Assembly (NCBI GenBank): GCA_963722255.1
Contig: CAVRJO010000001.1
Coordinates: 480,001-544,000 of the forward strand
Direction: 5' to 3'
DNA from: Candidatus Babeliales bacterium
GTDB taxonomy: Bacteria; Babelota; Babeliae; Babelales; JANWKD01
DNA length: 64,000 nucleotides
Position numbers and translations under genes: made by a program
The notes under the pieces: generated by a model
The model's database searches: none
What the model was told of the DNA's origin: nothing
The model's input: the letters and a program-made list of their open reading frames with translations, nothing else
Shown: one piece after another, positions 1 to 64,000 of the stretch
Layout of the letters: each line of letters starts with the position of its first letter
Position numbering within the stretch: the stretch's first letter is position 1

Positions 1-1
1 C

Positions 2-697
2 AAGGTAACTATTCACTATGAAGGAGATTTTGAACCAAAAGAAGTTGATGCTGCGCATATAGTTCTTTTGGCTACAGGCGCTACTACATTTGACCAACTA
101 AAACCTTCGTTAGTTGAACAATATAACTTTAAAAGTTTTCCCGAATACACAACTCATGGTGTTGCAGCTTTATACTACAAACCAGAAACCGATCTTCAAC
201 CGGGATTAACAAAAAATCGAATAGTTGGTAATAGTACTGTAAACTGGGGCTTTAAAGTAACTTTAGTTGGAAATGGGCTAGAATCTCAAGCTGCACGATT
301 AGCAACTCTTTACCCAACCGTTACAAAATTTAGTTCGCCTTCAATAAATCCCGCCTTATATTGGTATCTTTATGCTACCAAAAAAGAACAACCTACAACA
401 CTACCTTTTTCTGAAACAGTCGACGTCCATTCGTTTGTTGATTTTATTCCGTCTCTTGCAACTAAAGGTGCATTAATGCATGAAGGTAAACCATTAATTG
501 TTTGGGGCGATGCTCGAACCAGCGCTCATCCATTAACAGGTGCTGGACTTACTATTCCGTTTCGTTCTATTAAAGCACTTTTGCACTGCGTACGTAATTT
601 TGATACTGATGCATCAAGTTTAGAGCGGTATAATAAACAAACAGAACCATTAGCGCGAGAACTGTTCATTAAAACTCTGTTGGTGACGTTATTTTAA
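2..697 (+). CDS. FAD-dependent oxidoreductase/monooxygenase-like protein, 5' end outside window
   Basis: Frame is open from base 2 (KVTIHYEG...HIVLLATGA). GDARTSAHPLTGAG resembles the GDA..HP..GxG FAD motif of flavin monooxygenases. Confidence 0.6.
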   Translation, partial: KVTIHYEGDFEPKEVDAAHIVLLATGATTFDQLKPSLVEQYNFKSFPEYTTHGVAALYYKPETDLQPGLTKNRIVGNSTVNWGFKVTLVGNGLESQAARLATLYPTVTKFSSPSINPALYWYLYATKKEQPTTLPFSETVDVHSFVDFIPSLATKGALMHEGKPLIVWGDARTSAHPLTGAGLTIPFRSIKALLHCVRNFDTDASSLERYNKQTEPLARELFIKTLLVTLF

Positions 698-753
698 ATA
701 ACACTCCAAAAAAACTTGGGCTCTTTATAAAACCATTTTTTGGATATCAAAGT

Positions 754-1185
754 TTATTCTTCGTAGCTTCTTTTACTTCTCATTTTCTTTATGGCACTAC
801 GCTTTGTTTTTTTCTGTAACCGTGATTCCTTTACCGCTCTAGAAACTTTTGTTTTCATACGTATTTTAGGTACGTAGAGTGCTTTTTTAACTTCAAGTGC
901 AAGCTGCTCAAAAGCGGCTTGTTTATTTTGCTGCTGGCTACGTGATGCACCACTATGAATAATAAGATCGCCTTCAGTGGTTAAACGAGATTGCAAATTG
1001 GAAAAAACTCGTTTTTTTTGATCTTCATTAAGCGCTGATGTAGTATTCACGTTCCAGCGAACCGTAACACGAGTTTCAGTTTTATTAACATGCTGGCCAC
1101 CCGGGCCACCAGCTCTGCTTGTTGTAATTTCAAGCTCATGCTCCGGTATAACTATGCCATTTTTAACCCAAATATCATTCTTCAT
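754..1185 (-). CDS. arfB: Alternative ribosome rescue peptidyl-tRNA hydrolase ArfB (YaeJ)
   Basis: SRAGGPGGQHVNKTET (GGQ motif), RSQQQNK and a basic C-terminal tail. Confidence 0.93.
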   Translation of the reverse strand: MKNDIWVKNGIVIPEHELEITTSRAGGPGGQHVNKTETRVTVRWNVNTTSALNEDQKKRVFSNLQSRLTTEGDLIIHSGASRSQQQNKQAAFEQLALEVKKALYVPKIRMKTKVSRAVKESRLQKKTKRSAIKKMRSKRSYEE

Positions 1186-1253
1186 ATAAATCCTAAAGTA
1201 GTAATTATACCAACTTTACTCAATTATTATGTTCATTTACAACATTCTAGCTT

Positions 1254-2324
1254 TTATGTAACACCAAAAAATTTTTGACAGCGTTCAATAAGTCGATCAA
1301 ATTCATGCTGATTTGCTGTTAACAAATCTTGACCACGCAAAAAAGTTATACCAAGAATTCCAGATTCTTTTGGTGCATAATAAATAAGTTCATCACGCGG
1401 CATACCTTTCAAATTTGTCATTATCACTTTTACATTAATCATATACTGTAACTGATTAAGAGGCGGTTGATTTTTGAGTGTAATAAGATGACCTTGCACA
1501 GGTATGATTCGTTTATCACCCGTAAGAATTTTTGCACCCATTCCTGCACAATTAAAAATAATTTTTTCTTCAACAGCTTCAAATGTTTCAACTTCTCCTT
1601 GAACTATTTTAATTCCTAATTCACGAATATTTCTATGCAACTCTTGCATCATTATAGAACTATTAATAAAAATCGTATCATAGTTCATTACTTCATACTT
1701 TTTTCCATTATCAAAATCTATAGTCACCTTTTGGGGCAATGCTAGCAATCCCTCAGAACAATATGGTTCAAATCCCGGGTCAATATCCAACCCATAATAT
1801 GCCGGCATTACTGAAGAGCCTGAATATATAAAAGGATGTTCACCACGAGAAATTTGAAGATAAGTAGTATATGATTCAATACCAAAAGAACGGAAAAGAG
1901 CTTGTTCAAATTCTGTAGAACATTTTCGATGGCGTGGGAAAAAAAATCCTGCAGCTTTTGTTGAAGGAATTCCATCGATTTCTTGTGCAACAATATGCAC
2001 CATATATCCTTTACGAGCAAGGAGTATCGCTGTTAAAAGACCATGGCACCCTGCACCAATGACACAAATAGGTTTATTTCTAAATTCTAAATTATAGTGC
2101 ACCCGCTCTTCAAATTGTCGAATTGATTCATGAACAGATCCAAAAAGAAAGGTCCACCCAGCACCTCCATGACCGTAATTATGGCAAATCAATTTGTCCT
2201 CACGAATTTCTGAATATACCTGGAATATACGTTCACGGTGTGCACGGATGCAGCTAATCTTTTCTTTAATATGCTCTTCTGAGATTGAGGGCGGCGTAAG
2301 ATAAATTATTTTTTTAGTATTCAA
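1254..2324 (-). CDS. D-amino-acid oxidase family FAD oxidoreductase with circularly permuted motif order
   Basis: HNYGHGGAGWT, VIGAGCHG Rossmann motif, NCAGMGA, PVQGH. Confidence 0.8.
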   Translation of the reverse strand: MNTKKIIYLTPPSISEEHIKEKISCIRAHRERIFQVYSEIREDKLICHNYGHGGAGWTFLFGSVHESIRQFEERVHYNLEFRNKPICVIGAGCHGLLTAILLARKGYMVHIVAQEIDGIPSTKAAGFFFPRHRKCSTEFEQALFRSFGIESYTTYLQISRGEHPFIYSGSSVMPAYYGLDIDPGFEPYCSEGLLALPQKVTIDFDNGKKYEVMNYDTIFINSSIMMQELHRNIRELGIKIVQGEVETFEAVEEKIIFNCAGMGAKILTGDKRIIPVQGHLITLKNQPPLNQLQYMINVKVIMTNLKGMPRDELIYYAPKESGILGITFLRGQDLLTANQHEFDRLIERCQKFFGVT

Positions 2325-2418
2325 GATTTGACTATCGAGTTTATAATGCTTTATTAATTTTTAAATATATCGTCTTAATGGATTTAAAGCAATATTCTAT
2401 CTGGATATTAAATCCAAT

Positions 2419-2447
2419 TAGACAAAAGGCGTTATTAATTATATACT
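2419..2447 (+). promoter_or_regulatory. Putative sigma70 promoter
   Basis: TAGACA-17 bp-TATACT upstream of the 2452/2494 ORF. Confidence 0.45.
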
Positions 2448-2451
2448 GATT

Positions 2452-2769
2452 ATGATAAAAATAAGCTTTTTAAAACATTACTTTGGGAGTTATATGAATC
2501 TTTGGTTAATAATCACAACTGCATTAACAAGTTTTATTATGGGATCAAAAAATCTTTCTGCTTTAAAAAAAATAAAAACACAAAATAGTTTTATTTATTA
2601 TGCTTTTGCAGCTCTATGCTTTATCACTCCTGCTATAGGGTTTAGTTTTATATTCCTCAACATACAATCATCAATGATCAATGGTATTTTTTTCGGGCTA
2701 GCAATAGGCATCGTAATGGCCATTCCGGCCTGTTTCATGCAATTTTATTATAAAAAAAACAATAATTAA
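2452..2769 (+). CDS. Small hypothetical membrane protein (start may be ATG 2494 after GGGAG)
   Basis: ORF with three hydrophobic segments; SD-like sequence before the second Met. Confidence 0.6.
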   Translation: MIKISFLKHYFGSYMNLWLIITTALTSFIMGSKNLSALKKIKTQNSFIYYAFAALCFITPAIGFSFIFLNIQSSMINGIFFGLAIGIVMAIPACFMQFYYKKNNN

Positions 2770-2778
2770 GAGGTTTAT

Positions 2779-3159
2779 ATGAATATTTTAGCAATTGCTC
2801 TTGCCACCATCTCTAACTTTGTACTTGGTGGATTATGGTATTCCCTATTATTTGGAAAAATTTGGCAAAAAGAGGCTAACATAAGTTTTGAGCAGATACA
2901 ATCTAACCCAATTCGACCATATTTTATTGCATTTATCTGTTCTTTGCTTGCTGCTCTTGGATTTGATTACCTGGTAGCGAATTCAGCATCCTTAGAAAAT
3001 AATCTGATACTAGGACTTATTATTGGCGGCTTTGTAGCAACATCACTTTGCATTAACTATCAATTTGCGGCTCGCAGCATTAAACTTTTTTTAATTGATG
3101 CAGGATATCATGTGGCACGATTTATTATTTATGCAATAATCTTTTGGTATATTCAATAA
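2779..3159 (+). CDS. DUF1761-like membrane protein
   Basis: LGGLWYS.LFGK.W and LFLIDAGY patterns, four TM segments, AAGAGG SD. Confidence 0.75.
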   Translation: MNILAIALATISNFVLGGLWYSLLFGKIWQKEANISFEQIQSNPIRPYFIAFICSLLAALGFDYLVANSASLENNLILGLIIGGFVATSLCINYQFAARSIKLFLIDAGYHVARFIIYAIIFWYIQ

Positions 3160-3181
3160 AAAAGATTATTAGATAATTTTT

Positions 3182-3227
3182 AAAGAGAGCTTTTAGAATC
3201 AAAAATTTCTAGAGGCTCTCTTTTTTT
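3182..3227 (+). terminator. Rho-independent terminator
   Basis: AGAGAGCTTTTAGAA / TTCTAGAGGCTCTCT stem followed by a T run. Confidence 0.7.
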
Positions 3228-3330
3228 AGTATAAAAAGCATTCGACAAGGTCCTATAGCAAGAGTACAATAAGTATCAAATTATAATAGAAGTAAAGTAG
3301 GCCAAAATCGGTAAAAATTCAGAGAATTCC

Positions 3331-3675
3331 ATGCAAATTGTAAAAGATCACATAACAATAGAAGAATTAAAACAGATGTCAGAAAAGATGTTTGGCGATT
3401 TAGTAAAAGCAGTAGTTGATATTGAAAAAGAAATCATGGTAGTTGATGCGGAACTTCATGCTGATGAGGAAGCAGTACTGTTAGAATCAGAATCTGAACA
3501 AAATAATCTTTGGGGAATTAACTTACATCCAAATAAACTACCCGATGAAAGCTGGATAGAATTTGATTCCATGATAAATATTCGTCCTAGTTGCAACAAT
3601 AGGAGTCGTTATATAAATAATCCACAAATCAGAGAAAAAATAATAAAAATTGTAAACAAATTGGTACAAAAATGA
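3331..3675 (+). CDS. DUF5674-like protein
   Basis: VKAVVDI...ELHADEE...LWGINL...EFDSMINIRP pattern. Confidence 0.75.
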   Translation: MQIVKDHITIEELKQMSEKMFGDLVKAVVDIEKEIMVVDAELHADEEAVLLESESEQNNLWGINLHPNKLPDESWIEFDSMINIRPSCNNRSRYINNPQIREKIIKIVNKLVQK

Positions 3676-4010
3676 AAGTATACCACCCTTCACTTGCCTC
3701 TGGTCGCTGGTTTAACTTTTCTTTAGCTGAACAATTAGCAAATGTTGGCAGTGATATTGAACGTACAATTCAATGGAAGAAAAAAGGTGATCTTGAATAT
3801 AGCAATAATGCATTTGAAAGAGCTTTAGAACTATTAAATTTAACTATTGAAGATCCAAAGCACAGAAAAAGACTTAAAGAGCTTTTGCGGGTACGTGAAA
3901 TCCTTTTAGATTATTTTCTTGGTGATAATATATACTCTTTTACAGATGAATTTTGGCAAGACTATTTTTATCAATTTAATTATGCAGCGGCACTTCAAAA
4001 AGGACGATAA
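3672..4010 (+). CDS. Helical hypothetical protein translationally coupled to the DUF5674 gene
   Basis: ATGA overlap with the upstream gene; WF..SLAEQLANVGSDIER...ERALEL...KELLRVRE pattern. Confidence 0.7.
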   Translation: MKVYHPSLASGRWFNFSLAEQLANVGSDIERTIQWKKKGDLEYSNNAFERALELLNLTIEDPKHRKRLKELLRVREILLDYFLGDNIYSFTDEFWQDYFYQFNYAAALQKGR

Positions 4011-4031
4011 AATAAAAAATAAGGAGAACTC

Positions 4032-4607
4032 ATGAAAAACTCTTTAGTAGCTTTATTTTTTTTACATTTTTGCGCTATTTTTAGCATGAATAATATCGAT
4101 GATTCTGACAAAGCTCTTAAACTTAGAGTGGTTTCAAAAAAAGAAAATTCGGAATACCCAATGTATAAATCCCCAACTATTTTAATAACAACTCACGCAA
4201 AACACCCTGATTTTATATTTTCTGAATTAAAGAAGTATCCAGTGCAAGATCTTTTTAATTTTCATTATGCTCAGTATAACAATCTTTTACATTGCCTTGT
4301 AGAAGGGTTAGTTGATAAGAAAGATTCTGTCGAAAATTTTGCCCAACTTATTAATGACTACAAACGAATATTTAAATGGCTTGTTAGCATTGGTTTTAAT
4401 ATTAACGAAGTGAATGATCATCACAACACTCCTCTTGTTTTAGCCTACAGTGCAGAAGATCACTCTGTACAGCCTCTTATTAATTTTTTAGAGCATGATT
4501 TACAAGCAAAAACAACCTATTTTTCTTTAGCGCCTGAAATGAGATTTTGCAAAAACGTCTTGTGGGAATTTTTTACCTGCCAATGGTGTAAACAAAAACA
4601 TTCTTGA
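4032..4607 (+). CDS. Secreted ankyrin-repeat-like protein, paralog 1
   Basis: Signal peptide ending FS-MN; LLH...LVSIGFNINEVNDHHNTPL ankyrin-like motif; AAGGAG SD. Confidence 0.7.
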   Translation: MKNSLVALFFLHFCAIFSMNNIDDSDKALKLRVVSKKENSEYPMYKSPTILITTHAKHPDFIFSELKKYPVQDLFNFHYAQYNNLLHCLVEGLVDKKDSVENFAQLINDYKRIFKWLVSIGFNINEVNDHHNTPLVLAYSAEDHSVQPLINFLEHDLQAKTTYFSLAPEMRFCKNVLWEFFTCQWCKQKHS

Positions 4608-4649
4608 ATAAAAAATTAATTATTAAATACATTATCGATAAGGAATACA

Positions 4650-5240
4650 ATGAATAAACTATATGCACTATTATTATTTTTATTATTTATACCAATTTTT
4701 GGTATGGATCAACAAGATTTACCAGAATTTACGTATATAAGGTTTGAAGATTCAAAATATCCAATGTATGAATCACCCGGGCAATTAATCGATAATCATA
4801 TTCAATATCCAACATTTATACAGATCCAATTAAAAAAATATCGCATACAACAACTTCTAAACTTCAGACAACTTTACAGTCACAATAATCTCCTTCATTG
4901 TATTATTAAAAATTTAGCCGAAAAGAAAGAATCTCTTGAAAACTTTAGTGACCTTATAGAAGAATATAAACCAATACTTACCTGGCTTGTTAGCATTGGT
5001 TTGGATGTTAATGAAGTCAATGATAATCGTACTACCCCTCTTATGTTTGTTTATAGGGCACAAACTATCGTAGACTTCCAAGAAAAGGGAAATAAAATAC
5101 AATCATTAATCGATTACTTGGAACATGATTTACATGCAAAACCAACATATCTTTCTCTTGACCCTGAAATAAGATTGTGCAATAATTTCTTGTGGAAACT
5201 TTTTACCTGCCAATGCTGTAAAAAACAAAAATATTCTTGA
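4650..5240 (+). CDS. Secreted ankyrin-repeat-like protein, paralog 2
   Basis: Signal peptide ending FG-MD; LVSIGLDVNEVNDNRTTPL; clear similarity to 4032..4607. Confidence 0.7.
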   Translation: MNKLYALLLFLLFIPIFGMDQQDLPEFTYIRFEDSKYPMYESPGQLIDNHIQYPTFIQIQLKKYRIQQLLNFRQLYSHNNLLHCIIKNLAEKKESLENFSDLIEEYKPILTWLVSIGLDVNEVNDNRTTPLMFVYRAQTIVDFQEKGNKIQSLIDYLEHDLHAKPTYLSLDPEIRLCNNFLWKLFTCQCCKKQKYS

Positions 5241-5310
5241 ATGTTGCAGCGCAATACAATAAAGTAGTAATGAAAGAAATCATTTTCATTATCATGAAAA
5301 GAGATCAAGA

Positions 5311-6162
5311 ATGTTTATACAAATATTGATTCTAACTATGACTCTTATAACAACGGCATCTGCGCATCAAAACCTCTCATTATTACGCGAACATAATCCT
5401 TTTTCCTATGATCTTGGCATAAAAATTATACCAAGCAAGATTAAGAATGCTGATGTTACAATCTGTTGTCATGGGTATGGGCATAATAATCAAATTGTTG
5501 ATGTTGTGCATTCTTTTAATATCATTCCCGGCATCTTAATTGGATTCAATTTTCCTGATTACAATATCACACCGGCTATTGATCACACAAAAGCTGCCTA
5601 TGGTACCATTAAAGAAATTCTACCGCTTCTTTATATTCTAAAAAGATGCGTACATGATCTTCAACTCAAAAAAATAAATCTTTATGGATTTTCAGCAGGT
5701 GCCGGAGCGATTATTAATGCACTTGCAGCATTAAATCAAACGCGCTTTGATACAGAATTACACACTATTGGTATCACACAAGCAATTAAGAAAGAGATCA
5801 TAAATGCGCTTGAAAAAGGATTAATTATTCTCGATTGCCCTTTAAAATCATGCGAAGAAATAATTGATCTTCGTGGCAAAAGTCCTGAATTTGAAATTTT
5901 GGCATCTAATTATAAAAAAAATAGTATGCGGCAAATTGATTCATTACAATTTTTAGCGGGATTACAACTAAACATACTTCTACATTTCCAAAAGCCTGAT
6001 CAAATTTTAGGCAACCGAGATGATACTCTTTTTATTGAACGGTTGCAAAAAGCCAATAAGGGAACTACCACCGTAGTTGTAGGTTTCGATGGTGGTCATA
6101 ACACTATGCATAGAACCTTATGGAATGCATATAAAAAGCTTCAAGGCTCAGCGTTAAACTAA
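5311..6162 (+). CDS. Secreted alpha/beta hydrolase
   Basis: Signal peptide (ASA), HGYG oxyanion motif, GFSAG nucleophile elbow, candidate catalytic D and GGH. Confidence 0.7.
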   Translation: MFIQILILTMTLITTASAHQNLSLLREHNPFSYDLGIKIIPSKIKNADVTICCHGYGHNNQIVDVVHSFNIIPGILIGFNFPDYNITPAIDHTKAAYGTIKEILPLLYILKRCVHDLQLKKINLYGFSAGAGAIINALAALNQTRFDTELHTIGITQAIKKEIINALEKGLIILDCPLKSCEEIIDLRGKSPEFEILASNYKKNSMRQIDSLQFLAGLQLNILLHFQKPDQILGNRDDTLFIERLQKANKGTTTVVVGFDGGHNTMHRTLWNAYKKLQGSALN

Positions 6163-7325
6163 GGAACAACCGGACTTTTATGTTTACTGATATTTGCAAG
6201 AATAGATTTATCTATATTTAAATGAGCTTGCACAAGTTCAAAAGGAGTAAATGCAAGCCACTGAGCCAATGAAATATCAGCAAATCTATCAGTTCTAAAA
6301 ATTTCAAGAAAACGTAGTGTCGTAGTACCAATATTTTCAATATAGTGAGGCATTCTGCTTGGAACTGAACCCACATCGCCCGCTTGATAATTAAAGGTGC
6401 GTGCATTACTTCTTGGAGCAAATACGGTCATACGTGCATAACCTGAAATATAAAATTGCCACTCATCAGCATTGGGATGCCAATGTAATTCTCGCATGCC
6501 CCCCGGCTCTATTTCCACCAAAGCAGCCGCAATTGTTTGGGAAGCAGGAAACAGTTTTGAATCAGTAATTCGAACAGTACCACTCTTTGTTCGTAGTGGT
6601 TCTTGCTCCGACATATGGTGGCTAAATGTTCTTGGTACCGACCCACTGCCAACAATTTTATCTTTTGCAAGCAATGGCGGAACTTTTGACTGAAAAATAT
6701 ACAACTCTTTTTCAGGAATACGAGCAAAAGCTGATTCAGCGACACTAAAATTTTTGGCAAGAACTTCTTTTGGTGTATGCGCTAACCAATCTGTAAGAAG
6801 AAACGTTTCATCTTCTGAGAATTTACCATCATCAAACACAAGCAAGAATTCACACCCATTATCTGCCAATCCTTGAATTGAATGTGGAATTCCTGCAGGG
6901 AAAAACCATAAATCTCCCTCACTCACATCATCCTGAAATGCACAGCCATTTTCATCAACGGCAGTAATACGCGCATGACCTTTTAGTACATATGCCCATT
7001 CAGCGGCATGATGCCAGTGCATTTCTCGAATACCGCCGGCAGTAAGATGCATCATAACACCAGCAATAGTTGGCGAACTTGGTAATTCTCGAATCGTTGT
7101 TTCTCGAGTCCACCCTCCTTCGTAAAGTCGCATATGGCTATCAGAAAATGACCATTTTAAATTTGGTAAAAGACCATTATCAGTTTTTGGTGGAACAAAC
7201 ATATCGGGATTTTCAACGTCTCTTTCATGATTTGTTGGCCCAAAAATTGGGGCACCTAATCGATCTTTCATTGGTTCAGGTTGAAAACCCTCTCGTAATT
7301 TTTTATCTTCTTGGGCCATAAGCAA
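6159..7325 (-). CDS. oxdC: Oxalate decarboxylase family bicupin
   Basis: Two Mn-binding cupin motifs, REMHWH..AEW and RELHWHPNADEW; lid FSEDETF. Confidence 0.9.
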   Translation of the reverse strand: MLMAQEDKKLREGFQPEPMKDRLGAPIFGPTNHERDVENPDMFVPPKTDNGLLPNLKWSFSDSHMRLYEGGWTRETTIRELPSSPTIAGVMMHLTAGGIREMHWHHAAEWAYVLKGHARITAVDENGCAFQDDVSEGDLWFFPAGIPHSIQGLADNGCEFLLVFDDGKFSEDETFLLTDWLAHTPKEVLAKNFSVAESAFARIPEKELYIFQSKVPPLLAKDKIVGSGSVPRTFSHHMSEQEPLRTKSGTVRITDSKLFPASQTIAAALVEIEPGGMRELHWHPNADEWQFYISGYARMTVFAPRSNARTFNYQAGDVGSVPSRMPHYIENIGTTTLRFLEIFRTDRFADISLAQWLAFTPFELVQAHLNIDKSILANISKHKSPVVP

Positions 7326-7536
7326 ACCTTATATGTATATACTAATTTCGATACAATACTTTGAGACTAGAGTACCTCTATACACTTTTAAAAAACAATA
7401 AGAAGAAGTCGTAAAGATTTTATAGATCTTTAAAAAATCACCAAATACTAGAAGAAATGATGTTGCTTTTTAATTAAAATTTCAGCTAAGTTTGTTATAA
7501 ATAACTCAAAGTATCTTGAAATAAGGGAGTTTAGAA

Positions 7537-7689
7537 ATGCCTTATAAAGTTGGTAAAAAAACAAAAACCAAAGGATGGCCAATATTAAAAAATGAAAATG
7601 GAAAGTGGAAGGTAATAGCGCATTCAGTGAGCAAAGAAAAAGCAGAAGCTAGTATTAGAGCACGTCATATGGGTGCTCATCAAAAGTAA
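7537..7689 (+). CDS. 50-aa basic small protein (absent from ORF track)
   Basis: AAGGGAG SD, ATG 7537, TAA 7687-7689; MPYKVGKKTKTKGWPILKNENGKWKVIAHSVSKEKAEASIRARHMGAHQK. Confidence 0.7.
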   Translation: MPYKVGKKTKTKGWPILKNENGKWKVIAHSVSKEKAEASIRARHMGAHQK

Positions 7690-7703
7690 AAAATCCAGCA
7701 AAA

Positions 7704-8024
7704 TTACATTGAGCGAAAATGCTGCAAATCATTGAACCCAATATCAAGAAAATAGGAACTACCATTAAGACTCATGTATGCAACCAATGCAGTTGCCCCT
7801 AGAGCTCCCAATGTACGCACAACTGATTCAGGACCCTTGCTGTTATTTTGGATGTCATTCATAATTTTCCAGATTACTGCTCCTCCAACCAAAAGTATGG
7901 CAGCTCCACCAACAACTTTTCCCGTCCCCTGAATTGCCAAAGAACCTTTCTCACTAATTGGAGTAGTTGTTGCAACATTAAAAAGTAAAAGTGAAAAAAG
8001 CGATATGTTTATTATTTTTTTCAT
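7704..8024 (-). CDS. Small secreted/membrane protein, paralog of 8040..8366
   Basis: Signal-like N-terminus MKKIINISLF followed by two Gly-rich hydrophobic segments. Confidence 0.65.
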   Translation of the reverse strand: MKKIINISLFSLLLFNVATTTPISEKGSLAIQGTGKVVGGAAILLVGGAVIWKIMNDIQNNSKGPESVVRTLGALGATALVAYMSLNGSSYFLDIGFNDLQHFRSM

Positions 8025-8039
8025 AAAATCCTATTTTTA

Positions 8040-8366
8040 TTACTTTAAATCTTTAAGACCGTTGTCCAAGAGATGGATACCACTAAAAGTAAGGGCTATT
8101 ATCATTGCATAGGACCTTATATTGGGATAAATATCTATATATCCTGGAATAAGTGTCAGTGGTTGAAGATCCTTATGTTCAATAGCGTTATAAATTTTTA
8201 CATTTAAACCCGTACCCAATCCTAGGCCAACTAAATATACAGCAGCCCCACACACAACTTTTGCCGCCCCTAACATTGCCAAAGAATTTTTCTCACTAAT
8301 CGGAGTAGTTGCTGCAACATTAAAAAACAAAAGCAAAAAAAGCGATATGTTTATTATTTTTTTCAT
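8040..8366 (-). CDS. Small secreted/membrane protein, paralog of 7704..8024
   Basis: Near-identical 5' DNA and upstream SD region shared with 7704..8024. Confidence 0.65.
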   Translation of the reverse strand: MKKIINISLFLLLFFNVAATTPISEKNSLAMLGAAKVVCGAAVYLVGLGLGTGLNVKIYNAIEHKDLQPLTLIPGYIDIYPNIRSYAMIIALTFSGIHLLDNGLKDLK

Positions 8367-8480
8367 AAAATCCTATTTTTTATTTAAAAGAGTTATTATC
8401 GAACCAGCTTTTATCCATAAAAAATTAACACTTTTCAGTATAAACATGAAACAACATTTTGTAAAAAAAATATTAATTTT

Positions 8481-9930
8481 TGTTAGCGCAAAGTGATAAG
8501 TTCCTATTATAGCGCAAAGTAAAAAGTTCCGGTTTTTAGGGTAAACTTAATCTTGTAAACAAAAAGAAAAACTCTAAAAATGCAACGGAACTTATATGGA
8601 ATATATTACCATGAATCGCAAAGAACGAGAACAGGCAAAAGTGTTTGTTCAGGTTAAAGAAGGAAAAATGACACAGGCAGAGGCTGCAGCCCGTCTGAGA
8701 TTTACAGAGCGGTGGGTCAGAGAAAAATATGGAAGATATTGTGAATCTGACGACTTTGGCCTTGTACATGGCAATAGGGGAAAAGAAAGCCCAAATAGAT
8801 GGGATCAAGGAGAAGAACGATTGTTAATCTCATTGTTAGAAAGCGATTGGCAAGGCTTTGGGCCAACCTTTGCGGCTGAAAAACTTAAAGAGTTGCATGG
8901 AATAAAGATAAGTCGAGAAGCTGTTAGAAAGGTCATGATTAAGGCAGGAATATGGCAACCTAAAAAACAGCGCAGCAAGCATCGCAAGCGACGAGAAAGA
9001 AGGCGTATGTTTGGCATAATGATTCAGCTTGATGGCTCTCCACATGACTGGTTTGAAGGGCGTGCTGGGGTATGTACCTTACTTGTTTTTATTGACGATG
9101 CTACTGGCCAAATCCTTTGGCTTGAGTTTGCCCCTTCTGAATCGATGCATGCTTTAATGACCGCAACTAAAAATTACGTTGAAAAATATGGGATTCCTCA
9201 AACTTTTTATACTGACCACGGTTCTGTTTTCCATGTTAATTTGAGTAATCAAGAAAATATTAAAAAGACCCAATGGGAGCGCGCTTGTAAAGATTTGGGA
9301 ATTGATGTTATACATGCCAATAGTCCTCAGGCAAAGGGCCGCGTTGAACGTTGCAATCAAACCCTTCAAGATCGCCTTATTAAGGAAATGAGACTTGCTG
9401 GGATATCATCAATAGATCAAGCAAATAATTATCTGCGAACAAGCAATTATATTGCAAAGCATAATGCTGCATTTCAAGTTCCTGCTGCCCAAGAAGGCGA
9501 TGCCCATGCTAGCGCTCAATCATTTGATTTAAACGATATATTTAGCACACAAGAGACTCGTATTCTTACGAATGATTTTACTATTACCTACCAAAAACAG
9601 ATTTTTCAATTAAGCGATCAGCAAAAAACAATCATTTTTCCAAAAAATACCATTGTTGTTAAAGTACATTTAAATGGAACCATAAAACTGTGGATTCGAA
9701 AAACAGAACTTTCTTTTAGCGAAATCTACCAACGACCAACCCCCCAAATTCAGGAGAAAAAAATATCTGACTGTATACCAAGAAAGCCTTCAAAAAATAG
9801 CCAACGTTGGGCAGGCGGGTTGCCCCCTAGTGAGAGTAGGTTGAAGCCGGTCGCGCCGGCCGTGGAGGCGCTTTAATGTTAGGAACTTTTTACTTTGCTA
9901 AATACCGGAACTTTTCACGTTGCGTTGACA
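8481..9930 (+). mobile_element. Complete IS1202-family (ISNCY) insertion sequence, 1450 bp, with 15-bp target duplication
   Basis: Ends TGTTAGCGCAAAGTGATAAGTTCC / GGAACTTTTCACGTTGCGTTGACA; flanking direct repeat AAAAATATTAATTTT at 8466-8480 and 9931-9945; two internal sub-repeats per end. Confidence 0.9.
8596..9876 (+). CDS. IS1202/ISNCY DDE transposase (HTH plus integrase core)
   Basis: QLDGSPHDWFEGR, FIDDATG, YTDHGSVF, SPQAKGRVER..QTLQDRL. Confidence 0.93.
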   Translation: MEYITMNRKEREQAKVFVQVKEGKMTQAEAAARLRFTERWVREKYGRYCESDDFGLVHGNRGKESPNRWDQGEERLLISLLESDWQGFGPTFAAEKLKELHGIKISREAVRKVMIKAGIWQPKKQRSKHRKRRERRRMFGIMIQLDGSPHDWFEGRAGVCTLLVFIDDATGQILWLEFAPSESMHALMTATKNYVEKYGIPQTFYTDHGSVFHVNLSNQENIKKTQWERACKDLGIDVIHANSPQAKGRVERCNQTLQDRLIKEMRLAGISSIDQANNYLRTSNYIAKHNAAFQVPAAQEGDAHASAQSFDLNDIFSTQETRILTNDFTITYQKQIFQLSDQQKTIIFPKNTIVVKVHLNGTIKLWIRKTELSFSEIYQRPTPQIQEKKISDCIPRKPSKNSQRWAGGLPPSESRLKPVAPAVEAL

Positions 9931-9997
9931 AAAAATATTAATTTTTTTACAAAATGATCTCAATAAGCAACAAAACATGTTCGTTCGCAAAAAAATC

Positions 9998-10035
9998 GGG
10001 TATTTGTGGGTATAATTGGATATAAATATGGGTAT
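9998..10035 (+). repeat. 10-bp periodic repeat block, copy 1
   Basis: GGGTATTTGT GGGTATAATT GGATATAAAT ATGGGTAT. Confidence 0.8.
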
Positions 10036-10056
10036 ATTAGCTTAAAAATTTAAAAT

Positions 10057-11262
10057 CTATCCCATGATCTTCTTAATCAATTGGCCAGCTTTAGACCAAG
10101 GGATTAAATTTCCTTGCTCTCCGGAAAATAACTTGTCTCCACCATAAACTACATAGGAGTTTTCTTGAGGATGCTCTGCTATAAGATTCCATTTTTTTAA
10201 TGCATTAAAATAGTTTGAGTTATACATTTCTCCTGATTTAATTTCAATAGGAACAAAATGATCACCTTTAGCAATAAGACAATCAACTTCTATATCTCCA
10301 TTTTTATCTCGCCAAAAATAGCATGGTGCCTGTAAACCCTGATTGTAAAACTGCTTATAAAAATCGGAGATAATAAATCCTTCAAAGAGGTTTCCATACA
10401 AAGAATTAAGAGACAAACTCTTTGCCGAATCAATTTCTAATAATGAACATGCCAAACCTGTATCATAAAAGTAGATTTTGGGAGTCTTGGTGATTCGTTT
10501 ATTGAAATTATTCCAATGAGGTCGCAAAAGAAAAATAATATAATTCGCTTCAAGAACAGTAAGCCAGCTATGAACAGTCTGTACACTAATGCCACAATTG
10601 GTAGCTAAATCGGTATAATTTAAGAGTTGTCCAACCCGAGCAGCACAAAGCTTAAGAAATTTTTGAAACGTACTTAAATTCGTTACATTAATAAGTTGCC
10701 GCACATCGCGCTCTATATACGTCTGAATATAGGAGGGATACAACTCACGAGGTTCAAAATCAGAGCTATAGATACGAGGATAACTACCTTTGAATATAAT
10801 CTCTTCAGGATGATCATTATCCAAAAGTTTACTTTCGGCCAATTCATGTAATGAAAACGGCAACAGGGTCAAAATCCCAACTCTGCCTGCCAAAGACTGT
10901 GTAATCGCTTCGTTCATTAAAAAATTTTGTGATCCCGTTAAAACAAAATAACCGGGACGATTTTTTTCATCAACAATTACTTTTATATATGATAATAGCT
11001 CTGGAAAATTCTGAAACTCATCAATAATAAGGCCTTGTTCATTCTCATATTTTCTTAAAATGCCTTTAGGGTCAGATTTAATAAGAGATAAAAGTTCAAG
11101 ATCGTCTAAATTAAGATAGGCATAATTTTTAAAGGCATGCTTAGCCAAGGTTGTTTTTCCTGATTGACGAGGCCCCAAAAGAGCAATCACGGGAAATTTA
11201 CTATATCTTTCAAAGGTTTTTTCTAAATCTCTGGTAAAAAAAGGCATGATCGGATTCCCCAC
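10057..11262 (-). CDS. AAA_14 ATPase with C-terminal DUF4143/nuclease-like domain
   Basis: GPRQSGKTT Walker A, IIDEFQ Walker B, LTGS, PKIYFYDTGL, EVD...IEIKSG. Confidence 0.88.
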   Translation of the reverse strand: MGNPIMPFFTRDLEKTFERYSKFPVIALLGPRQSGKTTLAKHAFKNYAYLNLDDLELLSLIKSDPKGILRKYENEQGLIIDEFQNFPELLSYIKVIVDEKNRPGYFVLTGSQNFLMNEAITQSLAGRVGILTLLPFSLHELAESKLLDNDHPEEIIFKGSYPRIYSSDFEPRELYPSYIQTYIERDVRQLINVTNLSTFQKFLKLCAARVGQLLNYTDLATNCGISVQTVHSWLTVLEANYIIFLLRPHWNNFNKRITKTPKIYFYDTGLACSLLEIDSAKSLSLNSLYGNLFEGFIISDFYKQFYNQGLQAPCYFWRDKNGDIEVDCLIAKGDHFVPIEIKSGEMYNSNYFNALKKWNLIAEHPQENSYVVYGGDKLFSGEQGNLIPWSKAGQLIKKIMG

Positions 11263-11369
11263 CTTTATGCTAATCTCTAACTCTTGTTTAAGATTAGCAT
11301 AAATAAACCTATAAAAGCTAGTAAAAAATAGGCAAATTTATCGGGTTAAACCTGTTTTCTTGAAGAATT

Positions 11370-11417
11370 GGATATTTGTGGATATAATTGGGTATAATTG
11401 GATATAAATATGGGTAT
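11370..11417 (+). repeat. 10-bp periodic repeat block, copy 2 (putative fic promoter/operator)
   Basis: GGATATTTGT GGATATAATT GGGTATAATT GGATATAAAT ATGGGTAT, ending 6 bp before ATG 11424; contains TATAAT. Confidence 0.8.
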
Positions 11418-11423
11418 CAAACA

Positions 11424-12473
11424 ATGTTAAAAATCTCAGAAATCACTATTACATCAGAAATTTTAAATCTCATTGCTGAAATTGATCAATTTAAAGGAGC
11501 GTGGCAACTATTTGGCCAATTAACTCCTGAAAGGCTCAATGCATTACGTCATGTTGCAACCATAGAAAGCATAGGATCATCAACGCGCATTGAGGGGGCT
11601 AAGCTTTCTGATGATGAGATCGAAAAGCTCTTATCGGGCATAAAAACCAATTCTTTTCGTTCACGCGATGAACAAGAGGTTGCGGGATATGCTTTTGTAT
11701 GCCATGAGATATTCACCAGTTATGCATCAATACCTTTCACTGAAAATAGCATTAAACAGCTTCATCGTTGGTTATTACAATTTTCTGAAAAAGATGAACG
11801 GCACAGAGGTGAGTATAAAAAATTCCCAAATAATGTTGAAGCCTTTGATGCATCTGGCAAAAGTTTAGGTGTTGTTTTTGAAACAGCGAGCCCCTTTGAA
11901 ACGCCACTCGATATGCAAGAACTTATTGCGTGGACACGTGAACATTTAGAAACAAAATCATTACATCCCTTACTCACAATAGGTATGTTCACTGTTCTCT
12001 TTTTGGCCATTCACCCCTTTCAAGATGGAAATGGAAGACTTTCACGCATACTTACCACACTACTTCTTCTTCAAGCCGGCTATTTATACGTACCCTATAG
12101 TTCGCTTGAAAGTATTATTGAACATCATAAAGAGAAATATTATATTGCCTTACAACGCACCCAACGGTCACTAAAAAAAGAACATCCGGATTATCATTCA
12201 TGGCTTATCTTTTTTTTACGTTCTCTCAAAGAACAAAAAAATCATCTTGAACAAAAAATTTCACGTGAAAAAATGATAGGCTTGCACATAACACCCCTTT
12301 CGGCACAAATTCTTTTATTACTTAATGAACATGGACGCCTTACCATCAGCGAGCTGGTTGAGATGACTGCTGCCAATAGAAATACATTAAAAAAACATCT
12401 GATTCAAATGGTACAAAGCCTCCATATCGCCAAGCATGGAAAAGGCAGAGGCACCTGGTACACACTTGCATAA
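11424..12473 (+). CDS. Fic family protein with C-terminal winged HTH
   Basis: HPFQDGNGRLSR catalytic motif, SSTRIEG inhibitory motif, C-terminal ...GKGRGTWY wing. ATG 11424 preferred over TTG 11388. Confidence 0.9.
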   Translation: MLKISEITITSEILNLIAEIDQFKGAWQLFGQLTPERLNALRHVATIESIGSSTRIEGAKLSDDEIEKLLSGIKTNSFRSRDEQEVAGYAFVCHEIFTSYASIPFTENSIKQLHRWLLQFSEKDERHRGEYKKFPNNVEAFDASGKSLGVVFETASPFETPLDMQELIAWTREHLETKSLHPLLTIGMFTVLFLAIHPFQDGNGRLSRILTTLLLLQAGYLYVPYSSLESIIEHHKEKYYIALQRTQRSLKKEHPDYHSWLIFFLRSLKEQKNHLEQKISREKMIGLHITPLSAQILLLLNEHGRLTISELVEMTAANRNTLKKHLIQMVQSLHIAKHGKGRGTWYTLA

Positions 12474-12550
12474 AGCAAACTGATATTGCATATTTATCTT
12501 TTCTTAATTAGATTCATGCCAAACTGTTAGTTAAAAAGGAGTTACTAAGT

Positions 12551-13516
12551 ATGATAACTACGCATATGGCATCCAACGAAATCTATGATGCTAAAAAATT
12601 TATAAAAAAGATTCTGATCTTTTTTTCACCTCTTATTGTTATATTTCTTGTGAATTATATTGTTGACCCCTTTAATCTAAATCGCATGGTGTCATTGCCA
12701 TTTGATAAACAAGAGATCGCCTGCCACTTTAATGAACGCTTATGGAAACTTACTAATTTTCTTAATCATCCCGTAGAAAATATCATTCTTGGTGATTCGC
12801 GAGCAAGTCGACTTTCAGAAAAAACAGTTGAAAAGCTTATGAACAAGCCTTTTACCAACCTTTCCTTGAGTGGTGCTACACTTGTAGAAATTATTGATAC
12901 CTTCTGGTTTGCATCGGAACATATAAAACTTCAAGAAGTTATTTTATGCATTAACTTTGATCGTTTTAATGACTGGCAAAAGGCCAATGGTGTCACACAA
13001 GCAGTGAATAGTATAAATAACCCTCTTATGAACTATTTTCAACCACAAACATGTAAAGCCGCCGGATTGTTATTTTTACAAAAAGTAACCATTAAAAAAG
13101 TTATTTCACAACAACCCCCGGTAAGCCGAGATGCTTTTTGGCAATTTCAAATCGATGAGGTTGATATGGGTTACAAACGATTTGTATTTCCAAGTTATGC
13201 TTCAAGCCAATTATCATCAATTGCTAACTATTGCAAAAAACATGCTATAAGTCTTTCTTTTGTCATTTTTCCAACACATTATGATTTGCAAAAACGAATA
13301 GATCATGCGAATCTTAGGCAACACGAAGGAGCATTTAAAGAATTTCTTACTTCATTAGCCCCGGTTCATGATTTTGATATCGCAAATGATTTCACTTTAA
13401 ATAGGGATAATTTTGATGACCCAAAACATGTATCTTTTACAGCAATGGATAAGCTTATAACATCCTGCTGGAGTTCAAATATAACCAATGCAAAAAAAGA
13501 TCAGACGGATGATTAA
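12551..13516 (+). CDS. Membrane-anchored SGNH-like protein (AlgJ/DltD-like MBOAT partner)
   Basis: N-terminal TM with VNY.VDP, LGDSR, DDPKH (DxxH); adjacent to MBOAT. Confidence 0.6.
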   Translation: MITTHMASNEIYDAKKFIKKILIFFSPLIVIFLVNYIVDPFNLNRMVSLPFDKQEIACHFNERLWKLTNFLNHPVENIILGDSRASRLSEKTVEKLMNKPFTNLSLSGATLVEIIDTFWFASEHIKLQEVILCINFDRFNDWQKANGVTQAVNSINNPLMNYFQPQTCKAAGLLFLQKVTIKKVISQQPPVSRDAFWQFQIDEVDMGYKRFVFPSYASSQLSSIANYCKKHAISLSFVIFPTHYDLQKRIDHANLRQHEGAFKEFLTSLAPVHDFDIANDFTLNRDNFDDPKHVSFTAMDKLITSCWSSNITNAKKDQTDD

Positions 13517-14944
13517 AACTGAAAATAAATAAATTGATGTCCGCCAAATTCACCAAGTAAAAAAATAGCTCCAATGCTGATATAATACATAATAATACGA
13601 AGATACTTTGAAACATGCACCAAATTATACCGAATATGGCCAGTGTAATGCTGTAGCAGTTGAACTAACCAAACCCCTAGAGTAAGCATAAAAAGGGGTA
13701 GGATATCAAAGCTTCTTGCCATAACTACTGCTCGACGTAGCTGCAATAAAGAAGACCAGTGCGTAAGATCCATAAACATATGCTGCACAACATACCATGC
13801 GTCAGAAAGACTATTTGCCCTAAAAAAGATCCAGGCAAAACAGGTAAGACTAAAAGTAATAACGACACGAACACTATGAGGTAAAGCAGCGTACTAATAA
13901 ATTGGGAATATAGAGTGCCATAAGCATATACAACCCATGCAATGCTCCCCAAATGACAAAAGTCCAATTTGAACCATGCCATAACCCACTTACCAAAAAA
14001 GTTACTATAATATTCATTTGAAAACGTATAAAAGAAACTCTATTACCGCCTAAGGGAATATACACATAATCACTAAACCACGTCGAAAGTGAAATATGCC
14101 ATCGTTTCCAAAAATCTTTTATGGACGCAGCAATATAGGGCTGCCGAAAATTTTCCATTAACTTGATTCCCATGACTCGGGCAATACCAATTGCCATATA
14201 ACTGTAACCGGCAAAATCACAAAAAATCTGAAATGCAAAAAGATAGGTTGCAAAAAGAAGTGGCCATCCAATATAGTCATGAACATTATTGTAAACGGCA
14301 TCAACATACTTTGCCACATTATCAGCTACTACAATTTTTAATACCATGCCTCCAAGAAAAGTTCTCAAGCCGATAATGGCATTATCATAGGAAAATTGTT
14401 CTCGTTTATTAAATTGAGCTAATAAATTACGTGCTCGCTCAATAGGGCCAGCAACAAGCTGTGGAAAATAGGTAACAAATAAAGCAAATTTTCCAAAATG
14501 GCGCTCAGCTTTTTGTTTTCCATAAAAGACATCCAGGGTATAACTCATAGTTTGAAAAGTAAAAAATGAAATACCAACTGGTAAGGTAAAAGTAAAAGGA
14601 GCATAGGAATGTTTTATGACAAAAAACTCTAGCATACTATGCAAGGCATGATAAAAGAAATCGATATACTTAAAAATAAATAAAATACCTAACGTAATTA
14701 CCATACTTAGATAGAGATAGAGCTTTTTTGCTTTACCTGAAACAGTGTCTTCTATTGCAATACTTACGGCATAATTTACCACCGTTGCAAGGCCAATCAG
14801 AAGAATATACAAAGGCTGCCAGCTCATGTAAAAATAACAACTTGCAATGAGTAAGACAAACCAAGAATATTGGGTGGGAACCAGATAATATCCCAGTGTG
14901 ACAATGGGGAAAAATAGACAAAAATGAAGCGAATTAAACAGCAT
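13513..14944 (-). pseudogene. MBOAT O-acyltransferase (AlgI/DltB family) split by a frameshift near 13877-13895
   Basis: LPVGISFFTFQ, FWKRWHISLS and SGLWHG in the 5' ORF; the conserved TFSLTCFAWIFFRANSLSDA and ...FIYFQF continue in the +1 frame. Confidence 0.8.
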
Positions 14945-15107
14945 AGAAATCCTTTTTCAATAAACCACACCAAACCTACCAAGAATAGAAATAAAAAACA
15001 ATTTTAGCAGCCCAGTTATGTTTTATTCTAAAAAAATGTAAACTAATACTATTCTGCTTGTGTATTTACCGTAGTATACTTAATAACCTAAAAATTTAAG
15101 GATCTCC

Positions 15108-15656
15108 ATGGAAGATTTTAAAACAATGCTTTTTGACACTATAAGTGCATTCAAAAACCAAAAAAATGAACCTATTGATTGGACCATTGCATGGGAAGAT
15201 GCTGATAAGTTCGAAATGATCCTTGATGCTGTCGATGCTTTAATTGATGGTGTAGCGCTTATACCGGATATTGAAGAAGCAAAGCGTATTAACCTACTAG
15301 GTAGGCTTGCGTTAAATCGTTCTCATATTTCACATTGTTATGGCAACGAACAGCAAATTGCTCACTTTATTAAGCATGGCCAAAACTTAGAAGGCATCCT
15401 TAAAGATGTTCTTAATGCATCTAACTGGTTAAAAACAGCTCAGGATAGATTTGAAGAGTATGTAGAATTTGAAGATACGGTTACTGAAGAAACAGATGTA
15501 ACCCAAAAACAACTTGATCATTTCCGCCCTATCTTAATGGCTCTAGCTGCAATGGCAATCATCACTATCGAACAAGAAGAATCTTCTGAAGAAGATGAAG
15601 ATGAATTCAATGTTGAAGAAGAAGATGAAGACGAATGTGGTGAATACTGCGATTAA
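15108..15656 (+). CDS. Acidic hypothetical protein
   Basis: 182-aa ORF, AAGGA SD, D/E-rich C-terminus. Confidence 0.7.
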   Translation: MEDFKTMLFDTISAFKNQKNEPIDWTIAWEDADKFEMILDAVDALIDGVALIPDIEEAKRINLLGRLALNRSHISHCYGNEQQIAHFIKHGQNLEGILKDVLNASNWLKTAQDRFEEYVEFEDTVTEETDVTQKQLDHFRPILMALAAMAIITIEQEESSEEDEDEFNVEEEDEDECGEYCD

Positions 15657-15712
15657 TCATCTACAAGTTTATATAGGTAATCTTGAATAAAATTGAGATT
15701 ACCTATATTTTT

Positions 15713-16564
15713 TTATGCTTTTACCATTCTCATTGATAGATACCAACCAAATCTCTTTGATAAGAAATATAACCATGAATTTGGAATAAAACGGTATAGA
15801 CGACTTACTCCAGGTATGTGGGGCAAATCTTCTCGATTTAGTTTTCTTATATCAGTTTTTATTACCTTAAAGCCAGCTTTAGAACATATTTTTTTTAACT
15901 CATTCTTGCCATATACATTCACCAAAGCTTTGCATGAACTTGTAGTAAATTCAATCTGAGATAAACGATCTTTAAGAGACATTTTTAAAAATTTACCGGA
16001 TAATAACCAATCAAAAACCATAAGATGTAAAAGATAGAAAATAGAATATTTATAGTAAACGATAATCTGAACTTCTCCAGAATCTTTTACATATGCATGC
16101 ATATTTTCTAAAGCTTTACTCATATTTGGTGTATGATGTAAAACACCAAAACTAAAAATATAGTCGTACTGTTCGGGCAATGACAGTTTTTCAACATCCA
16201 TTTCAAAAAACTTTCCTTCAAGACCACAATAATCAAGATGTTTTTTTGCAATTATCGGATTATCAGGCGTTATATCAATACCAGTGTATTCTGCACCCGC
16301 TTTGCAAAATTGATATGCATCATATCCGGCACCACAGCCAATTTCTAAAACTTTCTTTCCTCGAAAACGTTCAAAATGAACTATTTCATTCATCCATTCA
16401 CATTCTTGTGTAGATCTTTTTTCCAAAACAGAAAAAAAGAACTCACTCGTTCCTTTTGCGTAACCATTGCCAAATGTCCATCCTGCAGGATTAGTTCCCC
16501 AGACATTTTTTGTTGCCTGTTTTATTGCTTCTTCATTATTCACAAAAGACTCCTTTAATAACAT
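15713..16564 (-). CDS. Class I SAM-dependent methyltransferase, paralog A
   Basis: VLEIGCGAG, GIDI, SFGVLHHTP. Confidence 0.88.
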   Translation of the reverse strand: MLLKESFVNNEEAIKQATKNVWGTNPAGWTFGNGYAKGTSEFFFSVLEKRSTQECEWMNEIVHFERFRGKKVLEIGCGAGYDAYQFCKAGAEYTGIDITPDNPIIAKKHLDYCGLEGKFFEMDVEKLSLPEQYDYIFSFGVLHHTPNMSKALENMHAYVKDSGEVQIIVYYKYSIFYLLHLMVFDWLLSGKFLKMSLKDRLSQIEFTTSSCKALVNVYGKNELKKICSKAGFKVIKTDIRKLNREDLPHIPGVSRLYRFIPNSWLYFLSKRFGWYLSMRMVKA

Positions 16565-16583
16565 TCATTTATTGCATTCTTCT

Positions 16584-17843
16584 TTAGAGCTCACGCTCCA
16601 TAATGCGTTCAACATGGCTCTTCCAATCATAGCATTCAAGTGCCTTTTTTCGTGCATTTGAGCCCATCAGTAGGCGTAGATCATCTTCACATTCAATCAT
16701 TCTACATGCAGCTTGCACAAATGCCTGAATCTCTTTTGGGGGTACTATGATACCCAGTTCATCGCGAACTACAAGAGGGCTTTCTAAATCTTTCATGTGT
16801 AAAGCAGGAGAAACAACCTCAGCCACTTGATCAAGGTCAGATGCAATAATCGGTTTACCCATACTTAAATATTCAAATAACTTTGTTGGTGAACCAAAAA
16901 AAGGCGTTCCATCTGCATTTGGTTGTGTTGGTGATAAAAATGCATCGCATGCAGATAAATAATTTTTTGCCTCCACAGAAAGGACTAATCCGGTGCAGGT
17001 AACTTTTTTTTGATTAATATATTCCTGAACTTCGTGTTTAAAAAATGGCAGAAGATCTCCATCTCCAATCAATAAAAAATGTGCTTGTGGCTTCTGCTTA
17101 AGAATCTCAGGTATCATCGCTGCCAAAGTGGTAATACCGTGCCACTGGCTAAATGTGCCTATAAAACCAAAGACAAAAGAATCTTCAATATCCAGCTTCT
17201 TTCTGATGCTATAACGCACATCATTCAACTTCATCGGATCTAATCGCGCGGTGTGCACCCCATTGGGATTAACAAGAATTTTCGTTTTTTTTACACCGCG
17301 TTGCACAAGTTCATCTTCTAAAGGTTTTGAAACAACTACAATCTGATCTGCACAATGAATATTAATCAATTCAAAAAAACGAAGTAACCATGTTAACTTA
17401 ATAAACTTCTTTTTAGACCAATGTAGATCAAGCCATACTTCAGAACCGTTATATTCCAAAATTAAAGGAACTTTAAACCACTTGCTTAAAATAACACCGG
17501 TACAGTTTAAAACCGCATAGCGTTGGTAGATACAATCAATTTTATTTTTTTTACATACTGCATAGCTTTGAGCAACAAAAAAAAAGTTTGAAATGAAACA
17601 GCAAACCTTCCATTTAAGCCATTGCCAACTTTTAGGAATAGTTAAGGGTTGCATAAAAGAAATTGCAAGCCCATCAAATTGCTCAATCATAATCGATGAA
17701 GCGACAATCACGGTGTAACCAAGAGCAAGAAATCCTTCAATTACTCCCAAAGTATGGCTAACCGATCCTCCTGCTTGTAATATTTTTTTGCTATAATCTG
17801 TTCTTAAATACAAAATTGTTTTTTTAGCATCCATTATCTTCAT
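16584..17843 (-). CDS. GT4 family glycosyltransferase
   Basis: NPNGV, GFIGTFSQWHG, SPTKLFEYLSMGKPIIAS. Confidence 0.88.
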   Translation of the reverse strand: MKIMDAKKTILYLRTDYSKKILQAGGSVSHTLGVIEGFLALGYTVIVASSIMIEQFDGLAISFMQPLTIPKSWQWLKWKVCCFISNFFFVAQSYAVCKKNKIDCIYQRYAVLNCTGVILSKWFKVPLILEYNGSEVWLDLHWSKKKFIKLTWLLRFFELINIHCADQIVVVSKPLEDELVQRGVKKTKILVNPNGVHTARLDPMKLNDVRYSIRKKLDIEDSFVFGFIGTFSQWHGITTLAAMIPEILKQKPQAHFLLIGDGDLLPFFKHEVQEYINQKKVTCTGLVLSVEAKNYLSACDAFLSPTQPNADGTPFFGSPTKLFEYLSMGKPIIASDLDQVAEVVSPALHMKDLESPLVVRDELGIIVPPKEIQAFVQAACRMIECEDDLRLLMGSNARKKALECYDWKSHVERIMEREL

Positions 17844-17867
17844 TATTTTTTTTATATCCCTACTTAT

Positions 17868-19826
17868 TTATATGTGATGAGCCATCAAATTTTGCAATGT
17901 CCAAAGCTGCACAGAACCATTAAATGACGTTGTTTGATTTCTTACCATAAGTTCATTAATTGCTGAGATATTTAAATAGTCAGCCCACTTATTATTGACA
18001 GAATTAAGTGAATCTAAAAAATGAGTTTTAAAATAGGTTCCCTGTTTAAACCAGTGTGTCGTTGGCGACACAAAGCCCATCTTTTTTCTATAAATAATAT
18101 CGTTAGGAATAATTCCCTCTGCAGCTTTCTTTAAAATATATTTGGTGACACCATTACGATATTTTAATGCTGTAGGAATTTGAAACGCAAATTCAACCAG
18201 TGCATCATCTAAAAAGGGAACTCTTGCTTCAACTGATGTTGCCATGGTTATTTTATCAACGCGTGTTAATAAAAGTTCCGGAAGTCTATGCTTTAACTCT
18301 AAGTACATCATTGAACTAAAAAAATCAGCATTCGGCAAACGATTGTATAATTCAGCAAGATGATACTCAACGAATGCATAACTGTCATCGCTTTGTTTAA
18401 AATAAGGAAAAATTGCTTTAATAACCGGATCAACTGGTTCTTGAAAATCAAAAGATCTAACAACTTCTTTTTTCCATAGTTCAGAAAATGCTACTGCCCC
18501 ACTCCAGAAAAAATTCTTATTCTCTGCCCAGTTTTTTATAGCATCGAGTCTATTTAATTTTTTTTGTAAAAATGGTTTTGCAAGAGAATAAATACCTTGT
18601 TTTGCTAATGCTGGAAGATATTTTTGTGAATGTTTCCAATAACGATTATAAACATCTAAATAAACACCATATAAAGAATACCCACAAAAAAGCTCGTCAG
18701 AACCTTCCCCAATCAAGGCCACCGTTGTTCCGGAATCTTTCAAAAGTTTAGCAATATAATAGAGGGGAATACTAACGGTATCCGCCAATGGTTCATCTTG
18801 GTGATAAATCATTTTTTCAAAAAATTCAAAAGCTTCCTTTTCAGAAATTAGAAGCTCATGATGTTCGGTTGAAAATCTTTTGGCCACTGAGCGAGCCCAT
18901 TCAAATTCACTCAACTCTTGATCATCTGAAAAAGCGATGGTAAAGGTTTTGACTGTGCCAACAAGTTCGCTCATTAAAGCAACATTAAGACTTGAATCTA
19001 TGCCCCCAGAAAGAAACGCTCCATACGGAACATCCGACATCAAATGCTTTTTAACTGATTTACGTAAAAGAGATCTCAGCAATTGAATACAATATTCTTC
19101 GTTGCGCATATGAGCTGAGTCATAATGTTGTTTTGGAGTTAAAGGATTATACCATTCTTTATAGGTGATATTTTTTTGTGCATCAACTTTAAGGTAGTGA
19201 CCTGCAGGCATCTTATAAATGTTTTTATATAAGGTCATAGGCGCAGGAGTAGCTAAATAGGTCAAATAATGTGACATAGCCTGTACATTAAGTTCTTTAC
19301 TGATCCATGGTAACTGCCATAGTGCTTTTATTTCAGAAGCAAAACTTAACACATCTCCCAATAATGAAAAATAGATTGGTTTAATGCCATAGCGATCACG
19401 AATCAAAAAAAACTCTTTGGTAATAAAATCATAGAGCACAATAACAAACATGCCTTCAAGTCGTTCAAGAGCTTGAATTCCCCATTGTTTGTATGCATGC
19501 ATAATTGTTTCTGTATCGGAATTTGTTGTATAGCAAGCACCTAAACTTTCAAGTTCACTGCGTAATTGAGGATGATTATAAATCTCTCCATTACAAAGTA
19601 CCGCAACAGTTTTTCCAGCATCAAAAAAAGGCTGGAATGCAGCATCTGAAAGATCCACTATGCTCAGCCGACGATGAAAAAGTGCTAACTGCTCTTCATC
19701 AGACATCCATATTCTATATCCATTTGGCCCTCTATGGGCAACAGATTGTTGCATTTTTTCAAGAAGATCATGATTCGGCCAATAGGATTTTTGAGAAATG
19801 TTGATATAGCCACCAAGCCCACACAT
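17868..19826 (-). CDS. asnB: Asparagine synthase-like glutamine amidotransferase, paralog A
   Basis: MCG Ntn start, HRGP, RRLSI, NGEIYN, FLSGGIDSS, GEGSDELF, EARVPFLD. Confidence 0.9.
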   Translation of the reverse strand: MCGLGGYINISQKSYWPNHDLLEKMQQSVAHRGPNGYRIWMSDEEQLALFHRRLSIVDLSDAAFQPFFDAGKTVAVLCNGEIYNHPQLRSELESLGACYTTNSDTETIMHAYKQWGIQALERLEGMFVIVLYDFITKEFFLIRDRYGIKPIYFSLLGDVLSFASEIKALWQLPWISKELNVQAMSHYLTYLATPAPMTLYKNIYKMPAGHYLKVDAQKNITYKEWYNPLTPKQHYDSAHMRNEEYCIQLLRSLLRKSVKKHLMSDVPYGAFLSGGIDSSLNVALMSELVGTVKTFTIAFSDDQELSEFEWARSVAKRFSTEHHELLISEKEAFEFFEKMIYHQDEPLADTVSIPLYYIAKLLKDSGTTVALIGEGSDELFCGYSLYGVYLDVYNRYWKHSQKYLPALAKQGIYSLAKPFLQKKLNRLDAIKNWAENKNFFWSGAVAFSELWKKEVVRSFDFQEPVDPVIKAIFPYFKQSDDSYAFVEYHLAELYNRLPNADFFSSMMYLELKHRLPELLLTRVDKITMATSVEARVPFLDDALVEFAFQIPTALKYRNGVTKYILKKAAEGIIPNDIIYRKKMGFVSPTTHWFKQGTYFKTHFLDSLNSVNNKWADYLNISAINELMVRNQTTSFNGSVQLWTLQNLMAHHI

Positions 19827-19876
19827 ACAGTCCCCTTTTTTTTGCATTAAACATCACTAACACTGTGCGCTCTATT

Positions 19877-20740
19877 TTACGCTTTAATCATACGAATAGA
19901 TAGATATGCTCCAAACTTTTTTGATAACGAATATAACAAAGAATCAGGAATAAAACGGTACAACTTTTTAATAAACGGAAAACCCGGTAAATCATCACGG
20001 ACTAATTTTCTAACATCAGTTTTAATTATTTTAAATCCTGCCTGTTTGCATAACTTTTGCATCTCTTTTGCACTATAAAGATTCACAAGCGCTTGTGCAC
20101 CACTATGGGTTACTTCCATTTCAGACCGACGCTCTTTTAGTGACTTTTTTAAAAACTGAAATTTTAATACCCAATCATATAAAATCAGCTTTAGAATATA
20201 AAAAATAGAATGTTTATGATAGACAATAATCTGCGCTTCACCATCATCTTTTAAAACACGACGAATATTTTTAAGAGCTTTAGCTATATTAGGCGTATGA
20301 TGCAAAACTCCGAAACTAAAAACAAAATCATAGCTGTCAGTTAAAGCAAGCTCTTCAACATCCATCTCCAAAAAAGTTGCATCGTAGCCAAAATATGCAA
20401 GATGCTTTTTTGCAATTATTGGATTATCCGGTGTCAAATCAATACCCGTATAGATCGCGCCATGGCTACAAAATTGATACGCATCGTATCCTGCACCACT
20501 ACCAATTTCTAAAACTTTTTTACCCCTGAATCGCTCAAAATGAACGATCTCATCCATCCATTCACATTCTTCTGTAAAACGACGCTGTAAAACTGATTCA
20601 AAAAACTCTTTTGTTCCTTTTTTATATCCATTACCATATGACCAACCGGCCGGATTTGTCCCCCAAACTATCTTTGTCGACTCTTTTATCTTTTGATTAT
20701 CCATTAATGACTCCTTTACCATTTTTTTACTTTCTAACAA
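19877..20740 (-). CDS. Class I SAM-dependent methyltransferase, paralog B
   Basis: VLEIGSGAG, SFGVLHHTP; similar to 15713..16564 along its length. Confidence 0.88.
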   Translation of the reverse strand: MLESKKMVKESLMDNQKIKESTKIVWGTNPAGWSYGNGYKKGTKEFFESVLQRRFTEECEWMDEIVHFERFRGKKVLEIGSGAGYDAYQFCSHGAIYTGIDLTPDNPIIAKKHLAYFGYDATFLEMDVEELALTDSYDFVFSFGVLHHTPNIAKALKNIRRVLKDDGEAQIIVYHKHSIFYILKLILYDWVLKFQFLKKSLKERRSEMEVTHSGAQALVNLYSAKEMQKLCKQAGFKIIKTDVRKLVRDDLPGFPFIKKLYRFIPDSLLYSLSKKFGAYLSIRMIKA

Positions 20741-20746
20741 ACTATC

Positions 20747-22213
20747 CTACTTTTTTAATGCGACACCTTTCGTTGCTACATAGTGTTTCCAGATGCGCAC
20801 TTTTGAAATAAACCATCTTTTTTCATCAGGCTCAATAACCTCAAATACCCATACATAAAAAGGCCAAATTAATCCACTTACCGCTACCGCAAAGATAGAA
20901 TAATGCACATATTGCAAGAGACAATGCATAATAACAATAAAAAATATAATAAAAATAAAAATCTTATTCATTTTTTTTATATTAATAAGTGGATACTGAT
21001 AAATTTTCTTGCTTAGTATAAAACAAAGAAACGCATACAACATAAATGCAATGCTATTAGAAACAAAAATCCACCACAAGCCCAAATGAACAGTAGTATA
21101 TAAAAGAAAACATTGCACACCAAGAACAAAGCATGAAATGAAGGGGACATAGAAAGTTCTGGTTGATAATCCAAAAGCTGTCTGAAAAAGTCGAGCAATT
21201 TCTATAAAGAACAATGGTAAAAAAAATAAGGGAATATAAGAGAGCACATACTTATACGGAGATGGAAATAAAAACTGTACAGCACACATCGCACCAAGAA
21301 TTGAATAAAAACAAAAAGTTGTTAATGCTAATGCATAATAGGTAATAAGCCGCGAAATAAGATAATCAGCCGTTTCTTCTTTTTGAGCATTATAGATCAG
21401 AAATTGCCATGCATCTATCATTGCAATAGCAATCATTTGAAAAATTGCACCGAATCTCCATAAGATTCCGTATAATCCCAATGATTCAAATCCTAAATAA
21501 TTTTTTATAATAAGTTTATCAAAAATAAAAAAACTCATATAAATTAGATTATAAATAAGCAGTGGTCCACTAAATAAGAGCTGTTTTTTAAAAATTTCAA
21601 AAGAAAAAAAACGATTACGAAAAAATAAGGTGAAAAACCATGGAGCAAAAAGAGCGAAGGAACATACATTTGCATAAAAAAATGCTTTAATGCCAAGGTT
21701 ATAATGAACACCTACTAAAGTACCTGCTAAAGCTAAAAAATTTTGTACACAAAATACTAAACTATAGACTATTAATTTTTCTTGTACACGCAATAAGGAT
21801 AAAATTATGGTATACAGTGCAAAAAATGCCACACTACACACTGTTAAGGATGCATATTCTGAAAAATAGCTGTAGTTATGATGAAATACAAATAAAAAAT
21901 ATCCAAATAAAGCCATAACGAGCACTGAGCATAAAACAAATAAAAAAGAGTTTCCTATTGCTTGCAGCTGTTTTATTGATTCATCTTTATATAATACATA
22001 AAACCGAAAAAGTGATGTTGAAGCGCAAGAGGTTACTAATAACGTTCCTGTAGAAAAAAAAAGTTGATAGAAATCCCAGATGCCAAATTCGGCAAGCGTT
22101 AAATGAGATAAAAAATAAGGTAACATAAGAAAATTGAAAGTGCGTACAATAACTGAACTCATCGTATAAAAAAAAGTAATATAAGCCCCACGTTTAATAT
22201 ACTCTACTAACAT
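20747..22213 (-). CDS. Wzx-like polysaccharide flippase
   Basis: About 12 or more TM segments, LP....LT..EFG and FDKLII....G...LGLY patterns; lies in the glycan locus. Confidence 0.75.
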   Translation of the reverse strand: MLVEYIKRGAYITFFYTMSSVIVRTFNFLMLPYFLSHLTLAEFGIWDFYQLFFSTGTLLVTSCASTSLFRFYVLYKDESIKQLQAIGNSFLFVLCSVLVMALFGYFLFVFHHNYSYFSEYASLTVCSVAFFALYTIILSLLRVQEKLIVYSLVFCVQNFLALAGTLVGVHYNLGIKAFFYANVCSFALFAPWFFTLFFRNRFFSFEIFKKQLLFSGPLLIYNLIYMSFFIFDKLIIKNYLGFESLGLYGILWRFGAIFQMIAIAMIDAWQFLIYNAQKEETADYLISRLITYYALALTTFCFYSILGAMCAVQFLFPSPYKYVLSYIPLFFLPLFFIEIARLFQTAFGLSTRTFYVPFISCFVLGVQCFLLYTTVHLGLWWIFVSNSIAFMLYAFLCFILSKKIYQYPLINIKKMNKIFIFIIFFIVIMHCLLQYVHYSIFAVAVSGLIWPFYVWVFEVIEPDEKRWFISKVRIWKHYVATKGVALKK

Positions 22214-22419
22214 ACCTCTTTATTTCCGATTATTTTTAAGAAAAATGGTAAATTCTAACTATTTTGCCAAACAATTGCCTGTAAACATTTCTACTTACTT
22301 ATAACAATACGATAAATTAAAGCAACAGCAAACATATGCATTATAGCTTTACAGCATGCAAAAAATTTTTTATGTTATGGCCTATACATAGTTTATAAAA
22401 TAAATACACGAAGAGCACA

Positions 22420-23538
22420 ATGAAGAAACTACTACTATTATTTTTATTTTCGGGATCATGTTTTTTGACACTTGCTTCAACTGGACAAAAAAAAGCACTC
22501 ATCTTTGGCATCACAGGCCAAGATGGCGCTTACCTTGCTGAATTTCTTCTCAAGAAAAACTACATAGTCCATGGTGTAAAAAGGCGTTCATCTTCATTTA
22601 ATACAGCACGTATTGATCACCTTTATCATGATTTACACGAGCCAAATTGTTGTACCTTTGTTTTACATTATGGCGATGTAACCGATAGCACCAATGTTGT
22701 ACGGATTATTCAAGAAGTTCAACCTGATGAAATTTATAATTTGGCAGCACAAAGCCATGTACTTGTTTCATTTGAAACACCTGAATATACTGCCAATTCC
22801 GATGCTCTTGGTACTCTTCGCATCTTGGAAGCAATTAGAATTTTGAAATTAGAAAATAAAACACGCTTTTATCAAGCATCAACAAGCGAACTTTTTGGAA
22901 ATTCACCTCCTCCGCAAAGTGAGCTTACTCCTTTCTGGCCACGCTCGCCCTATGGTGTTGCAAAATTATACGCTTACTGGATTACGGTCAATTATCGTGA
23001 AGCATATGGTATTTTTGCCTGCAATGGAATTCTTTTTAATCATGAATCTCCTCAACGCGGTGAAACATTTGTAACGCGAAAAATTACACGAGCAGTTGCT
23101 CATATCAAAAATGGATTACAGGATACGCTCTATCTAGGAAACTTAGATTCATTGCGGGATTGGGGATACGCTAAAGATTATGTTGAGGCTATGTGGCTTA
23201 TGCTGCAACAAGAAAAACCTGATGATTTTGTTATTGCAACCGGACAAGCACATTCAGTAAGAGAATTTGTTGAACGCGCATTTGCACATGTTGGCATTAC
23301 TATAGAATGGCAAGGAAGCGGCATCAATGAATACGGTATTGATGCCGCAACTAAAAAACGGCTCGTTGCTATAGATCCAAAATATTTCCGGCCCACTGAA
23401 GTTGATTATTTACTGGGTAATACAACAAAAGCCACGCAACTTTTGCAATGGAAGCCGCGAGTCTCTTTTGATGAATTAGTTGCTCTTATGGTTGACCATG
23501 ATTGTGCTTTGGTTACACAGAAAAATGCTCCTCATTAA
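22420..23538 (+). CDS. gmd: GDP-mannose 4,6-dehydratase with N-terminal signal-peptide-like extension
   Basis: [47 protein letters not shown]. Confidence 0.95.
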
Positions 23539-25736
23539 TCACGACTTCGGCGTTTAAATCGTGGCAATTTTTTTAATTCTTTAACTGTTTTTTCTACTTG
23601 TGAGGACATCCATTGTTTATTATGCTTTTCTACTAATGTTTTGAATTCTTGGGGCAAATCTTCATACCCAAATTGCAAAAGATCATCTATCACTACCAAT
23701 TTATTATTCTTTATTACATTCAAAATATACGTTACTATAAGTGCTTGATCTAATAGGACATATGACTGATTAAGAAATGAAAAAATAATAACTGGCGATA
23801 TGTCAAAAAATAACAATTTCTCTACAATACCTGTTGTGCCCATTTCACTCAATTGATACATAATATTATTTCCTATTATCCCTTTAAAATCTAATCTATC
23901 TTTTTTGAAATCACTACTTTCAAAAACAGTAAGCGTTCCACCCGTTTCACTACTACAAAATGCAATCGTAAGAGGATTAACCCCTTCAAAAATAATAGAA
24001 ATTATTACATTCGATATAAAACTTACTCTTACTATTGGATTATCAAATATTCTGGTCCACAACTTCTTCTTTGAATCCATATCAATACATAAAAATTCTC
24101 CATTATTTCTTAATAAAAGCTTATAGGAATCTGGGGAAAAATAAGCAGTTTCGTAAATCTTCGATGTTGCCCATATAATTTTACCATCAGTAACATCAAG
24201 TACAAAAACACCATTTTCTGTTAACAAAGTTATTAATCTATTATCCGGTGAAAAAACAGTAGTATAAGGCAAATTTTTTAAAGGGTTTAGCAATTTCCAT
24301 GAAAAAATATCTTCATCATCAACACTATTTTCTACCTTGATAAGTTCTTTGGAAACTGTAATTATTTTTTTTCCATCAGGTAAAATTCTAGTTAGATCCG
24401 ACTCAGAATTTTGTTTAGTTTTAATTTCCTGTCCCGTCATCATATCAATAGTTCTTACAAAATTTTCATCGTTAGAAAAACACAAATATTTTTTTTCCTC
24501 ATCAAAGTATAATTCACCGATCCTACTATTATTCAAATTCAATCGAAATACAATTTCGCCCGTTTTACTATCGATAAACAACATTGAATTACCATTATCA
24601 TCAAAACTTTCAACAATAATCCTTTTAATGGGTGAAAAAAAACCAAGAACTTTAAAACGTGGCAACTTATTTTTTTGCCATACTTGAATACCAGTTTGCG
24701 CATCAACAAGCTGCATATTATAATAGTTGTTAAAAATTAAAAGCTGTAAACTATCTGAAGAAAAATAAAAATTATTAGAAAAAGAATATGATGCAAGTTC
24801 CCAAATTTTTTTATTTGTTATTAGGTCTACCATAATTATCTTTGAATCAGAGTCAATAAGTGCTGCTAATTTAGTTTTATCGGGAGAAATATTCATGTGA
24901 TATGCACTATATTCTCTCTCAAGAATACGTTTTATCTCTGATTGAGGAAGAGTTTTAAAAATCAATGCTGCGTCATCACATACACGTTGAGATAAAGGTA
25001 GTTGCATCTCTTCGGGCAATCTTTGCATGAGGCTTACATACTCCCCAAGCTTTTCTGCAGAATCAATGCTCTTTAAATGTTTCACCAGAAGATTTTGATA
25101 TTTTTTTAATAACTTTTTACTATCAAGATAGTTTGCTGCATTAATCAAATCAACCAACATTTCATCTGATAAAGAGTCAGAATCATATGCTCTATTTGTT
25201 AAATCTTTATACACATAATCAAATACCTCTTCTGATAAATTCGGTAACGGAATTGGCAGAGTATAATCTTCAACATCTGCAAGGATATTTTTTAAGGTAT
25301 TCGATTTTTTTGCTTGCGCAATTGATAAAACATACTCTTTATTACCTACCTCAATAGTAATATTTGTTAATCGATCGGTGATAACCTCAGAATATTTATC
25401 AATCAATTGTTGAATCTTTAAAATTGAAGCCCCAGCAAGAAGCTGATTCATCATTGTATCATCAAGATCATTTTCATCATAGTTCTGATTTGTTAAATCT
25501 TTATGGATATACTCAAAAATTTCACTTGTAATACCATCAGGCAAAACAATTGCTTCCTCAGGATCAATACGCTTTTTCAGCAGTCTTTCTAACGTTTCAG
25601 ATTGTGATGCTTGCTCTCGAGTCAAAGAATAGACTTGGCCACCAACATTAATTTTTACATCCTCTTTTTGTTCCATTGCATACAAAAAAGAAATAGATAA
25701 AAAACAAGCACCAATCATAATTCTTTTACTATTCAT
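23535..25736 (-). CDS. Secreted effector: two Skp1/POZ-like domains plus beta-propeller, paralog 1
   Basis: GAGGA SD before ATG 25736; signal ending [37 protein letters not shown]; repeated FSPD/FSSD blades. Confidence 0.75.
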
Positions 25737-25878
25737 CACAGATCCTCGCATCAATTTTAATACTATTATTTCTATTATAATAAGAAATCTGATAAAGGTT
25801 TTACAATAAATACTAAAGCTATACAGAAGAATGCTCTTTATTAATCGCGACTGCGGCGTTTAAATCGTGGCATTTTTT

Positions 25879-28080
25879 TTAATTCTTTAACCGTTTTTTC
25901 TGTTTGTGACGCTTCCATTGCTTATTATGCTTTTCTACTAATGTTTTAAATTCTTGTGGTAAATCATCATATCCAAATTGCATAAGATCATCTATCACTA
26001 CCAATGTATTATTCTTTATTGCATTCAAAATATATGTGACTATAAGTGCTTGATTTAGTGAATTTTCTTTATGATCAAAAAACGAAAAGATGGCTAATGG
26101 AGAAATATCAAAACAAATCAATCTCATACTTCCACGATCTCTACTTGTGAGAGAGAAATATACAAAATTATTCTTTATACTCTGAACTCTAACGTTTAGT
26201 AAATACCCCTGAAGACTTTGGATTTCAGATGTTATAATACGTTGGCCTGATTGTATTTTGTAAAATTCAATTGCATATTCGTTCTCGGGTAAAAAAACCA
26301 CATAAGCCACTACATCTTCGGCTACAAAAAATAAATCTCCGATCAGCTGTCCTTTAAACGATTTCGTCCACAATTTTCTTTTTTTAACTAAATCCAAAGC
26401 AGTAACTGAATCAGGAAAAGAAATTGACTGTAGTAACAATTCATTCGAACTAGGCGAAAAAAAAGTTAAAAAATGTTTAGTATCTTCATCAAAAATATTT
26501 GATTTTTCATACTGGATTTTTCCCGTGAGCATATTGAAAACAAAAATAAAATTTTGTGCTGTAGAACCAAGCACAAATAAACTATTATCTTTTGAAAATG
26601 ATGTTATACTAGGAATCTCTATTAATGGTTTTTTAAATGCCCAAGTAAAAGGGTCATTACCATTAGTACTGTTTTCCAACGTGAATAATTCTTTTGAAAC
26701 TTTGATTATTTTTTTCCCATCAGGAGAAATATATAATTTTTCATTTGAAAAATCACTTTTTGCATTCTTAATTTCTTGACCGGTGTCAATATTAATAGCC
26801 GAAACATATATAGTGCTCCAATCTTGATACTCTATGATCAAAGATTTTGAATCCGATTCATAATAAGAATTAATAATCCTGAAAGCAGCATGAGGCAAAT
26901 CAAACAAAATATCGCCAGTCAGACTATCAAGTATCTGTATTTTTTTACTTTCAAGAACTTGTATAACAATTCTATTAGGTCCCGAAAAAAACCTTGGGAT
27001 ATTATTTGGTAATATGGAATAATTCTTTTTCCACAATTGTTTTCCCGTGTAAGTATCAAAGAGTGTTAATTCGCCTTCCTTGTAGCTTAAAAGCCTCGAA
27101 CTGTCTGATGAAAAAACTATTTTGCTCTTATTTAACGCTTTGCTTTGCCATAATTTTTTATTTTTTACTAGGTCAAATACAGTTGAAACATCAGAAGTGT
27201 TAATTACCACACAAATGCTTGTATCCGGAGAAATAATAATTTGTTCACCTGATTGCTCGCGATCTTTTACCAGCTCAATATGCGATTGCTGCATAGTTTG
27301 GTAGAGCTCTTTACTTAGGGTGCATATATTTTGAGACAGCGGAATTTGCATCTCTTCAGGCAATCTTTGTATGAGGTTTTCATATTCCTCAAGTTTCTTT
27401 GCAGTATCAATGCTTGTTAAACGAATTACCAGAAGATCTTGATATTTTTTTAATAACTTTTCACTATCAAGATAGTTTGCTGCATTCACTAAATCAACGA
27501 GTGTTTCATCAGATAAAGAATCAGAATCATAAGCACTATTTGTTAAATCTTTATAGACATAATCAAATACCTCTTCTGACAAATTCGGTAATGGAATTGG
27601 CAAACTATAGTCTTCTACATCTGCAAGAATATTTTTCAAGGTGTTCGATTTTTTTGCTTGCGCAATTGATAAAACATACTCTTTATTACCTACTTCAATA
27701 GTAATATCAGTTATTCGATCGGTAGTGATTTCAGTATATTTTTCTATCAAACTTGGAATTTTAAGAGTGATCGCTGCATTAAATAATGCGGCAAGCATTT
27801 TATCATCAAGATCATTTTCATCATAGTTCTGATTTGTTAAATCTTTGTAAATATAGTCAAAAACTTTACTTGTAATACCCTCAGGCAAAACAATTACTTC
27901 CTCAGGATCAGTATGTTTTTTCAGCATTCTTTCTAACGTTTCAGATTGTGATGCTTGCTCTCGAGTCAAAGAATAGACTTGGCCACCAACATTAATTTTT
28001 ACATCCTTTTTTTGTTCCATTGCATACAAAAAAGAAATAGATAAAAAACAAGCACCAATCATAATTCTTTTACTATTCAT
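25879..28080 (-). CDS. Secreted effector: two Skp1/POZ-like domains plus beta-propeller, paralog 2 (frameshifted tail)
   Basis: Same architecture; near-identical N-terminal part and upstream DNA. Confidence 0.75.
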   Translation of the reverse strand: MNSKRIMIGACFLSISFLYAMEQKKDVKINVGGQVYSLTREQASQSETLERMLKKHTDPEEVIVLPEGITSKVFDYIYKDLTNQNYDENDLDDKMLAALFNAAITLKIPSLIEKYTEITTDRITDITIEVGNKEYVLSIAQAKKSNTLKNILADVEDYSLPIPLPNLSEEVFDYVYKDLTNSAYDSDSLSDETLVDLVNAANYLDSEKLLKKYQDLLVIRLTSIDTAKKLEEYENLIQRLPEEMQIPLSQNICTLSKELYQTMQQSHIELVKDREQSGEQIIISPDTSICVVINTSDVSTVFDLVKNKKLWQSKALNKSKIVFSSDSSRLLSYKEGELTLFDTYTGKQLWKKNYSILPNNIPRFFSGPNRIVIQVLESKKIQILDSLTGDILFDLPHAAFRIINSYYESDSKSLIIEYQDWSTIYVSAINIDTGQEIKNAKSDFSNEKLYISPDGKKIIKVSKELFTLENSTNGNDPFTWAFKKPLIEIPSITSFSKDNSLFVLGSTAQNFIFVFNMLTGKIQYEKSNIFDEDTKHFLTFFSPSSNELLLQSISFPDSVTALDLVKKRKLWTKSFKGQLIGDLFFVAEDVVAYVVFLPENEYAIEFYKIQSGQRIITSEIQSLQGYLLNVRVQSIKNNFVYFSLTSRDRGSMRLICFDISPLAIFSFFDHKENSLNQALIVTYILNAIKNNTLVVIDDLMQFGYDDLPQEFKTLVEKHNKQWKRHKQKKRLKN

Positions 28081-28173
28081 CACAGATCCTCGCATCAATT
28101 ATAATACTATTATTTCTATTATAATAAGAAATCTGATAAAGGTTTTGCAATGAATAAAAAGATCAGATTTATA

Positions 28174-30129
28174 TTACATTTCAACGGCTAGCAAATTTTG
28201 AAGCACCCATAATTGTACTGAAAAATCTGAATTAGGATTTTGATTTCTTTCAAAAAGCTTATCTATTTCTTGAATATCAAAATAATCGGACCATGCTGTT
28301 TTTGAATGAACAGTATCTAAAAAATGTTGCTTAAAATAGCTTCCTTGCTTGAACCATCTACTTGTTGGTGCAGCAAATCCCATCTTTTTTCGATAGATAG
28401 TATCATAAGGCAAGATGCCCTCCGCTGCTTTTTTTAAAATATATTTTGTGACACCATTTTTATATTTCAAAGAAGTTGGAATTTGGAATGCAAATTCAAC
28501 AAGTTTATGATCTAAAAAAGGTACACGAGCTTCAACTGATGTGGCCATGGTCATCTTATCAACGCGCATAAGAAGCAGCTCAGGAAGCCGTTGTTTGAGC
28601 TCTATATATGCCATCGAAGTAAAAAAATCAGCATCAGGATTTAAACGATTAAGCTCCTGCATATGATAATCAACAACAGTATAACTTGAATCAATTTGCT
28701 TAAATTCAGGATAAATTTTATTAATAATCGGATCAACTGCAAAATCAAATTCATTGTGCTTAAGAAGCGTCCGCTTCCATAATTCAGAAAATGCTGTAGC
28801 ACCTCCCCAGAAGATACTCTTGCCATCAGCCCAATTTTTCAAAGTATCTAATCGATTAAATCGTTCAGGAAATAACGTTGAAGCGGCATAATACATACCC
28901 TGCTTTGCAAAAGTTGGAATAAAGCGTTGAGAATTTTTCCAATAATGATTATACGCATCTATATAGGCACCATAGGTTGCATAGCCGCAAAAAAGTTCAT
29001 CAGAACCTTCACCAACTTGCACAACAGTAACTCCTGAATCTTTTAAAAGCTTTGAAACATAATAAAGAGGAATACAAACGCAATCTGCAAGAGGTTCATC
29101 TTGGTGATATACCATCTTTTGGAAAAATTCGAATGCTTCTTTTTCTGCAATAATAATTTCATGATGATCGGTATTAAATCGTCTGGCAATTTTACGTGCC
29201 CAAGCGAGTTCACTGTATTCTTGCCCGTCAGCAAACGACACATTAAATGTTTTCACTTGGCCAACAACTTCAGACATTAATGCTACATTCAAACTAGAAT
29301 CAATGCCGCCCGATAGAAAAACACCGTAGGGAACATCTGACATCATCTGTTGTTCAATTGAATTACGCAACATGGCGCGAATCTTTTTTATACAAAATGA
29401 CTCATCGGCCATCTGCTTTGCATCATAAACTATTTCAGGTCTTAAAAATGTGTACCAATTATGAAACGTAATATTTTTTTTTGCATCTACCTTAAGATAG
29501 TATGCTGCAGGTAATTTATAGATATTTTTATAGAGCGTCATAGGCGCCGGAGTCGCTAGATAAGTTAAGTAATGGTACATTCCTTGCGTATTTACCTCTT
29601 TGAAATTCCAAGGCAATTGCCATAATGCTTTGATTTCAGATGCAAAGCTCACTACATCATTTTGTAACGAAAAATATAATGGTTTAATGCCAATGCGATC
29701 TCGAATTAAAAAAAGTTCATGAGTCAGAAAATCATATAAAACTATTGCAAACATGCCTTCTAAGCGATTGATTGCATCAATTCCCCATTGCTTATACGCA
29801 TACACAATCGTTTCTGTGTCAGAATTTGAATAATAGATATAGCCAAAACCTTCTAACTCTTTACGCAGCTGTGGATGATTATATATTTCACCATTGCACA
29901 TGACAGCAACAGTTCTCTGGCTATCAAACATTGGCTGAAATCCTGCATCAGAAAGATCCATAATGCTCAGACGACGATGAAAAAGCGCTAATTGATCTTC
30001 ATGAGATAGCCATATTCTATAGCCATTAGGACCACGATGTTCTAAACTTTTTTGCATCTTTTCAAGTAACTGTTGATCACAAGAAAAAGAAGGTTGCTTT
30101 AGATTGAAATATCCACCGAGCCCACACAT
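28174..30129 (-). CDS. asnB: Asparagine synthase-like glutamine amidotransferase, paralog B
   Basis: MCG start and the same motifs as paralog A. Confidence 0.9.
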   Translation of the reverse strand: MCGLGGYFNLKQPSFSCDQQLLEKMQKSLEHRGPNGYRIWLSHEDQLALFHRRLSIMDLSDAGFQPMFDSQRTVAVMCNGEIYNHPQLRKELEGFGYIYYSNSDTETIVYAYKQWGIDAINRLEGMFAIVLYDFLTHELFLIRDRIGIKPLYFSLQNDVVSFASEIKALWQLPWNFKEVNTQGMYHYLTYLATPAPMTLYKNIYKLPAAYYLKVDAKKNITFHNWYTFLRPEIVYDAKQMADESFCIKKIRAMLRNSIEQQMMSDVPYGVFLSGGIDSSLNVALMSEVVGQVKTFNVSFADGQEYSELAWARKIARRFNTDHHEIIIAEKEAFEFFQKMVYHQDEPLADCVCIPLYYVSKLLKDSGVTVVQVGEGSDELFCGYATYGAYIDAYNHYWKNSQRFIPTFAKQGMYYAASTLFPERFNRLDTLKNWADGKSIFWGGATAFSELWKRTLLKHNEFDFAVDPIINKIYPEFKQIDSSYTVVDYHMQELNRLNPDADFFTSMAYIELKQRLPELLLMRVDKMTMATSVEARVPFLDHKLVEFAFQIPTSLKYKNGVTKYILKKAAEGILPYDTIYRKKMGFAAPTSRWFKQGSYFKQHFLDTVHSKTAWSDYFDIQEIDKLFERNQNPNSDFSVQLWVLQNLLAVEM

Positions 30130-30226
30130 ACTCATCCTTTTGAAAATATATTGTTATTGGTGCTACGTACTAGCAATTTTCTTGGTTATACCATGAAATA
30201 CACAAAAGGTGAAATGGATGTCTGTG

Positions 30227-31627
30227 TTATTTAAACTTAAATTTTTTTAAAGCAATAAAGCTCATGCAAAGAAGTAAAATGCCATGTCTAAAGCGACTAA
30301 TTTGTGTAGTGCCATAATTTCTATTTTTATATCGAATAGGCATGTCGACAATTTTTAAGTTAAGTTTGGCAGCGCCAAATAAAAGATCAAAATCGCCAAA
30401 AGGATCAAATTCTCCAAAAAAAGAACGATTAGCGACAATTTTTTCATAACTATGTTTAAAAAGAACTTTGGTACCACAGAGCGTATCTTTTATTGGTTGC
30501 TCAAGAAGCCAAGAAAAACCGATACCAAAACAATAGTTTGCAATGAGGTTTAAAAAACGCATTGCTTCTGATTCCATACCATATACTAAACGAGACCCAT
30601 TAATGAACTCACCTTTCCCATTCAATAATGCATCATAAAATTTGGGAAGCTCTTCAGGGGCAACGGTTAAATCAGCATCAAGAATCATGAGAACATCGCC
30701 CGTTGCTTGGGCAAAACCTAAGCGAACTGCATCTCCTTTACCTTTTCCTTGTTGTACATAATAAGAAATATTTTTTTCCGGGTAAAGTTCACATACTCGT
30801 TTAATTTCTTCAAGGGTATTATCTTTTGAATGACCTTCTACAAAAATTATTTCTGTTCTTTTTCCCATGAGAGGACATCGTTGAACAGCAGCTTCAATAT
30901 TGCCACGTTCATTACGACACGGAATGATTACAGAAACAGAATAGTCCAGCTTATTCAATTTTTTGGGAATTGGGCGAGCAACAATCCATTGGCTCAAGCA
31001 AAGCTTGTTTATAAGGGGCAAAGGAGCAATGAATGTATTAGCAAACCATGACAATACCGGAATATAATAGGGAACTAAAATATAACGATCTTTTGTAATA
31101 ACTTCACAATGTGCTAAAGATAAAAAATTGGCAACATCATGTAATGACAACCAGTTCTTAAACATTGTTGGACGACGCAATGAAAGTTTTTGGGTTATCC
31201 ATAAAACAGGTTCCCAGAGGCAAGAATAAAAATCGATAATAATTTTTGTTGATTCATGGCTCACTGTATGGATATGTTCAAATAATTTTTGGACATCATC
31301 TGTTTCCATTGTTGCCAAATTCATCATGATATAATCAAATGTTTGATCCAGCGTAATATTTTTAAAATCACCAACAACAAATTGATATTCCCGATACTGC
31401 TGCTGTGCATCATTAATACACTGAACATCTTCATCAACACCAACTCCCTGCGAAGGGTTTGTAGCTGCAAGTAAAAAGCCATTTTTACAACTTATATGCA
31501 ATACACGAGATCCTTGAGGTATAAAAGATTGATATAAACGCGCAATGAGCGAATGATAATACCAGTTCTTTTTTATCCAATATGCATATGGTTTTTCCAC
31601 ATGCGAAGTGAGTACTTGTGCCTTCAT
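30227..31627 (-). CDS. Methyltransferase-like domain fused to a GT2 glycosyltransferase
   Basis: Degenerate VLHISCKNG; SVIIPCRNE, GKGDAVR.GF, ILDADL, DTLCGTK, DPFGDFDLL. Confidence 0.85.
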   Translation of the reverse strand: MKAQVLTSHVEKPYAYWIKKNWYYHSLIARLYQSFIPQGSRVLHISCKNGFLLAATNPSQGVGVDEDVQCINDAQQQYREYQFVVGDFKNITLDQTFDYIMMNLATMETDDVQKLFEHIHTVSHESTKIIIDFYSCLWEPVLWITQKLSLRRPTMFKNWLSLHDVANFLSLAHCEVITKDRYILVPYYIPVLSWFANTFIAPLPLINKLCLSQWIVARPIPKKLNKLDYSVSVIIPCRNERGNIEAAVQRCPLMGKRTEIIFVEGHSKDNTLEEIKRVCELYPEKNISYYVQQGKGKGDAVRLGFAQATGDVLMILDADLTVAPEELPKFYDALLNGKGEFINGSRLVYGMESEAMRFLNLIANYCFGIGFSWLLEQPIKDTLCGTKVLFKHSYEKIVANRSFFGEFDPFGDFDLLFGAAKLNLKIVDMPIRYKNRNYGTTQISRFRHGILLLCMSFIALKKFKFK

Positions 31628-31735
31628 AACTACCTATCGACTTTTATACGGTATAACGTTACAATTATGTGCTTGTAAATATCTGCTTGTAAAAATTATA
31701 GGCAATTACGTAACCAAATCAAGAAGAGATTGTAG

Positions 31736-32191
31736 ATGGAAAAATTTGTAGAACAAGGAATGCTTTGGCTTTCTTTACTCAACCCATGCAGCATATCAAT
31801 ACTTGAAGATACCCAAGAACAACATACCCAAGTTCCGCTAATTCGAGAGCTTGAACATGATACCCTCAAACTGATTTCTTTACTTGAGCGTATAGTACAA
31901 ATTTATGGCAATGCACTTGAAAATAGTATGCTTGAATATTCGAACAGAATGCATCTTATTCAAATTCAAACTATAATTACCAAATTTCAAGAAAAACTAA
32001 TCAATAATCACAATCATGCTTATAATATTACGCCTGCACTTAGAAAACTGCATGAAAGCTTGGAGGCTGATTGCATTGTTTGGAAAAAATATCATGAAGA
32101 AAACAACATTTCAGATACTCTTTATACTCGATTTACTGCGTCTATAAAAAAATTTGGTAATTATTGTAAGATTAAAACAAAAGTCTCTTAA
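31736..32191 (+). CDS. Hypothetical helical protein
   Basis: 151-aa ORF filling the intergenic gap. Confidence 0.55.
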   Translation: MEKFVEQGMLWLSLLNPCSISILEDTQEQHTQVPLIRELEHDTLKLISLLERIVQIYGNALENSMLEYSNRMHLIQIQTIITKFQEKLINNHNHAYNITPALRKLHESLEADCIVWKKYHEENNISDTLYTRFTASIKKFGNYCKIKTKVS

Positions 32192-32212
32192 AATTAATTG
32201 TATACTGTATAT

Positions 32213-32674
32213 TTACTCTATATATTGATCATACGCTGTTGAGTACATCTCATGAACAACGTTATATGACTTAACTGCTACATCCAATGTAAAACGTGAA
32301 CCAAAGAGACATAACGCGACAACTCGTCCAATATAACTTCTTTCATTTTGATTATCTTTATTATAATTTTTAAGAGCATCATAACCCTCTTCATCATAAT
32401 CTACCAATGAAGCTCCACAAAAACAGGTCTTACGCTTGCACTTATTAACCCATTGGACATAGCAAAGCGAATGTACTGAATGGCCACAATATAAAGTTGT
32501 AATAGATCCTTTTCTAACTGACAATGAGTCTAAACAAAAAGAACATGCGGCATTCAAATCAACTTTTATTTCTTCCACATTACGATTGTGAATTTTTTCT
32601 ATTTCAGTTTCCATTGCACAACCAAAAGAACAACTTATCAAACATATAAATAAAAAATTTTTAATTTGTATCAT
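32213..32674 (-). CDS. Secreted RING-H2 finger protein (start uncertain, up to 32725)
   Basis: Signal ending CA-ME; CSFC-x15-CGHSVHSLC-x3-W...CFC. Confidence 0.75.
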   Translation of the reverse strand: MIQIKNFLFICLISCSFGCAMETEIEKIHNRNVEEIKVDLNAACSFCLDSLSVRKGSITTLYCGHSVHSLCYVQWVNKCKRKTCFCGASLVDYDEEGYDALKNYNKDNQNERSYIGRVVALCLFGSRFTLDVAVKSYNVVHEMYSTAYDQYIE

Positions 32675-32746
32675 TATGACCATCGATGTTGAATAGATAT
32701 TATTTTTAACAGTTATATGCTTCAAAACTACCTTGGATTGATCTCT

Positions 32747-33895
32747 TTAAAAATGTGGCGCACTTGCCTCACCATTAAAATTTCCACTTTTAATATCGCC
32801 GACATCAGCAGAAACTACCGCTAATGAATCATCCATTCGATCAATTATTTTTGAAATTTTTTCTAACTCTTTTTTTTGCGCAAAATCGCTATTTTTCAAC
32901 TGTGCCAACGCAGAACTTATTTGAACTAAGCATTCTCTACATTCTTTAGTAGCTTTGTTTGTCGCGCTAATATCATTTGATGCATTATTAAGTGTTTCAA
33001 TTGCTTTTGTCATTCTCTTATTTAAAGTATCTACTTGTTGTGATAAAGCATGATATCCATTCTCATCAAACTCAGTTTGTATCAACAATAATATTGATCT
33101 ATAGTGTGCAAGATAATTTGCGTACAAAGCACTCGTATTGTCATTAACGGTATTCAATGTTACTTTAGCATTCTGTTCCATCAATTTTATTGAGCTTTGT
33201 GCTTGATCTCTAAGCTCAATAATGGAATTTTTTGCCGCCTGCGCACGTTCCGTTTCAAGCCTTGCTGCTTGAAACTTTTCTTTTTTAATAGCAACATCGT
33301 AATCACGTTTTTGCTGTTCGGCCAATGCTATTTTTTCATTCTGCAGCTCTTTAGCAACTACATTTTTAAACAAAAGGCTATGAGAATCAAAAACCTTCTT
33401 TAAAGATTTTTCTAATTTATCAACAACCTCACGTTCCTCATCAGAAAACTCATTATAATGATCACTAAAGCCTGCAATATCTTTTTCTAATTGACGAGCA
33501 TACCAAACATGTATAAAGGGTGTTTGATGATTAAAGTGTACCGCTGCTCGAGTATCCAATCCTTCTTGCGTTAATGCAGCACCTTTACCTACAATTTCTA
33601 TTTCACAAGCATATTTTTTTTGAACATGTTGAACAAACTTTTCTGCTTCTTCACGCTTTTTCTCCTTTTCTTGCTTTGTTTTTTCTTGCAGATTAAGCCT
33701 TTTTTGTTCTAAACGTTTTGCTTCTGAGCTCCCACTACCAGCAATATAAGCTATTGGAGTAGTTACCAAAAATACTGCTGCCACAGCAATTCCAACAGCC
33801 GGCCTTACAAAATCATTTAGATCCAAAGCCTGTGCATCATTATGCCTTACAAGTATGCTTATACTCATCAAGCCACATAGTACTATTTTTTTCAT
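32747..33895 (-). CDS. Secreted/membrane coiled-coil protein
   Basis: AAGGA SD before MKKIVLCG; signal ending AQA; one TM then long heptad-rich region. Confidence 0.7.
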   Translation of the reverse strand: MKKIVLCGLMSISILVRHNDAQALDLNDFVRPAVGIAVAAVFLVTTPIAYIAGSGSSEAKRLEQKRLNLQEKTKQEKEKKREEAEKFVQHVQKKYACEIEIVGKGAALTQEGLDTRAAVHFNHQTPFIHVWYARQLEKDIAGFSDHYNEFSDEEREVVDKLEKSLKKVFDSHSLLFKNVVAKELQNEKIALAEQQKRDYDVAIKKEKFQAARLETERAQAAKNSIIELRDQAQSSIKLMEQNAKVTLNTVNDNTSALYANYLAHYRSILLLIQTEFDENGYHALSQQVDTLNKRMTKAIETLNNASNDISATNKATKECRECLVQISSALAQLKNSDFAQKKELEKISKIIDRMDDSLAVVSADVGDIKSGNFNGEASAPHF

Positions 33896-34056
33896 AAAAT
33901 CCTTTATAATATTCTCAATAAAATGCGCTACAAAAGCATTTTTTATAAGTGTAATCAAAATAAAATATTTTCATAGGAATCATTATAAGTATTTTTCTGC
34001 TATAAAATCCCTATAACCCTAATTCCTTTTAAGAAAATTTTAGAAATAAAGATATT

Positions 34057-34968
34057 AGACCTCTTCTGAAACTCATTTAACCAACTCAAAATTATAGATA
34101 CCCGCAATAAGATTGAAACGGAGCCCAAATCTTTTTCGTCGATTGCGATATTTGTCAGCAACTATTTTAAAACGTTTTATCATACCAATTACATGCTCAT
34201 TTAAAACACGCTGGCTTGATAATTCTCTATTTCGTTGTTTATCTGTTAATGTTAAAGGATTTTTTTTACTTTTTTTCTTTGGCATAGAAGTATTATTATG
34301 AATTTTTTTTAGACCTAAATAACCTGTATCTGTAAGAACTTCAGTAGATTTTGCGAAGTGAATTTTTGAAGTTTTGAAGAGTTTAAAATCATGTCGTTTA
34401 CCATCTGAAAAATTTGTACAAACAATTTCTTTTGTTTTTTTGTTTACAACTACCTGAGTTTTTATAGTATGACGTTTTTTCTTACCGGAATAAAATTTCC
34501 GCTGTTTTTTTTAGGACGTTCAATAGGACTTTCAGTTGCATCTATTAAAATAACTTCAAATTCATTATCGCTTTTCAGTAGCGCTTTTCTGCCAGGCAAT
34601 CTAAATTCTTTGCTTTGAATAAGAGTATTTTCAACCCATCGTATTGCTTCAAATGCATTGCTTTCAGCAATGCCATAACTTGTCGCAATATGAAGATACG
34701 TTCGATATTCCCGTATATATTCAAGAGTCATCAAAAGCATTTCTTCAATACTGAGCTTATTTGGACGTCCTCCCTTTGCCTTTTTTATTTTTTGCGCTTC
34801 TTTTAAAATAGAAACCAATACTTCAAATGTTTTTCGTTTTACTCCAGTTACTCTTCTAAAGTTTTTTTCTGATGAAATTTTTAATTTTTCATACTTCATA
34901 ATCGCTTACCCTTTTTTTATAAATCGATTATGATTATGCCATAAAATTTATAGTTTCAGAAGAGGTCT
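34057..34968 (-). mobile_element. Complete IS5-family (ISL2-like) element, 912 bp
   Basis: Terminal IRs AGACCTCTTCTGAAACT / AGTTTCAGAAGAGGTCT; ATT on both flanks (3-bp DR; a TA duplication is an alternative reading). Confidence 0.88.
34073..34899 (-). CDS. IS5-family transposase expressed via -1 frameshift at A8C (about 34504-34512)
   Basis: IDATESPIERPKK, then -1 frame QRKFYSGKKKRHTIK...TDTGY...RVLNEHVIG..KRF. Confidence 0.85.
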
Positions 34969-35030
34969 ATTGTGTGCCCAATACCTTTAATAAAAAAAAT
35001 TATGTGGGTTAACTGCATTGAATAATACAG

Positions 35031-37832
35031 TTATTTGGTCACATCTTGCCAACTATAGCCAAAACGTGTAGTAACTTGAAGGGGAATATTCCAAGAAACA
35101 ACATGCTCTAAAACATTTTTAACAATTTTTTCTGTTACATCGCGTTCATGCTCAGGAACAGAGATCAACAACTCATCATGAATTTGTAAAATCATTTTTG
35201 CATTGAGTTTATGTTCTTCGAAAGCACGATTTAACTGTATCATACCCTGTTTCATTATTTCAGCAGCCGTGCCTTGCGCTTTTGTATTGATCGCAATACG
35301 TTTTGCAACATCATAAAGCATCCTATTTGACTCATAAATTCCAGGAACATAGCGACGCCTCCCCCAGTGAGTGGTAACATAACCATGCTCTTTTGTTTCC
35401 TCAATTACCAGTTCCATCCATTTTTGAATACCGGGATACTGGGCAAAATACTTATCTATATAGAGCTGTGCTTGTTTGAAAGGAATATCTAAATCTTTGG
35501 AAAGACCATAAGGCGTTAAGCCATACAATATACTAAAGTTAATGCGTTTACCCACTTGACGTTGCTCAGACGTCACCTGCGCTAAATCAACATCAAAGAG
35601 CTTGGCAGCAGTTTGCGCATGAATATCTTTATCGTGCAAAAAGGCATCAATAAGTGCAGGATCTTGTGAGAGATACGCAAGGACACGAAGCTCAATTTGG
35701 GAATAATCGGCTGATAAAAAAATATCACCCGGTTGCGGCTTAAAAGCAGAACGAATATGAATATGATAGCGCGTATCGGTAGGTATATTTTGTAGATTAG
35801 GATCAAAACTTGCTAATCTTCCTGTAGCTACAGAGGTTTGGCTAAACGTTGTATGAATTTTTCCCGTTTCTTTATTGACGTATGTAGGAAGCGCATCAAT
35901 ATAGGTGCTTTTAAGCTTAAAAAGTTCTCTATAATGTAATAAAAGTGCAGGAATAGGATGTGTTTTAGCAAGCTCTTGCAACACTTCAACATCGGTAGAA
36001 TAGCCAGTTTTTTTACTACTCTTTTTTTGTGGAACCAATTGCAAGTGAGTAAAAAGAAGCTGTTCAATCTGCTTAGGAGAATTAAGATTAATATCCGGTG
36101 CACAACCACTTACTTCGATTATTTCCTGTTTAATCCGCTCCAAATCTGCAATGACAAAACGATCAAGTTCACGCAATACCGTAAGATCTAAATTGATTCC
36201 TTCAACTTCCATTGCAGTGATAATGTCAACAAGAGGTAATTCTATTTCATAATAAAGCTTATCCATTCTCTGCTTTTTGAGTTCTTCATGCAAAATGGGA
36301 ACTAACTGCAGTGTCTGATGAGCATCCGATGCAGCATATTCAGTTGCCAAGTCAAAAGGGACCTGAGCAAAGTTTTTATAACCTTGATCAGTAACAACTT
36401 CAGCGAATGTTAGCATTTGCTCATTAAGATAAAATTCAGAAATAGCCTTAAGGCTTATTTTTTGCCAATCTTTGGTAACTAAATGCGCCGCAAGCAAGGT
36501 ATCAAAAGAAAGCGAATCCACTTTGAGTCCATAGTGTGAAAATACACGCTCATCAAAGTTGCCGCTATGCATAATTTTTTTTACCGAACTATCCTCAAAC
36601 AATGGTTTGAAGGCCTCTACAACATCTTCACGTTTTAACTGATTAGATTCATTAAGATGGCCAAAGGGAACATAATAGGCTTCACCTTTTTTAAAACAGA
36701 ATGAAATTCCTACCATCTCATTTTCCAAAGGATTTAAACCATCAAGCTCAGTATCCAGCGCGATAACTTTTGTGTCATGTGCTTGTTTAAGAATTGTATG
36801 CAATGTTTTAAGATCGATAATTGCTTTAAAACTATATCCTTTTGATTCAGAAAGTTTCTCTTTTTTTGTAACAACAACTCCCGTTTTTTCAATTTCTTGA
36901 ATTAATGATCGAAACCCAAGCTCTTGAAAGAGAGGCAGAGCATTGGTCCAATTTTTTTTATCAAAAATTAACTGTTCTTTGTTTATGCCTAAAGGCAGAT
37001 ACTGAAGCAAAAAAAGCTTCTGACTTAAAAATGCATTTTCTTTATTTGCCAATAATAGTTTTCGCGTACTCTCCTTAGCAACAGCATCAATATGCTCATA
37101 CATATCCTCAAGCGACGTAAACTGCTCTACTAATTGTGCTGCCGTTTTTGCTCCTATTCCCTTTACACCGGGAATATTATCGGAAGAATCACCCAATAAT
37201 GAAAAATAAAAAACCAATTTATTAACATCAAATCCTCGATACTGTACAAAGCTTGCCGGAGTAATAAAAATATCTTTAAAAGGATCATATATGGAAATAT
37301 GTTCAGTAAGAATCTGTTCCATATCTTTATCGGAAGTTAATAAAAGCAGATCATTACCCTGTTTTGCAAAATCCTGTGCTAATGAATTAAGAAGATCATC
37401 AGCTTCCACGCCCGATTGTTCAACCTGCTTCAGTCCAATAAGATCAGCAAACTTTTGAATATATTTTTTTTGTTCAAAAAGATCACTTGGTGGAGCTTGA
37501 CGAGTTGCTTTATAAGCAGGATAGAGCTCATGTCGCGCTGTAGTACCTTTGCTGTCCCACACTAAAGCCATATACGCGGGATTAAATGTCTCAGCAATTT
37601 TTTTAATCATTCTACAAAAACTATATACTGCTTGCACAGGAATGCCATGAATAGTATGCAAAGGACGCACACCATAATAGGCTCTATATAAAAACCCTGA
37701 ACCATCAATCAGCAGTACAGTCTTCTTTGGATCGGTTGCCACGTTATGACCTTTCTCTCTGTGGTATGCTCTACAAACTAATAGGGTTACTGTACCGCAA
37801 ATAACCAGTAATACAACTATTTTTTTTAACAA
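35031..37832 (-). CDS. polA: DNA polymerase I (alternative GTG start at 37742)
   Basis: LIDGS..YRAY 5'-3' exonuclease, DTE/FD/YAASDA 3'-5' exonuclease, DYSQIELR, INFSILYG, QIHDEL. Confidence 0.96.
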   Translation of the reverse strand: MLKKIVVLLVICGTVTLLVCRAYHREKGHNVATDPKKTVLLIDGSGFLYRAYYGVRPLHTIHGIPVQAVYSFCRMIKKIAETFNPAYMALVWDSKGTTARHELYPAYKATRQAPPSDLFEQKKYIQKFADLIGLKQVEQSGVEADDLLNSLAQDFAKQGNDLLLLTSDKDMEQILTEHISIYDPFKDIFITPASFVQYRGFDVNKLVFYFSLLGDSSDNIPGVKGIGAKTAAQLVEQFTSLEDMYEHIDAVAKESTRKLLLANKENAFLSQKLFLLQYLPLGINKEQLIFDKKNWTNALPLFQELGFRSLIQEIEKTGVVVTKKEKLSESKGYSFKAIIDLKTLHTILKQAHDTKVIALDTELDGLNPLENEMVGISFCFKKGEAYYVPFGHLNESNQLKREDVVEAFKPLFEDSSVKKIMHSGNFDERVFSHYGLKVDSLSFDTLLAAHLVTKDWQKISLKAISEFYLNEQMLTFAEVVTDQGYKNFAQVPFDLATEYAASDAHQTLQLVPILHEELKKQRMDKLYYEIELPLVDIITAMEVEGINLDLTVLRELDRFVIADLERIKQEIIEVSGCAPDINLNSPKQIEQLLFTHLQLVPQKKSSKKTGYSTDVEVLQELAKTHPIPALLLHYRELFKLKSTYIDALPTYVNKETGKIHTTFSQTSVATGRLASFDPNLQNIPTDTRYHIHIRSAFKPQPGDIFLSADYSQIELRVLAYLSQDPALIDAFLHDKDIHAQTAAKLFDVDLAQVTSEQRQVGKRINFSILYGLTPYGLSKDLDIPFKQAQLYIDKYFAQYPGIQKWMELVIEETKEHGYVTTHWGRRRYVPGIYESNRMLYDVAKRIAINTKAQGTAAEIMKQGMIQLNRAFEEHKLNAKMILQIHDELLISVPEHERDVTEKIVKNVLEHVVSWNIPLQVTTRFGYSWQDVTK

Positions 37833-37853
37833 TGCTCAATAGGCCTTTACAAG

Positions 37854-39392
37854 CTAATTTTTTTTCATGTATTTTTCAAAAAGTGCTAGAATTTGAGAAT
37901 CATTTCCAGCATATTCTAAAGGCGTCATCCTGTTTTCATCATGATCAATATATTCCATACGAGGATCCGCATTTTTCTCTAACAAAAATTCAATGAGGTC
38001 TAATTTTTTGTCTGAAACATCAATTGCCCATACCAGAAGAGGTATCTTAAATTGCGCGCTCACTATAGTCGCGTTAGCATCCATACCCCTTTCAACCAAT
38101 TTTTTAATTAATTCTTTATAAAATTTATATTTCTTATCAAAATCTACCGCGCCAATTCTGTAACTGCCTTTTGTTACATCTAAATGAGAATTTTCAGCTA
38201 ATATTTTTAATGCTTCTTCCGGATGCTTAAATACTCCCTCACTGAATCCTTTAAATTTTTGACTTAACTTATTTGCTTCTTTCAATGGTTCTTTAAAAAC
38301 TGGCAATATCCTTAACCTAAATGAACTATCATAAGGATTTCTAAAAGTTCTTATTTCTTTATCAATTTCCCCGATCAACTCATAGCTAACTTTTTTATTC
38401 AATCTCTTTATAATCTCTGCAGCCAAAAAATCATCGCCTGAACATAGGCGATACATAAACTTATTTATTCGAGCAAGATGAGAGATATCGAGCAAAGTTT
38501 GTATGTAATATTTTTTTTCAGAAACACGCGTTGGTATTAAAAAACCCATGATTTCATAAAGTAGTTCATTAGGAAGATCAGAAATACCTAAAATTTTCTC
38601 TTCTTCCTGCTCAACTGAGGAACTATTATTGTCAACTAAAAAAGAGTTCGGTACAAAATAATGCTGCAATGCTTCAATTACTGAACCAAGAGGCTTAAAT
38701 CCTCGCGTTTCTTTTTTTTTAAGTCCACGTTTTTTAAGTTCACGACCTGCTGAAGCATGTTGTATGCATTTTTGAAAAGCAGGTAATATTCTAATTCGAA
38801 ACGATGGATCATAAAAATTTCTACAGGATTTTACAATGTTCTCCATACTGTTAAAAGACAGAATGCTACTCCCAGCCATTTTTTTAAAAAGATCCAATAG
38901 GAAATCTTCATTAGAAGAATAATTATCTTTCATCGTCTTACAAGATTGTGTAAAACTCGTAATATCCTGCAATACCTGTATAAATCGCTTTTCGCTTCCA
39001 ATAAATTCTGGTATCATCCTAAAGACTATTTTCATTACCATTTCATAAGGAAGCACTAAAAAATAGTTACTAATTTGGCTCGTATCTTGTTGGCACCGTT
39101 TATACAAAGAATTTCGAACTATAATCTGCTTATTTGATTCTTCGGGGACCAAGTTATCAAATTTTTTAGCAACGCTTTTTCCCAAAGCAGTTAAAATGGA
39201 GAGTGTGTTGTTATCTACAACAACCAACAATCTCTGATCATCCTTTTTTTCTGATTGTTTATCCACCCCAGGAAAGGTATTGCCTTCTTGCATTGCCCTT
39301 AAAGTCCCAGATACAAAAAGTAGAGAAATAAACAGGCTACAAACTTTTGCTAAAAAATGGCATTTTATGTAATTCATTAAAAGTATCCACAT
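37854..39392 (-). CDS. Secreted effector with two F-box-like modules and C-terminal ankyrin repeats
   Basis: Signal ending RA-MQ; FLVLPYEMVMKI and ISDLPNELLYEIMGFL; LLEKNADP...TPLEYA. Confidence 0.75.
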   Translation of the reverse strand: MWILLMNYIKCHFLAKVCSLFISLLFVSGTLRAMQEGNTFPGVDKQSEKKDDQRLLVVVDNNTLSILTALGKSVAKKFDNLVPEESNKQIIVRNSLYKRCQQDTSQISNYFLVLPYEMVMKIVFRMIPEFIGSEKRFIQVLQDITSFTQSCKTMKDNYSSNEDFLLDLFKKMAGSSILSFNSMENIVKSCRNFYDPSFRIRILPAFQKCIQHASAGRELKKRGLKKKETRGFKPLGSVIEALQHYFVPNSFLVDNNSSSVEQEEEKILGISDLPNELLYEIMGFLIPTRVSEKKYYIQTLLDISHLARINKFMYRLCSGDDFLAAEIIKRLNKKVSYELIGEIDKEIRTFRNPYDSSFRLRILPVFKEPLKEANKLSQKFKGFSEGVFKHPEEALKILAENSHLDVTKGSYRIGAVDFDKKYKFYKELIKKLVERGMDANATIVSAQFKIPLLVWAIDVSDKKLDLIEFLLEKNADPRMEYIDHDENRMTPLEYAGNDSQILALFEKYMKKN

Positions 39393-39567
39393 TGAAATAA
39401 TAGTAACTATTTTCTTTATATTAGTATATTTTTATATTTTTTAATAGAATACCACTAAAAAATATTATTCAAAATACTCCTCTGCTAAAGCCCCTTTTTT
39501 GAGGGGTTTTATCTTTTTCTCCTCATTGCCTTGTAGTAAAAAATATTAAAAGTTTTACACTTAGAAT

Positions 39568-41535
39568 ATGTATATACAAGTAAAACTTTTAAATGGCTTT
39601 AAAGAACCTCTCCTTTACCAAACATCGCCTGAAATTGATTCAGCAGTATGCATAGGATCATTTGTACGTGTTCCTTTACGGGCAAGAACGGTGCTAGGCT
39701 ACGTAGAAAAAATATTTACTGAGAAGCCTCAAACAGCATTTGCTATAAAACAAGCCCTTGGGATAGAAAAAATACCTCACGACCGGCACTATTTTACTTA
39801 TATTTCACAATTATCTCACTATTATCAAACTGAACCAAACCATTTTTTTAAGCGACTCCAGCAATTTTTACACCAAAAAAATCCCATAGAAGTGCCCTTT
39901 GGACTTGCTGCAACGCACCTCCATAACAATACGGTACTACTTACTCATGAACAACAGCAAGTCGTCTCTTTTATGAGCAAAGCTTTAGATACCCCAACGT
40001 ACACCCCAACTTTATTACATGGCGTTACGGGTTCAGGTAAAACAGAGGTTTATAAAAAATTAATTGAGCAAACAATTCAATCGGGTAAAACAGTACTACT
40101 TTTGTTACCAGAAGTTACTCTTGCGCTTCAATTTATGCATATCCTCAAGGCCCAGCTTGATAGATCAATCACTATTTCAAGCTTTCATTCAGCAGTGAGC
40201 GCTGCAGAAAAAAAGAAAATTTGGCGAGAACTTCTTGCAGAAAATCCGATGGTAATTATCGGCGTACATCTTCCCCTACTTTTACCGATTGCTAACTTAG
40301 GATTGATTATTGTTGATGAAGAGCATGATACGGGATACCAAGAAAAAAAACATCCAAAAATTAATAGTAAAGAGGCAGCACTTTTACGAGCACAAATAAG
40401 TTCGATTCCCATTCTGCTTGGTTCAGCAACACCATCAATAGCTTCTCTTTATAATGTTACCCATAAAAAATGGCACTTTTTCCAAATCAAACAACGATTT
40501 AGCGGTAGTTTTCCTGCTATCAAAATTGTCTCTATGATTGATAAAAAAGAAAGAAAAAATTTTTGGATCAGCACTGAACTTGCTCAAGCAATAACACAAC
40601 AACTGATTAAAAAAGAACAAACGCTCATTTTTTTAAATCGACGTGGTTTTAGCTTTTTTGTACAATGTAAAAGCTGTAGCTTTATCTTTTATTGCAATGC
40701 ATGCTCAGTAAGTCTAACCTTGCATGAAAACAATGAACTTGTATGCCATTATTGTGGTTATTTGCTGCAACAACCCCCAATCTGCATATCTTGCCAATCT
40801 TCAGAATTGATTAAAAAAGGCATCGGAACTCAACAAATAGTACATATTTTACAAAAAATGTTTCCTTCTGCTCGCATTGCTCGCGCAGATCATGATGCAA
40901 CGATTAATAAAAAAGCATGGCATGCAACAGTATCGGCATTTTATGAAGGAAATTTAGATATTTTGATTGGTACACAAACTATTACTAAGGGATACCATTT
41001 CCCTAAAGTAAGCTTAGTGGGAATAGTATGGGCAGATCTTAATTTGCATTTTCCCATATATAACGCAACAGAAACTACTCTGCAACAACTTATTCAAGTC
41101 GCCGGTAGAGCTGGAAGATCAGGCTTGCCAAGCACCGTTATTGTACAAACTATGTCAGATCATGAGATTTTTTCCTATCTTGATGAACTTTCATACCTAA
41201 ATTTTTACAAGAATGAGTTTGAAAACCGCAAAGTTGTTGGATACCCTCCTGCTCAACGGCTTGCAGAAATTGAACTTAAACATCATGATGAAGAACAGCT
41301 CATAAAAGAAGCCACCGCTATAACTCAACTGTGTCAACGACTTATTTTGCAGTATACCTTACCAGTTATAGTTCTTGGTCCTGCAAAACCTCCGGTTTCA
41401 AAGCTGAAAAATTCTTATATACGAAAGATATATCTAAAGGGCGAAGCATTTGCACCAATAATTAAAACATTCCAAGCAATAAACAAAAAAAACTATTCAT
41501 GCATGATCTCTTTTACTCCTAATCCATTAAATTAG
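39568..41535 (+). CDS. priA: Primosomal protein N'
   Basis: GVTGSGKTEVY, DEEHD, GSATPS, LNRRGF, four CxxC, KGYHFP, QVAGRAGR. Confidence 0.95.
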   Translation: MYIQVKLLNGFKEPLLYQTSPEIDSAVCIGSFVRVPLRARTVLGYVEKIFTEKPQTAFAIKQALGIEKIPHDRHYFTYISQLSHYYQTEPNHFFKRLQQFLHQKNPIEVPFGLAATHLHNNTVLLTHEQQQVVSFMSKALDTPTYTPTLLHGVTGSGKTEVYKKLIEQTIQSGKTVLLLLPEVTLALQFMHILKAQLDRSITISSFHSAVSAAEKKKIWRELLAENPMVIIGVHLPLLLPIANLGLIIVDEEHDTGYQEKKHPKINSKEAALLRAQISSIPILLGSATPSIASLYNVTHKKWHFFQIKQRFSGSFPAIKIVSMIDKKERKNFWISTELAQAITQQLIKKEQTLIFLNRRGFSFFVQCKSCSFIFYCNACSVSLTLHENNELVCHYCGYLLQQPPICISCQSSELIKKGIGTQQIVHILQKMFPSARIARADHDATINKKAWHATVSAFYEGNLDILIGTQTITKGYHFPKVSLVGIVWADLNLHFPIYNATETTLQQLIQVAGRAGRSGLPSTVIVQTMSDHEIFSYLDELSYLNFYKNEFENRKVVGYPPAQRLAEIELKHHDEEQLIKEATAITQLCQRLILQYTLPVIVLGPAKPPVSKLKNSYIRKIYLKGEAFAPIIKTFQAINKKNYSCMISFTPNPLN

Positions 41536-41625
41536 ATTGGCTCTAAATTCAATCTGTTGTATTTCTGTTAACTAATTTTTTACAATAATATCATAATAGT
41601 ATTTTTATATTAATATACCATTCTA

Positions 41626-42198
41626 ATGAGGTGCTCAATGAAAATGTGGAACATATATCTAGGCTTATTGGTGCTTTCCTCTTGTCAACTTGAATGCACA
41701 GTAAGCAAAACTCCGGCTACGGCAAAACCGGTTAAGCTGCAATTACCCACAGCGTCTCCACAAGCAATCAGCAATGCTCAACAAGAGATTTTATCATTAA
41801 AACAACAATTAACGGCTTTAGAAAATAAAAATACAGATCTTAAAAATCTTAAAAAGGTAAAAAAAGAACTCAAAAATAGATTCCAAGTTATGCAAAGCGT
41901 ACTACAGCAACAACAACAAAAAAACAACCCATTTTTTCTTGAATTACAAGCTACCATGAAGAAAAAAACGTTAAATCCAGAACTGAAAAAGAAGGCTCTT
42001 GAAGTCAGACAAACGCTATCTATTGACCATAAAAAACTAGATGATTTACAGAAAAATATACACGGTATAAAAACAAAAATTCTACGAATTGCTCCAGAAC
42101 GAAAAGCTCTTTTAAAAAAACTACATGAAGCCCAAAAGTATTTAAAAGAGTTACAACTTTCCTCAGAGATGGCAAAAATAAAAGATAGACCTGCATAG
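41626..42198 (+). CDS. Exported basic coiled-coil protein, possible lipoprotein
   Basis: LLVLSSC lipobox-like motif; K/Q/L-rich heptads. Confidence 0.6.
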   Translation: MRCSMKMWNIYLGLLVLSSCQLECTVSKTPATAKPVKLQLPTASPQAISNAQQEILSLKQQLTALENKNTDLKNLKKVKKELKNRFQVMQSVLQQQQQKNNPFFLELQATMKKKTLNPELKKKALEVRQTLSIDHKKLDDLQKNIHGIKTKILRIAPERKALLKKLHEAQKYLKELQLSSEMAKIKDRPA

Positions 42199-42217
42199 GT
42201 TAATAAAAGGAGAAACT

Positions 42218-43351
42218 ATGAATAAGACAAAAAAAAATATAATAAAAATAGCAGTTGCAGTAGGAATATTGGGTGGAACGGCTTCAATTTTTGCAAATCT
42301 TAATTGGATGCAAGCATCAAACTATTGGTTTGCCGGATATATGTATATAGAGGGAAATCAAAACCTTAGCTACAATATGTATGCATGGAATAACAACAGC
42401 AAAAAAATGGAACTTTCTGAAACTCCTTTCACTACAAATACCGTCATTAATGTCCGCGATCTTCTTGGTTCTATTGGTAATTGCCCTTATATGTGGTGGG
42501 GCGGTGACCCTGCTACTGCTACAAAAGTTCTTCTTGTTCCAAGCTTACCTTTAGGAAGTGCGTTTACTAAAGGTAGCGCCCAACAAGGTCAAAAGGATCT
42601 CAAAGCAGGAAAAATAGCTCCTTACATAGTCATTGAACGAGCACAAAATACCATTAATATATTCATTATAGGGCCAGTTTTCAGCGCGACGAGCGGCACA
42701 CCGCCTGAGACAGTAATACAATTTGTTTCAAGAAAGCTTGCATTTAATTTCTTACCTTTTGAAAAGTTATGGGTGTCAAAATCACGTTGGTACAATAATC
42801 TTGATACCCATTGGCCAACAGGCATTGCATTTGCCTTCTCGTTAACCATCGATCTTCCTAATAGAAACGCATATTTTTTTAACAGCCCTGATGCAAATGA
42901 ATATCAGTTCGATATAAATAAACCTCAAAAAAAGATTATTTTAAGCGACGATGCATTCTATGTTTATGGGCTTGAAAAAGATAATGATGCGCTTGGCTGG
43001 AGTTGGACGCATCAAGGACCTGAAAATAATAATCTTCCAATAAGCACTATAACATATCAATATACTGATGCAAACAATAAAATTTATACAAAAATACTCG
43101 GAATAGATGAGCGATGTGCTGATGGCGGACCGGTAATCATGAATAAATCATGTAAAATATGCGATCCGAATGATCCTTCTAAATGTAATATGTATAAACC
43201 AATACGATTCGATGACATTGGTATGACCACAAGAAAACTCCAAGAACAAGGCATCTTAAATTACCAAAGCTCATTATCACCTGATGAACTGCAACGCATT
43301 ATTACATGGATTAATTCTACGGGCCAAGGTAATTTTGAAAGTGTCCTATAA
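42218..43351 (+). CDS. Secreted hypothetical protein
   Basis: AAGGAG SD; signal ending IFA; aromatic-, Asn- and Cys-rich body. Confidence 0.7.
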   Translation: MNKTKKNIIKIAVAVGILGGTASIFANLNWMQASNYWFAGYMYIEGNQNLSYNMYAWNNNSKKMELSETPFTTNTVINVRDLLGSIGNCPYMWWGGDPATATKVLLVPSLPLGSAFTKGSAQQGQKDLKAGKIAPYIVIERAQNTINIFIIGPVFSATSGTPPETVIQFVSRKLAFNFLPFEKLWVSKSRWYNNLDTHWPTGIAFAFSLTIDLPNRNAYFFNSPDANEYQFDINKPQKKIILSDDAFYVYGLEKDNDALGWSWTHQGPENNNLPISTITYQYTDANNKIYTKILGIDERCADGGPVIMNKSCKICDPNDPSKCNMYKPIRFDDIGMTTRKLQEQGILNYQSSLSPDELQRIITWINSTGQGNFESVL

Positions 43352-43377
43352 ATAGTTTTCTCATAGATATCTTAAAA

Positions 43378-43426
43378 ATAGGGGCGCGTTATTGTTGAAA
43401 TGCACATAACGAAGCCCCTATCTTTT
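43378..43426 (+). terminator. Long imperfect hairpin, likely terminator
   Basis: ATAGGGGC..CGTTAT / ATAACG..GCCCCTAT followed by CTTTT. Confidence 0.5.
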
Positions 43427-43520
43427 AGAACCTAACTTTACAAAAAGCTTCTACAAAAGTAAATTACACTATAGTTCAAATATATTTTCGTAACACTTTT
43501 TACTTATTGGAGACTGTTGC

Positions 43521-45494
43521 ATGGAAGAACAGATGCTTTTTGGGCTTATTTTTTTAAGCTCATTATGTGGATTAGCCGTCGTCGGCTTTCTATTTAAAAA
43601 AATTAGTTCAATTCGGGTAGATAATGCACCGGCAAAAGCTATCGCAAAAGCAATTGCAGATGGTGCAATGACCTTTCTTAAAGAAGAATATAAGGTTATA
43701 GGCATTGTTTCTCTTCTCGTTGCAGGGCTCCTTGGATATATTTTTGGACCACTATCAGCGGGTGCATTTTTATTTGGCGCACTTCTATCTTCGGCAACAG
43801 GCCTCATTGGCATGCAAGCAGCAACAAGTGCAAATGTAAGAACAACCATGGCTGCAAAAAATAGTGGCGAGCATCAGGCATTCTTGGTAGCTTTTTTTGG
43901 CGGTGGCGTGATGGGGTTTGCTGTAGCAACCTTTGGTCTTTTTGGATTGACCGCTATTTTTTATCTTTTTAATACTCATGCACAGTTCATACCAATTATC
44001 ACAAGTTTTGGTTTAGGCGGAAGTTTGGTAGCTTTCTTTGCTCGTGTTGGTGGAGGAATTTATACCAAATCGGCCGATGTTGGTGCCGATTTAGCAGGTA
44101 AAATTGAAGAAGGAATTCCTGAAGATGATCCTCGTAATCCTGCAGTTATTGCTGATAATGTTGGAGATTGCGTAGGCGATACCGCAGGGATGGGTGCTGA
44201 CATTTATGAATCATATGTTGGCGCAATGGTTTCATCAATCATTCTTGCTCTTTCAAATCCTGCATATAACAATTTTTCTTATACCTCATTACCACTCGTA
44301 ATGGCAGCAATCGGACTCGTAAGTTCATTTCTTGGGTTATGCGCAAATCTTGTTTTTAAAAAACAACCTGCTGCTATGCTCCGTAATGCGACTTTTGTTG
44401 CCGTATGCTTTTTTATTATGGGAGCATCCTATTATTTGCATTATATGACTTTAAATACTGCACTTATCTATTCAATAGTGCTTGGTTGTCTTTCGGGCAT
44501 TATCATTGGCTTAATTACCGAATATTATACCGGCGGCAAACCTGTTGAACGCTTAGCAAATAGTTCTCGTTCCGGTGCAGCGACAAATATTATCTACGGC
44601 CTATCATTAGGTATGGAATCAACTGCTCTACCGGTCGTTCTTCTTTCATTTGCTGTGCTGCTTTCTTATAATTATGGCGGTGGTCTTTTTGGCGTTGCAA
44701 TAGCTGCAGTTGCTATGCTTTCAACGGTGGGAATTACCATGACGGTTGATGCCTACGGCCCTATAGCAGATAATGCTGGCGGTATTGCTGAAATGGCACA
44801 TTTTGATCCTAGTGTACGTAAAATAACTGATAAATTAGACGCTTTAGGAAATACAACGGCTGCAATGGGCAAAGGCTTTGCTATTGGTTCAGCGCTCTTA
44901 ACTGCATTAGCACTTTTTTCTGCCTATTCAGAACAAGCACATTTAGTTGCAATTAATATTATGGATCCGCTTGTTATGGCCGGCATGTTTATTGGCGGTG
45001 TTTTGCCCTTCTTAGTTTCAGCATTAACGATGCGTTCTGTTGGTGAAGCTGCATTGAAAATGGTAATGGAAGTGCGCAGACAATTTAAAGAAATCAAAGG
45101 ACTTCGTGAAGGAACAGCACAACCTGATTATACGCGTTGTATTGCCATAAGCACACAAGCTGCGTTACATCAAATGATTCTTCCCGGTGTTATAACTATT
45201 GGCTTACCAATTATCATTAAATTCTCGCTTGGTACCCAAGCTCTTGGGGGGCTTTTGGTTGGCGGTACTCTTGTTGGCGTACTGCTTGCATTAATGATGG
45301 CAAATGGTGGCGGCGCTTGGGATAATGCTAAAAAGTATATCGAAGCCGGTCACCTTGGCGGCAAAGGATCTGATGCACATAAAGCTGCTGTTGTTGGCGA
45401 CACGGTAGGAGACCCTTTCAAGGATACTTCTGGACCTGCGCTTAATATTTTAATTAAGTTAATGTCGATTGTGGCATTATTGTTAGTTTCATAA
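43521..45494 (+). CDS. hppA: Membrane-bound pyrophosphatase, K+-dependent and probably Na+-translocating
   Basis: [45 protein letters not shown]. Confidence 0.95.
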
Positions 45495-45519
45495 TTGGCT
45501 TATATATTTTTTGTTGATT

Positions 45520-45552
45520 ATAGGGCATCGTGATACACGATGCCCTATTTTT
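45520..45552 (+). terminator. Rho-independent terminator of hppA
   Basis: Perfect 13-bp stem ATAGGGCATCGTG-ATA-CACGATGCCCTAT plus T run. Confidence 0.8.
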
Positions 45553-45611
45553 ATGCTATACTTTCTTAGATACAATTTATATTTATTTTAAATTTAGAGA
45601 AGAAAAATATA

Positions 45612-46085
45612 ATGGTAAAAAAATCACTTTTTTTATTGAGCATAATATCTATACTGTGTTTTACGACAGCGCCTATGCAACAAGAACTTTCACGCAAAAA
45701 AAAGTTGTCGGCATGTTCATCTCTAATTGCAACTACCATTGGTGTGATAAGCCTCACTGATCAACTCGTTAACAATAAAAAATCATGGCGTCAATCCGCT
45801 TTTACAGTTAGTAGCTGTGTTGTAGGAATTGCAAGTTTCTATAACTATCTTTCGTGGTGTAACCCAACGGTCTATTCGTACTCACATAATATGAATTTGA
45901 TAGGTGTATGCCAAAGAAATTTTTCTTTAGTCAGTTATACGCATGTAGATGTGGTTGAACATACAACTCATTATACAATAGAAGGTAAAAATTATAATAA
46001 AAGTAAATTCTTATCGGAGGAGTATGAATATTCCGATGGTATTATTTATAATGCAGTAGGCAACATAATAGAGCCCAATAATTAA
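45612..46085 (+). CDS. Secreted/membrane hypothetical protein
   Basis: Signal ending AP-MQ; two hydrophobic segments. Confidence 0.6.
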   Translation: MVKKSLFLLSIISILCFTTAPMQQELSRKKKLSACSSLIATTIGVISLTDQLVNNKKSWRQSAFTVSSCVVGIASFYNYLSWCNPTVYSYSHNMNLIGVCQRNFSLVSYTHVDVVEHTTHYTIEGKNYNKSKFLSEEYEYSDGIIYNAVGNIIEPNN

Positions 46086-46103
46086 TAACATGCACTCAAT
46101 TAA

Positions 46104-47816
46104 TTAATCAAATGGGAGATGCAAAACAGTGCTTTCACATGCTGATTGTGCAATAATTGTTTCACCCATACTATAAATATCGGTGATCGGATCTTGAATT
46201 CTTATATCAAGTTCTCGTGGTTCACGTGGCTCTTTATCGCTATGTTCAATAAATTTAAGTTTTCCATCCTTCATGCCCATAAGCAATCCATCATCTCGAA
46301 CTTTAAGTGTCACTACATTAGTTACATCAAAAGGTGCATAAAACTCTGTACCATTATCTAAATGAATGCCAATTAGTGCATTTTCTGTTAAATAGACAAG
46401 AACAGGATTATAAAGAGCTATGCTTTTAACTGCCGAATTACAAGGAAAAACCTTGATATACTTCTTGTCTTTTAAATCCCAAACCTTAATAGTTTTATCG
46501 GTTGATCCGGAAAATAGCTTGTACGAATCTTCCATCGTAAATCCAGTAATTTCACCGGCATGCTTTTCTCTAAAAGAAAAGTGTTCATCATCTTTTATGT
46601 TATCAATTTCCAATGATCCATTCTCATAAGCACGCACAAGATAAGGATACTCAAAGTGAATTCGCGTTGGACGATTCTCTTGAGCATTAAAATATACTGA
46701 AATAGTATGAAACATAAACGAAGGTGGACATAAAGTTTCAGTGACTAAATCAGGAATAGAATAATTTTCATCGGCAAAAAACAACGGCTCATTATTCTGC
46801 GTCATATACGTTTTAACTAACAGTTTTTCTTTCAAATCATAACAGTCAACTAATCCATTATGCTGAGGAAGAAAGACAAATCGATCAAAAAAATAGGGCT
46901 TACACGCTAAGCTCGAATCAACTTTTACAATAATTGTATGCCTTCTTGGTCCATGAACCTTCGAAGCTTCATCAAGAAGGTGTTCCATAGGAGAAACATC
47001 TTTATGATGATCCCTACCTGAATGCATATCGCTATACGATCTATTACGATCATAAAAGCCATTATTATGTAAAGAACTTACAGCAGAATGAGAAGCATTA
47101 TCATCTAATAACTTTTGCAGTAATTGAGCATATTTTCCTACTTCTTTTGCAATTATGGGCTCATCGGATAAACGTTCTTGTACATTGCGCAATAGTCTAG
47201 GTTGATCCTTTAATAGCATTGTAGAATAATTATTGAGGAGCCCGACAATTATATCCTTTGAAAGATCTGAATCATTACATGAAAATATTTCACCACATGC
47301 TTTCAGTCCTCCAACAAACTCTCCTGCAATAGAATCTAAATCAGTAGTTTCTTTCTCTTTCTCTTTTTCATAACAAATTTTTTGTGCAATTTGTGCAGAA
47401 CTGCGTAATGAACACAGATTTTTCAACCGAGTAAAAACTTTTTGCTTCCTACCGGGCAAAATAATTTTCTCTATAATCAGATTGCGTACTATTTCTTCAG
47501 ATTCAGTATCTCGTATTTTAGACTCATAAAGATCCATAACAACAAGGCAAAATTTCTTTGTCAATGACCAATTTTTATCAATTACCTCATTAATCATATA
47601 TGATAATGCGTTTACTTGTTCTTTATATGATAAGGTTGTAAGTTCTTTCAACATATCCTGAAATAATCCTAAATACGCTCCATTTTTATCATACATTTCA
47701 TGCAAGTTGCGAGCAACCATGCTACAATGCTCACCTAAACCATCCTCCATAGAAAAAATTCCACTAAAATTCAAACAAACTATAAAAGTGAATGCTATAA
47801 TTATTTTTTTTTGCAT
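46104..47816 (-). CDS. Secreted WD40-repeat protein, paralog 1
   Basis: Signal ending FS-ME; H.GEI...LFSGSTDKTIKVWD. Confidence 0.75.
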   Translation of the reverse strand: MQKKIIIAFTFIVCLNFSGIFSMEDGLGEHCSMVARNLHEMYDKNGAYLGLFQDMLKELTTLSYKEQVNALSYMINEVIDKNWSLTKKFCLVVMDLYESKIRDTESEEIVRNLIIEKIILPGRKQKVFTRLKNLCSLRSSAQIAQKICYEKEKEKETTDLDSIAGEFVGGLKACGEIFSCNDSDLSKDIIVGLLNNYSTMLLKDQPRLLRNVQERLSDEPIIAKEVGKYAQLLQKLLDDNASHSAVSSLHNNGFYDRNRSYSDMHSGRDHHKDVSPMEHLLDEASKVHGPRRHTIIVKVDSSLACKPYFFDRFVFLPQHNGLVDCYDLKEKLLVKTYMTQNNEPLFFADENYSIPDLVTETLCPPSFMFHTISVYFNAQENRPTRIHFEYPYLVRAYENGSLEIDNIKDDEHFSFREKHAGEITGFTMEDSYKLFSGSTDKTIKVWDLKDKKYIKVFPCNSAVKSIALYNPVLVYLTENALIGIHLDNGTEFYAPFDVTNVVTLKVRDDGLLMGMKDGKLKFIEHSDKEPREPRELDIRIQDPITDIYSMGETIIAQSACESTVLHLPFD

Positions 47817-47848
47817 AAATTCTCCTTTTGCAGAACAAACAAATTAGA

Positions 47849-49450
47849 TTACTTAAGCGGTAAATGAACCATTGCACAATCTTTTTCCGATTGTGCAATA
47901 ACAATATCTTCTAAACAGGTAAGTTTCATTATAGAACCTTCTATTCCGGTTTTTATGGTTATTGGCTCTTGAATCTTCTTGTCAATTTTAATGTATCTAA
48001 GATTGCCATTATTCAAACCAAAAATAAAACCATCGTTACGCGATCTAAAAACTTCGGCCCGATGCGCATCAATATCCATTGGAAATGCTGACCTATCTTC
48101 TGGATCACAATTCATTAACGCATTATCGGTTAAAGAAAAAATCATTGTATCAAAAATAGCAATATCTTTAACTGGCCTCCAACAATCAATTGTTCCTTTA
48201 TATCGTTTTTTTCTTAAATTCCAAAATTTAACAGTCTTATCGGTTGATCCCGATAGCAATCTATGCAAGCCAACGAATATCAAAGAAGTAACTGTCCCAT
48301 TATGCTTCTCTTCAAAAGAAAAATGTTCACCTTCCTTTACATTATCTATTTCAAGAGAAGTATCATACGCTCTTACAAGATAGGGATACTCAAAAAGCAC
48401 CTTACTGGGACAAATCAGATCATTATTGAAATAAGCAAAAATCATTTGCTTCCGTAAACAAGGATGCGCTATTTTTTCGCATGTCATTCCCGGAATAGTA
48501 CAATCTTCTTTGGCAATAAAAAGAGGGTTTTTGCCGGTAAGTTTATATGGTTTATGATATTCTCTTCCCTGAAGATCTAAACAATGAACTGTTCCATTTT
48601 TTGCAGGAAGAAAAAGAAGGTGCCCATATATAAAAGGACGACAGTATGCAAAATCAATATCTTTTCCTACAATATGACCTTTTAGTGTAAACTTCTTTTT
48701 TTTCAAAGAAGCTTTCGGTGCATTTTCTAATTCTTTCTTTTTCACAAATTTTTGCAGAGAAAGAAGATATCTTTTGAGCTCTCTTTGAATATATCCTTTG
48801 TTCATTCTATTTTTTGCTTCTTGAAGAATAGCACACTGATCCTCTAAGGTCACATTCAAGTCATCTAATAAGGTATTAATTATATCACGAGAAACTCCAG
48901 AATCTCCGCACTTAAACATTTCAGACCAAGCAACGAGTCCAGTACAAAATCTTTTTACCAATTCTTCTGATTGACCTGAACTCTTTTCTTTTTCTTTCTC
49001 ATTTTTGCAAGCGACTTTTATTTTGGTCGACCCTTGGAAACAAAGCGCTTCTAACTTTTCAAATATTTTTGGTTTATCACTGCTTTGTAAACTAAGAATC
49101 CTTTCTACAATTTGATGTCGAATAGCATCTTCAATGCCGGTGCCTTTTATTTTGGTATCAAAAAGATTCAATACAACAAGGCACAAATTTTCAGTTAATG
49201 ATCTATTTTTATTAACAACCTCACGAATCATATGTGATAGTGCTTCTATTTGCCCTTCATACGACAACTCATTGAGCTCTCCAAGCATTGTTTGATACAA
49301 AGCTGAATATTTTTTATTTTCATAGTGTTTATTAAGGTTACGAGCAACTGTTATAAAATATTCACCAAAATTATCTACATTCATGGAAAAAGTTACACCA
49401 AAGTTCAAAAAAACCATAAGAGCAAATGTTGTTCTTATATTATTTTGCAT
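47849..49450 (-). CDS. Secreted WD40-repeat protein, paralog 2
   Basis: AAGGAG SD; signal ending FS-MN; HNGTV...LLSGSTDKTVKFWN. Confidence 0.75.
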   Translation of the reverse strand: MQNNIRTTFALMVFLNFGVTFSMNVDNFGEYFITVARNLNKHYENKKYSALYQTMLGELNELSYEGQIEALSHMIREVVNKNRSLTENLCLVVLNLFDTKIKGTGIEDAIRHQIVERILSLQSSDKPKIFEKLEALCFQGSTKIKVACKNEKEKEKSSGQSEELVKRFCTGLVAWSEMFKCGDSGVSRDIINTLLDDLNVTLEDQCAILQEAKNRMNKGYIQRELKRYLLSLQKFVKKKELENAPKASLKKKKFTLKGHIVGKDIDFAYCRPFIYGHLLFLPAKNGTVHCLDLQGREYHKPYKLTGKNPLFIAKEDCTIPGMTCEKIAHPCLRKQMIFAYFNNDLICPSKVLFEYPYLVRAYDTSLEIDNVKEGEHFSFEEKHNGTVTSLIFVGLHRLLSGSTDKTVKFWNLRKKRYKGTIDCWRPVKDIAIFDTMIFSLTDNALMNCDPEDRSAFPMDIDAHRAEVFRSRNDGFIFGLNNGNLRYIKIDKKIQEPITIKTGIEGSIMKLTCLEDIVIAQSEKDCAMVHLPLK

Positions 49451-49519
49451 AGATTCTCCTTGCATAATGTTTTTTTACCCTACAGTACCGCTTTTTTGAG
49501 CCGTTGTAAATTTATATGT

Positions 49520-49556
49520 AAAAAGGGAAGACGCTCTAACGCATCTTCCCTTTTTT
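49520..49556. terminator. Bidirectional-looking intrinsic terminator downstream of the thioredoxin genes
   Basis: AAAAAGGGAAGA...TCTTCCCTTTTTT. Confidence 0.7.
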
Positions 49557-49586
49557 GTGATTTTGTCTACTACTATTTCTTACTGA

Positions 49587-50435
49587 TTATTGATATTCAA
49601 TATTGTTTAAACGTTGGCGCTGACGACGACCTAAATGTCTTACTCTTGATTTTCTTTTTTGACCGGACTCTTTTTGGCTCTGCATAGCACGTTGTTGGCT
49701 CGTTCCTTGTGCCGTTGGTGTCGCAGAACCGGGAGCATTGTGATACGTTATAACTGGTTGAACATCTTGTTGGATTGCTGTTTGTTGCACATTCCTTTGG
49801 CTAGCCGGTTGTTGTACAGATTGCTGCATCATTGATTGCTGTTCATGCATAGGTTGCCCTTGGGCTACTTTTCCTTGCATTTGTTGAGGTGCTACATTGT
49901 GTGGCTGAGCCATTCTACCTTGCGGCGCAGCTGGTTGTTGCATAGTCGATGGCATTTGTTGTGGTTGCCCTTGATATGAAACCGTTGATTGTGGGCAACT
50001 GCCGCCTTTCAACAGACTAATTTCACCTGCAATTTTTGCTTTTGTACGTTCACTGGCTCCACTAAAGGAGCTCTTTTTATTACCTGATTTATCAAAAAAA
50101 ACAAAGGTCGGATGTGATCGAATAGCATAACGAGCTTCTAACGTTTCACTACCCTTAAACGATCCATAACAAATTTCTAAAAAGATCACATCAGGATACT
50201 CTTTTGCCATTGCATAATAGGTATCATGAAAAGCTTTGCATGGTCCGCATGTTGCTGAACCGAAATATGCGACCACAAAATTACCCGATTTCACATAACG
50301 ATCAAATTCTTCTATGGATTTTATAAAAATTACAGATCCGCCAGCTTTTTGGGTCATCTCGGCTGCCTGCACCGTTATCAAAGAAAACAGAAGCGCAATC
50401 ATAGTAACATATGTTGCTTTTCTACCTATGTCCAT
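49587..50435 (-). CDS. Exported thioredoxin (CGPC) with Gln-rich linker and basic tail
   Basis: Signal ending VQA; CGPC; HPTFVFF; Q/P/M-rich C-terminal half. Confidence 0.8.
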   Translation of the reverse strand: MDIGRKATYVTMIALLFSLITVQAAEMTQKAGGSVIFIKSIEEFDRYVKSGNFVVAYFGSATCGPCKAFHDTYYAMAKEYPDVIFLEICYGSFKGSETLEARYAIRSHPTFVFFDKSGNKKSSFSGASERTKAKIAGEISLLKGGSCPQSTVSYQGQPQQMPSTMQQPAAPQGRMAQPHNVAPQQMQGKVAQGQPMHEQQSMMQQSVQQPASQRNVQQTAIQQDVQPVITYHNAPGSATPTAQGTSQQRAMQSQKESGQKRKSRVRHLGRRQRQRLNNIEYQ

Positions 50436-50459
50436 AAAAACTCCTTCTTATTAAAAAAA

Positions 50460-50882
50460 TTATTGTAATTGAGCAACTCTGCTTTGTAATTCCTGTTTTG
50501 ATAATCCGCCAGCTTTAACTTTTCCACTAGTTGTACCATTTTTATTAACAAAAACAAAGGTTGGCACACCGGATAATGATTCCTTATTATGCGTTATTGT
50601 TTTGCAAATCTCATTTGCTCCTGACTTGTCAGTGTTAACTTTGTAAAAATGTATTCCATTTTTAGATTCCATAGCAACCTTGCTATAGATTGGCGCCATA
50701 TGTTGACAATGCGGACACGATGGTCTATAAAACTCAACAACCATAGGTGCCATCATCTGCTCTGGTTGAATTTGCTCAGGGACATCTTGTATAGATTGAG
50801 CAAAAACACTCACACCAATAAAAACATTCATTAGGAGCATTGTTACATTTCTTTTTATAAAAATCATAGCGCCATTCCTCAC
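50460..50882 (-). CDS. Exported thioredoxin-fold protein (CPHC)
   Basis: VVEFYRPSCPHC, GVPTFVF; signal ending VFA. Confidence 0.8.
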   Translation of the reverse strand: MRNGAMIFIKRNVTMLLMNVFIGVSVFAQSIQDVPEQIQPEQMMAPMVVEFYRPSCPHCQHMAPIYSKVAMESKNGIHFYKVNTDKSGANEICKTITHNKESLSGVPTFVFVNKNGTTSGKVKAGGLSKQELQSRVAQLQ

Positions 50883-51290
50883 TTTTTTAAAAAATAGTCA
50901 GTATACTATAACAATTGTAAGTTTTTTAAAAAAAAATTGTCAATAATTTCATTTTGGAAATAATTTAATCCTGTTTTATAAGCATTATGCTAAAAAAATG
51001 ATTATAAATTGTTGGCATAAAATTACAAATTGTTCTGATATGTAATCTGGTTTAGAAAAATAATTAAGAATATATTTTCACCAAAATATTTATTATTTTT
51101 TGTTTGCTTATAAGGCTTTATGGTGCTAGAGTAGATTATAAGAATTAACGATGAATATTTTCAATTAGAATAAATTAATAGGATTTTATGACATTACTCA
51201 ATCTATGATCGCTCTTCAAACAAGCTCATGGAAAGAGGATGCACAAGTCCTATTTTTGTTGTAACTAATTTAACCATATGAGGACCTAGA

Positions 51291-53831
51291 ATGAATACCG
51301 AAAATAACGTGCTGACAAGGAGACTTGATTCTTTGAAGATACAAAGCTGGCAATATCTTTTTGATAATGCTAAATTTACTAATTTGAAAATTGTTAAACG
51401 CAACCAGGCTGATGATCTTTTTAATAAGAACAAACTGTATGCAACAATTAACCGATTAACAGAACAATTATCTTCACCTATCTCTTTAGAACTCGTTATT
51501 AAAGAAATTATAAAAAATCTTTACGATGGTATTACAACACAAGAAATCGAAAAAGCAATTTTACTTGCTGCTTTGCCATTTCTGGAACAAGATCCTTCAT
51601 ATGGAATATTTGCTTCACGCATACTCTTACAAATTTCATATAAAGAAGCTTTTTCAACATCAACAACAGAAACAACTCTTAAGGATGACTATAAAAAAGC
51701 TTTCATTAATGGTATTACAATCGGCGTTAAAAACAATATTCTTAACCCTGAGCTTTTGACCTTTGATTTAGAAATGCTTTCCAATAAATTAAACCTAGAA
51801 CGCGACCATCTTTTGAACTATCTTGGATTGCAAACACTCTATGAACGTTATTTCTTAAAAATTAATAAAAAAAGAGTTGAAGTTCCGCAAACTTTTTGGA
51901 TGCGTATCGCAATGGGTTTAGCAATTAATGAAATTGATAAAAACAATAAAGCAATTGAATTCTATGAGCTTTTTTCTCAATTATTATACATATCATCAAC
52001 ACCAACCCTTTTCCATTCAGGCTATTTACGAGCACAACTAAGCTCATGTTATTTAACGACCGTTAATGATGATTTAAGCCATATATTTAAATGTATGGGC
52101 GACAATGCACAACTCTCTAAATGGGCCGGTGGTATTGGCAATGATTGGACCAATATTCGCGCTACCGGATCACTTATTAAAAGTATTCATGCAACAAGTC
52201 AAGGGGTAATCCCCTTTTTGAAGATCGCTAATGATGTTGTTGTTGGTATAACACGAAGTGGTATTAGACGCGGTGGAACTTGTGCCTATTTAGAAACATG
52301 GCATTATGATATTGAAGACTTTTTAGATTTACGTAAAAACACTGGTGATGAGCGACGCAGAACACATGATATGAACACTGCCAATTGGATTCCCGATCTT
52401 TTCATGAAACGTGTTTTAGAAGATAAAGATTGGACTCTTTTTTCACCACAGGAAGTACCCGATCTTCATGATTTATATGGAAAAGCTTTTGAACAAAAAT
52501 ATGAAGAGTATGAAAAAAAAGCTCAAGAAGGAAAAATAGAACTTTTCCGCGTTATTTCAGCTCAAAAGTTATGGCGTAAAATGCTGAGTAGATTATTTGA
52601 AACAGGACATCCTTGGATTACCTTTAAAGATCCTTGCAATATTCGTTCACCTCAAGATCATGTAGGTGTCGTGCATAGTTCAAATCTTTGCACAGAGATC
52701 ACTCTCAACACTTCAGCTGATGAAACTGCTGTATGCAACTTAGGTTCCATAAACTTAGCTCGTCATACTGATAATGGAAAAGTCGATTATTCACTTCTTG
52801 AAAAAAGTGTAAAAACGGCAATTCGTATGCTTGACAATGTTATCGATCTTAATTTTTATCCAACCCAAGAAGCAAAAAATTCTAACTTGCGTCACAGACC
52901 AATAGGGTTAGGAATGATGGGTTTCCAAGATGCGCTCTTTAAATTAAATATACCTTTTGAAAGCCAGGAAGCCATAGACTTTGCCGATACCGTTGGTGAA
53001 AGGATTCTTTACTATGGCATTGTTGGCTCTTCAGATATTGCACAAGAACGTGGAACTTATTCAAGCTATAAAGGCTCAAAATGGGATCGTGGAATTTTTC
53101 CTCTTGATACTCTTAATCTTCTTGAACAAGAACGTGGTATACCCGTTGAAGTTTCACGTAGTTCAACGATGGATTGGGATGCATTAAAACAAAAAGTTAA
53201 ACAGCATGGCATGCGTAATTCAAATATATTAGCAATTGCTCCAACAGCTACCATTGCAAATATAGTTGGTTGTTATCCATGCATAGAGCCTATGTATAAA
53301 AATATTTATGTAAAATCTAATATTGCAGGTGAATTTACTATTATTAACCATTATTTAATTGAAGATCTTAAAGCCTTAGGCATTTGGAATAATGAAATGG
53401 TAGATAAATTAAAATATTATGATGGAAATTTGACCCAAATCGAAGAAATTCCGGAACATTTAAAACGCAAATATAAAACTGCTTTTGAGCTTGACCCAAT
53501 TCATATGATAAAAATAACGGCAACTCGTGGCAAATGGATTGATCAAAGCCAATCACATAATGTTTTCATGCAAGGTGTATCAGGACAAAAGATCAATGAT
53601 ATTTACCTCACTGCATGGAAAGTTGGTTTAAAAACAACCTATTATTTCCGCACACTTGGCGCAAGTCAAGTTGAGAAATCAACACTTGATCCAAAAAAAT
53701 GGGGCTTTACTCAAAAAAGAGAATATGCTTCATTTCCTACAGAAGAAGTTGCAACTAAGCCACAAACAAACCAATTTGCACCCGGCATAGTTTGCAATCT
53801 GGTAGATACTGATTGCGAATCGTGTCAATAA
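51291..53831 (+). CDS. nrdA: Ribonucleotide reductase class I large subunit with ATP-cone-like N-terminus
   Basis: QLSSCY, SSNLCTEI, VCNLGS, IAPTATI, LKTTYY, C-terminal CESCQ. Confidence 0.96.
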   Translation: MNTENNVLTRRLDSLKIQSWQYLFDNAKFTNLKIVKRNQADDLFNKNKLYATINRLTEQLSSPISLELVIKEIIKNLYDGITTQEIEKAILLAALPFLEQDPSYGIFASRILLQISYKEAFSTSTTETTLKDDYKKAFINGITIGVKNNILNPELLTFDLEMLSNKLNLERDHLLNYLGLQTLYERYFLKINKKRVEVPQTFWMRIAMGLAINEIDKNNKAIEFYELFSQLLYISSTPTLFHSGYLRAQLSSCYLTTVNDDLSHIFKCMGDNAQLSKWAGGIGNDWTNIRATGSLIKSIHATSQGVIPFLKIANDVVVGITRSGIRRGGTCAYLETWHYDIEDFLDLRKNTGDERRRTHDMNTANWIPDLFMKRVLEDKDWTLFSPQEVPDLHDLYGKAFEQKYEEYEKKAQEGKIELFRVISAQKLWRKMLSRLFETGHPWITFKDPCNIRSPQDHVGVVHSSNLCTEITLNTSADETAVCNLGSINLARHTDNGKVDYSLLEKSVKTAIRMLDNVIDLNFYPTQEAKNSNLRHRPIGLGMMGFQDALFKLNIPFESQEAIDFADTVGERILYYGIVGSSDIAQERGTYSSYKGSKWDRGIFPLDTLNLLEQERGIPVEVSRSSTMDWDALKQKVKQHGMRNSNILAIAPTATIANIVGCYPCIEPMYKNIYVKSNIAGEFTIINHYLIEDLKALGIWNNEMVDKLKYYDGNLTQIEEIPEHLKRKYKTAFELDPIHMIKITATRGKWIDQSQSHNVFMQGVSGQKINDIYLTAWKVGLKTTYYFRTLGASQVEKSTLDPKKWGFTQKREYASFPTEEVATKPQTNQFAPGIVCNLVDTDCESCQ

Positions 53832-53857
53832 CAATGCTTAATGAAAGGATTTCCCCT

Positions 53858-54859
53858 ATGTCAAAAAAATCGATTCTTAATAACTCAATAACAGACCCTA
53901 ATAAGATTCTGCCCATGACCTATACATGGGCGCGCGAACATTATAAGAACGGCATCGCCAATAACTGGACTCCTGAAGAAGTTTCTATGCAACTTGATGT
54001 TGAGCAATGGAAATCACCAACATTCCTAACACAAAAAGAACGCCGTTTAATCATTTGGAACTTAGGCTTTTTTTCAACGGCTGAATCATTAACGGCAAAT
54101 AATTTAGTGTTGGCAGTTTATCGTCATGTTACAAATCCTGAATGCCGTCAATATCTTTTGAGACAAGCATTTGAAGAAGCAATACACACGGACACTTTTA
54201 TCTATTGCTGTGATACTCTAGGTTTAGATCCTGATGAAATTTACAATATGTACAATACTATTCCTTCTATTGCAGAAAAAGACAATTTTGTCATTAATTT
54301 AACAAAATCGATCTTCGATCCTAATTTTACTACAGAAGGCGAAGAGAATATAAAAAAATTTCTTCATGACCTTATTGGTTATTATGTCATTATGGAAGGA
54401 ATTTTTTTCTATGCAGGCTTTGCAATGATGCTTGCTTTAAAACGCCAAAATAAAATGGTTGGCATAGGCGAACAATTTGAATATATTATGCGCGATGAGA
54501 GTATTCATTTAGCCTTTGGCTGCGATTTAATCAATACGGTCAAAGCAGAAAATCCATCAATCTGGACTGCAGAATTCCAAAACGAACTTGTTGAATTAAT
54601 TAAAAAAGCAGTTTCACTTGAAGTCCGCTACGCCCATGATGCATGTCCTGAAGGATTACTCGGCATCAATGCTGATCAATTTAGCGATTATGTAGAACAT
54701 ATAGCAGATAGAAGATTGGAACGAATTGGTCTTCCAAAAGTATATTTTAAAGAAAATCCTTTCCCTTGGATGTCTCAATCAACTGATTTAGCAAAAGAGA
54801 AGAACTTTTTTGAAACACGCGTTACTGAATACCAAACTGCCGGTTCACTTGAATGGTAA
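53858..54859 (+). CDS. nrdB: Ribonucleotide reductase small subunit, class Ic (Mn/Fe) type
   Basis: FFSTAES (Glu ligand), EEAIHTDTF (Phe at the radical-Tyr position), RDESIH, NFFETRVTEY; AAAGGA SD before ATG 53858. Confidence 0.93.
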   Translation: MSKKSILNNSITDPNKILPMTYTWAREHYKNGIANNWTPEEVSMQLDVEQWKSPTFLTQKERRLIIWNLGFFSTAESLTANNLVLAVYRHVTNPECRQYLLRQAFEEAIHTDTFIYCCDTLGLDPDEIYNMYNTIPSIAEKDNFVINLTKSIFDPNFTTEGEENIKKFLHDLIGYYVIMEGIFFYAGFAMMLALKRQNKMVGIGEQFEYIMRDESIHLAFGCDLINTVKAENPSIWTAEFQNELVELIKKAVSLEVRYAHDACPEGLLGINADQFSDYVEHIADRRLERIGLPKVYFKENPFPWMSQSTDLAKEKNFFETRVTEYQTAGSLEW

Positions 54860-54867
54860 ATTAGAAC

Positions 54868-54898
54868 GTCACATGAGATTAACATAATCTCATGTGAC
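54868..54898. terminator. Perfect hairpin between convergent genes
   Basis: GTCACATGAGATTA-ACA-TAATCTCATGTGAC, 14-bp stem. Confidence 0.7.
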
Positions 54899-54923
54899 AA
54901 AATTTTAGATCAGGGTAACACTA

Positions 54924-55142
54924 TTAAAAATTATCATAAAAATGAATTGGATGTGTAGGACCAGAGCCACAGTTTTGTGTTTGTTGGCTAAAAGATTCTA
55001 TTTGAGCTTCTGCTCCACTGGTACTAGCAACCTGAGAACCGGAATTGGCGACACCATTTGTACCATTTTCCATACTATACGTAGTATGCACAGTAACGAT
55101 TAAAAATAAAATCACTCTATATATACAGTTCTTGATATTCAT
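54924..55142 (-). CDS. Small secreted protein
   Basis: GAGGAG SD before MNIKNC; signal ending YS-ME. Confidence 0.6.
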   Translation of the reverse strand: MNIKNCIYRVILFLIVTVHTTYSMENGTNGVANSGSQVASTSGAEAQIESFSQQTQNCGSGPTHPIHFYDNF

Positions 55143-55200
55143 TAATAATCTCCTCATTATGATTACGTGAACTTGATTCATGTCTACTATTATTATAATT

Positions 55201-55848
55201 CTACTGAACTATACCTCTATACTTTTGAAAATCTTCTTGAAAGGTGACAAACTTAAAATGCATGAATACCGTAGTACTCATATTGATCATGCGAGCGTCC
55301 ATATCTCTGCATGCTTGTATATATCGAACTCTATTGTTTGCTCTTTCAATAAACTGTTGCGTCACAAGATAAATATTAGAGCTCCCAAATGTCCCTTGCA
55401 TAAACACATTCCCATTTTCTTGTTTTAATTTTTCAATTTTAGAATATGCAGCTCCATAGTCAGTTTCAATGTTAAGAGGTCGTGTTTCAGTAAATTGCTT
55501 GAGACGATCCAATTGCAAGAAAAACTTAAAATCCAATAAAAAATCCGCATTTACATTTTGACCTGTCACTTTTTTAAATGCCAATTCTGTAAGATATGTT
55601 TTGTAATAAAGTGAATCCTTTTCTTCAACTTGTTTAATTAAAGCAGCCAATTTTTCAAGGTTAACATACTCATCACATTCTTTGCTTGTATTTCTAAAAC
55701 AAACAATATTATTATCTTGTACTTCGATTTTGCCTTGCATAAAGGCTTCAATCAAATTGATGGTGAAAGAATAATTATCATTTCGCTCTTCCATAGAATG
55801 CAGGGGTAAAATAGCACTACAAACCAACATAACTAATTTAAACCACAT
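55201..55848 (-). CDS. Secreted hypothetical protein
   Basis: AAGGAG SD before MWFKL; signal ending HS-ME. Confidence 0.7.
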   Translation of the reverse strand: MWFKLVMLVCSAILPLHSMEERNDNYSFTINLIEAFMQGKIEVQDNNIVCFRNTSKECDEYVNLEKLAALIKQVEEKDSLYYKTYLTELAFKKVTGQNVNADFLLDFKFFLQLDRLKQFTETRPLNIETDYGAAYSKIEKLKQENGNVFMQGTFGSSNIYLVTQQFIERANNRVRYIQACRDMDARMINMSTTVFMHFKFVTFQEDFQKYRGIVQ

Positions 55849-55870
55849 AGCACTCCTTAATAACGTACAA

Positions 55871-56422
55871 CTATTGCTCAAAAATACCTTCATCTAAAGC
55901 TTTTTTGTACCAATCAATACTTTGTTCAATAAGAAGATGGGCTTCTTGCTTGTCTAAAAACCGATCCACAATCACTTGTTTTTCTTCTAACTTTTTATAG
56001 GTTTGAAAAAAATCCTTGATTGTTTCGACCAAATCATGCGGGAGCTCTTCAATAGTTTTTATACCATTAACGCTATAATCGTGCGTTGCAACGGCTATAA
56101 TCTTATCATCTTGCTGCCCGGCATCAATCATATGTAATGCTCCTATGGGGGTTATTTCTACAATAGATAAAGGCACAAGCGGTTCTGAACAAATAATAAC
56201 TGCATCAAGGGGATCATTATCATCACAATACGTTTGTGGAATAAATCCATAATGAAAAGGATAGGTCAAATGCGTACGCAAAACTCTATCTAATCGTAAT
56301 AATCCGGTTGCCTTATCAAGTTCATATTTTGCTTTTGAACCTTTGGTAATTTCAATAACAGCATTAACCGTATCCGGCGAACCCTTTCCATAAGACAATG
56401 CATGCCAAGGATGAAGAATCAT
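55871..56422 (-). CDS. ppa: Soluble inorganic pyrophosphatase, family I
   Basis: KYELDK, YP.HYGFIPQT..DDNDPLD, DDKI. Confidence 0.95.
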   Translation of the reverse strand: MILHPWHALSYGKGSPDTVNAVIEITKGSKAKYELDKATGLLRLDRVLRTHLTYPFHYGFIPQTYCDDNDPLDAVIICSEPLVPLSIVEITPIGALHMIDAGQQDDKIIAVATHDYSVNGIKTIEELPHDLVETIKDFFQTYKKLEEKQVIVDRFLDKQEAHLLIEQSIDWYKKALDEGIFEQ

Positions 56423-56520
56423 ATATACTTTCTTTTAATAAATGGTTTACTACAATACGATTTTTAGTATAGCATAATTCAGCGTATAACAATAAATGAA
56501 AAGAAAAAAAGTAATGATCT

Positions 56521-58044
56521 ATGAATAAAGATAAGGCTCCGAGCGTTTTAGTCATTCTAGATGGATTTGGTTATTCAAAAGATTCTTTTTCAAATGCAAT
56601 TTATCATGCACAAAAGCCTACTTTCGATTTTCTGCTCAAAACTTTTCCCCACACCTTATTAGATGCTTCCGGAACAGCCGTAGGATTACCCGCAAACACC
56701 ATAGGTAACTCTGAAGTCGGCCATTTAACATTGGGAGCTGGAAGAATTATACAGCAACCTCTCACTCTAATTTCAAACGAAATAAGAGAAGGCACCTTAC
56801 AAAAAAATCCTATTTTGACTAATAACTTTTTAGAGTTACAAAAAAATAAAGGCAATCTTCATCTTATGGGACTCCTTTCTGATAGTGGAGTTCATAGCAC
56901 TATTGAACATCTTTTTGGCTATTTAGAAATCGCAAAAAAATATGATCTTGCAAATGTCTTTATTCACTGCTTTCTTGATGGCCGCGATGTGCCGCCACAT
57001 TCGGCAAACCATTATTTAAGTGAGCTAAATAAAAAAATTGATGAACTGAAGATTGGCACTATAGCTTCTCTGCATGGACGATTTTATGCCATGGATCGTG
57101 ATCACAATTGGCAGCGGACACAAAGCTGCTACAATGTTCTTACACAAAAGCAGGAAATAACCTTTGACTCCTGGAATAAGGTAGTTGATTATTATTATCA
57201 ACGACAAATTTTTGATGAGTTTATTCCTCCCACGCAACTACTCAAAGGTAGCATTATCAAAAAAGATGATGGCATTCTTTTTTTCAACATTCGACCCGAT
57301 CGTGCACGCCAACTTACCCAAGCTTTTACTGATCCTGAATTCAACTTCTTTGAGCGCAGCCCAATCACACTAAGCTTTTTTATTACACCCATAAGCTACA
57401 ACGATAGATGCATAACTACACCCCTTCTTGAGCAAAAAGTTGTGCATAACTCACTTCTTGAATGCTTAAGCAAGTCGGGCAAATCAATATATGCCATTGC
57501 TGAAACTGAAAAATATGCACATATTACCTATTTTTTTAGCGGCGGTAGAGAACAACCTTGGCCTCATGAAATGCGTATGGTAGTTCCTTCATTGCCTTTA
57601 CGTAATTATGTGCAACACCCTGAAATGTCTGCAGATCTAATAACCAAGCAAATTATTGATTCTTTAGAGCATGATCCCTTTGATTTTTATCTCATTAATT
57701 ATGCCAATGCTGATATGGTTGGCCATTCAGGAGATTTTAATGCAACAATTCGTGCTGTTGAATGCTTAGATGGACAACTAGGGGCTTTATACCAAGAGGT
57801 GGTAGTAAAACGAAATGGGACTCTTTATATTACTGCTGATCATGGTAATGCTGAAAAAAAATTTGATGTCAAAACTGGCCAGCCCAGCAAATCTCATACG
57901 ACAAACCCTGTATATCTCATTATGGCTAAAAAAGGGCTCGAAAATAAGCAATTTTCAGCTAATTTAGAAGGCCTTTCAGACGTTGCCCCCTTTATCCTTA
58001 ATAATATGCATATTTCAGTCCCTTCTGAAATGCAGCACATTTAA
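56521..58044 (+). CDS. gpmI: 2,3-bisphosphoglycerate-independent phosphoglycerate mutase
   Basis: ILDGFG, GNSEVGH, GRFYAMDRD, AETEKYAH, DMVGH, TADHGNAE. Confidence 0.96.
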   Translation: MNKDKAPSVLVILDGFGYSKDSFSNAIYHAQKPTFDFLLKTFPHTLLDASGTAVGLPANTIGNSEVGHLTLGAGRIIQQPLTLISNEIREGTLQKNPILTNNFLELQKNKGNLHLMGLLSDSGVHSTIEHLFGYLEIAKKYDLANVFIHCFLDGRDVPPHSANHYLSELNKKIDELKIGTIASLHGRFYAMDRDHNWQRTQSCYNVLTQKQEITFDSWNKVVDYYYQRQIFDEFIPPTQLLKGSIIKKDDGILFFNIRPDRARQLTQAFTDPEFNFFERSPITLSFFITPISYNDRCITTPLLEQKVVHNSLLECLSKSGKSIYAIAETEKYAHITYFFSGGREQPWPHEMRMVVPSLPLRNYVQHPEMSADLITKQIIDSLEHDPFDFYLINYANADMVGHSGDFNATIRAVECLDGQLGALYQEVVVKRNGTLYITADHGNAEKKFDVKTGQPSKSHTTNPVYLIMAKKGLENKQFSANLEGLSDVAPFILNNMHISVPSEMQHI

Positions 58045-58051
58045 TTTCTTA

Positions 58052-58079
58052 TTGACAATTTTTTATTTTTGTATACAAT
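58052..58079 (+). promoter_or_regulatory. Putative sigma70 promoter
   Basis: TTGACA-16 bp-TACAAT upstream of 58135. Confidence 0.55.
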
Positions 58080-58134
58080 AATAGTGAATGGTTAAAAAAT
58101 TGAAATAATAATTGAAACTTCACAGGAAAACCCA

Positions 58135-58719
58135 ATGAAACTACTAAAATTATATAGTCTATTCTTTTTATCTTTTGTTATAGCCAATATTTCAGGCATG
58201 GAAGAACCGCTTACCAGAGAAAACGTTATCGAAAAATTTGAGGAATTGAAAGATTTGTATGAAAAAAACAAGAGTAATCTGTATGATAATAATATAACAC
58301 TTCCTTATAATCGTAGATGCGAGAGAATAGCTAAAGATCTTAATGGTAAAGATCCTAATCTTCAAAATATAGTAAGACTAATTGACGGTTGCACTAAGAT
58401 TATTAATTCTGAAATCGAAAAAATCAGAGGAGATGACTTAGAGTCGAGAAACCGGTACACACAATATAATATGAATAGAGCAGGCATTGCGCCAGCAGCA
58501 GCAACAGCTCCTGCAGCATTTAATACTAGTCCAAAAATCAATATACCAAAAATTGTAGCCTATCTTTGTGGAACAGGAATTTGCACTGGCATTGGGATTT
58601 ATAGCTATTATAAACTTTCCCCTGAAGCATGGTTTCGACCAATTTCATTGGGTTTAAGTTCTGTTGGCGGAATCGCATGCAGTTATTTAACCTATATACA
58701 TTGCATTCATCGAAAATAA
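58135..58719 (+). CDS. Secreted protein with C-terminal two-helix membrane hairpin
   Basis: Signal ending SG-ME; C-terminal cassette shared with the next gene. Confidence 0.7.
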   Translation: MKLLKLYSLFFLSFVIANISGMEEPLTRENVIEKFEELKDLYEKNKSNLYDNNITLPYNRRCERIAKDLNGKDPNLQNIVRLIDGCTKIINSEIEKIRGDDLESRNRYTQYNMNRAGIAPAAATAPAAFNTSPKINIPKIVAYLCGTGICTGIGIYSYYKLSPEAWFRPISLGLSSVGGIACSYLTYIHCIHRK

Positions 58720-58800
58720 AATAGGATTTTTATTACATTAACTATTCTTAGTACTCTTAGAGATAAGCAATAAGCATCATCTATTATTAAGGGCAACCGC

Positions 58801-59595
58801 ATGAAATTACCAAAAATCTTTTTTATATTCCTTAGCGTTCTCCTGACGTTACCTCTCTTATCAATGGAAAAATTAACTAAAGAAGGGCTACAACTACAAT
58901 TCGATCAACTTAATGAAAAGTTTATGGAAAATAAATCTTCACTTAATGTCACAACCGAATCCAAAGTGGAAGCTCTAATCAATTCAACACAAGAATCATT
59001 AAAAAAGAAAAAATTGAAAAAAAAGAGTTCAAAAACAGTTTATGAAAATATTACTCAAGCTCAAGAGCTTTTAGATAGTGCAATTAAACAAAAAAAAAGC
59101 GAAGCTCTTTTGCTGGCTAGAGCACAAAAAATGAAAGGAAAAGCACAAGAAGCTGAAAAGCAAACAACTCAACGATTACAATGCCAAGCACCACAATTAC
59201 AACAATTTCCACAACAAGTACAAAATGTTGAATATTTTGTATTACAAATTCCTGAACCTGAAATGTTAGCCCAACCAAATCCAATAACCGAGTTTTCCTT
59301 AAGTGCAATACAAGAGCAAGAACCAGACACTATCCTAACTACTCTTCCAGGACTTCTTCATCCAAAAGAAAATATACCAATGCTTTCAACTGCATTGCAT
59401 AAAGCTCGCCCGATTTCTTGGGGCAAAGTATATGCCTATCTTTGTGGCACTGGACTTTGTACTGGCATTGGGATTTATAGCTATTATAAACTTTCTCCTG
59501 AAACATGGTATCGACCAATTTCATTGGGTTTAAGTTTTCTTGGCGGATCAGCTTGCAGTTATTTAACCTATAAAAATTTAAGATCTAACAAATAA
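58801..59595 (+). CDS. Secreted protein with C-terminal two-helix membrane hairpin
   Basis: Signal ending LS-ME; K-rich and Q-rich middle; shared C-terminal cassette. Confidence 0.7.
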   Translation: MKLPKIFFIFLSVLLTLPLLSMEKLTKEGLQLQFDQLNEKFMENKSSLNVTTESKVEALINSTQESLKKKKLKKKSSKTVYENITQAQELLDSAIKQKKSEALLLARAQKMKGKAQEAEKQTTQRLQCQAPQLQQFPQQVQNVEYFVLQIPEPEMLAQPNPITEFSLSAIQEQEPDTILTTLPGLLHPKENIPMLSTALHKARPISWGKVYAYLCGTGLCTGIGIYSYYKLSPETWYRPISLGLSFLGGSACSYLTYKNLRSNK

Positions 59596-59654
59596 CAAAC
59601 AAAAAAGAGACGTTGAATTAAAAATTACAACGACTTTTTTATAATTTTACAATC

Positions 59655-60044
59655 TTAAAAGAGAACAAACGCCATTATGGTTGCACCAATTGCCGAGATT
59701 CCCTTAAGAACTTCCCCTACAGGTTTTTTTGCTGCTTCAAAAAAATCTCCCGCCTTAATTGCAAGATACTCTCTCAACAATATGGTATCGCGGTGGGTAT
59801 TATTTTGTAGTAATCCCACTCCATGAACAAAACTATTAGATTGAGCATAACGCGAAACCTTTGATGAAGGATATTTTAATTTAATTCCCGAGACTCTGGC
59901 AACGGTTATAGGTTTTGAATGATAGCGCGATTGAAGAGCGAATAATTGATTAATAACCGTATCTTTAGAGGTAACGATTGGCTTTATAGTTGATTGAAAA
60001 CCTACTATAAGAGCCAAGCTCAAGATAATTTTTATACTTTTCAT
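59655..60044 (-). CDS. Hypothetical protein with signal peptide and C-terminal hydrophobic tail
   Basis: GAGG SD; hydrophobic termini. Confidence 0.6.
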   Translation of the reverse strand: MKSIKIILSLALIVGFQSTIKPIVTSKDTVINQLFALQSRYHSKPITVARVSGIKLKYPSSKVSRYAQSNSFVHGVGLLQNNTHRDTILLREYLAIKAGDFFEAAKKPVGEVLKGISAIGATIMAFVLF

Positions 60045-60207
60045 AGATAACCTCTTTTTTACTGTTTTTTGTTGCTTTATTACGTATCTAACTTAAGTAT
60101 AAACTATTCTATAAAGTTGTCAATAAATATTTCTATTTGAAGTAAAATAGCCAAGGCGAGCTAATTTTGATGCAAAATAAGCCAAAAAAATGGAAAAAGT
60201 AAGAATT

Positions 60208-60780
60208 TTAAGATTTTGAGGGCGCCAAATACTCATAATAGACAAAACCATCATCCCGAGAGGATTCTCGGAATCCATAGCGTGTATAAAGCTTCTGTGC
60301 CGGAAAATTCGTAGTTCTTGTGACAAGTTCAATTTTAGCAGCTCCTCGTTTAATAAGATCTTTTACTGCATAGTCAAGAAGCTTATAAGCCCATCCTTTT
60401 GATCTAAATTCCGGGTCAAGATCAATAAATCGTAAATCTCCAAGATAAAAGTTCTTCATAAAATAGATCACAAATCCCACCGGCTTTTTATGGTGATAAC
60501 CAACCTTTATGCTTAAGTTACCTAGATGTTCCGGTTTTTTTGATGAAGCACGGTTTCTGAGCATATATTCAGGAGAATAGTCATAGCCTTCTACGAGCCA
60601 ATACCAATCACGTTTGAAACTATCCAAAATAAATGAGGTATCTCGTTCAGGAACAAAATCTAAAATCACGTCTTGCTGACGCATTTGAAAGAAATAGTAA
60701 AGACTTCCGGCAGATGCTGTTAAAAAAATTCCACCTATACATATTTTTAACCAGAGACGAGATTTAGAATGATATACCAT
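60208..60780 (-). CDS. GNAT acetyltransferase with N-terminal TM segment
   Basis: DPEFRSKGWA, N.PAQKLY.RYGF. Confidence 0.85.
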   Translation of the reverse strand: MVYHSKSRLWLKICIGGIFLTASAGSLYYFFQMRQQDVILDFVPERDTSFILDSFKRDWYWLVEGYDYSPEYMLRNRASSKKPEHLGNLSIKVGYHHKKPVGFVIYFMKNFYLGDLRFIDLDPEFRSKGWAYKLLDYAVKDLIKRGAAKIELVTRTTNFPAQKLYTRYGFRESSRDDGFVYYEYLAPSKS

Positions 60781-60941
60781 CAGTGACCTTTAATTATAGT
60801 TAGTTTGATAGCACTAGAATAAGGCAAAACAGCAATAAAAATCAAGAAATATCATTATCTGAACAGTTCTTTATTGCAAAAAAGATAACCACTAGGTAGG
60901 TTATAATAAACTATGGTTTTATAAAAAAAAGGAAACAAAGA

Positions 60942-61364
60942 ATGGATAAAATTCAACAACACACTAGTTCTTTATACACGCCTTGGTTAGCGCTTAAAAT
61001 AATCTACGGCCTCATTGTACTCATTGCAGGTATAGATAAGTTCTTATTCATTTTAAGCCCTCATAACGACAATTTTATAAGCGCTTTGGTTAAAGCCATT
61101 TTACCAGTATCAACGTTACATTTTCTTTATGGTGTTGGTATTTTTGAAATTATTATTGGCATAATGATTTTAACAAATTTTACCTACTGGGGTGCTCTGC
61201 TCCTTATGGCTTGGTATCTTATTATTGATGTCAATCTTTTTACCATAGGACCAACATTCTATCTTTTAATCCTTACTAATCTTGGTCATGCTGCAGCATC
61301 ATATACCTTAGCAAAACTTACGGCGTTTCTCTACCCCAAATTAGGTAAAAAAACGCCGCAATAA
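60942..61364 (+). CDS. DoxX-like membrane protein
   Basis: IAGIDKF, VGIFEIIIG; four TM segments. Confidence 0.65.
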   Translation: MDKIQQHTSSLYTPWLALKIIYGLIVLIAGIDKFLFILSPHNDNFISALVKAILPVSTLHFLYGVGIFEIIIGIMILTNFTYWGALLLMAWYLIIDVNLFTIGPTFYLLILTNLGHAAASYTLAKLTAFLYPKLGKKTPQ

Positions 61365-61389
61365 TCTTCTACTTTAGATGAATAACTTA

Positions 61390-62394
61390 TTATTGAAGGC
61401 CTGTTCCGGTTGCTCCAGCGGCACCATCATCACCGCCATTATCTCTTTCCGGCTCTTCATCGCTTGATACATCGTCGCCTTCATCATCTATCACAAGAGG
61501 CCTGATATTTGTCATTCTTCTTTTTCTCTTTCTTCTTATATTGGCAACGTCCTTAATAAATTTCCTCACGCGGCCAGTGTTTGGATCAAAATAATAATTT
61601 ACATACTGACTATCTTTTTTAGTAACCTGATTCTCAATAGACAGAATATCTATTTCTTGAGTTCCAAGCCTAACATCATTATCAATGGTTGTTTCAACAC
61701 TGCTAGTAGTACCAACAGGAATCCATTCTCCAAGAGGAATCAAATTATTAAGATTAACTCTTGGGTGAAGTATAGTATCAAACTCTCTAGCGATTTCATC
61801 ACCCTGTCCTAAAGGCCCGAACAATGAATCATTACGATCTTGTGATCTTGGTTGCATATAATCCAAAACAGGTCGATCTGGCGTAGGAGTATTAAACTGC
61901 ATAATTAAATCACGAAGCTCATCTAAATTTCCATTATCAACATTTGAACCAACATCTGACATTTCAGTATCTTGACTATTATTTGACAAAAATGATGAAA
62001 ATATAGCAGACATGCCAACATTGTCTTCATTATCTGCTGAATTCAATTGTTCCAAATTATTATAATAGTTTTCATGATTATAATGCGCTGGATTAAAAGA
62101 ATCAGAATTACCTACATTTTGATTTGGATTCACACGATCAGATACATAAGGATATAAAGCAGCAATTGCTTGACTTATTTGATATGCTCGATTTCGATCT
62201 ACCTCAAGACTTAAAGCTAAGCGCCTGTCCTCTAAATTAGCACGGGTAAAATTTTCACCCAATCCCAAAAACTCACGCGCATTCCTAATTTCCTCACCAG
62301 GTTGAACAATAGGATGATTAGGATTATGTTCCATTGCATTACTCATTGCAACAAACGTCAGTAAAACTAAAATTCCATTTAATTGATTTTTCAT
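61390..62394 (-). CDS. Secreted low-complexity protein with NLS-like motif
   Basis: Signal ending NA-ME; RRKRKRR followed by an acidic tail. Confidence 0.7.
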   Translation of the reverse strand: MKNQLNGILVLLTFVAMSNAMEHNPNHPIVQPGEEIRNAREFLGLGENFTRANLEDRRLALSLEVDRNRAYQISQAIAALYPYVSDRVNPNQNVGNSDSFNPAHYNHENYYNNLEQLNSADNEDNVGMSAIFSSFLSNNSQDTEMSDVGSNVDNGNLDELRDLIMQFNTPTPDRPVLDYMQPRSQDRNDSLFGPLGQGDEIAREFDTILHPRVNLNNLIPLGEWIPVGTTSSVETTIDNDVRLGTQEIDILSIENQVTKKDSQYVNYYFDPNTGRVRKFIKDVANIRRKRKRRMTNIRPLVIDDEGDDVSSDEEPERDNGGDDGAAGATGTGLQ

Positions 62395-63032
62395 AAATCC
62401 CCCTTGAAATAAATTTTAAAATATGGAAGTTCAAAAAGCGACTCATATCTTTGCATCATTTGTTCAGAAGTCTCCAATGTTTTTGGTTGCATTAACTGAC
62501 TGCTGTTACTCGCATTGAGTCCTGCAAGTTGTGCATATAATATATTTTCATCATTCGCTTCTTTAATTCCTAAATCTCTATCAACCGGTTTTTTAATTGC
62601 TAACGCTTGATCAATTGTTTTTTTAATTGCTGGAAACGAAAGCATAATAATTAATCTGCGATAACAATCAAAAAAATACGCTGATTCTTCACTTGTAGGC
62701 AGCGTCGTATTCATATATGAGCGCACTTCATTAATTTCTTCTAATGAAGTATTTTTCAAACCCAATTCAGCACAATAATCCACACCCTTCTTAATAACAT
62801 CTTGAATAGTAGTGTTCTCAGGATTTATAAATCCAAAATCTTTGCAACGCTCAATTCGTGTATAGTGCAATTCATTGCAAGAGACATCTTTTGAAAGATC
62901 TAAAATATGTCGCCATTTATTTTGTTCTTGTTCATCGATTTGTCCTAAATAATCATGACTTTCTCTATACATTGCATTATTCATTGCAATAAATGAGAGT
63001 AAAACCCAAACTAATGCTAATTGTTTTTTCAT
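62391..63032 (-). CDS. Secreted hypothetical protein, N-terminus related to the next gene
   Basis: MKKQL...FIAMNNA-M versus MKNQL...FVAMSNA-M; ATGA overlap. Confidence 0.7.
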   Translation of the reverse strand: MKKQLALVWVLLSFIAMNNAMYRESHDYLGQIDEQEQNKWRHILDLSKDVSCNELHYTRIERCKDFGFINPENTTIQDVIKKGVDYCAELGLKNTSLEEINEVRSYMNTTLPTSEESAYFFDCYRRLIIMLSFPAIKKTIDQALAIKKPVDRDLGIKEANDENILYAQLAGLNASNSSQLMQPKTLETSEQMMQRYESLFELPYFKIYFKGDL

Positions 63033-63157
63033 AAATCCTCTTTGAAATATTTATTTTTTAAAAAGAACCATTTATTAATGGCCTCATATTACTATTAGTA
63101 TACATGAGAAGCGAAAAAAATATAGGTATTAATCTTTCCTTCAGCGATTTTTACTAC

Positions 63158-63667
63158 CTATTGTGAACTCCACCATGAATTTAATAACCAACCACCAACA
63201 CAACCTATTGCTAAGCAGGATACTGCCCCTAGGCATAATTCTAATCTATGGGGAATAATGTTGGTTTTTATTTTACGATCTTTATAGACTACTTCTTTCT
63301 TTTGAGCGAAGATCTGAGCAAAAAGTTCTTCAATTTTTTTCAACTGAACAATGCTATTTTTTACATTTCTTAGTTCTTCAAGAGCACCATATAGACTATA
63401 TAAATAACTCGTAAAGTATGGCTGCTCTTTAAAATGTGAATCAAAATCTAAAGCAGGGTCGTTTTCTGCCATATTATGATAAGACCTTATTTGTTGTTTC
63501 AAAGCTGCAATAAACTCAGCTTCAATCACTTGCCCCTTCATTCTTCCTATACTTTTTTTTCGCTCTTCAGTAGATACTGTTGAGCCATCTTTTGTCATCC
63601 CCTGCGCACCGGTAAAGGCACCAACTATGAAAATAGTTAAAAATAGGGTAAAAATTCTTTTATTCAT
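63158..63667 (-). CDS. Secreted protein with C-terminal TM anchor
   Basis: GGAG SD before MNKRIF; signal ending QG-MT; C-terminal hydrophobic helix. Confidence 0.65.
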   Translation of the reverse strand: MNKRIFTLFLTIFIVGAFTGAQGMTKDGSTVSTEERKKSIGRMKGQVIEAEFIAALKQQIRSYHNMAENDPALDFDSHFKEQPYFTSYLYSLYGALEELRNVKNSIVQLKKIEELFAQIFAQKKEVVYKDRKIKTNIIPHRLELCLGAVSCLAIGCVGGWLLNSWWSSQ

Positions 63668-63856
63668 AACTCCATTCCTTTGAATAAAACTAAATAGTAT
63701 AAACTTGAACATATTTCAAATATACAATATTTTTAAAAAGGCGTCAAATAAGATTTTTAAAGGTATTTTACCTGCCAAAAACACCTTAAAGCATAAGAAG
63801 CTATGGATTTGCTTAATAAACCCATAGCTTCTTGTATAAGAGTTCTTTAAAAAATC

Positions 63857-64000
63857 TTAATTCCCGGAATTTGAACTGTTTCCTGTAGGATTAAAATTTG
63901 GATGAGTATCAGTAACTCTGACTCGTTGGAGAGTCTCAGTTGTGTTCGTTAACGTATTTTGATTGGTATGTCTGCGAACTATCGTTGTAACATTACCATT
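63857..64000 (-). CDS. Possible 3' end of a gene entering from beyond the window
   Basis: Open frame from the window edge (NGNVTTIVRR...NSGN*); no motif recognised. Confidence 0.35.
   Translation of the reverse strand, partial: NGNVTTIVRRHTNQNTLTNTTETLQRVRVTDTHPNFNPTGNSSNSGN

Follow-up and report, generated by a model that had tools for sequence, protein, structure and literature searches.

How reduced intracellular bacteria deliver hundreds of eukaryote-like proteins when no marker of an injection system is found is the question raised by this locus. In an isolate of the phylum to which the sequence-only reading had assigned the DNA, 44% of the genes encode signal peptides, those of ankyrin proteins included, and the available text of that report leaves the route open (PMC6561590). 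The analysis below concerns the leaders of such proteins and, above all, the residues that follow them.

Leaders and their junctions

In the window (the whole stretch of 64,000 nucleotides that was analysed), 16 proteins had been noticed in which a leader ends in a small residue followed by Met. All 16 junctions were found as described, and the Met codon is ATG in each of them. On the forward strand, the paralogous genes 4032..4607 and 4650..5240 (52% identity) both carry a leader of 18 residues followed by Met19 (leader plus Met at 4032..4088, FS/MN, ATG at 4086, and at 4650..4706, FG/MD, ATG at 4704; the slash marks the predicted cut). Homolog searches for two window proteins gave one outside match each; P0002, an outside homolog of the gene 4650..5240, has the junction FS/ME. 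The same strand carries the genes 45612..46085 (45612..45677, AP/MQ, ATG at 45675), which fails the -3/-1 rule because its -1 residue is Pro, 58135..58719 (58135..58200, SG/ME, ATG at 58198) and 58801..59595 (58801..58866, LS/ME, ATG at 58864). On the reverse strand, the Skp1_POZ/beta-propeller protein 23535..25754 (25674..25754, YA/ME, Met at 25674-25676) and its paralog 25879..28098 (28018..28098, YA/ME, Met at 28018-28020) are followed by the RING-finger protein 32213..32725 (32612..32725, CA/ME, Met at 32612-32614), which matches zf-C3HC4 (2.1e-4) and zf-RING_2 (2.8e-4) in Pfam. The gene 37854..39392 (39291..39392, RA/MQ, Met at 39291-39293), previously read as an F-box gene, matches no Pfam family at E<=0.001. 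The WD40-like protein 46104..47816 (47748..47816, FS/ME, Met at 47748-47750) and its paralog 47849..49465 (49382..49465, FS/MN, Met at 49382-49384) lie further along this strand, as do the genes 54924..55181 (55071..55181, YS/ME, Met at 55071-55073), 55201..55893 (55792..55893, HS/ME, Met at 55792-55794), 61390..62394 (62332..62394, NA/ME, Met at 62332-62334), 62391..63032 (62970..63032, NA/MY, Met at 62970-62972) and 63158..63712 (63596..63712, QG/MT, Met at 63596-63598). Two genes crossing the window edges show the same pattern (LIA/MEED and LC/MEER). By contrast, five exported proteins had been listed as lacking the Met, and their junctions also stand: 5311..6162 (forward strand, ASA/H), the thioredoxin 49587..50435 (reverse strand, VQA/A), the protein 50460..50882 (reverse strand, VFA/Q), labelled thioredoxin-like in the sequence-only reading, and the genes at 42218 (IFA/N) and 22420 (TLA/S).

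The pattern turned out to be much larger than the window had suggested. All cleavage sites given here are predictions of our own heuristic, which combines a hydrophobic segment with the -3/-1 rule. In the whole genome, 821 of the 1676 called genes encode an N-terminal hydrophobic segment, and Met reaches 3.0-7.3% at each of the nine positions past this segment versus a background of 1.7%. When the -3/-1 rule is applied, Met occupies +1 in 161 of 408 predicted signal-peptide proteins, far beyond chance: 200 shuffles gave a mean of 12.1 (sd 3.5, maximum 21), and shifting the rule 30-80 residues inward left 4-9 cases. With proteins containing further hydrophobic segments the total rises to 191, of which 147 have E/D/N/Q next; the Met-type set thus amounts to 161-191 proteins, or roughly a tenth of all those encoded in the genome. 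In weighted counts of +1 residues at predicted signal peptidase I (SPase I) sites, Met accounts for 28% and Ser, the second residue, for 8.7%. A scan of 50 kb of E. coli found 3 leaders, none with Met, a sample too small to count.

The leaders themselves are of the Sec/SPase I type, with a charged n-region (K or R in 151/161; mean net charge +1.6), a hydrophobic core averaging 12.2 residues, as in non-Met leaders, and small residues at -1 and -3. Their length (21.6 residues, with a peak at 19-23) and hydrophobicity are the same in both classes. As the -1 and -3 residues of the strict set of 161 are imposed by the rule itself, they were also counted with the rule lifted: the residue before Met is then A/S/G/C/T in 254/346 and the -3 residue mostly L, I, S, A, V or T, which bears out, for heuristic sites, the claim that the Met coincides with the SPase I site. 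A Tat-like twin-arginine motif occurs in only 3/161 leaders, and a lipobox-like string in 7/161; moreover, Met at +1 does not fit SPase II lipoproteins, which have Cys there. It is therefore highly probable, from sequence features, that these proteins possess an ordinary Sec leader with an SPase I site predicted directly before a conserved Met.

Information at the junctions is limited to positions -3, -1, +1 and +2, and the protein-level motif is [LIVSA]-x-[ASGC]/M-[E>N,Q,D]. Directly after Met, E/N/Q/D occur in 128/161 proteins, as had been proposed, and small residues in 13/161, K/R/H in 17/161 and hydrophobic residues in 3/161; in non-Met proteins, positions +1 and +2 hold E/D/N/Q in 29-33%, small residues in 38-39% and hydrophobic ones in 13-21%, so that small residues are depleted about five-fold after Met. 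Glu is the +2 residue in 51% of Met-type proteins and greatly exceeds Asp (82 versus 9), whereas Glu is the second residue in no more than 8.3% of the 339 proteins that lack a hydrophobic N-terminus. These data strongly indicate that signal-peptide removal would leave a mature end Met-Glu and, less often, Met-Asn, Met-Gln or Met-Asp. A nucleotide-level motif was ruled out by the diverse -1 codons, the absence of a purine tract and genome-like Glu codon use (GAA 63 and GAG 19 at +2, matching the genome ratio of 18422:4816).

Since the Met is encoded by an in-frame ATG whose position coincides with the junction, and since the domains are typical of cytoplasmic proteins, the inner ATG could serve as a second start, each gene then yielding an exported and a cytoplasmic form. 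However, Shine-Dalgarno 4-mers precede the leader starts of 52% of Met-type and 53% of non-Met genes but only 1.2% of the inner Mets, fewer than the 4.6% found before deep inner Mets, and T-rich hydrophobic codons fill the bases upstream of the inner Met. Furthermore, no match to VirB4 or FHIPEP was obtained in this genome (93% complete), hence no T3SS or T4SS marker was found there that would make use of cytoplasmic cargo. Such dual products are thus very improbable. A simple internal start codon, the alternative originally offered for the pattern, is likewise rejected, because the Shine-Dalgarno sequence is placed before the leader ATG and scarcely before the inner Met. Start codons (ATG for 157/161 Met-type leaders) and their upstream context strongly indicate that translation begins at the leader ATG.

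Proteins and lineages carrying the methionine

Pfam scans of 91 Met-type proteins placed none of them in a classical envelope family, versus 12 of 123 non-Met signal-peptide proteins (Fisher p=0.0015), and Ank, WD40, RING, C2H2 or Sel1 domains are found in 16/91 versus 7/123 (p=0.007). Met-type proteins have Ank, WD40, RING, DnaJ or GNAT domains or match no known family, but orphans are also numerous among the non-Met signal-peptide proteins. The same holds in other genomes, where 0/54 Met-type proteins fall in envelope families and the matches are WD40, Ank, Fic, PLD and NADAR. The claim that the Met marks a eukaryote-like class rather than the envelope therefore holds, provided that orphans are included: there are strong indications that it singles out secreted proteins that either have eukaryote-like domains or belong to no known family. 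For those with a known domain, it is also strongly indicated that their chemistry needs ATP, acetyl-CoA, Hsp70 or ubiquitin machinery, i.e. a host-cytosol environment.

The rule is a soft one. Of 33 ankyrin genes, 24 encode a leader with Met, 6 a leader without Met and 3 no leader, and homologs switch state. Nevertheless, a paralog of a strict Met-type protein keeps the Met in 26/34 pairs, and flanking positions are merely 17-52% identical in 23 pairs that keep it. Expansion of one paralog family was discarded as a source of the set, as the 613 leader proteins fall into 49 small families with at most 10 members each. A mobile promoter or leader cassette was also discarded: among 408 genes, only 31 pairs have similar leader DNA; the mature parts are homologous in 8 of these pairs, and most of the others are neighbouring genes. 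No shared C-terminal signal was seen in Met-type proteins (information <=0.22 bits per position).

The sequence-only reading had called for the +1 and +2 residues to be tabulated across related genomes. With heuristic sites, this tabulation upheld the class bias but showed the rule to be strong in three families only. Using the identity ranks of PolA and RNR as a measure of nearness, which is not a phylogeny, Met stands at +1 in 83/179 signal-peptide proteins in the three nearest families versus 9/205 in eleven other genomes of similar G+C (29-42%), which form the control set. Roughly 40% of the predicted secreted proteins have Met at +1 in this genome and in those nearest to it, and E/D/N/Q follow it in 67/83 cases in six related genomes. 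The rule is thus strongly indicated to be a trait of the family of this genome and of the two nearest families. Elsewhere in the order, leader-bearing ankyrin proteins have Met in at most 1/10 cases in G008, 0/5 in G009, 0/2 in G005 and 0/2 in G010. Because these proteins have leaders without Met, Met is not a general export requirement in the order and is dispensable for such a lifestyle.

Two further explanations were weighed. According to the first, genes that were formerly cytoplasmic or had been acquired gained a signal peptide ahead of their own start codon, whose Met has simply survived at the junction. Met-type domains are indeed normally cytoplasmic, most of these proteins are fast-evolving orphans with few homologs, they occur in tandem clusters (43 adjacent Met-type pairs versus 21.6 +/- 4.2 in shuffles), and chance upstream extensions do exist, for example in UvrD of G014 and G022 and in a PALP enzyme of this genome. 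However, a relic start would not be expected to show the excess of Glu over ordinary second residues, and Met is retained between paralogs that share 30-50% identity despite divergent leaders. Three families show equal frequencies and an identical +2 set, leader-bearing ankyrins of other lineages have no Met, and no common leader cassette exists. We therefore regard this origin as unlikely. The second explanation invokes a dedicated or altered signal peptidase I that prefers Met at P1', or a Met that tunes the rate of processing. Two Peptidase_S26 genes are present in this genome (G000) and in each of G001, G003, G004 and G020, but G014 and G022 obey the rule (14/32 and 12/27) with a single match, several rule-free genomes (e.g. 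G005, G007, G052) have two, and the same cell presumably also cleaves the leaders of non-Met proteins. A dedicated second signal peptidase is not supported as the cause, and peptidase specificity in general is the most improbable of the readings considered.

Known signals past a cleaved leader

Our literature search found no paper describing a Met-Glu rule after signal peptides. The closest analogue is the Q-rule of Bacteroidetes, in which SPase I substrates expose a Gln at +1 that is cyclised to pyroglutamate (PMC5837995; PMC10653852). Both are lineage-specific preferences for the residue directly past the SPase I site that emerge statistically from whole proteomes. According to the available text of these sources, the Q-rule extends to most SPase I substrates across a phylum, and the enzyme that modifies the new end is known, whereas here Met then Glu characterizes one class only and is strong in three families of one order. 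One dominant +1 residue is therefore found in both cases, but neither coverage of most substrates, envelope included, nor a phylum-wide spread is found here.

The PEXEL of Plasmodium offers another comparison, as its processing exposes an N-terminus required for translocation (10.1101/2023.07.12.548774). As described in the available part of the source, it is likewise a short motif placed after an ER/Sec signal and characteristic of an effector class, whose members are sent into the host with a defined N-terminus created by processing. It differs in comprising five residues located downstream of the signal and in being cleaved, in a eukaryotic cell, by an aspartic protease dedicated to it; here, cleavage at the usual signal-peptidase site would suffice to expose the end.

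Type IV prepilin leaders are cut in the pattern G/(F or M)...E, so that Met can be the first mature residue, but their hydrophobic stretch follows the cut instead of preceding it, and 0/161 Met-type leaders are prepilin-like. In Bacteroidetes, a lipoprotein export signal has been reported (PMC5080379), and a +2 rule is known for E. coli lipoproteins. In such signals, residues past the cleaved leader set the next destination and acidic ones are favoured, as here, but they act on a lipidated Cys(+1) and not on a Met(+1).

Eukaryotic NatB substrates are defined by Met-[Asp/Glu/Asn/Gln], the very dipeptide set found here. They differ in that their Met is the initiator of a nascent chain, while in this case it is internal and predicted to be exposed by bacterial proteolysis, and in that Asp is rare here relative to Glu.

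Candidate roles of the exposed end

The explanation that we favour overall, and to which we give an even chance, combines the Met(+1) rule, Sec export and a Met-[E/D/N/Q] end that would be stable in the host. Its particular function, selection of this end for stability on the host side, is suggested more tentatively from the sequences and falls somewhat short of that. The leader would be translated from the upstream ATG and cut by SPase I directly before Met, and the cleaved proteins may exit in vesicles or through a secretin that works with ATPases resembling those of type II/IV pilus systems. The genome encodes a secretin, PilN and two ATPases of the T2SSE family, the secretin being the only recognisable outer-membrane route; one SecA match was obtained and no second SecA was found. 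In the host, the end would mimic a native eukaryotic start. Spared by methionine aminopeptidase, belonging to the NatB class and presenting neither a Met-hydrophobic nor an Arg/N-degron, it would for these reasons keep the protein stable.

Stability alone does not explain the Met, because A, S, G and T also avoid the Arg/N-degron, and it leaves the preference for Glu over Asp unexplained. NatB acts on nascent chains, and proteins that enter the host fully synthesized may escape its acetylation altogether. Delivery of Met-type proteins to the host is itself assumed: in the available text of a study on another bacterium, a leader-bearing ankyrin protein can be periplasmic (bioRxiv 10.1101/2022.02.23.481736).

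Alternatively, a bacterial machine (the secretin system or another factor) could read the Met-Glu exposed by SPase I and move this class, but not envelope proteins, out of the periplasm. Met-Glu would then be an address code taking Sec-exported eukaryote-like proteins across the outer membrane into the host, which would make it the bacterial equivalent of PEXEL, recognised by a separate reader. The mark is class-specific, short, positional and carried at the protein level, and its bias towards Glu resembles receptor specificity. Since no T3SS or T4SS marker was found in this genome, a Sec-dependent route must select its cargo somehow, and the N-terminus exposed in PEXEL and the lipoprotein export signal provide precedents. 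Yet no candidate reader was found, ankyrin proteins of this genome and of sister lineages have leaders without the motif, and the +1 residue of the Q-rule was judged, in the available text, to be no generic sorting signal (PMC5837995). An export tag and, equally, an address code into the host are therefore possible but doubtful.

A mark of two residues would separate host-directed members of the secretome from housekeeping ones. It yields, from sequence only, a list of 161-191 effector candidates in this genome, mostly without known family. The Met/Glu junction is a handle for experiments, and lineages devoid of the mark form a natural comparison set for finding a reader. Globally, this would be the second lineage-specific '+1 rule' after the Q-rule of Bacteroidetes, and the first that is class-specific.

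Methionine at the predicted leader junction

The window spans positions 480001-544000 of contig C1. Genes of the genome (1,618,240 bases in two contigs, 34% G+C) were called with a purpose-written ORF pipeline including a codon-usage filter, giving 1676 genes that cover 87% of the sequence. To count as a leader, an N-terminus needed a hydrophobic segment in residues 1-60 with a start codon no more than 14 residues before it, an n-region charge of zero or above, no second hydrophobic segment, and one or more 'small residue' sites of the -3/-1 type within nine residues of the segment end. All 'signal peptide' counts are the output of this purpose-written heuristic, and cleavage sites are predicted.

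The sequence-only reading had listed 16 window proteins in which a leader is followed by Met. Leader and junction are present in all 16, each of their Met codons is ATG, and the exported proteins named as lacking a junction Met are as described; the pattern also occurs in two genes crossing the window edges. The strict filter, which thus errs on the conservative side, retains 10 of the 16; the others are lost through additional hydrophobic stretches, a weak core, or Pro/Asn at -1 or -3.

The pattern extends across the genome at a frequency far above chance, which confirms the original description and widens its scope roughly ten-fold. In the 821 proteins that have a hydrophobic segment near the N-terminus, each of the nine positions after the segment carries Met at a frequency of 3.0-7.3%, against a background of 1.7%; over positions ten to fourteen the frequency is down to 0.7-1.6%. 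Met occurs within those nine positions in 346 of the 821; 254 of these Mets directly follow A, S, G, C or T, and the counts for the residue after Met are 118 E, 45 N, 33 Q and 13 D. In the strict set, Met lies at +1 of a -3/-1 site in 161 of 408 proteins (hereafter Met-type), whereas the identical rule, shifted 30-80 residues into the protein, picks up 4-9 proteins and shuffles give 12.1 +/- 3.5 (maximum 21). Permitting further hydrophobic segments yields 191 Met-type proteins, 147 of which continue with E, D, N or Q.

Information content is found only at positions -3, -1, +1 and +2. The residue after Met is E, D, N or Q in 80% of the strict set (n=161), with Glu far exceeding Asp (82 to 9). 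Small residues are depleted about five-fold (13/161 versus 38-39% at comparable non-Met positions) and hydrophobic ones nearly absent (3/161). As Glu codons after Met (GAA 63, GAG 19) are used in the genome-wide proportion (18422:4816) and the codons at -1 vary, the motif is a protein-level one.

Other features of the window were noted. Two Met-type proteins (58135..58719 and 58801..59595, + strand) end in a similar pair of C-terminal hydrophobic stretches with a short loop between, an arrangement that presumably recalls chlamydial inclusion-membrane proteins. By eye, the ORF at 8596..9876 (+) resembles an IS transposase and those at 34073..34899 (-) transposase fragments.

A translated leader on one class of proteins

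The sequence-only reading had offered an internal start at the Met as an alternative. This was rejected: a Shine-Dalgarno-like 4-mer stands 4-18 bases before the leader start in 52% of Met-type and 53% of non-Met proteins but precedes only 1.2% of junction Mets, versus 4.6% of Mets deep inside genes. Furthermore, ahead of the junction Met a T recurs at the second codon position, as is typical of hydrophobic codons. Diverged paralogs, such as those at 4032 and 4650 (52% identity), retain open, signal-like leaders of differing sequence, and an outside homolog, in a public gene call, has the leader at its start and the junction FS/ME (residues before/after the predicted cut). The leader is translated and the junction Met is not the start codon. 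Met-type leaders start with ATG in 157/161 cases, carry K or R in the n-region in 151/161, and equal non-Met leaders in length (21.6 residues) and core hydrophobicity; few of them carry Tat-like motifs (3/161) or lipobox strings (7/161), and none (0/161) fits a prepilin pattern.

A Pfam scan of proteins of contig C1 lying inside single analysed loci covered 91 of the 161 Met-type proteins (E <= 0.001) and 123 of the 247 non-Met ones (E <= 1e-5). The 91 Met-type proteins include ankyrin (8), WD40/beta-propeller (5), DnaJ (3) and GNAT (3) proteins, single matches to RING (which would be lost at the stricter limit applied to the non-Met set), C2H2 zinc finger, Sel1/TPR, a kinase-like P-loop protein and the papain-like DUF1796, one PALP enzyme whose leader is probably a false, chance upstream extension, and 61 proteins without a Pfam family. 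None of the 91 matches an envelope family, versus 12 of the 123 non-Met proteins (Fisher p=0.0015), namely a secretin, two M3 peptidases, a penicillin-binding transpeptidase, two thioredoxins, a solute-binding protein, OmpA, YfiO/BamD, an M15 peptidase, PEBP and PilN. Eukaryote-like repeats are commoner in the Met-type set (p=0.007); the scanned non-Met set holds 7 ankyrin proteins. Met thus marks a class of proteins with eukaryote-like domains or no known family, and not envelope proteins. Among the 33 ankyrin genes of the genome with an over-cut-off Ank_2 match, N-terminus reading gives 24 with leader and Met, 6 with a leader but no Met and 3 leaderless.

PolA and Gmd, both in the non-Met set, are among its likely false positives. 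DNA polymerase I (35031..37832, -; DNA_pol_A, E 5.5e-139) bears a hydrophobic, signal-like N-terminal leader of ~20 residues; since matches in relatives begin at query residues 7-38, this leader may be special to the genus. GDP-mannose 4,6-dehydratase (22420..23538, +; E 6.6e-152) has a signal-like leader right before its Rossmann fold, which may be a membrane anchor or a sign of unusual location.

Three GNAT acetyltransferases and three DnaJ-domain proteins bear Met-type signal peptides, with genes at L035:9088-10507, L014:15279-15830, L037:8395-9132, L014:6662-7270 and L018:3366-4109 (loci of contig C1). The nameable Met-type domains depend on ATP, acetyl-CoA, Hsp70 or the ubiquitin system. 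Because the bacterial periplasm supplies none of these, we infer from cofactor needs that these domains would work in the host cytosol.

Restriction to one clade

The 60 genomes sampled in the phylum are all assigned to a single order. Twenty related genomes were run through the identical pipeline over 100 kb each (87.8 kb for G058). Met-type proteins among signal-peptide proteins number 17/34 (G001), 15/31 (G003) and 14/27 (G004) in the genome's own family, 11/28 in family f17 (G020), and 14/32 (G014) and 12/27 (G022) in family f11. Intermediate values are found in G024 (6/24), G058 (4/17) and G050 (6/25), low ones in G051 (4/32), G008 (2/19), G052 (1/18), G033 (1/16) and G040 (1/25), and none in G057 (0/16), G009 (0/17), G005 (0/17), G007 (0/9), G006 (0/15) and G010 (0/21). 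Pooled, this gives 83/179, 16/66 and, for the eleven low or none genomes, 9/205; these eleven span 29-42% G+C and so provide the pipeline with negative controls. The residue after Met is E, D, N or Q in 67/83, 8/16 and 2/9 cases, respectively. The strong families coincide with the three that rank closest by PolA identity (66-70%, 61% and 59%; elsewhere <=57%) and RNR identity (73-74%, 67% and 68%; elsewhere <=64%), which is a ranking and not a tree. The rule belongs to one clade comprising the genome's own family, f17 and f11.

In low-rule genomes, ankyrin proteins mostly retain leaders but miss the junction Met (present in <=1/10 in G008, 0/5 in G009, 0/2 in G005 and 0/2 in G010); in G015 it is present in 3/4. 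In seven other genomes, 54 Met-type proteins were scanned with Pfam; the scan detected no envelope family and matched WD40, Ank, Fic, PLD, NADAR and two UvrD proteins. The 31 non-Met proteins scanned from G014 and G020 include a NamZ muramidase, a C11 peptidase and two thioredoxins. The UvrD genes (L064:9832-12108 in G014, L130:2020-4296 in G022) have a chance hydrophobic extension of 12 residues, free of K and R, upstream of an inner Met, and exemplify pipeline false positives. In G058, where the rule is partial, all four Met-type proteins (L083 and L081) are effector-like (two ankyrin, one Fic, one WD40), so the link between Met and effector class may extend beyond the strong clade.

Origin, export and possible function

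The 613 leader proteins of the genome fall into 49 small families (10 members at most); Met-type proteins are mostly unrelated to one another and have few homologs elsewhere. Their genes are clustered (43 adjacent pairs versus 21.6 +/- 4.2 by chance). Met is also found in the paralog of a strict Met-type protein in 26/34 pairs; in the 23 Met-keeping pairs below 60% identity, flanking positions are 17-52% identical. The state can switch between neighbouring paralogs (SYT/MDKPKMP versus SYT/LEKPKMP) and across genomes. Leader comparison rejected a shared leader cassette. A neutral scar, in which an old start codon survives at the junction, is disfavoured by the Glu excess after Met (51% versus 8.3% as second residue in proteins without a hydrophobic N-terminus) and by recurrence of the rule in three families. 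Separately, the tandem Skp1_POZ/beta-propeller paralogs (23535..25754 and 25879..28098, -), whose proteins are 51% identical, share 98-100% of their first 180 bases versus 58%, ungapped, of the 120 bases upstream, which looks like 5' end gene conversion.

The genome encodes one SecA, two Peptidase_S26 proteins, a secretin, PilN and two T2SSE ATPases; searches for VirB4 and FHIPEP in this 93% complete genome gave no match. Met-type proteins would be exported via Sec, cut directly before Met and released through the secretin system or in vesicles. The rule can do without a second signal peptidase, since G014 and G022 follow it with a single copy of the gene.

N-termini made of Met plus E, D, N or Q are not trimmed by methionine aminopeptidase, are acetylated by NatB and are neither Met-hydrophobic nor Arg/N-degrons. 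As the residues found after Met match this set, a host-like, stable N-terminus is tentatively ranked first as the function of Met-Glu. Ranked second, and rather unlikely, is an export tag read by the bacterium in a second step, by analogy with PEXEL (10.1101/2023.07.12.548774) and the Bacteroidetes lipoprotein export signal (PMC5080379). Such a tag would better fit the excess of Glu over Asp and the use of Met instead of any small residue. The lack of the motif in sister lineages with similar arsenals is a neat fit to neither reading.

Of the phenomena already described, the Bacteroidetes Q-rule (PMC5837995) comes closest, as it likewise concerns the residue at +1 of SPase I sites (predicted ones here) in a particular lineage. 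However, the Q-rule covers most substrates of a whole phylum, whereas the Met rule concerns one class in one clade; the +1 residue of the Q-rule is modified by a cyclase and, according to its authors, is not a generic sorting signal. An isolate of the phylum assumed in the sequence-only reading is reported to have signal peptides on 44% of genes, ankyrin proteins included (PMC6561590); a term search of that paper gave no occurrence of 'methionine'. No description of the Met rule was found in the full-text literature searched, in which subscription journals are thinly covered.

The motif is real, strong and specific to one protein class and one clade. The function proposed from sequence alone, a Met N-terminus acting as a translocation tag and/or protecting effectors in the host, is a plausible hypothesis, of which the host-like, stable N-terminus would be the preferred form.

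Follow-up and report, generated by a model that had tools for sequence, protein, structure and literature searches.

Do two neighbouring genes of a Candidatus Babeliales bacterium, each joining Skp1-like units to a beta-propeller, encode receptors that act on the ubiquitin ligases of a eukaryotic host? We analyzed a 64,000-nt window (the whole stretch of DNA under study) from contig CAVRJO010000001.1 of assembly GCA_963722255.1, in which genes A (25879..28098) and B (23535..25754) lie side by side on the minus strand as tandem paralogues. Both are 739-aa open frames, their proteins are 53% identical (397 of 753 columns), and both share one architecture, in which a signal-peptide-like N-terminus leads into a pair of BTB/POZ-fold units, followed by two helices, a propeller, and finally a helical module at the C-terminus. 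The start codon of gene A is likely the ATG at 28080 (MNSKR..., 733 aa), which is preceded by GAGGA, and that of gene B is likely the ATG at 25736 (733 aa); the database fragment P0001 (563 aa), identical to A, begins at A's proposed ATG, and the entry P0002 (733 aa), which is the B product, begins at the equivalent position. The full-length AF2 model has a pLDDT of 86.5 and a pTM of 0.73. We put at about 0.5 the probability that A and B are exported to act on a host, each serving as a single-chain substrate receptor for one of its cullin-RING ubiquitin ligases.

The case begins with the second unit, whose core (aa 130–228) spans 27415..27711 in A and 25071..25367 in B, both on the minus strand. 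It matches Pfam Skp1_POZ (PF03931) at aa 140–178 with 29.3 bits in A and 25.5 bits in B, against a cut-off of 21.9, and a search of the genome with our family profile (A2) recovers it at E-values of 1e-51 (A) and 6.2e-53 (B). Searched against the PDB, the single unit 2 sequence returned SKP1a as its sole match (E = 0.0039), and the family profile returned 33 distinct Skp1 sequences (E = 2.9e-18 to 2.3e-12), with the best Elongin C at 4.5e-4 and a BTB-ZF protein at 0.42. By sequence, then, unit 2 is truly homologous to Skp1, in line with the original prediction, which called this unit strongly Skp1-like. Unit 2 also keeps both cullin-side motifs: PxPN (as PIPLPN) and ANYLD (as AANYLD). The Asn-Tyr pair of ANYLD is central to the contact between Skp1 and Cul1. 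PxPN, in strand B3, is described as Cul1-contacting and Skp1-specific in the available text of Stogios 2005 (PMC1257465). Across a family alignment of 10 sequences P169 is invariant and P171, Y209, and D211 are each found in at least 90%, and unit 2 is under strong constraint between A and B (90% amino acid identity, dN/dS 0.14).

The unit in front of it (aa 31–129 of A, minus strand, 27712..28008) has diverged much further. The Pfam BTB model (PF00651) matches at aa 32–126, mainly unit 1, with 22.6 bits in A and 20.6 in B (cut-off 20.5), and the family profile still recognizes unit 1 in the genome search (E = 1.6e-11 and 6.5e-10 in A and B, respectively). By fold comparison (VIA) its Z score is 12.3 against yeast Skp1, and a BTB domain of KBTBD2 comes close at 12.1. 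It carries neither motif, having VIVLPEG in place of PxPN and AAITLKI in place of ANYLD, and its dN/dS between A and B is 0.52. Unit 1 is a degenerate copy whose role is probably structural. With Pfam BTB and Skp1_POZ both above their cut-offs in A and in B, and both units modeling as BTB domains, the tandem pair of POZ-like units first read from the sequence holds up.

In full-length Foldseek searches propeller matches predominated and gave no information on the N-terminus; aa 22–275 were therefore folded alone. The resulting AF2 model (pLDDT 91.4) shows two BTB domains (VIA Z = 12.4 and 12.3), and its top Foldseek match is a tethered Miz1-BCL6 POZ pair. The closest comparison for unit 2 is 1ldk_D, the Skp1 of the Cul1-Rbx1-Skp1-Skp2 structure (Z = 12.4, rmsd 2.9, 109 aligned residues), but ordinary BTB domains score 12.1–11.1, so that the two classes are tied and fold scores do not separate them. 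This tie bears on which cullin would be contacted, since a single-chain adaptor might dock on Cul3 in the manner of BTB proteins, or on Cul2/5 in the manner of Elongin C, instead of on Cul1. Over residues 130–275 SPOP (Z = 11.1), KLHL22 (11.2), and KEAP1 (10.1) are tied with Arabidopsis ASK1 (11.2), and the Pfam BTB match above cut-off points the same way; the profile, on the other hand, favors Skp1 over Elongin C by 14 orders of magnitude, PxPN is Skp1-specific according to the available text of Stogios 2005 (PMC1257465), and neither protein gave a BACK or Kelch match at E ≤ 10. The caveat about Cul3 and Elongin C that accompanied the original prediction is consequently weakened by sequence (Skp1 at 3e-18 versus Elongin C at 4.5e-4) and left as it was by fold, and we regard docking on Cul3 or Cul2/5 as highly improbable.

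Unit 2 of A is followed by two helices (aa 233–243 and 248–267; 27289..27414, minus strand), defined by AF2, MAFFT, and VIA. The Skp1 C-terminal domain (PF01466) found no match in 11 family N-terminal parts (E ≤ 5) or in the bacterium's own genome (E ≤ 1). Because the two helices occupy the H7/H8 positions of Skp1 in the predicted structure, we read the Skp1 C-terminal element as present but diverged beyond the PF01466 model rather than as absent.

The second of these helices starts with RLPEEMQ (aa 246–252) and, in the AF2 model, runs straight into the propeller. This segment had been taken as F-box-like, with LPQEF (aa 713–717) pointed out as a second motif; both motifs are indeed there, but the F-box assignment found no support. 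In a MAFFT alignment with canonical Skp1s, the LPEE helix falls on Skp1's own “FTPEE,” the start of H8. F-box models (PF00646 and PF12937) gave no match in whole A or B proteins (E ≤ 10), in 11 family N-terminal parts (E ≤ 5), or in 11 C-terminal tails (E ≤ 10), in searches where HMMER filters drop many weak matches. A three-helix F-box of about 45 residues is not seen at the LPEE segment, which is a single helix in the AF2 model, and the C-terminal module has three short helices with no F-box sequence match. Lacking any Pfam F-box match, neither the LPEE helix nor the C-terminal tails were accepted as F-boxes.

On the original reading the LPxE helix would be the remnant of an F-box, with Skp1, F-box, and WD40 following one another in canonical order on one chain. 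Several observations speak for it: P247 and E249 are each kept by 90% or more of the 10 aligned sequences, LPxE occurs in 37 of 57 long forms versus 5 of 59 control windows, the helix in some relatives resembles F-box helix 1 (LPNELLVLIQQAYL, LPKEIRNPIIF), and Fbw7 aligns with the full model over 499 columns. The position of the helix argues against it, however, since ASK1 (residues 4–160) superposes over residues 130–275, and LPxE and FTPEE are mutually exclusive across the family (FTPEE in 0 of 57 long forms versus 26 of 58 short forms). Together with the single helix and the F-box searches above, this makes an F-box remnant very unlikely in our view.

If no F-box is present, the face of unit 2 that would bind one may instead be covered by the protein itself. 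The C-terminal helical module of A (aa 665–739; 25882..26106, minus strand) contains helices at 667–675, 681–695, and 704–711 that are predicted to dock on aa 227–270; beyond them the chain continues into the LPQEF helix and then a basic tail. We predicted the complex of aa 128–272 with aa 660–739 and obtained an ipSAE of 0.74 (runs 0.73, 0.74, and 0.74), where the best of three controls reached 0.01; this score is the model's own confidence for two pieces of a single chain. As a yardstick, 116 of 157 solved complexes attain the same mark, and so do 2 of 215 mismatched pairs; these counts hold only roughly here, our own alignment having been used. Contact agreement between runs was 100%, the partner pLDDT was at least 81, and the predicted interface pairs residues 227–270 with 667–706. 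The prediction is thus that the C-terminal helices bend back over the H7/H8 face, taking the site of an F-box and filling its groove in cis, and that the propeller is held rigidly on the adaptor.

The propeller itself (aa 271–664 of A; 26107..27288, minus strand) was predicted from the outset as multi-bladed, and it is confirmed. PQQ_2 matches B with 31.5 bits (cut-off 27.6) and A with 25.6 bits, under the cut-off; the AF2 model has 36 strands over aa 275–664, in about 8–9 blades; and Foldseek finds solved 8- and 9-bladed propellers at E-values of about 1e-13 (6.6e-14 and below). Its likeness is as much to periplasmic BamB/PQQ-type propellers as to eukaryotic WD40. Only 36% of its residues are identical between A and B. 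The paralogues conserve the adaptor module and vary the propeller, a pattern that would suit a receptor library.

This divergence also counts against a cullin decoy, in which the Skp1-like unit would bind host Cul1 (or a different partner of Skp1 on that face, for example Sgt1) and block the assembly of host SCF, the propeller providing localization in place of substrate delivery. A decoy draws on the same motif and fold evidence as the receptor reading; because the protein itself is predicted to fill its F-box face, host F-box proteins would be shut out, and Cul1 and Sgt1 use one surface of the Skp1 BTB domain, according to the available text of PMC5282575. Blocking alone would nevertheless call neither for a large propeller that differs so much from one paralogue to the next nor for the many different C-terminal modules found across the family, and we consider a decoy decidedly unlikely.

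For A and B to act as receptors in a host they would have to leave the bacterium. The N-terminus of A (28021..28080, minus strand) was recognized by eye as signal-peptide-like, with 20 residues followed by MEQ; AF2 gives a pLDDT below 50 over aa 1–29 of A. A K/R stretch, a hydrophobic stretch, and “x-M-E/D” recur at the N-termini of the family, and it is this pattern, judged solely by eye and with a crude script, that underlies the export call. The earlier claim of an adaptor-type module fused to a propeller in one exported chain stands, with export as a putative property. In the bacterium's own genome (93% complete) a search for secretion components returned two secretins only and no match to a VirB4-type ATPase.

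The two genes belong to a larger family. Skp1_POZ scores above its cut-off in 45 of 261 genomes of Dependentiae and in none of 14 control genomes, frequently in tandem arrays, and in 7 of 11 family N-terminal parts scanned, with up to 56 bits. Members of the phylum Dependentiae live as obligate parasites of eukaryotes. Among the best 150 representatives, 62 are at least 400 aa long; 61 of these long members were scanned, of which 53 match Skp1_POZ and 36 a propeller family, WD40 propellers being present in the majority of the long members. Within the same 150, our own regular expressions detected PxPN in 38 of 57 long forms with a putative signal peptide (it is missing from the other 19) versus 44 of 58 short canonical forms, and ANYL-like motifs in 48 of 57 versus 51 of 58. 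A quick tree of Skp1 units separates fused from canonical forms with weak support (64), and a single origin of the fusion is therefore neither shown nor excluded. Three features go beyond the original prediction: the predicted filling of the F-box site by the helices after the propeller, the loss of both motifs from unit 1, and the phylum-wide spread of the family.

Another interpretation has nothing to do with cullins: the Skp1/BTB fold could have been re-used as a scaffold, for example as an oligomerization or partner-binding module in a protein of the envelope or periplasm or in an effector with another target. Sec-type export would reach the periplasm first, the propeller has PQQ_2/BamB-type matches, PF01466 is absent, PxPN is lacking in a third of the long forms counted above (19/57), and non-SCF roles of eukaryotic Skp1 relatives are described in the available part of 10.1101/2023.05.13.540652. 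Against this, the Skp1-specific motifs are under strong constraint (dN/dS 0.14), the tandem expansions are effector-like, and among the genomes searched the family is confined to a phylum of eukaryote parasites (45/261 versus 0/14). We judge a scaffold role unlikely.

Returning to the receptor reading, the bacterium would not supply the rest of the ligase. Its genome, 93% complete, has no credible cullin (the Cullin model reaches 16.3 bits at best, under the cut-off) and no match to zf-rbx1 (Rbx1); because it holds no cullin above cut-off, no Rbx1, and no Skp1 C-terminal domain match, a host partner would be needed. Two F-box-like genes are also present in this genome. In the mechanism that we propose, A and B would be exported by Sec and then enter the cytosol of a protist host. 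There unit 2 would replace host Skp1 at the N-terminal domain of the host's Cul1, and Rbx1-E2 would ubiquitinate the host proteins that the propeller binds and presents. Neither an F-box nor host Skp1 would be required.

Such a mechanism differs in several ways from the systems that it resembles. A and B share with eukaryotic Skp1, the SCF/CRL1 adaptor (PF03931 plus PF01466), a homologous BTB/POZ core, PxPN, ANYLD, and two helices in the place of H7/H8; unlike it, they are fused to a receptor, begin with a signal-peptide-like N-terminus, carry a degenerate second unit in front, lack a detectable PF01466, have “LPxE” for “FTPEE,” and are predicted to have their F-box face filled in cis. The one-chain layout of BTB fold, helices, and propeller recalls BTB-BACK-Kelch proteins and other Cul3 BTB adaptors (KLHL, SPOP) as well as poxvirus BTB-Kelch proteins, but the module of A and B is of Skp1 lineage rather than a Cul3-type BTB, and it comes without a BACK or Kelch match. 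The available text of Stogios 2005 (PMC1257465) treats the one-chain BTB design as an analogue of the two-chain Skp1/F-box pair.

Among bacteria, Legionella AnkB, Agrobacterium VirF, and Ralstonia GALA/RipG likewise hijack host SCF, as is proposed here for A and B, but they bring an F-box of their own and rely on the Skp1 of the host, whereas A and B supply the Skp1 part and have no detectable F-box. The BTB-LRR (PEX1) and F-box families of the Parachlamydiaceae, obligate intracellular bacteria of amoebae, are also expanded tandem eukaryote-like ubiquitin-ligase adaptor domains joined to repeats; going by the available text of Domman et al. 2014 (PMC4209131), those families are generic BTB or F-box with type III secretion, whereas the module of A and B is Skp1-type, with putative Sec-type signal peptides and in the phylum Dependentiae. 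Our search of the openly accessible literature, supplements aside, turned up no account of a bacterial Skp1-receptor fusion.

Giant viruses offer the parallel of non-eukaryotic protist parasites that encode Skp1 or BTB plus WD, in the form of stand-alone Skp1 and of mimivirus R739-type BTB/POZ-WD proteins; we take chlorovirus PBCV-1 A039L to belong with these. Of the 10 viral Skp1 loci that we found, 9 are canonical in their Skp1 features and, unlike A and B, carry no fused receptor; five of them fall within open frames of 164–182 aa and the others within longer or interrupted frames, and the tenth locus is a more divergent 288-aa frame. The mimivirus BTB-WD proteins match by fold only (E = 2.8e-3).

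We tentatively propose, with somewhat less confidence than in the receptor reading itself, that Dependentiae have a third route for hijacking cullin-RING ligases, in which a large and diversifying set of exported Skp1-receptor fusions, their F-box groove capped in cis by the helices beyond the receptor, would dock on host Cul1 without host Skp1. It would differ both from the supply of F-boxes (Legionella, Agrobacterium, Ralstonia) and from the supply of Cul3-type BTB proteins (Parachlamydiaceae, poxviruses). As part of this proposal, and just as tentatively, the fusion may in effect be a circularly rearranged Skp1/F-box/WD40 unit.

If the fusion does dock on host Cul1, the bacterium would rewire SCF-type ligases at the level of the adaptor, with no F-box, and A and B would represent a natural minimal design for a single-chain CRL1 receptor, relevant to targeted protein degradation. 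The family would then be a large set of effectors in a phylum whose host manipulation is almost unknown, and its propellers would point to host proteins whose destruction these parasites need. It also provides a natural experiment in which Skp1 surfaces for cullin binding can be set against those for F-box binding.

Upstream of gene A, a motif scan found a promoter-like site on the minus strand (TTGCAA-18-TATTAT, 28121..28150, 9 of 12 matches), a weak candidate, as the scan returned 16 such sites and shuffled sequences a mean of 29.4. A near-identical copy (9 of 12 matches) lies upstream of gene B at 25777–25806, and the upstream region is duplicated between the two genes.

Two tandem paralogues on the minus strand, A (25879–28098) and B (23535–25754), each occupy a 739-aa open reading frame and share 53% identity (397/753 columns). 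The probable start of both is an ATG seven codons into the frame (MNSKR...), preceded by GAGGA; the B product is recorded from the MNSKR-type ATG in the database (P0002, 733 aa), and a database fragment identical to A (P0001) has the same ATG as its first codon. The ~70 bases upstream are near-identical between the two genes and include a promoter-like TTGCAA/TTGTAA-18-TATTAT, a weak candidate because the promoter scan gave 16 sites, fewer than the shuffles (mean 29.4). We modeled full-length A with AlphaFold2 on a 12-sequence family alignment (pLDDT 86.5, pTM 0.73), and aa 22–275 separately on 48 sequences (pLDDT 91.4, pTM 0.81). The confident full-length model places two tandem BTB/POZ-fold units (unit 1, aa 31–129; unit 2, aa 130–228) after a signal-peptide-like N-terminus (aa 1–29, low model confidence), followed by two helices (aa 233–243 and 248–267), a propeller (aa 275–664) and C-terminal helices (aa 667–675, 681–695, 704–711 and 715–738). 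The multi-blade propeller anticipated in the same chain is thus recovered in the model, with 36 strands in ~8–9 blades.

Unit 2 is a Skp1 homologue. Pfam Skp1_POZ matched A and B at 29.3 and 25.5 bits (cut-off 21.9), and BTB at 22.6 and 20.6 bits, barely over its cut-off of 20.5. As a single query against the PDB, A matched only an SKP1a (E = 0.0039). A profile of unit 2 and its linker from 11 family members (A2) found 56 different PDB sequences with E ≤ 1, namely 33 Skp1 sequences (E = 2.9e-18 to 2.3e-12), 22 Elongin C sequences (best E = 4.5e-4) and a single BTB zinc-finger protein (E = 0.42). The nearest fold by VIA is 1ldk_D, the Skp1 of the Cul1-Rbx1-Skp1-Skp2 structure (Z = 12.4, rmsd 2.9, 109 aligned), with ordinary BTB domains within ~1 Z unit, so that fold alone does not discriminate; in Foldseek, Skp1 chains appear from rank 2 (E ~1e-4). 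Unit 2 carries PIPLPN and AANYLD, and PxPN has been described as a distinctive Skp1 motif that takes part in Cul1 interactions (Stogios et al. 2005, PMC1257465). P169 does not vary in the family alignment, and at least 90% of its sequences retain P171, Y209 and D211. Unit 1 gives a weaker match to A2 (E = 1.6e-11 for A and 6.5e-10 for B) and has VIVLPEG and AAITLKI at the PxPN and ANYLD positions, so both motifs are lost there. One feature of Skp1 membership, the C-terminal domain PF01466, was not detected.

The helix before the propeller carries an LPEE motif that had been taken as F-box-like. F-box models gave no match to whole A and B (E ≤ 10), to the N-terminal portions of 11 members of the family (E ≤ 5) or to their 11 tails (E ≤ 10), and the F-box features tested were all lacking. 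In both AlphaFold2 models the segment is a single helix that continues into the propeller. Aligned by MAFFT with 37 short, mostly canonical Skp1-like representatives, RLPEEMQ falls on Skp1 NDFTPEEE, the start of H8, and the preceding helix on KGKTPEEIRK.FNI (H7); VIA superimposes residues 4–160 of Arabidopsis ASK1 on residues 130–275 of the protein (Z = 11.2, rmsd 5.4, 125 aligned). Counts with our own regular expressions among the top 150 representatives from the family search argue that the motif is real and conserved: LPxE comes after the last ANYL-like motif in 37 of 57 long forms with a signal peptide (median distance 28 residues) and in 2 of 58 short forms lacking one, FTPEE occurs in 0/57 long versus 26/58 short forms, and LPxE is found in 5 of 59 proteins of a control window. 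The helix is best read as the family's own version of the Skp1 H8 start. In some relatives it resembles F-box helix 1 (LPNELLVLIQQAYL); an F-box origin is unlikely.

The F-box-binding elements of Skp1 are its helices 7 and 8 (Stogios et al. 2005, PMC1257465). When residues 128–272 and 660–739 of A were entered as two chains, the predicted complex reached an ipSAE of 0.74 (runs 0.73, 0.74, 0.74); the top-scoring of three controls gave 0.01. The score expresses model confidence for two pieces of one chain. The ipSAE mark is reached by 116/157 solved complexes and 2/215 mismatched pairs, counts that are only a rough guide here because we used our own alignment. Contacts agree fully between runs (100%), with a partner pLDDT of at least 81, and join residues 227–270 (the end of H6 and the H7-like and H8-like helices) to residues 667–706, with helix 681–695 at the centre; none of the named contacts falls in the LPQEF helix (715 onward). 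The prediction is support, though not proof, for occupation of the F-box face in cis by the C-terminal helices. The family tail is conserved in outline ('DIS', helix, 'L..EQ...I', 'Y..LP.E.K'), and an 'L..EQ' helix motif lies in the last 110 residues of 17/48 long forms versus 2/48 in a control window (own regular expression).

Divergence between A and B (23535–28170, minus strand) is mosaic, with dS of 0.3–0.4 in the Skp1-like units and 1.3, saturated, in the propeller, a pattern that points to either 5′-end gene conversion or propeller exchange. The signal peptide is identical in amino acids (100%) and nucleotides (dN/dS not applicable); amino acid identity and dN/dS are 75% and 0.52 in unit 1, 90% and 0.14 in unit 2, 55% and 0.33 in the H7/H8 helices, 36% and 0.48 in the propeller, and 76% and 0.28 in the C-terminal module. 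The receptor varies, and the adaptor module and its predicted docking partner are conserved. Past the stop of A, whose end reads KQWKRHKQKKRLKN (25840–25900, minus strand), another frame still codes for a counterpart of the B tail, indicating that A is frameshifted relative to B and its basic tail shortened. Lys/Arg-rich tails end both proteins and a third paralogue (45% identity, on the other contig of the genome), the last with ~80 extra residues.

The best-supported reading is that A and B are single-chain Cul1 adaptors and receptors whose F-box groove is capped in cis. What is observed is the Skp1 homology, the motifs, the architecture, how the family is distributed and that searches detected no partner in the bacterium; the C-terminal helices are predicted to cap the groove, the Skp1-like unit would bind a cullin, the exported protein would be delivered into the host, and substrates would be ubiquitinated. 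BTB-type Cul3 adaptors likewise merge adaptor and receptor, and the BTB-LRR families of Parachlamydiaceae (PMC4209131) resemble this one, whereas the adaptor module of A and B is Skp1 by descent. Our literature search found no paper on Skp1-receptor fusions of this kind; the paper on Babela reports one F-box protein, a RING protein and WD40 proteins, and no Skp1 fusion.

Searches of the genome itself found no Cullin over the cut-off, no zf-rbx1 and no Skp1 C-terminal domain (PF01466), so the host must supply the partner of the Skp1-like face. The sole Cullin match (12258–12413, plus strand, in ORF 11388–12473) scored 16.3 bits, far under the cut-off of 33.2, and is probably chance, given similar noise in two control genomes. 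Two adjacent F-box-like genes of ~300 aa each (on the other contig, C2, 565227–566351, plus strand) exceed the cut-off at 32.4 and 34.1 bits, so mimics of the F-box and of the Skp1 type occur together in this genome. A weak F-box-like match (PF12937, 16.6 bits, under cut-off) lies at 38427–38585 (minus strand) within a 512-aa ORF (37854–39392) for which Pfam gave no family at E ≤ 1e-5.

Close family members are few, with four database proteins matched including A and B; the wider family is large (a profile search of 1.84 billion representatives yielded 3640 proteins at E ≤ 1e-3, 513 of them at E ≤ 1e-10). Sixty-two of the best 150 representatives reach at least 400 aa, and most of these long forms have a signal-peptide-like start with a Skp1-like unit immediately next. 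A scan of 61 long forms, which left out fragment P0001, found Skp1_POZ in 53 and a propeller family in 36; others carry different C-terminal modules, such as an RCC1-like repeat seen by eye. A quick tree has two halves, 54/57 long signal-peptide forms falling in one and 56/58 short canonical forms in the other, a split of weak support (64). Of 261 genomes in the phylum (Dependentiae), 45 have Skp1_POZ over the cut-off, versus 0 of 14 control genomes; among the 189 high-quality genomes, 33 have matches at E ≤ 0.001. Tandem arrays are frequent. All seven profile-found loci in named genome records are from Candidatus Babeliales bacterium. Giant-virus contigs also encode Skp1, at 10 loci (9 with canonical Skp1 features), and no fused receptor was seen at these ten. 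The Skp1-bearing viral contigs include some of 1.8–2.5 Mb, and several frames are interrupted, intron-like. Seven genes in the genome of A and B (1.62 Mb, 93% complete) match the family profile. Further Skp1-like fusion genes there lie at C1:200699–204244 (L017/L004), C1:222874, C2:222773 and C2:173076, with frames of 435–580 aa; those at 200–204 kb of C1 form an adjacent pair, and L004 has WD40-type propeller matches.

As for export, the genome has two secretins, and no VirB4-type match was found in it. For Chromulinavorax, PMC6561590 puts signal peptides on 44% of the parasite's genes and suggests secretion and vesicles. Many signal-peptide-like N-termini across the genome end in A/G/C-M-E/D (for example at 28021–28080, minus strand), and within the Skp1-fusion family this Met hardly varies. 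By a crude script, M[EDQKNHS] ends the hydrophobic stretch in 132/499 signal-peptide-like ORFs versus 28/499 for a control window, and occurs in 96/874 ORFs without such an N-terminus; the Met could belong to a cleavage or sorting motif peculiar to the lineage, or serve as an alternative start within the frame.

A and B stand within a surface-polysaccharide cluster of glycosyltransferases, two asparagine-synthase-like genes, a methyltransferase and a GDP-mannose dehydratase, with no functional tie to it seen. The asparagine-synthase-like paralogues (17868–19847, 659 aa, and 28174–30135, 653 aa, both minus strand) lie on either side of the region. The GDP-mannose 4,6-dehydratase ORF (22420–23538, plus strand) has a hydrophobic, signal-peptide-like 20-residue N-terminal extension, its Pfam domain beginning only at residue 27; either the extension is genuine, which is odd for a cytoplasmic enzyme, or the start was called too early.
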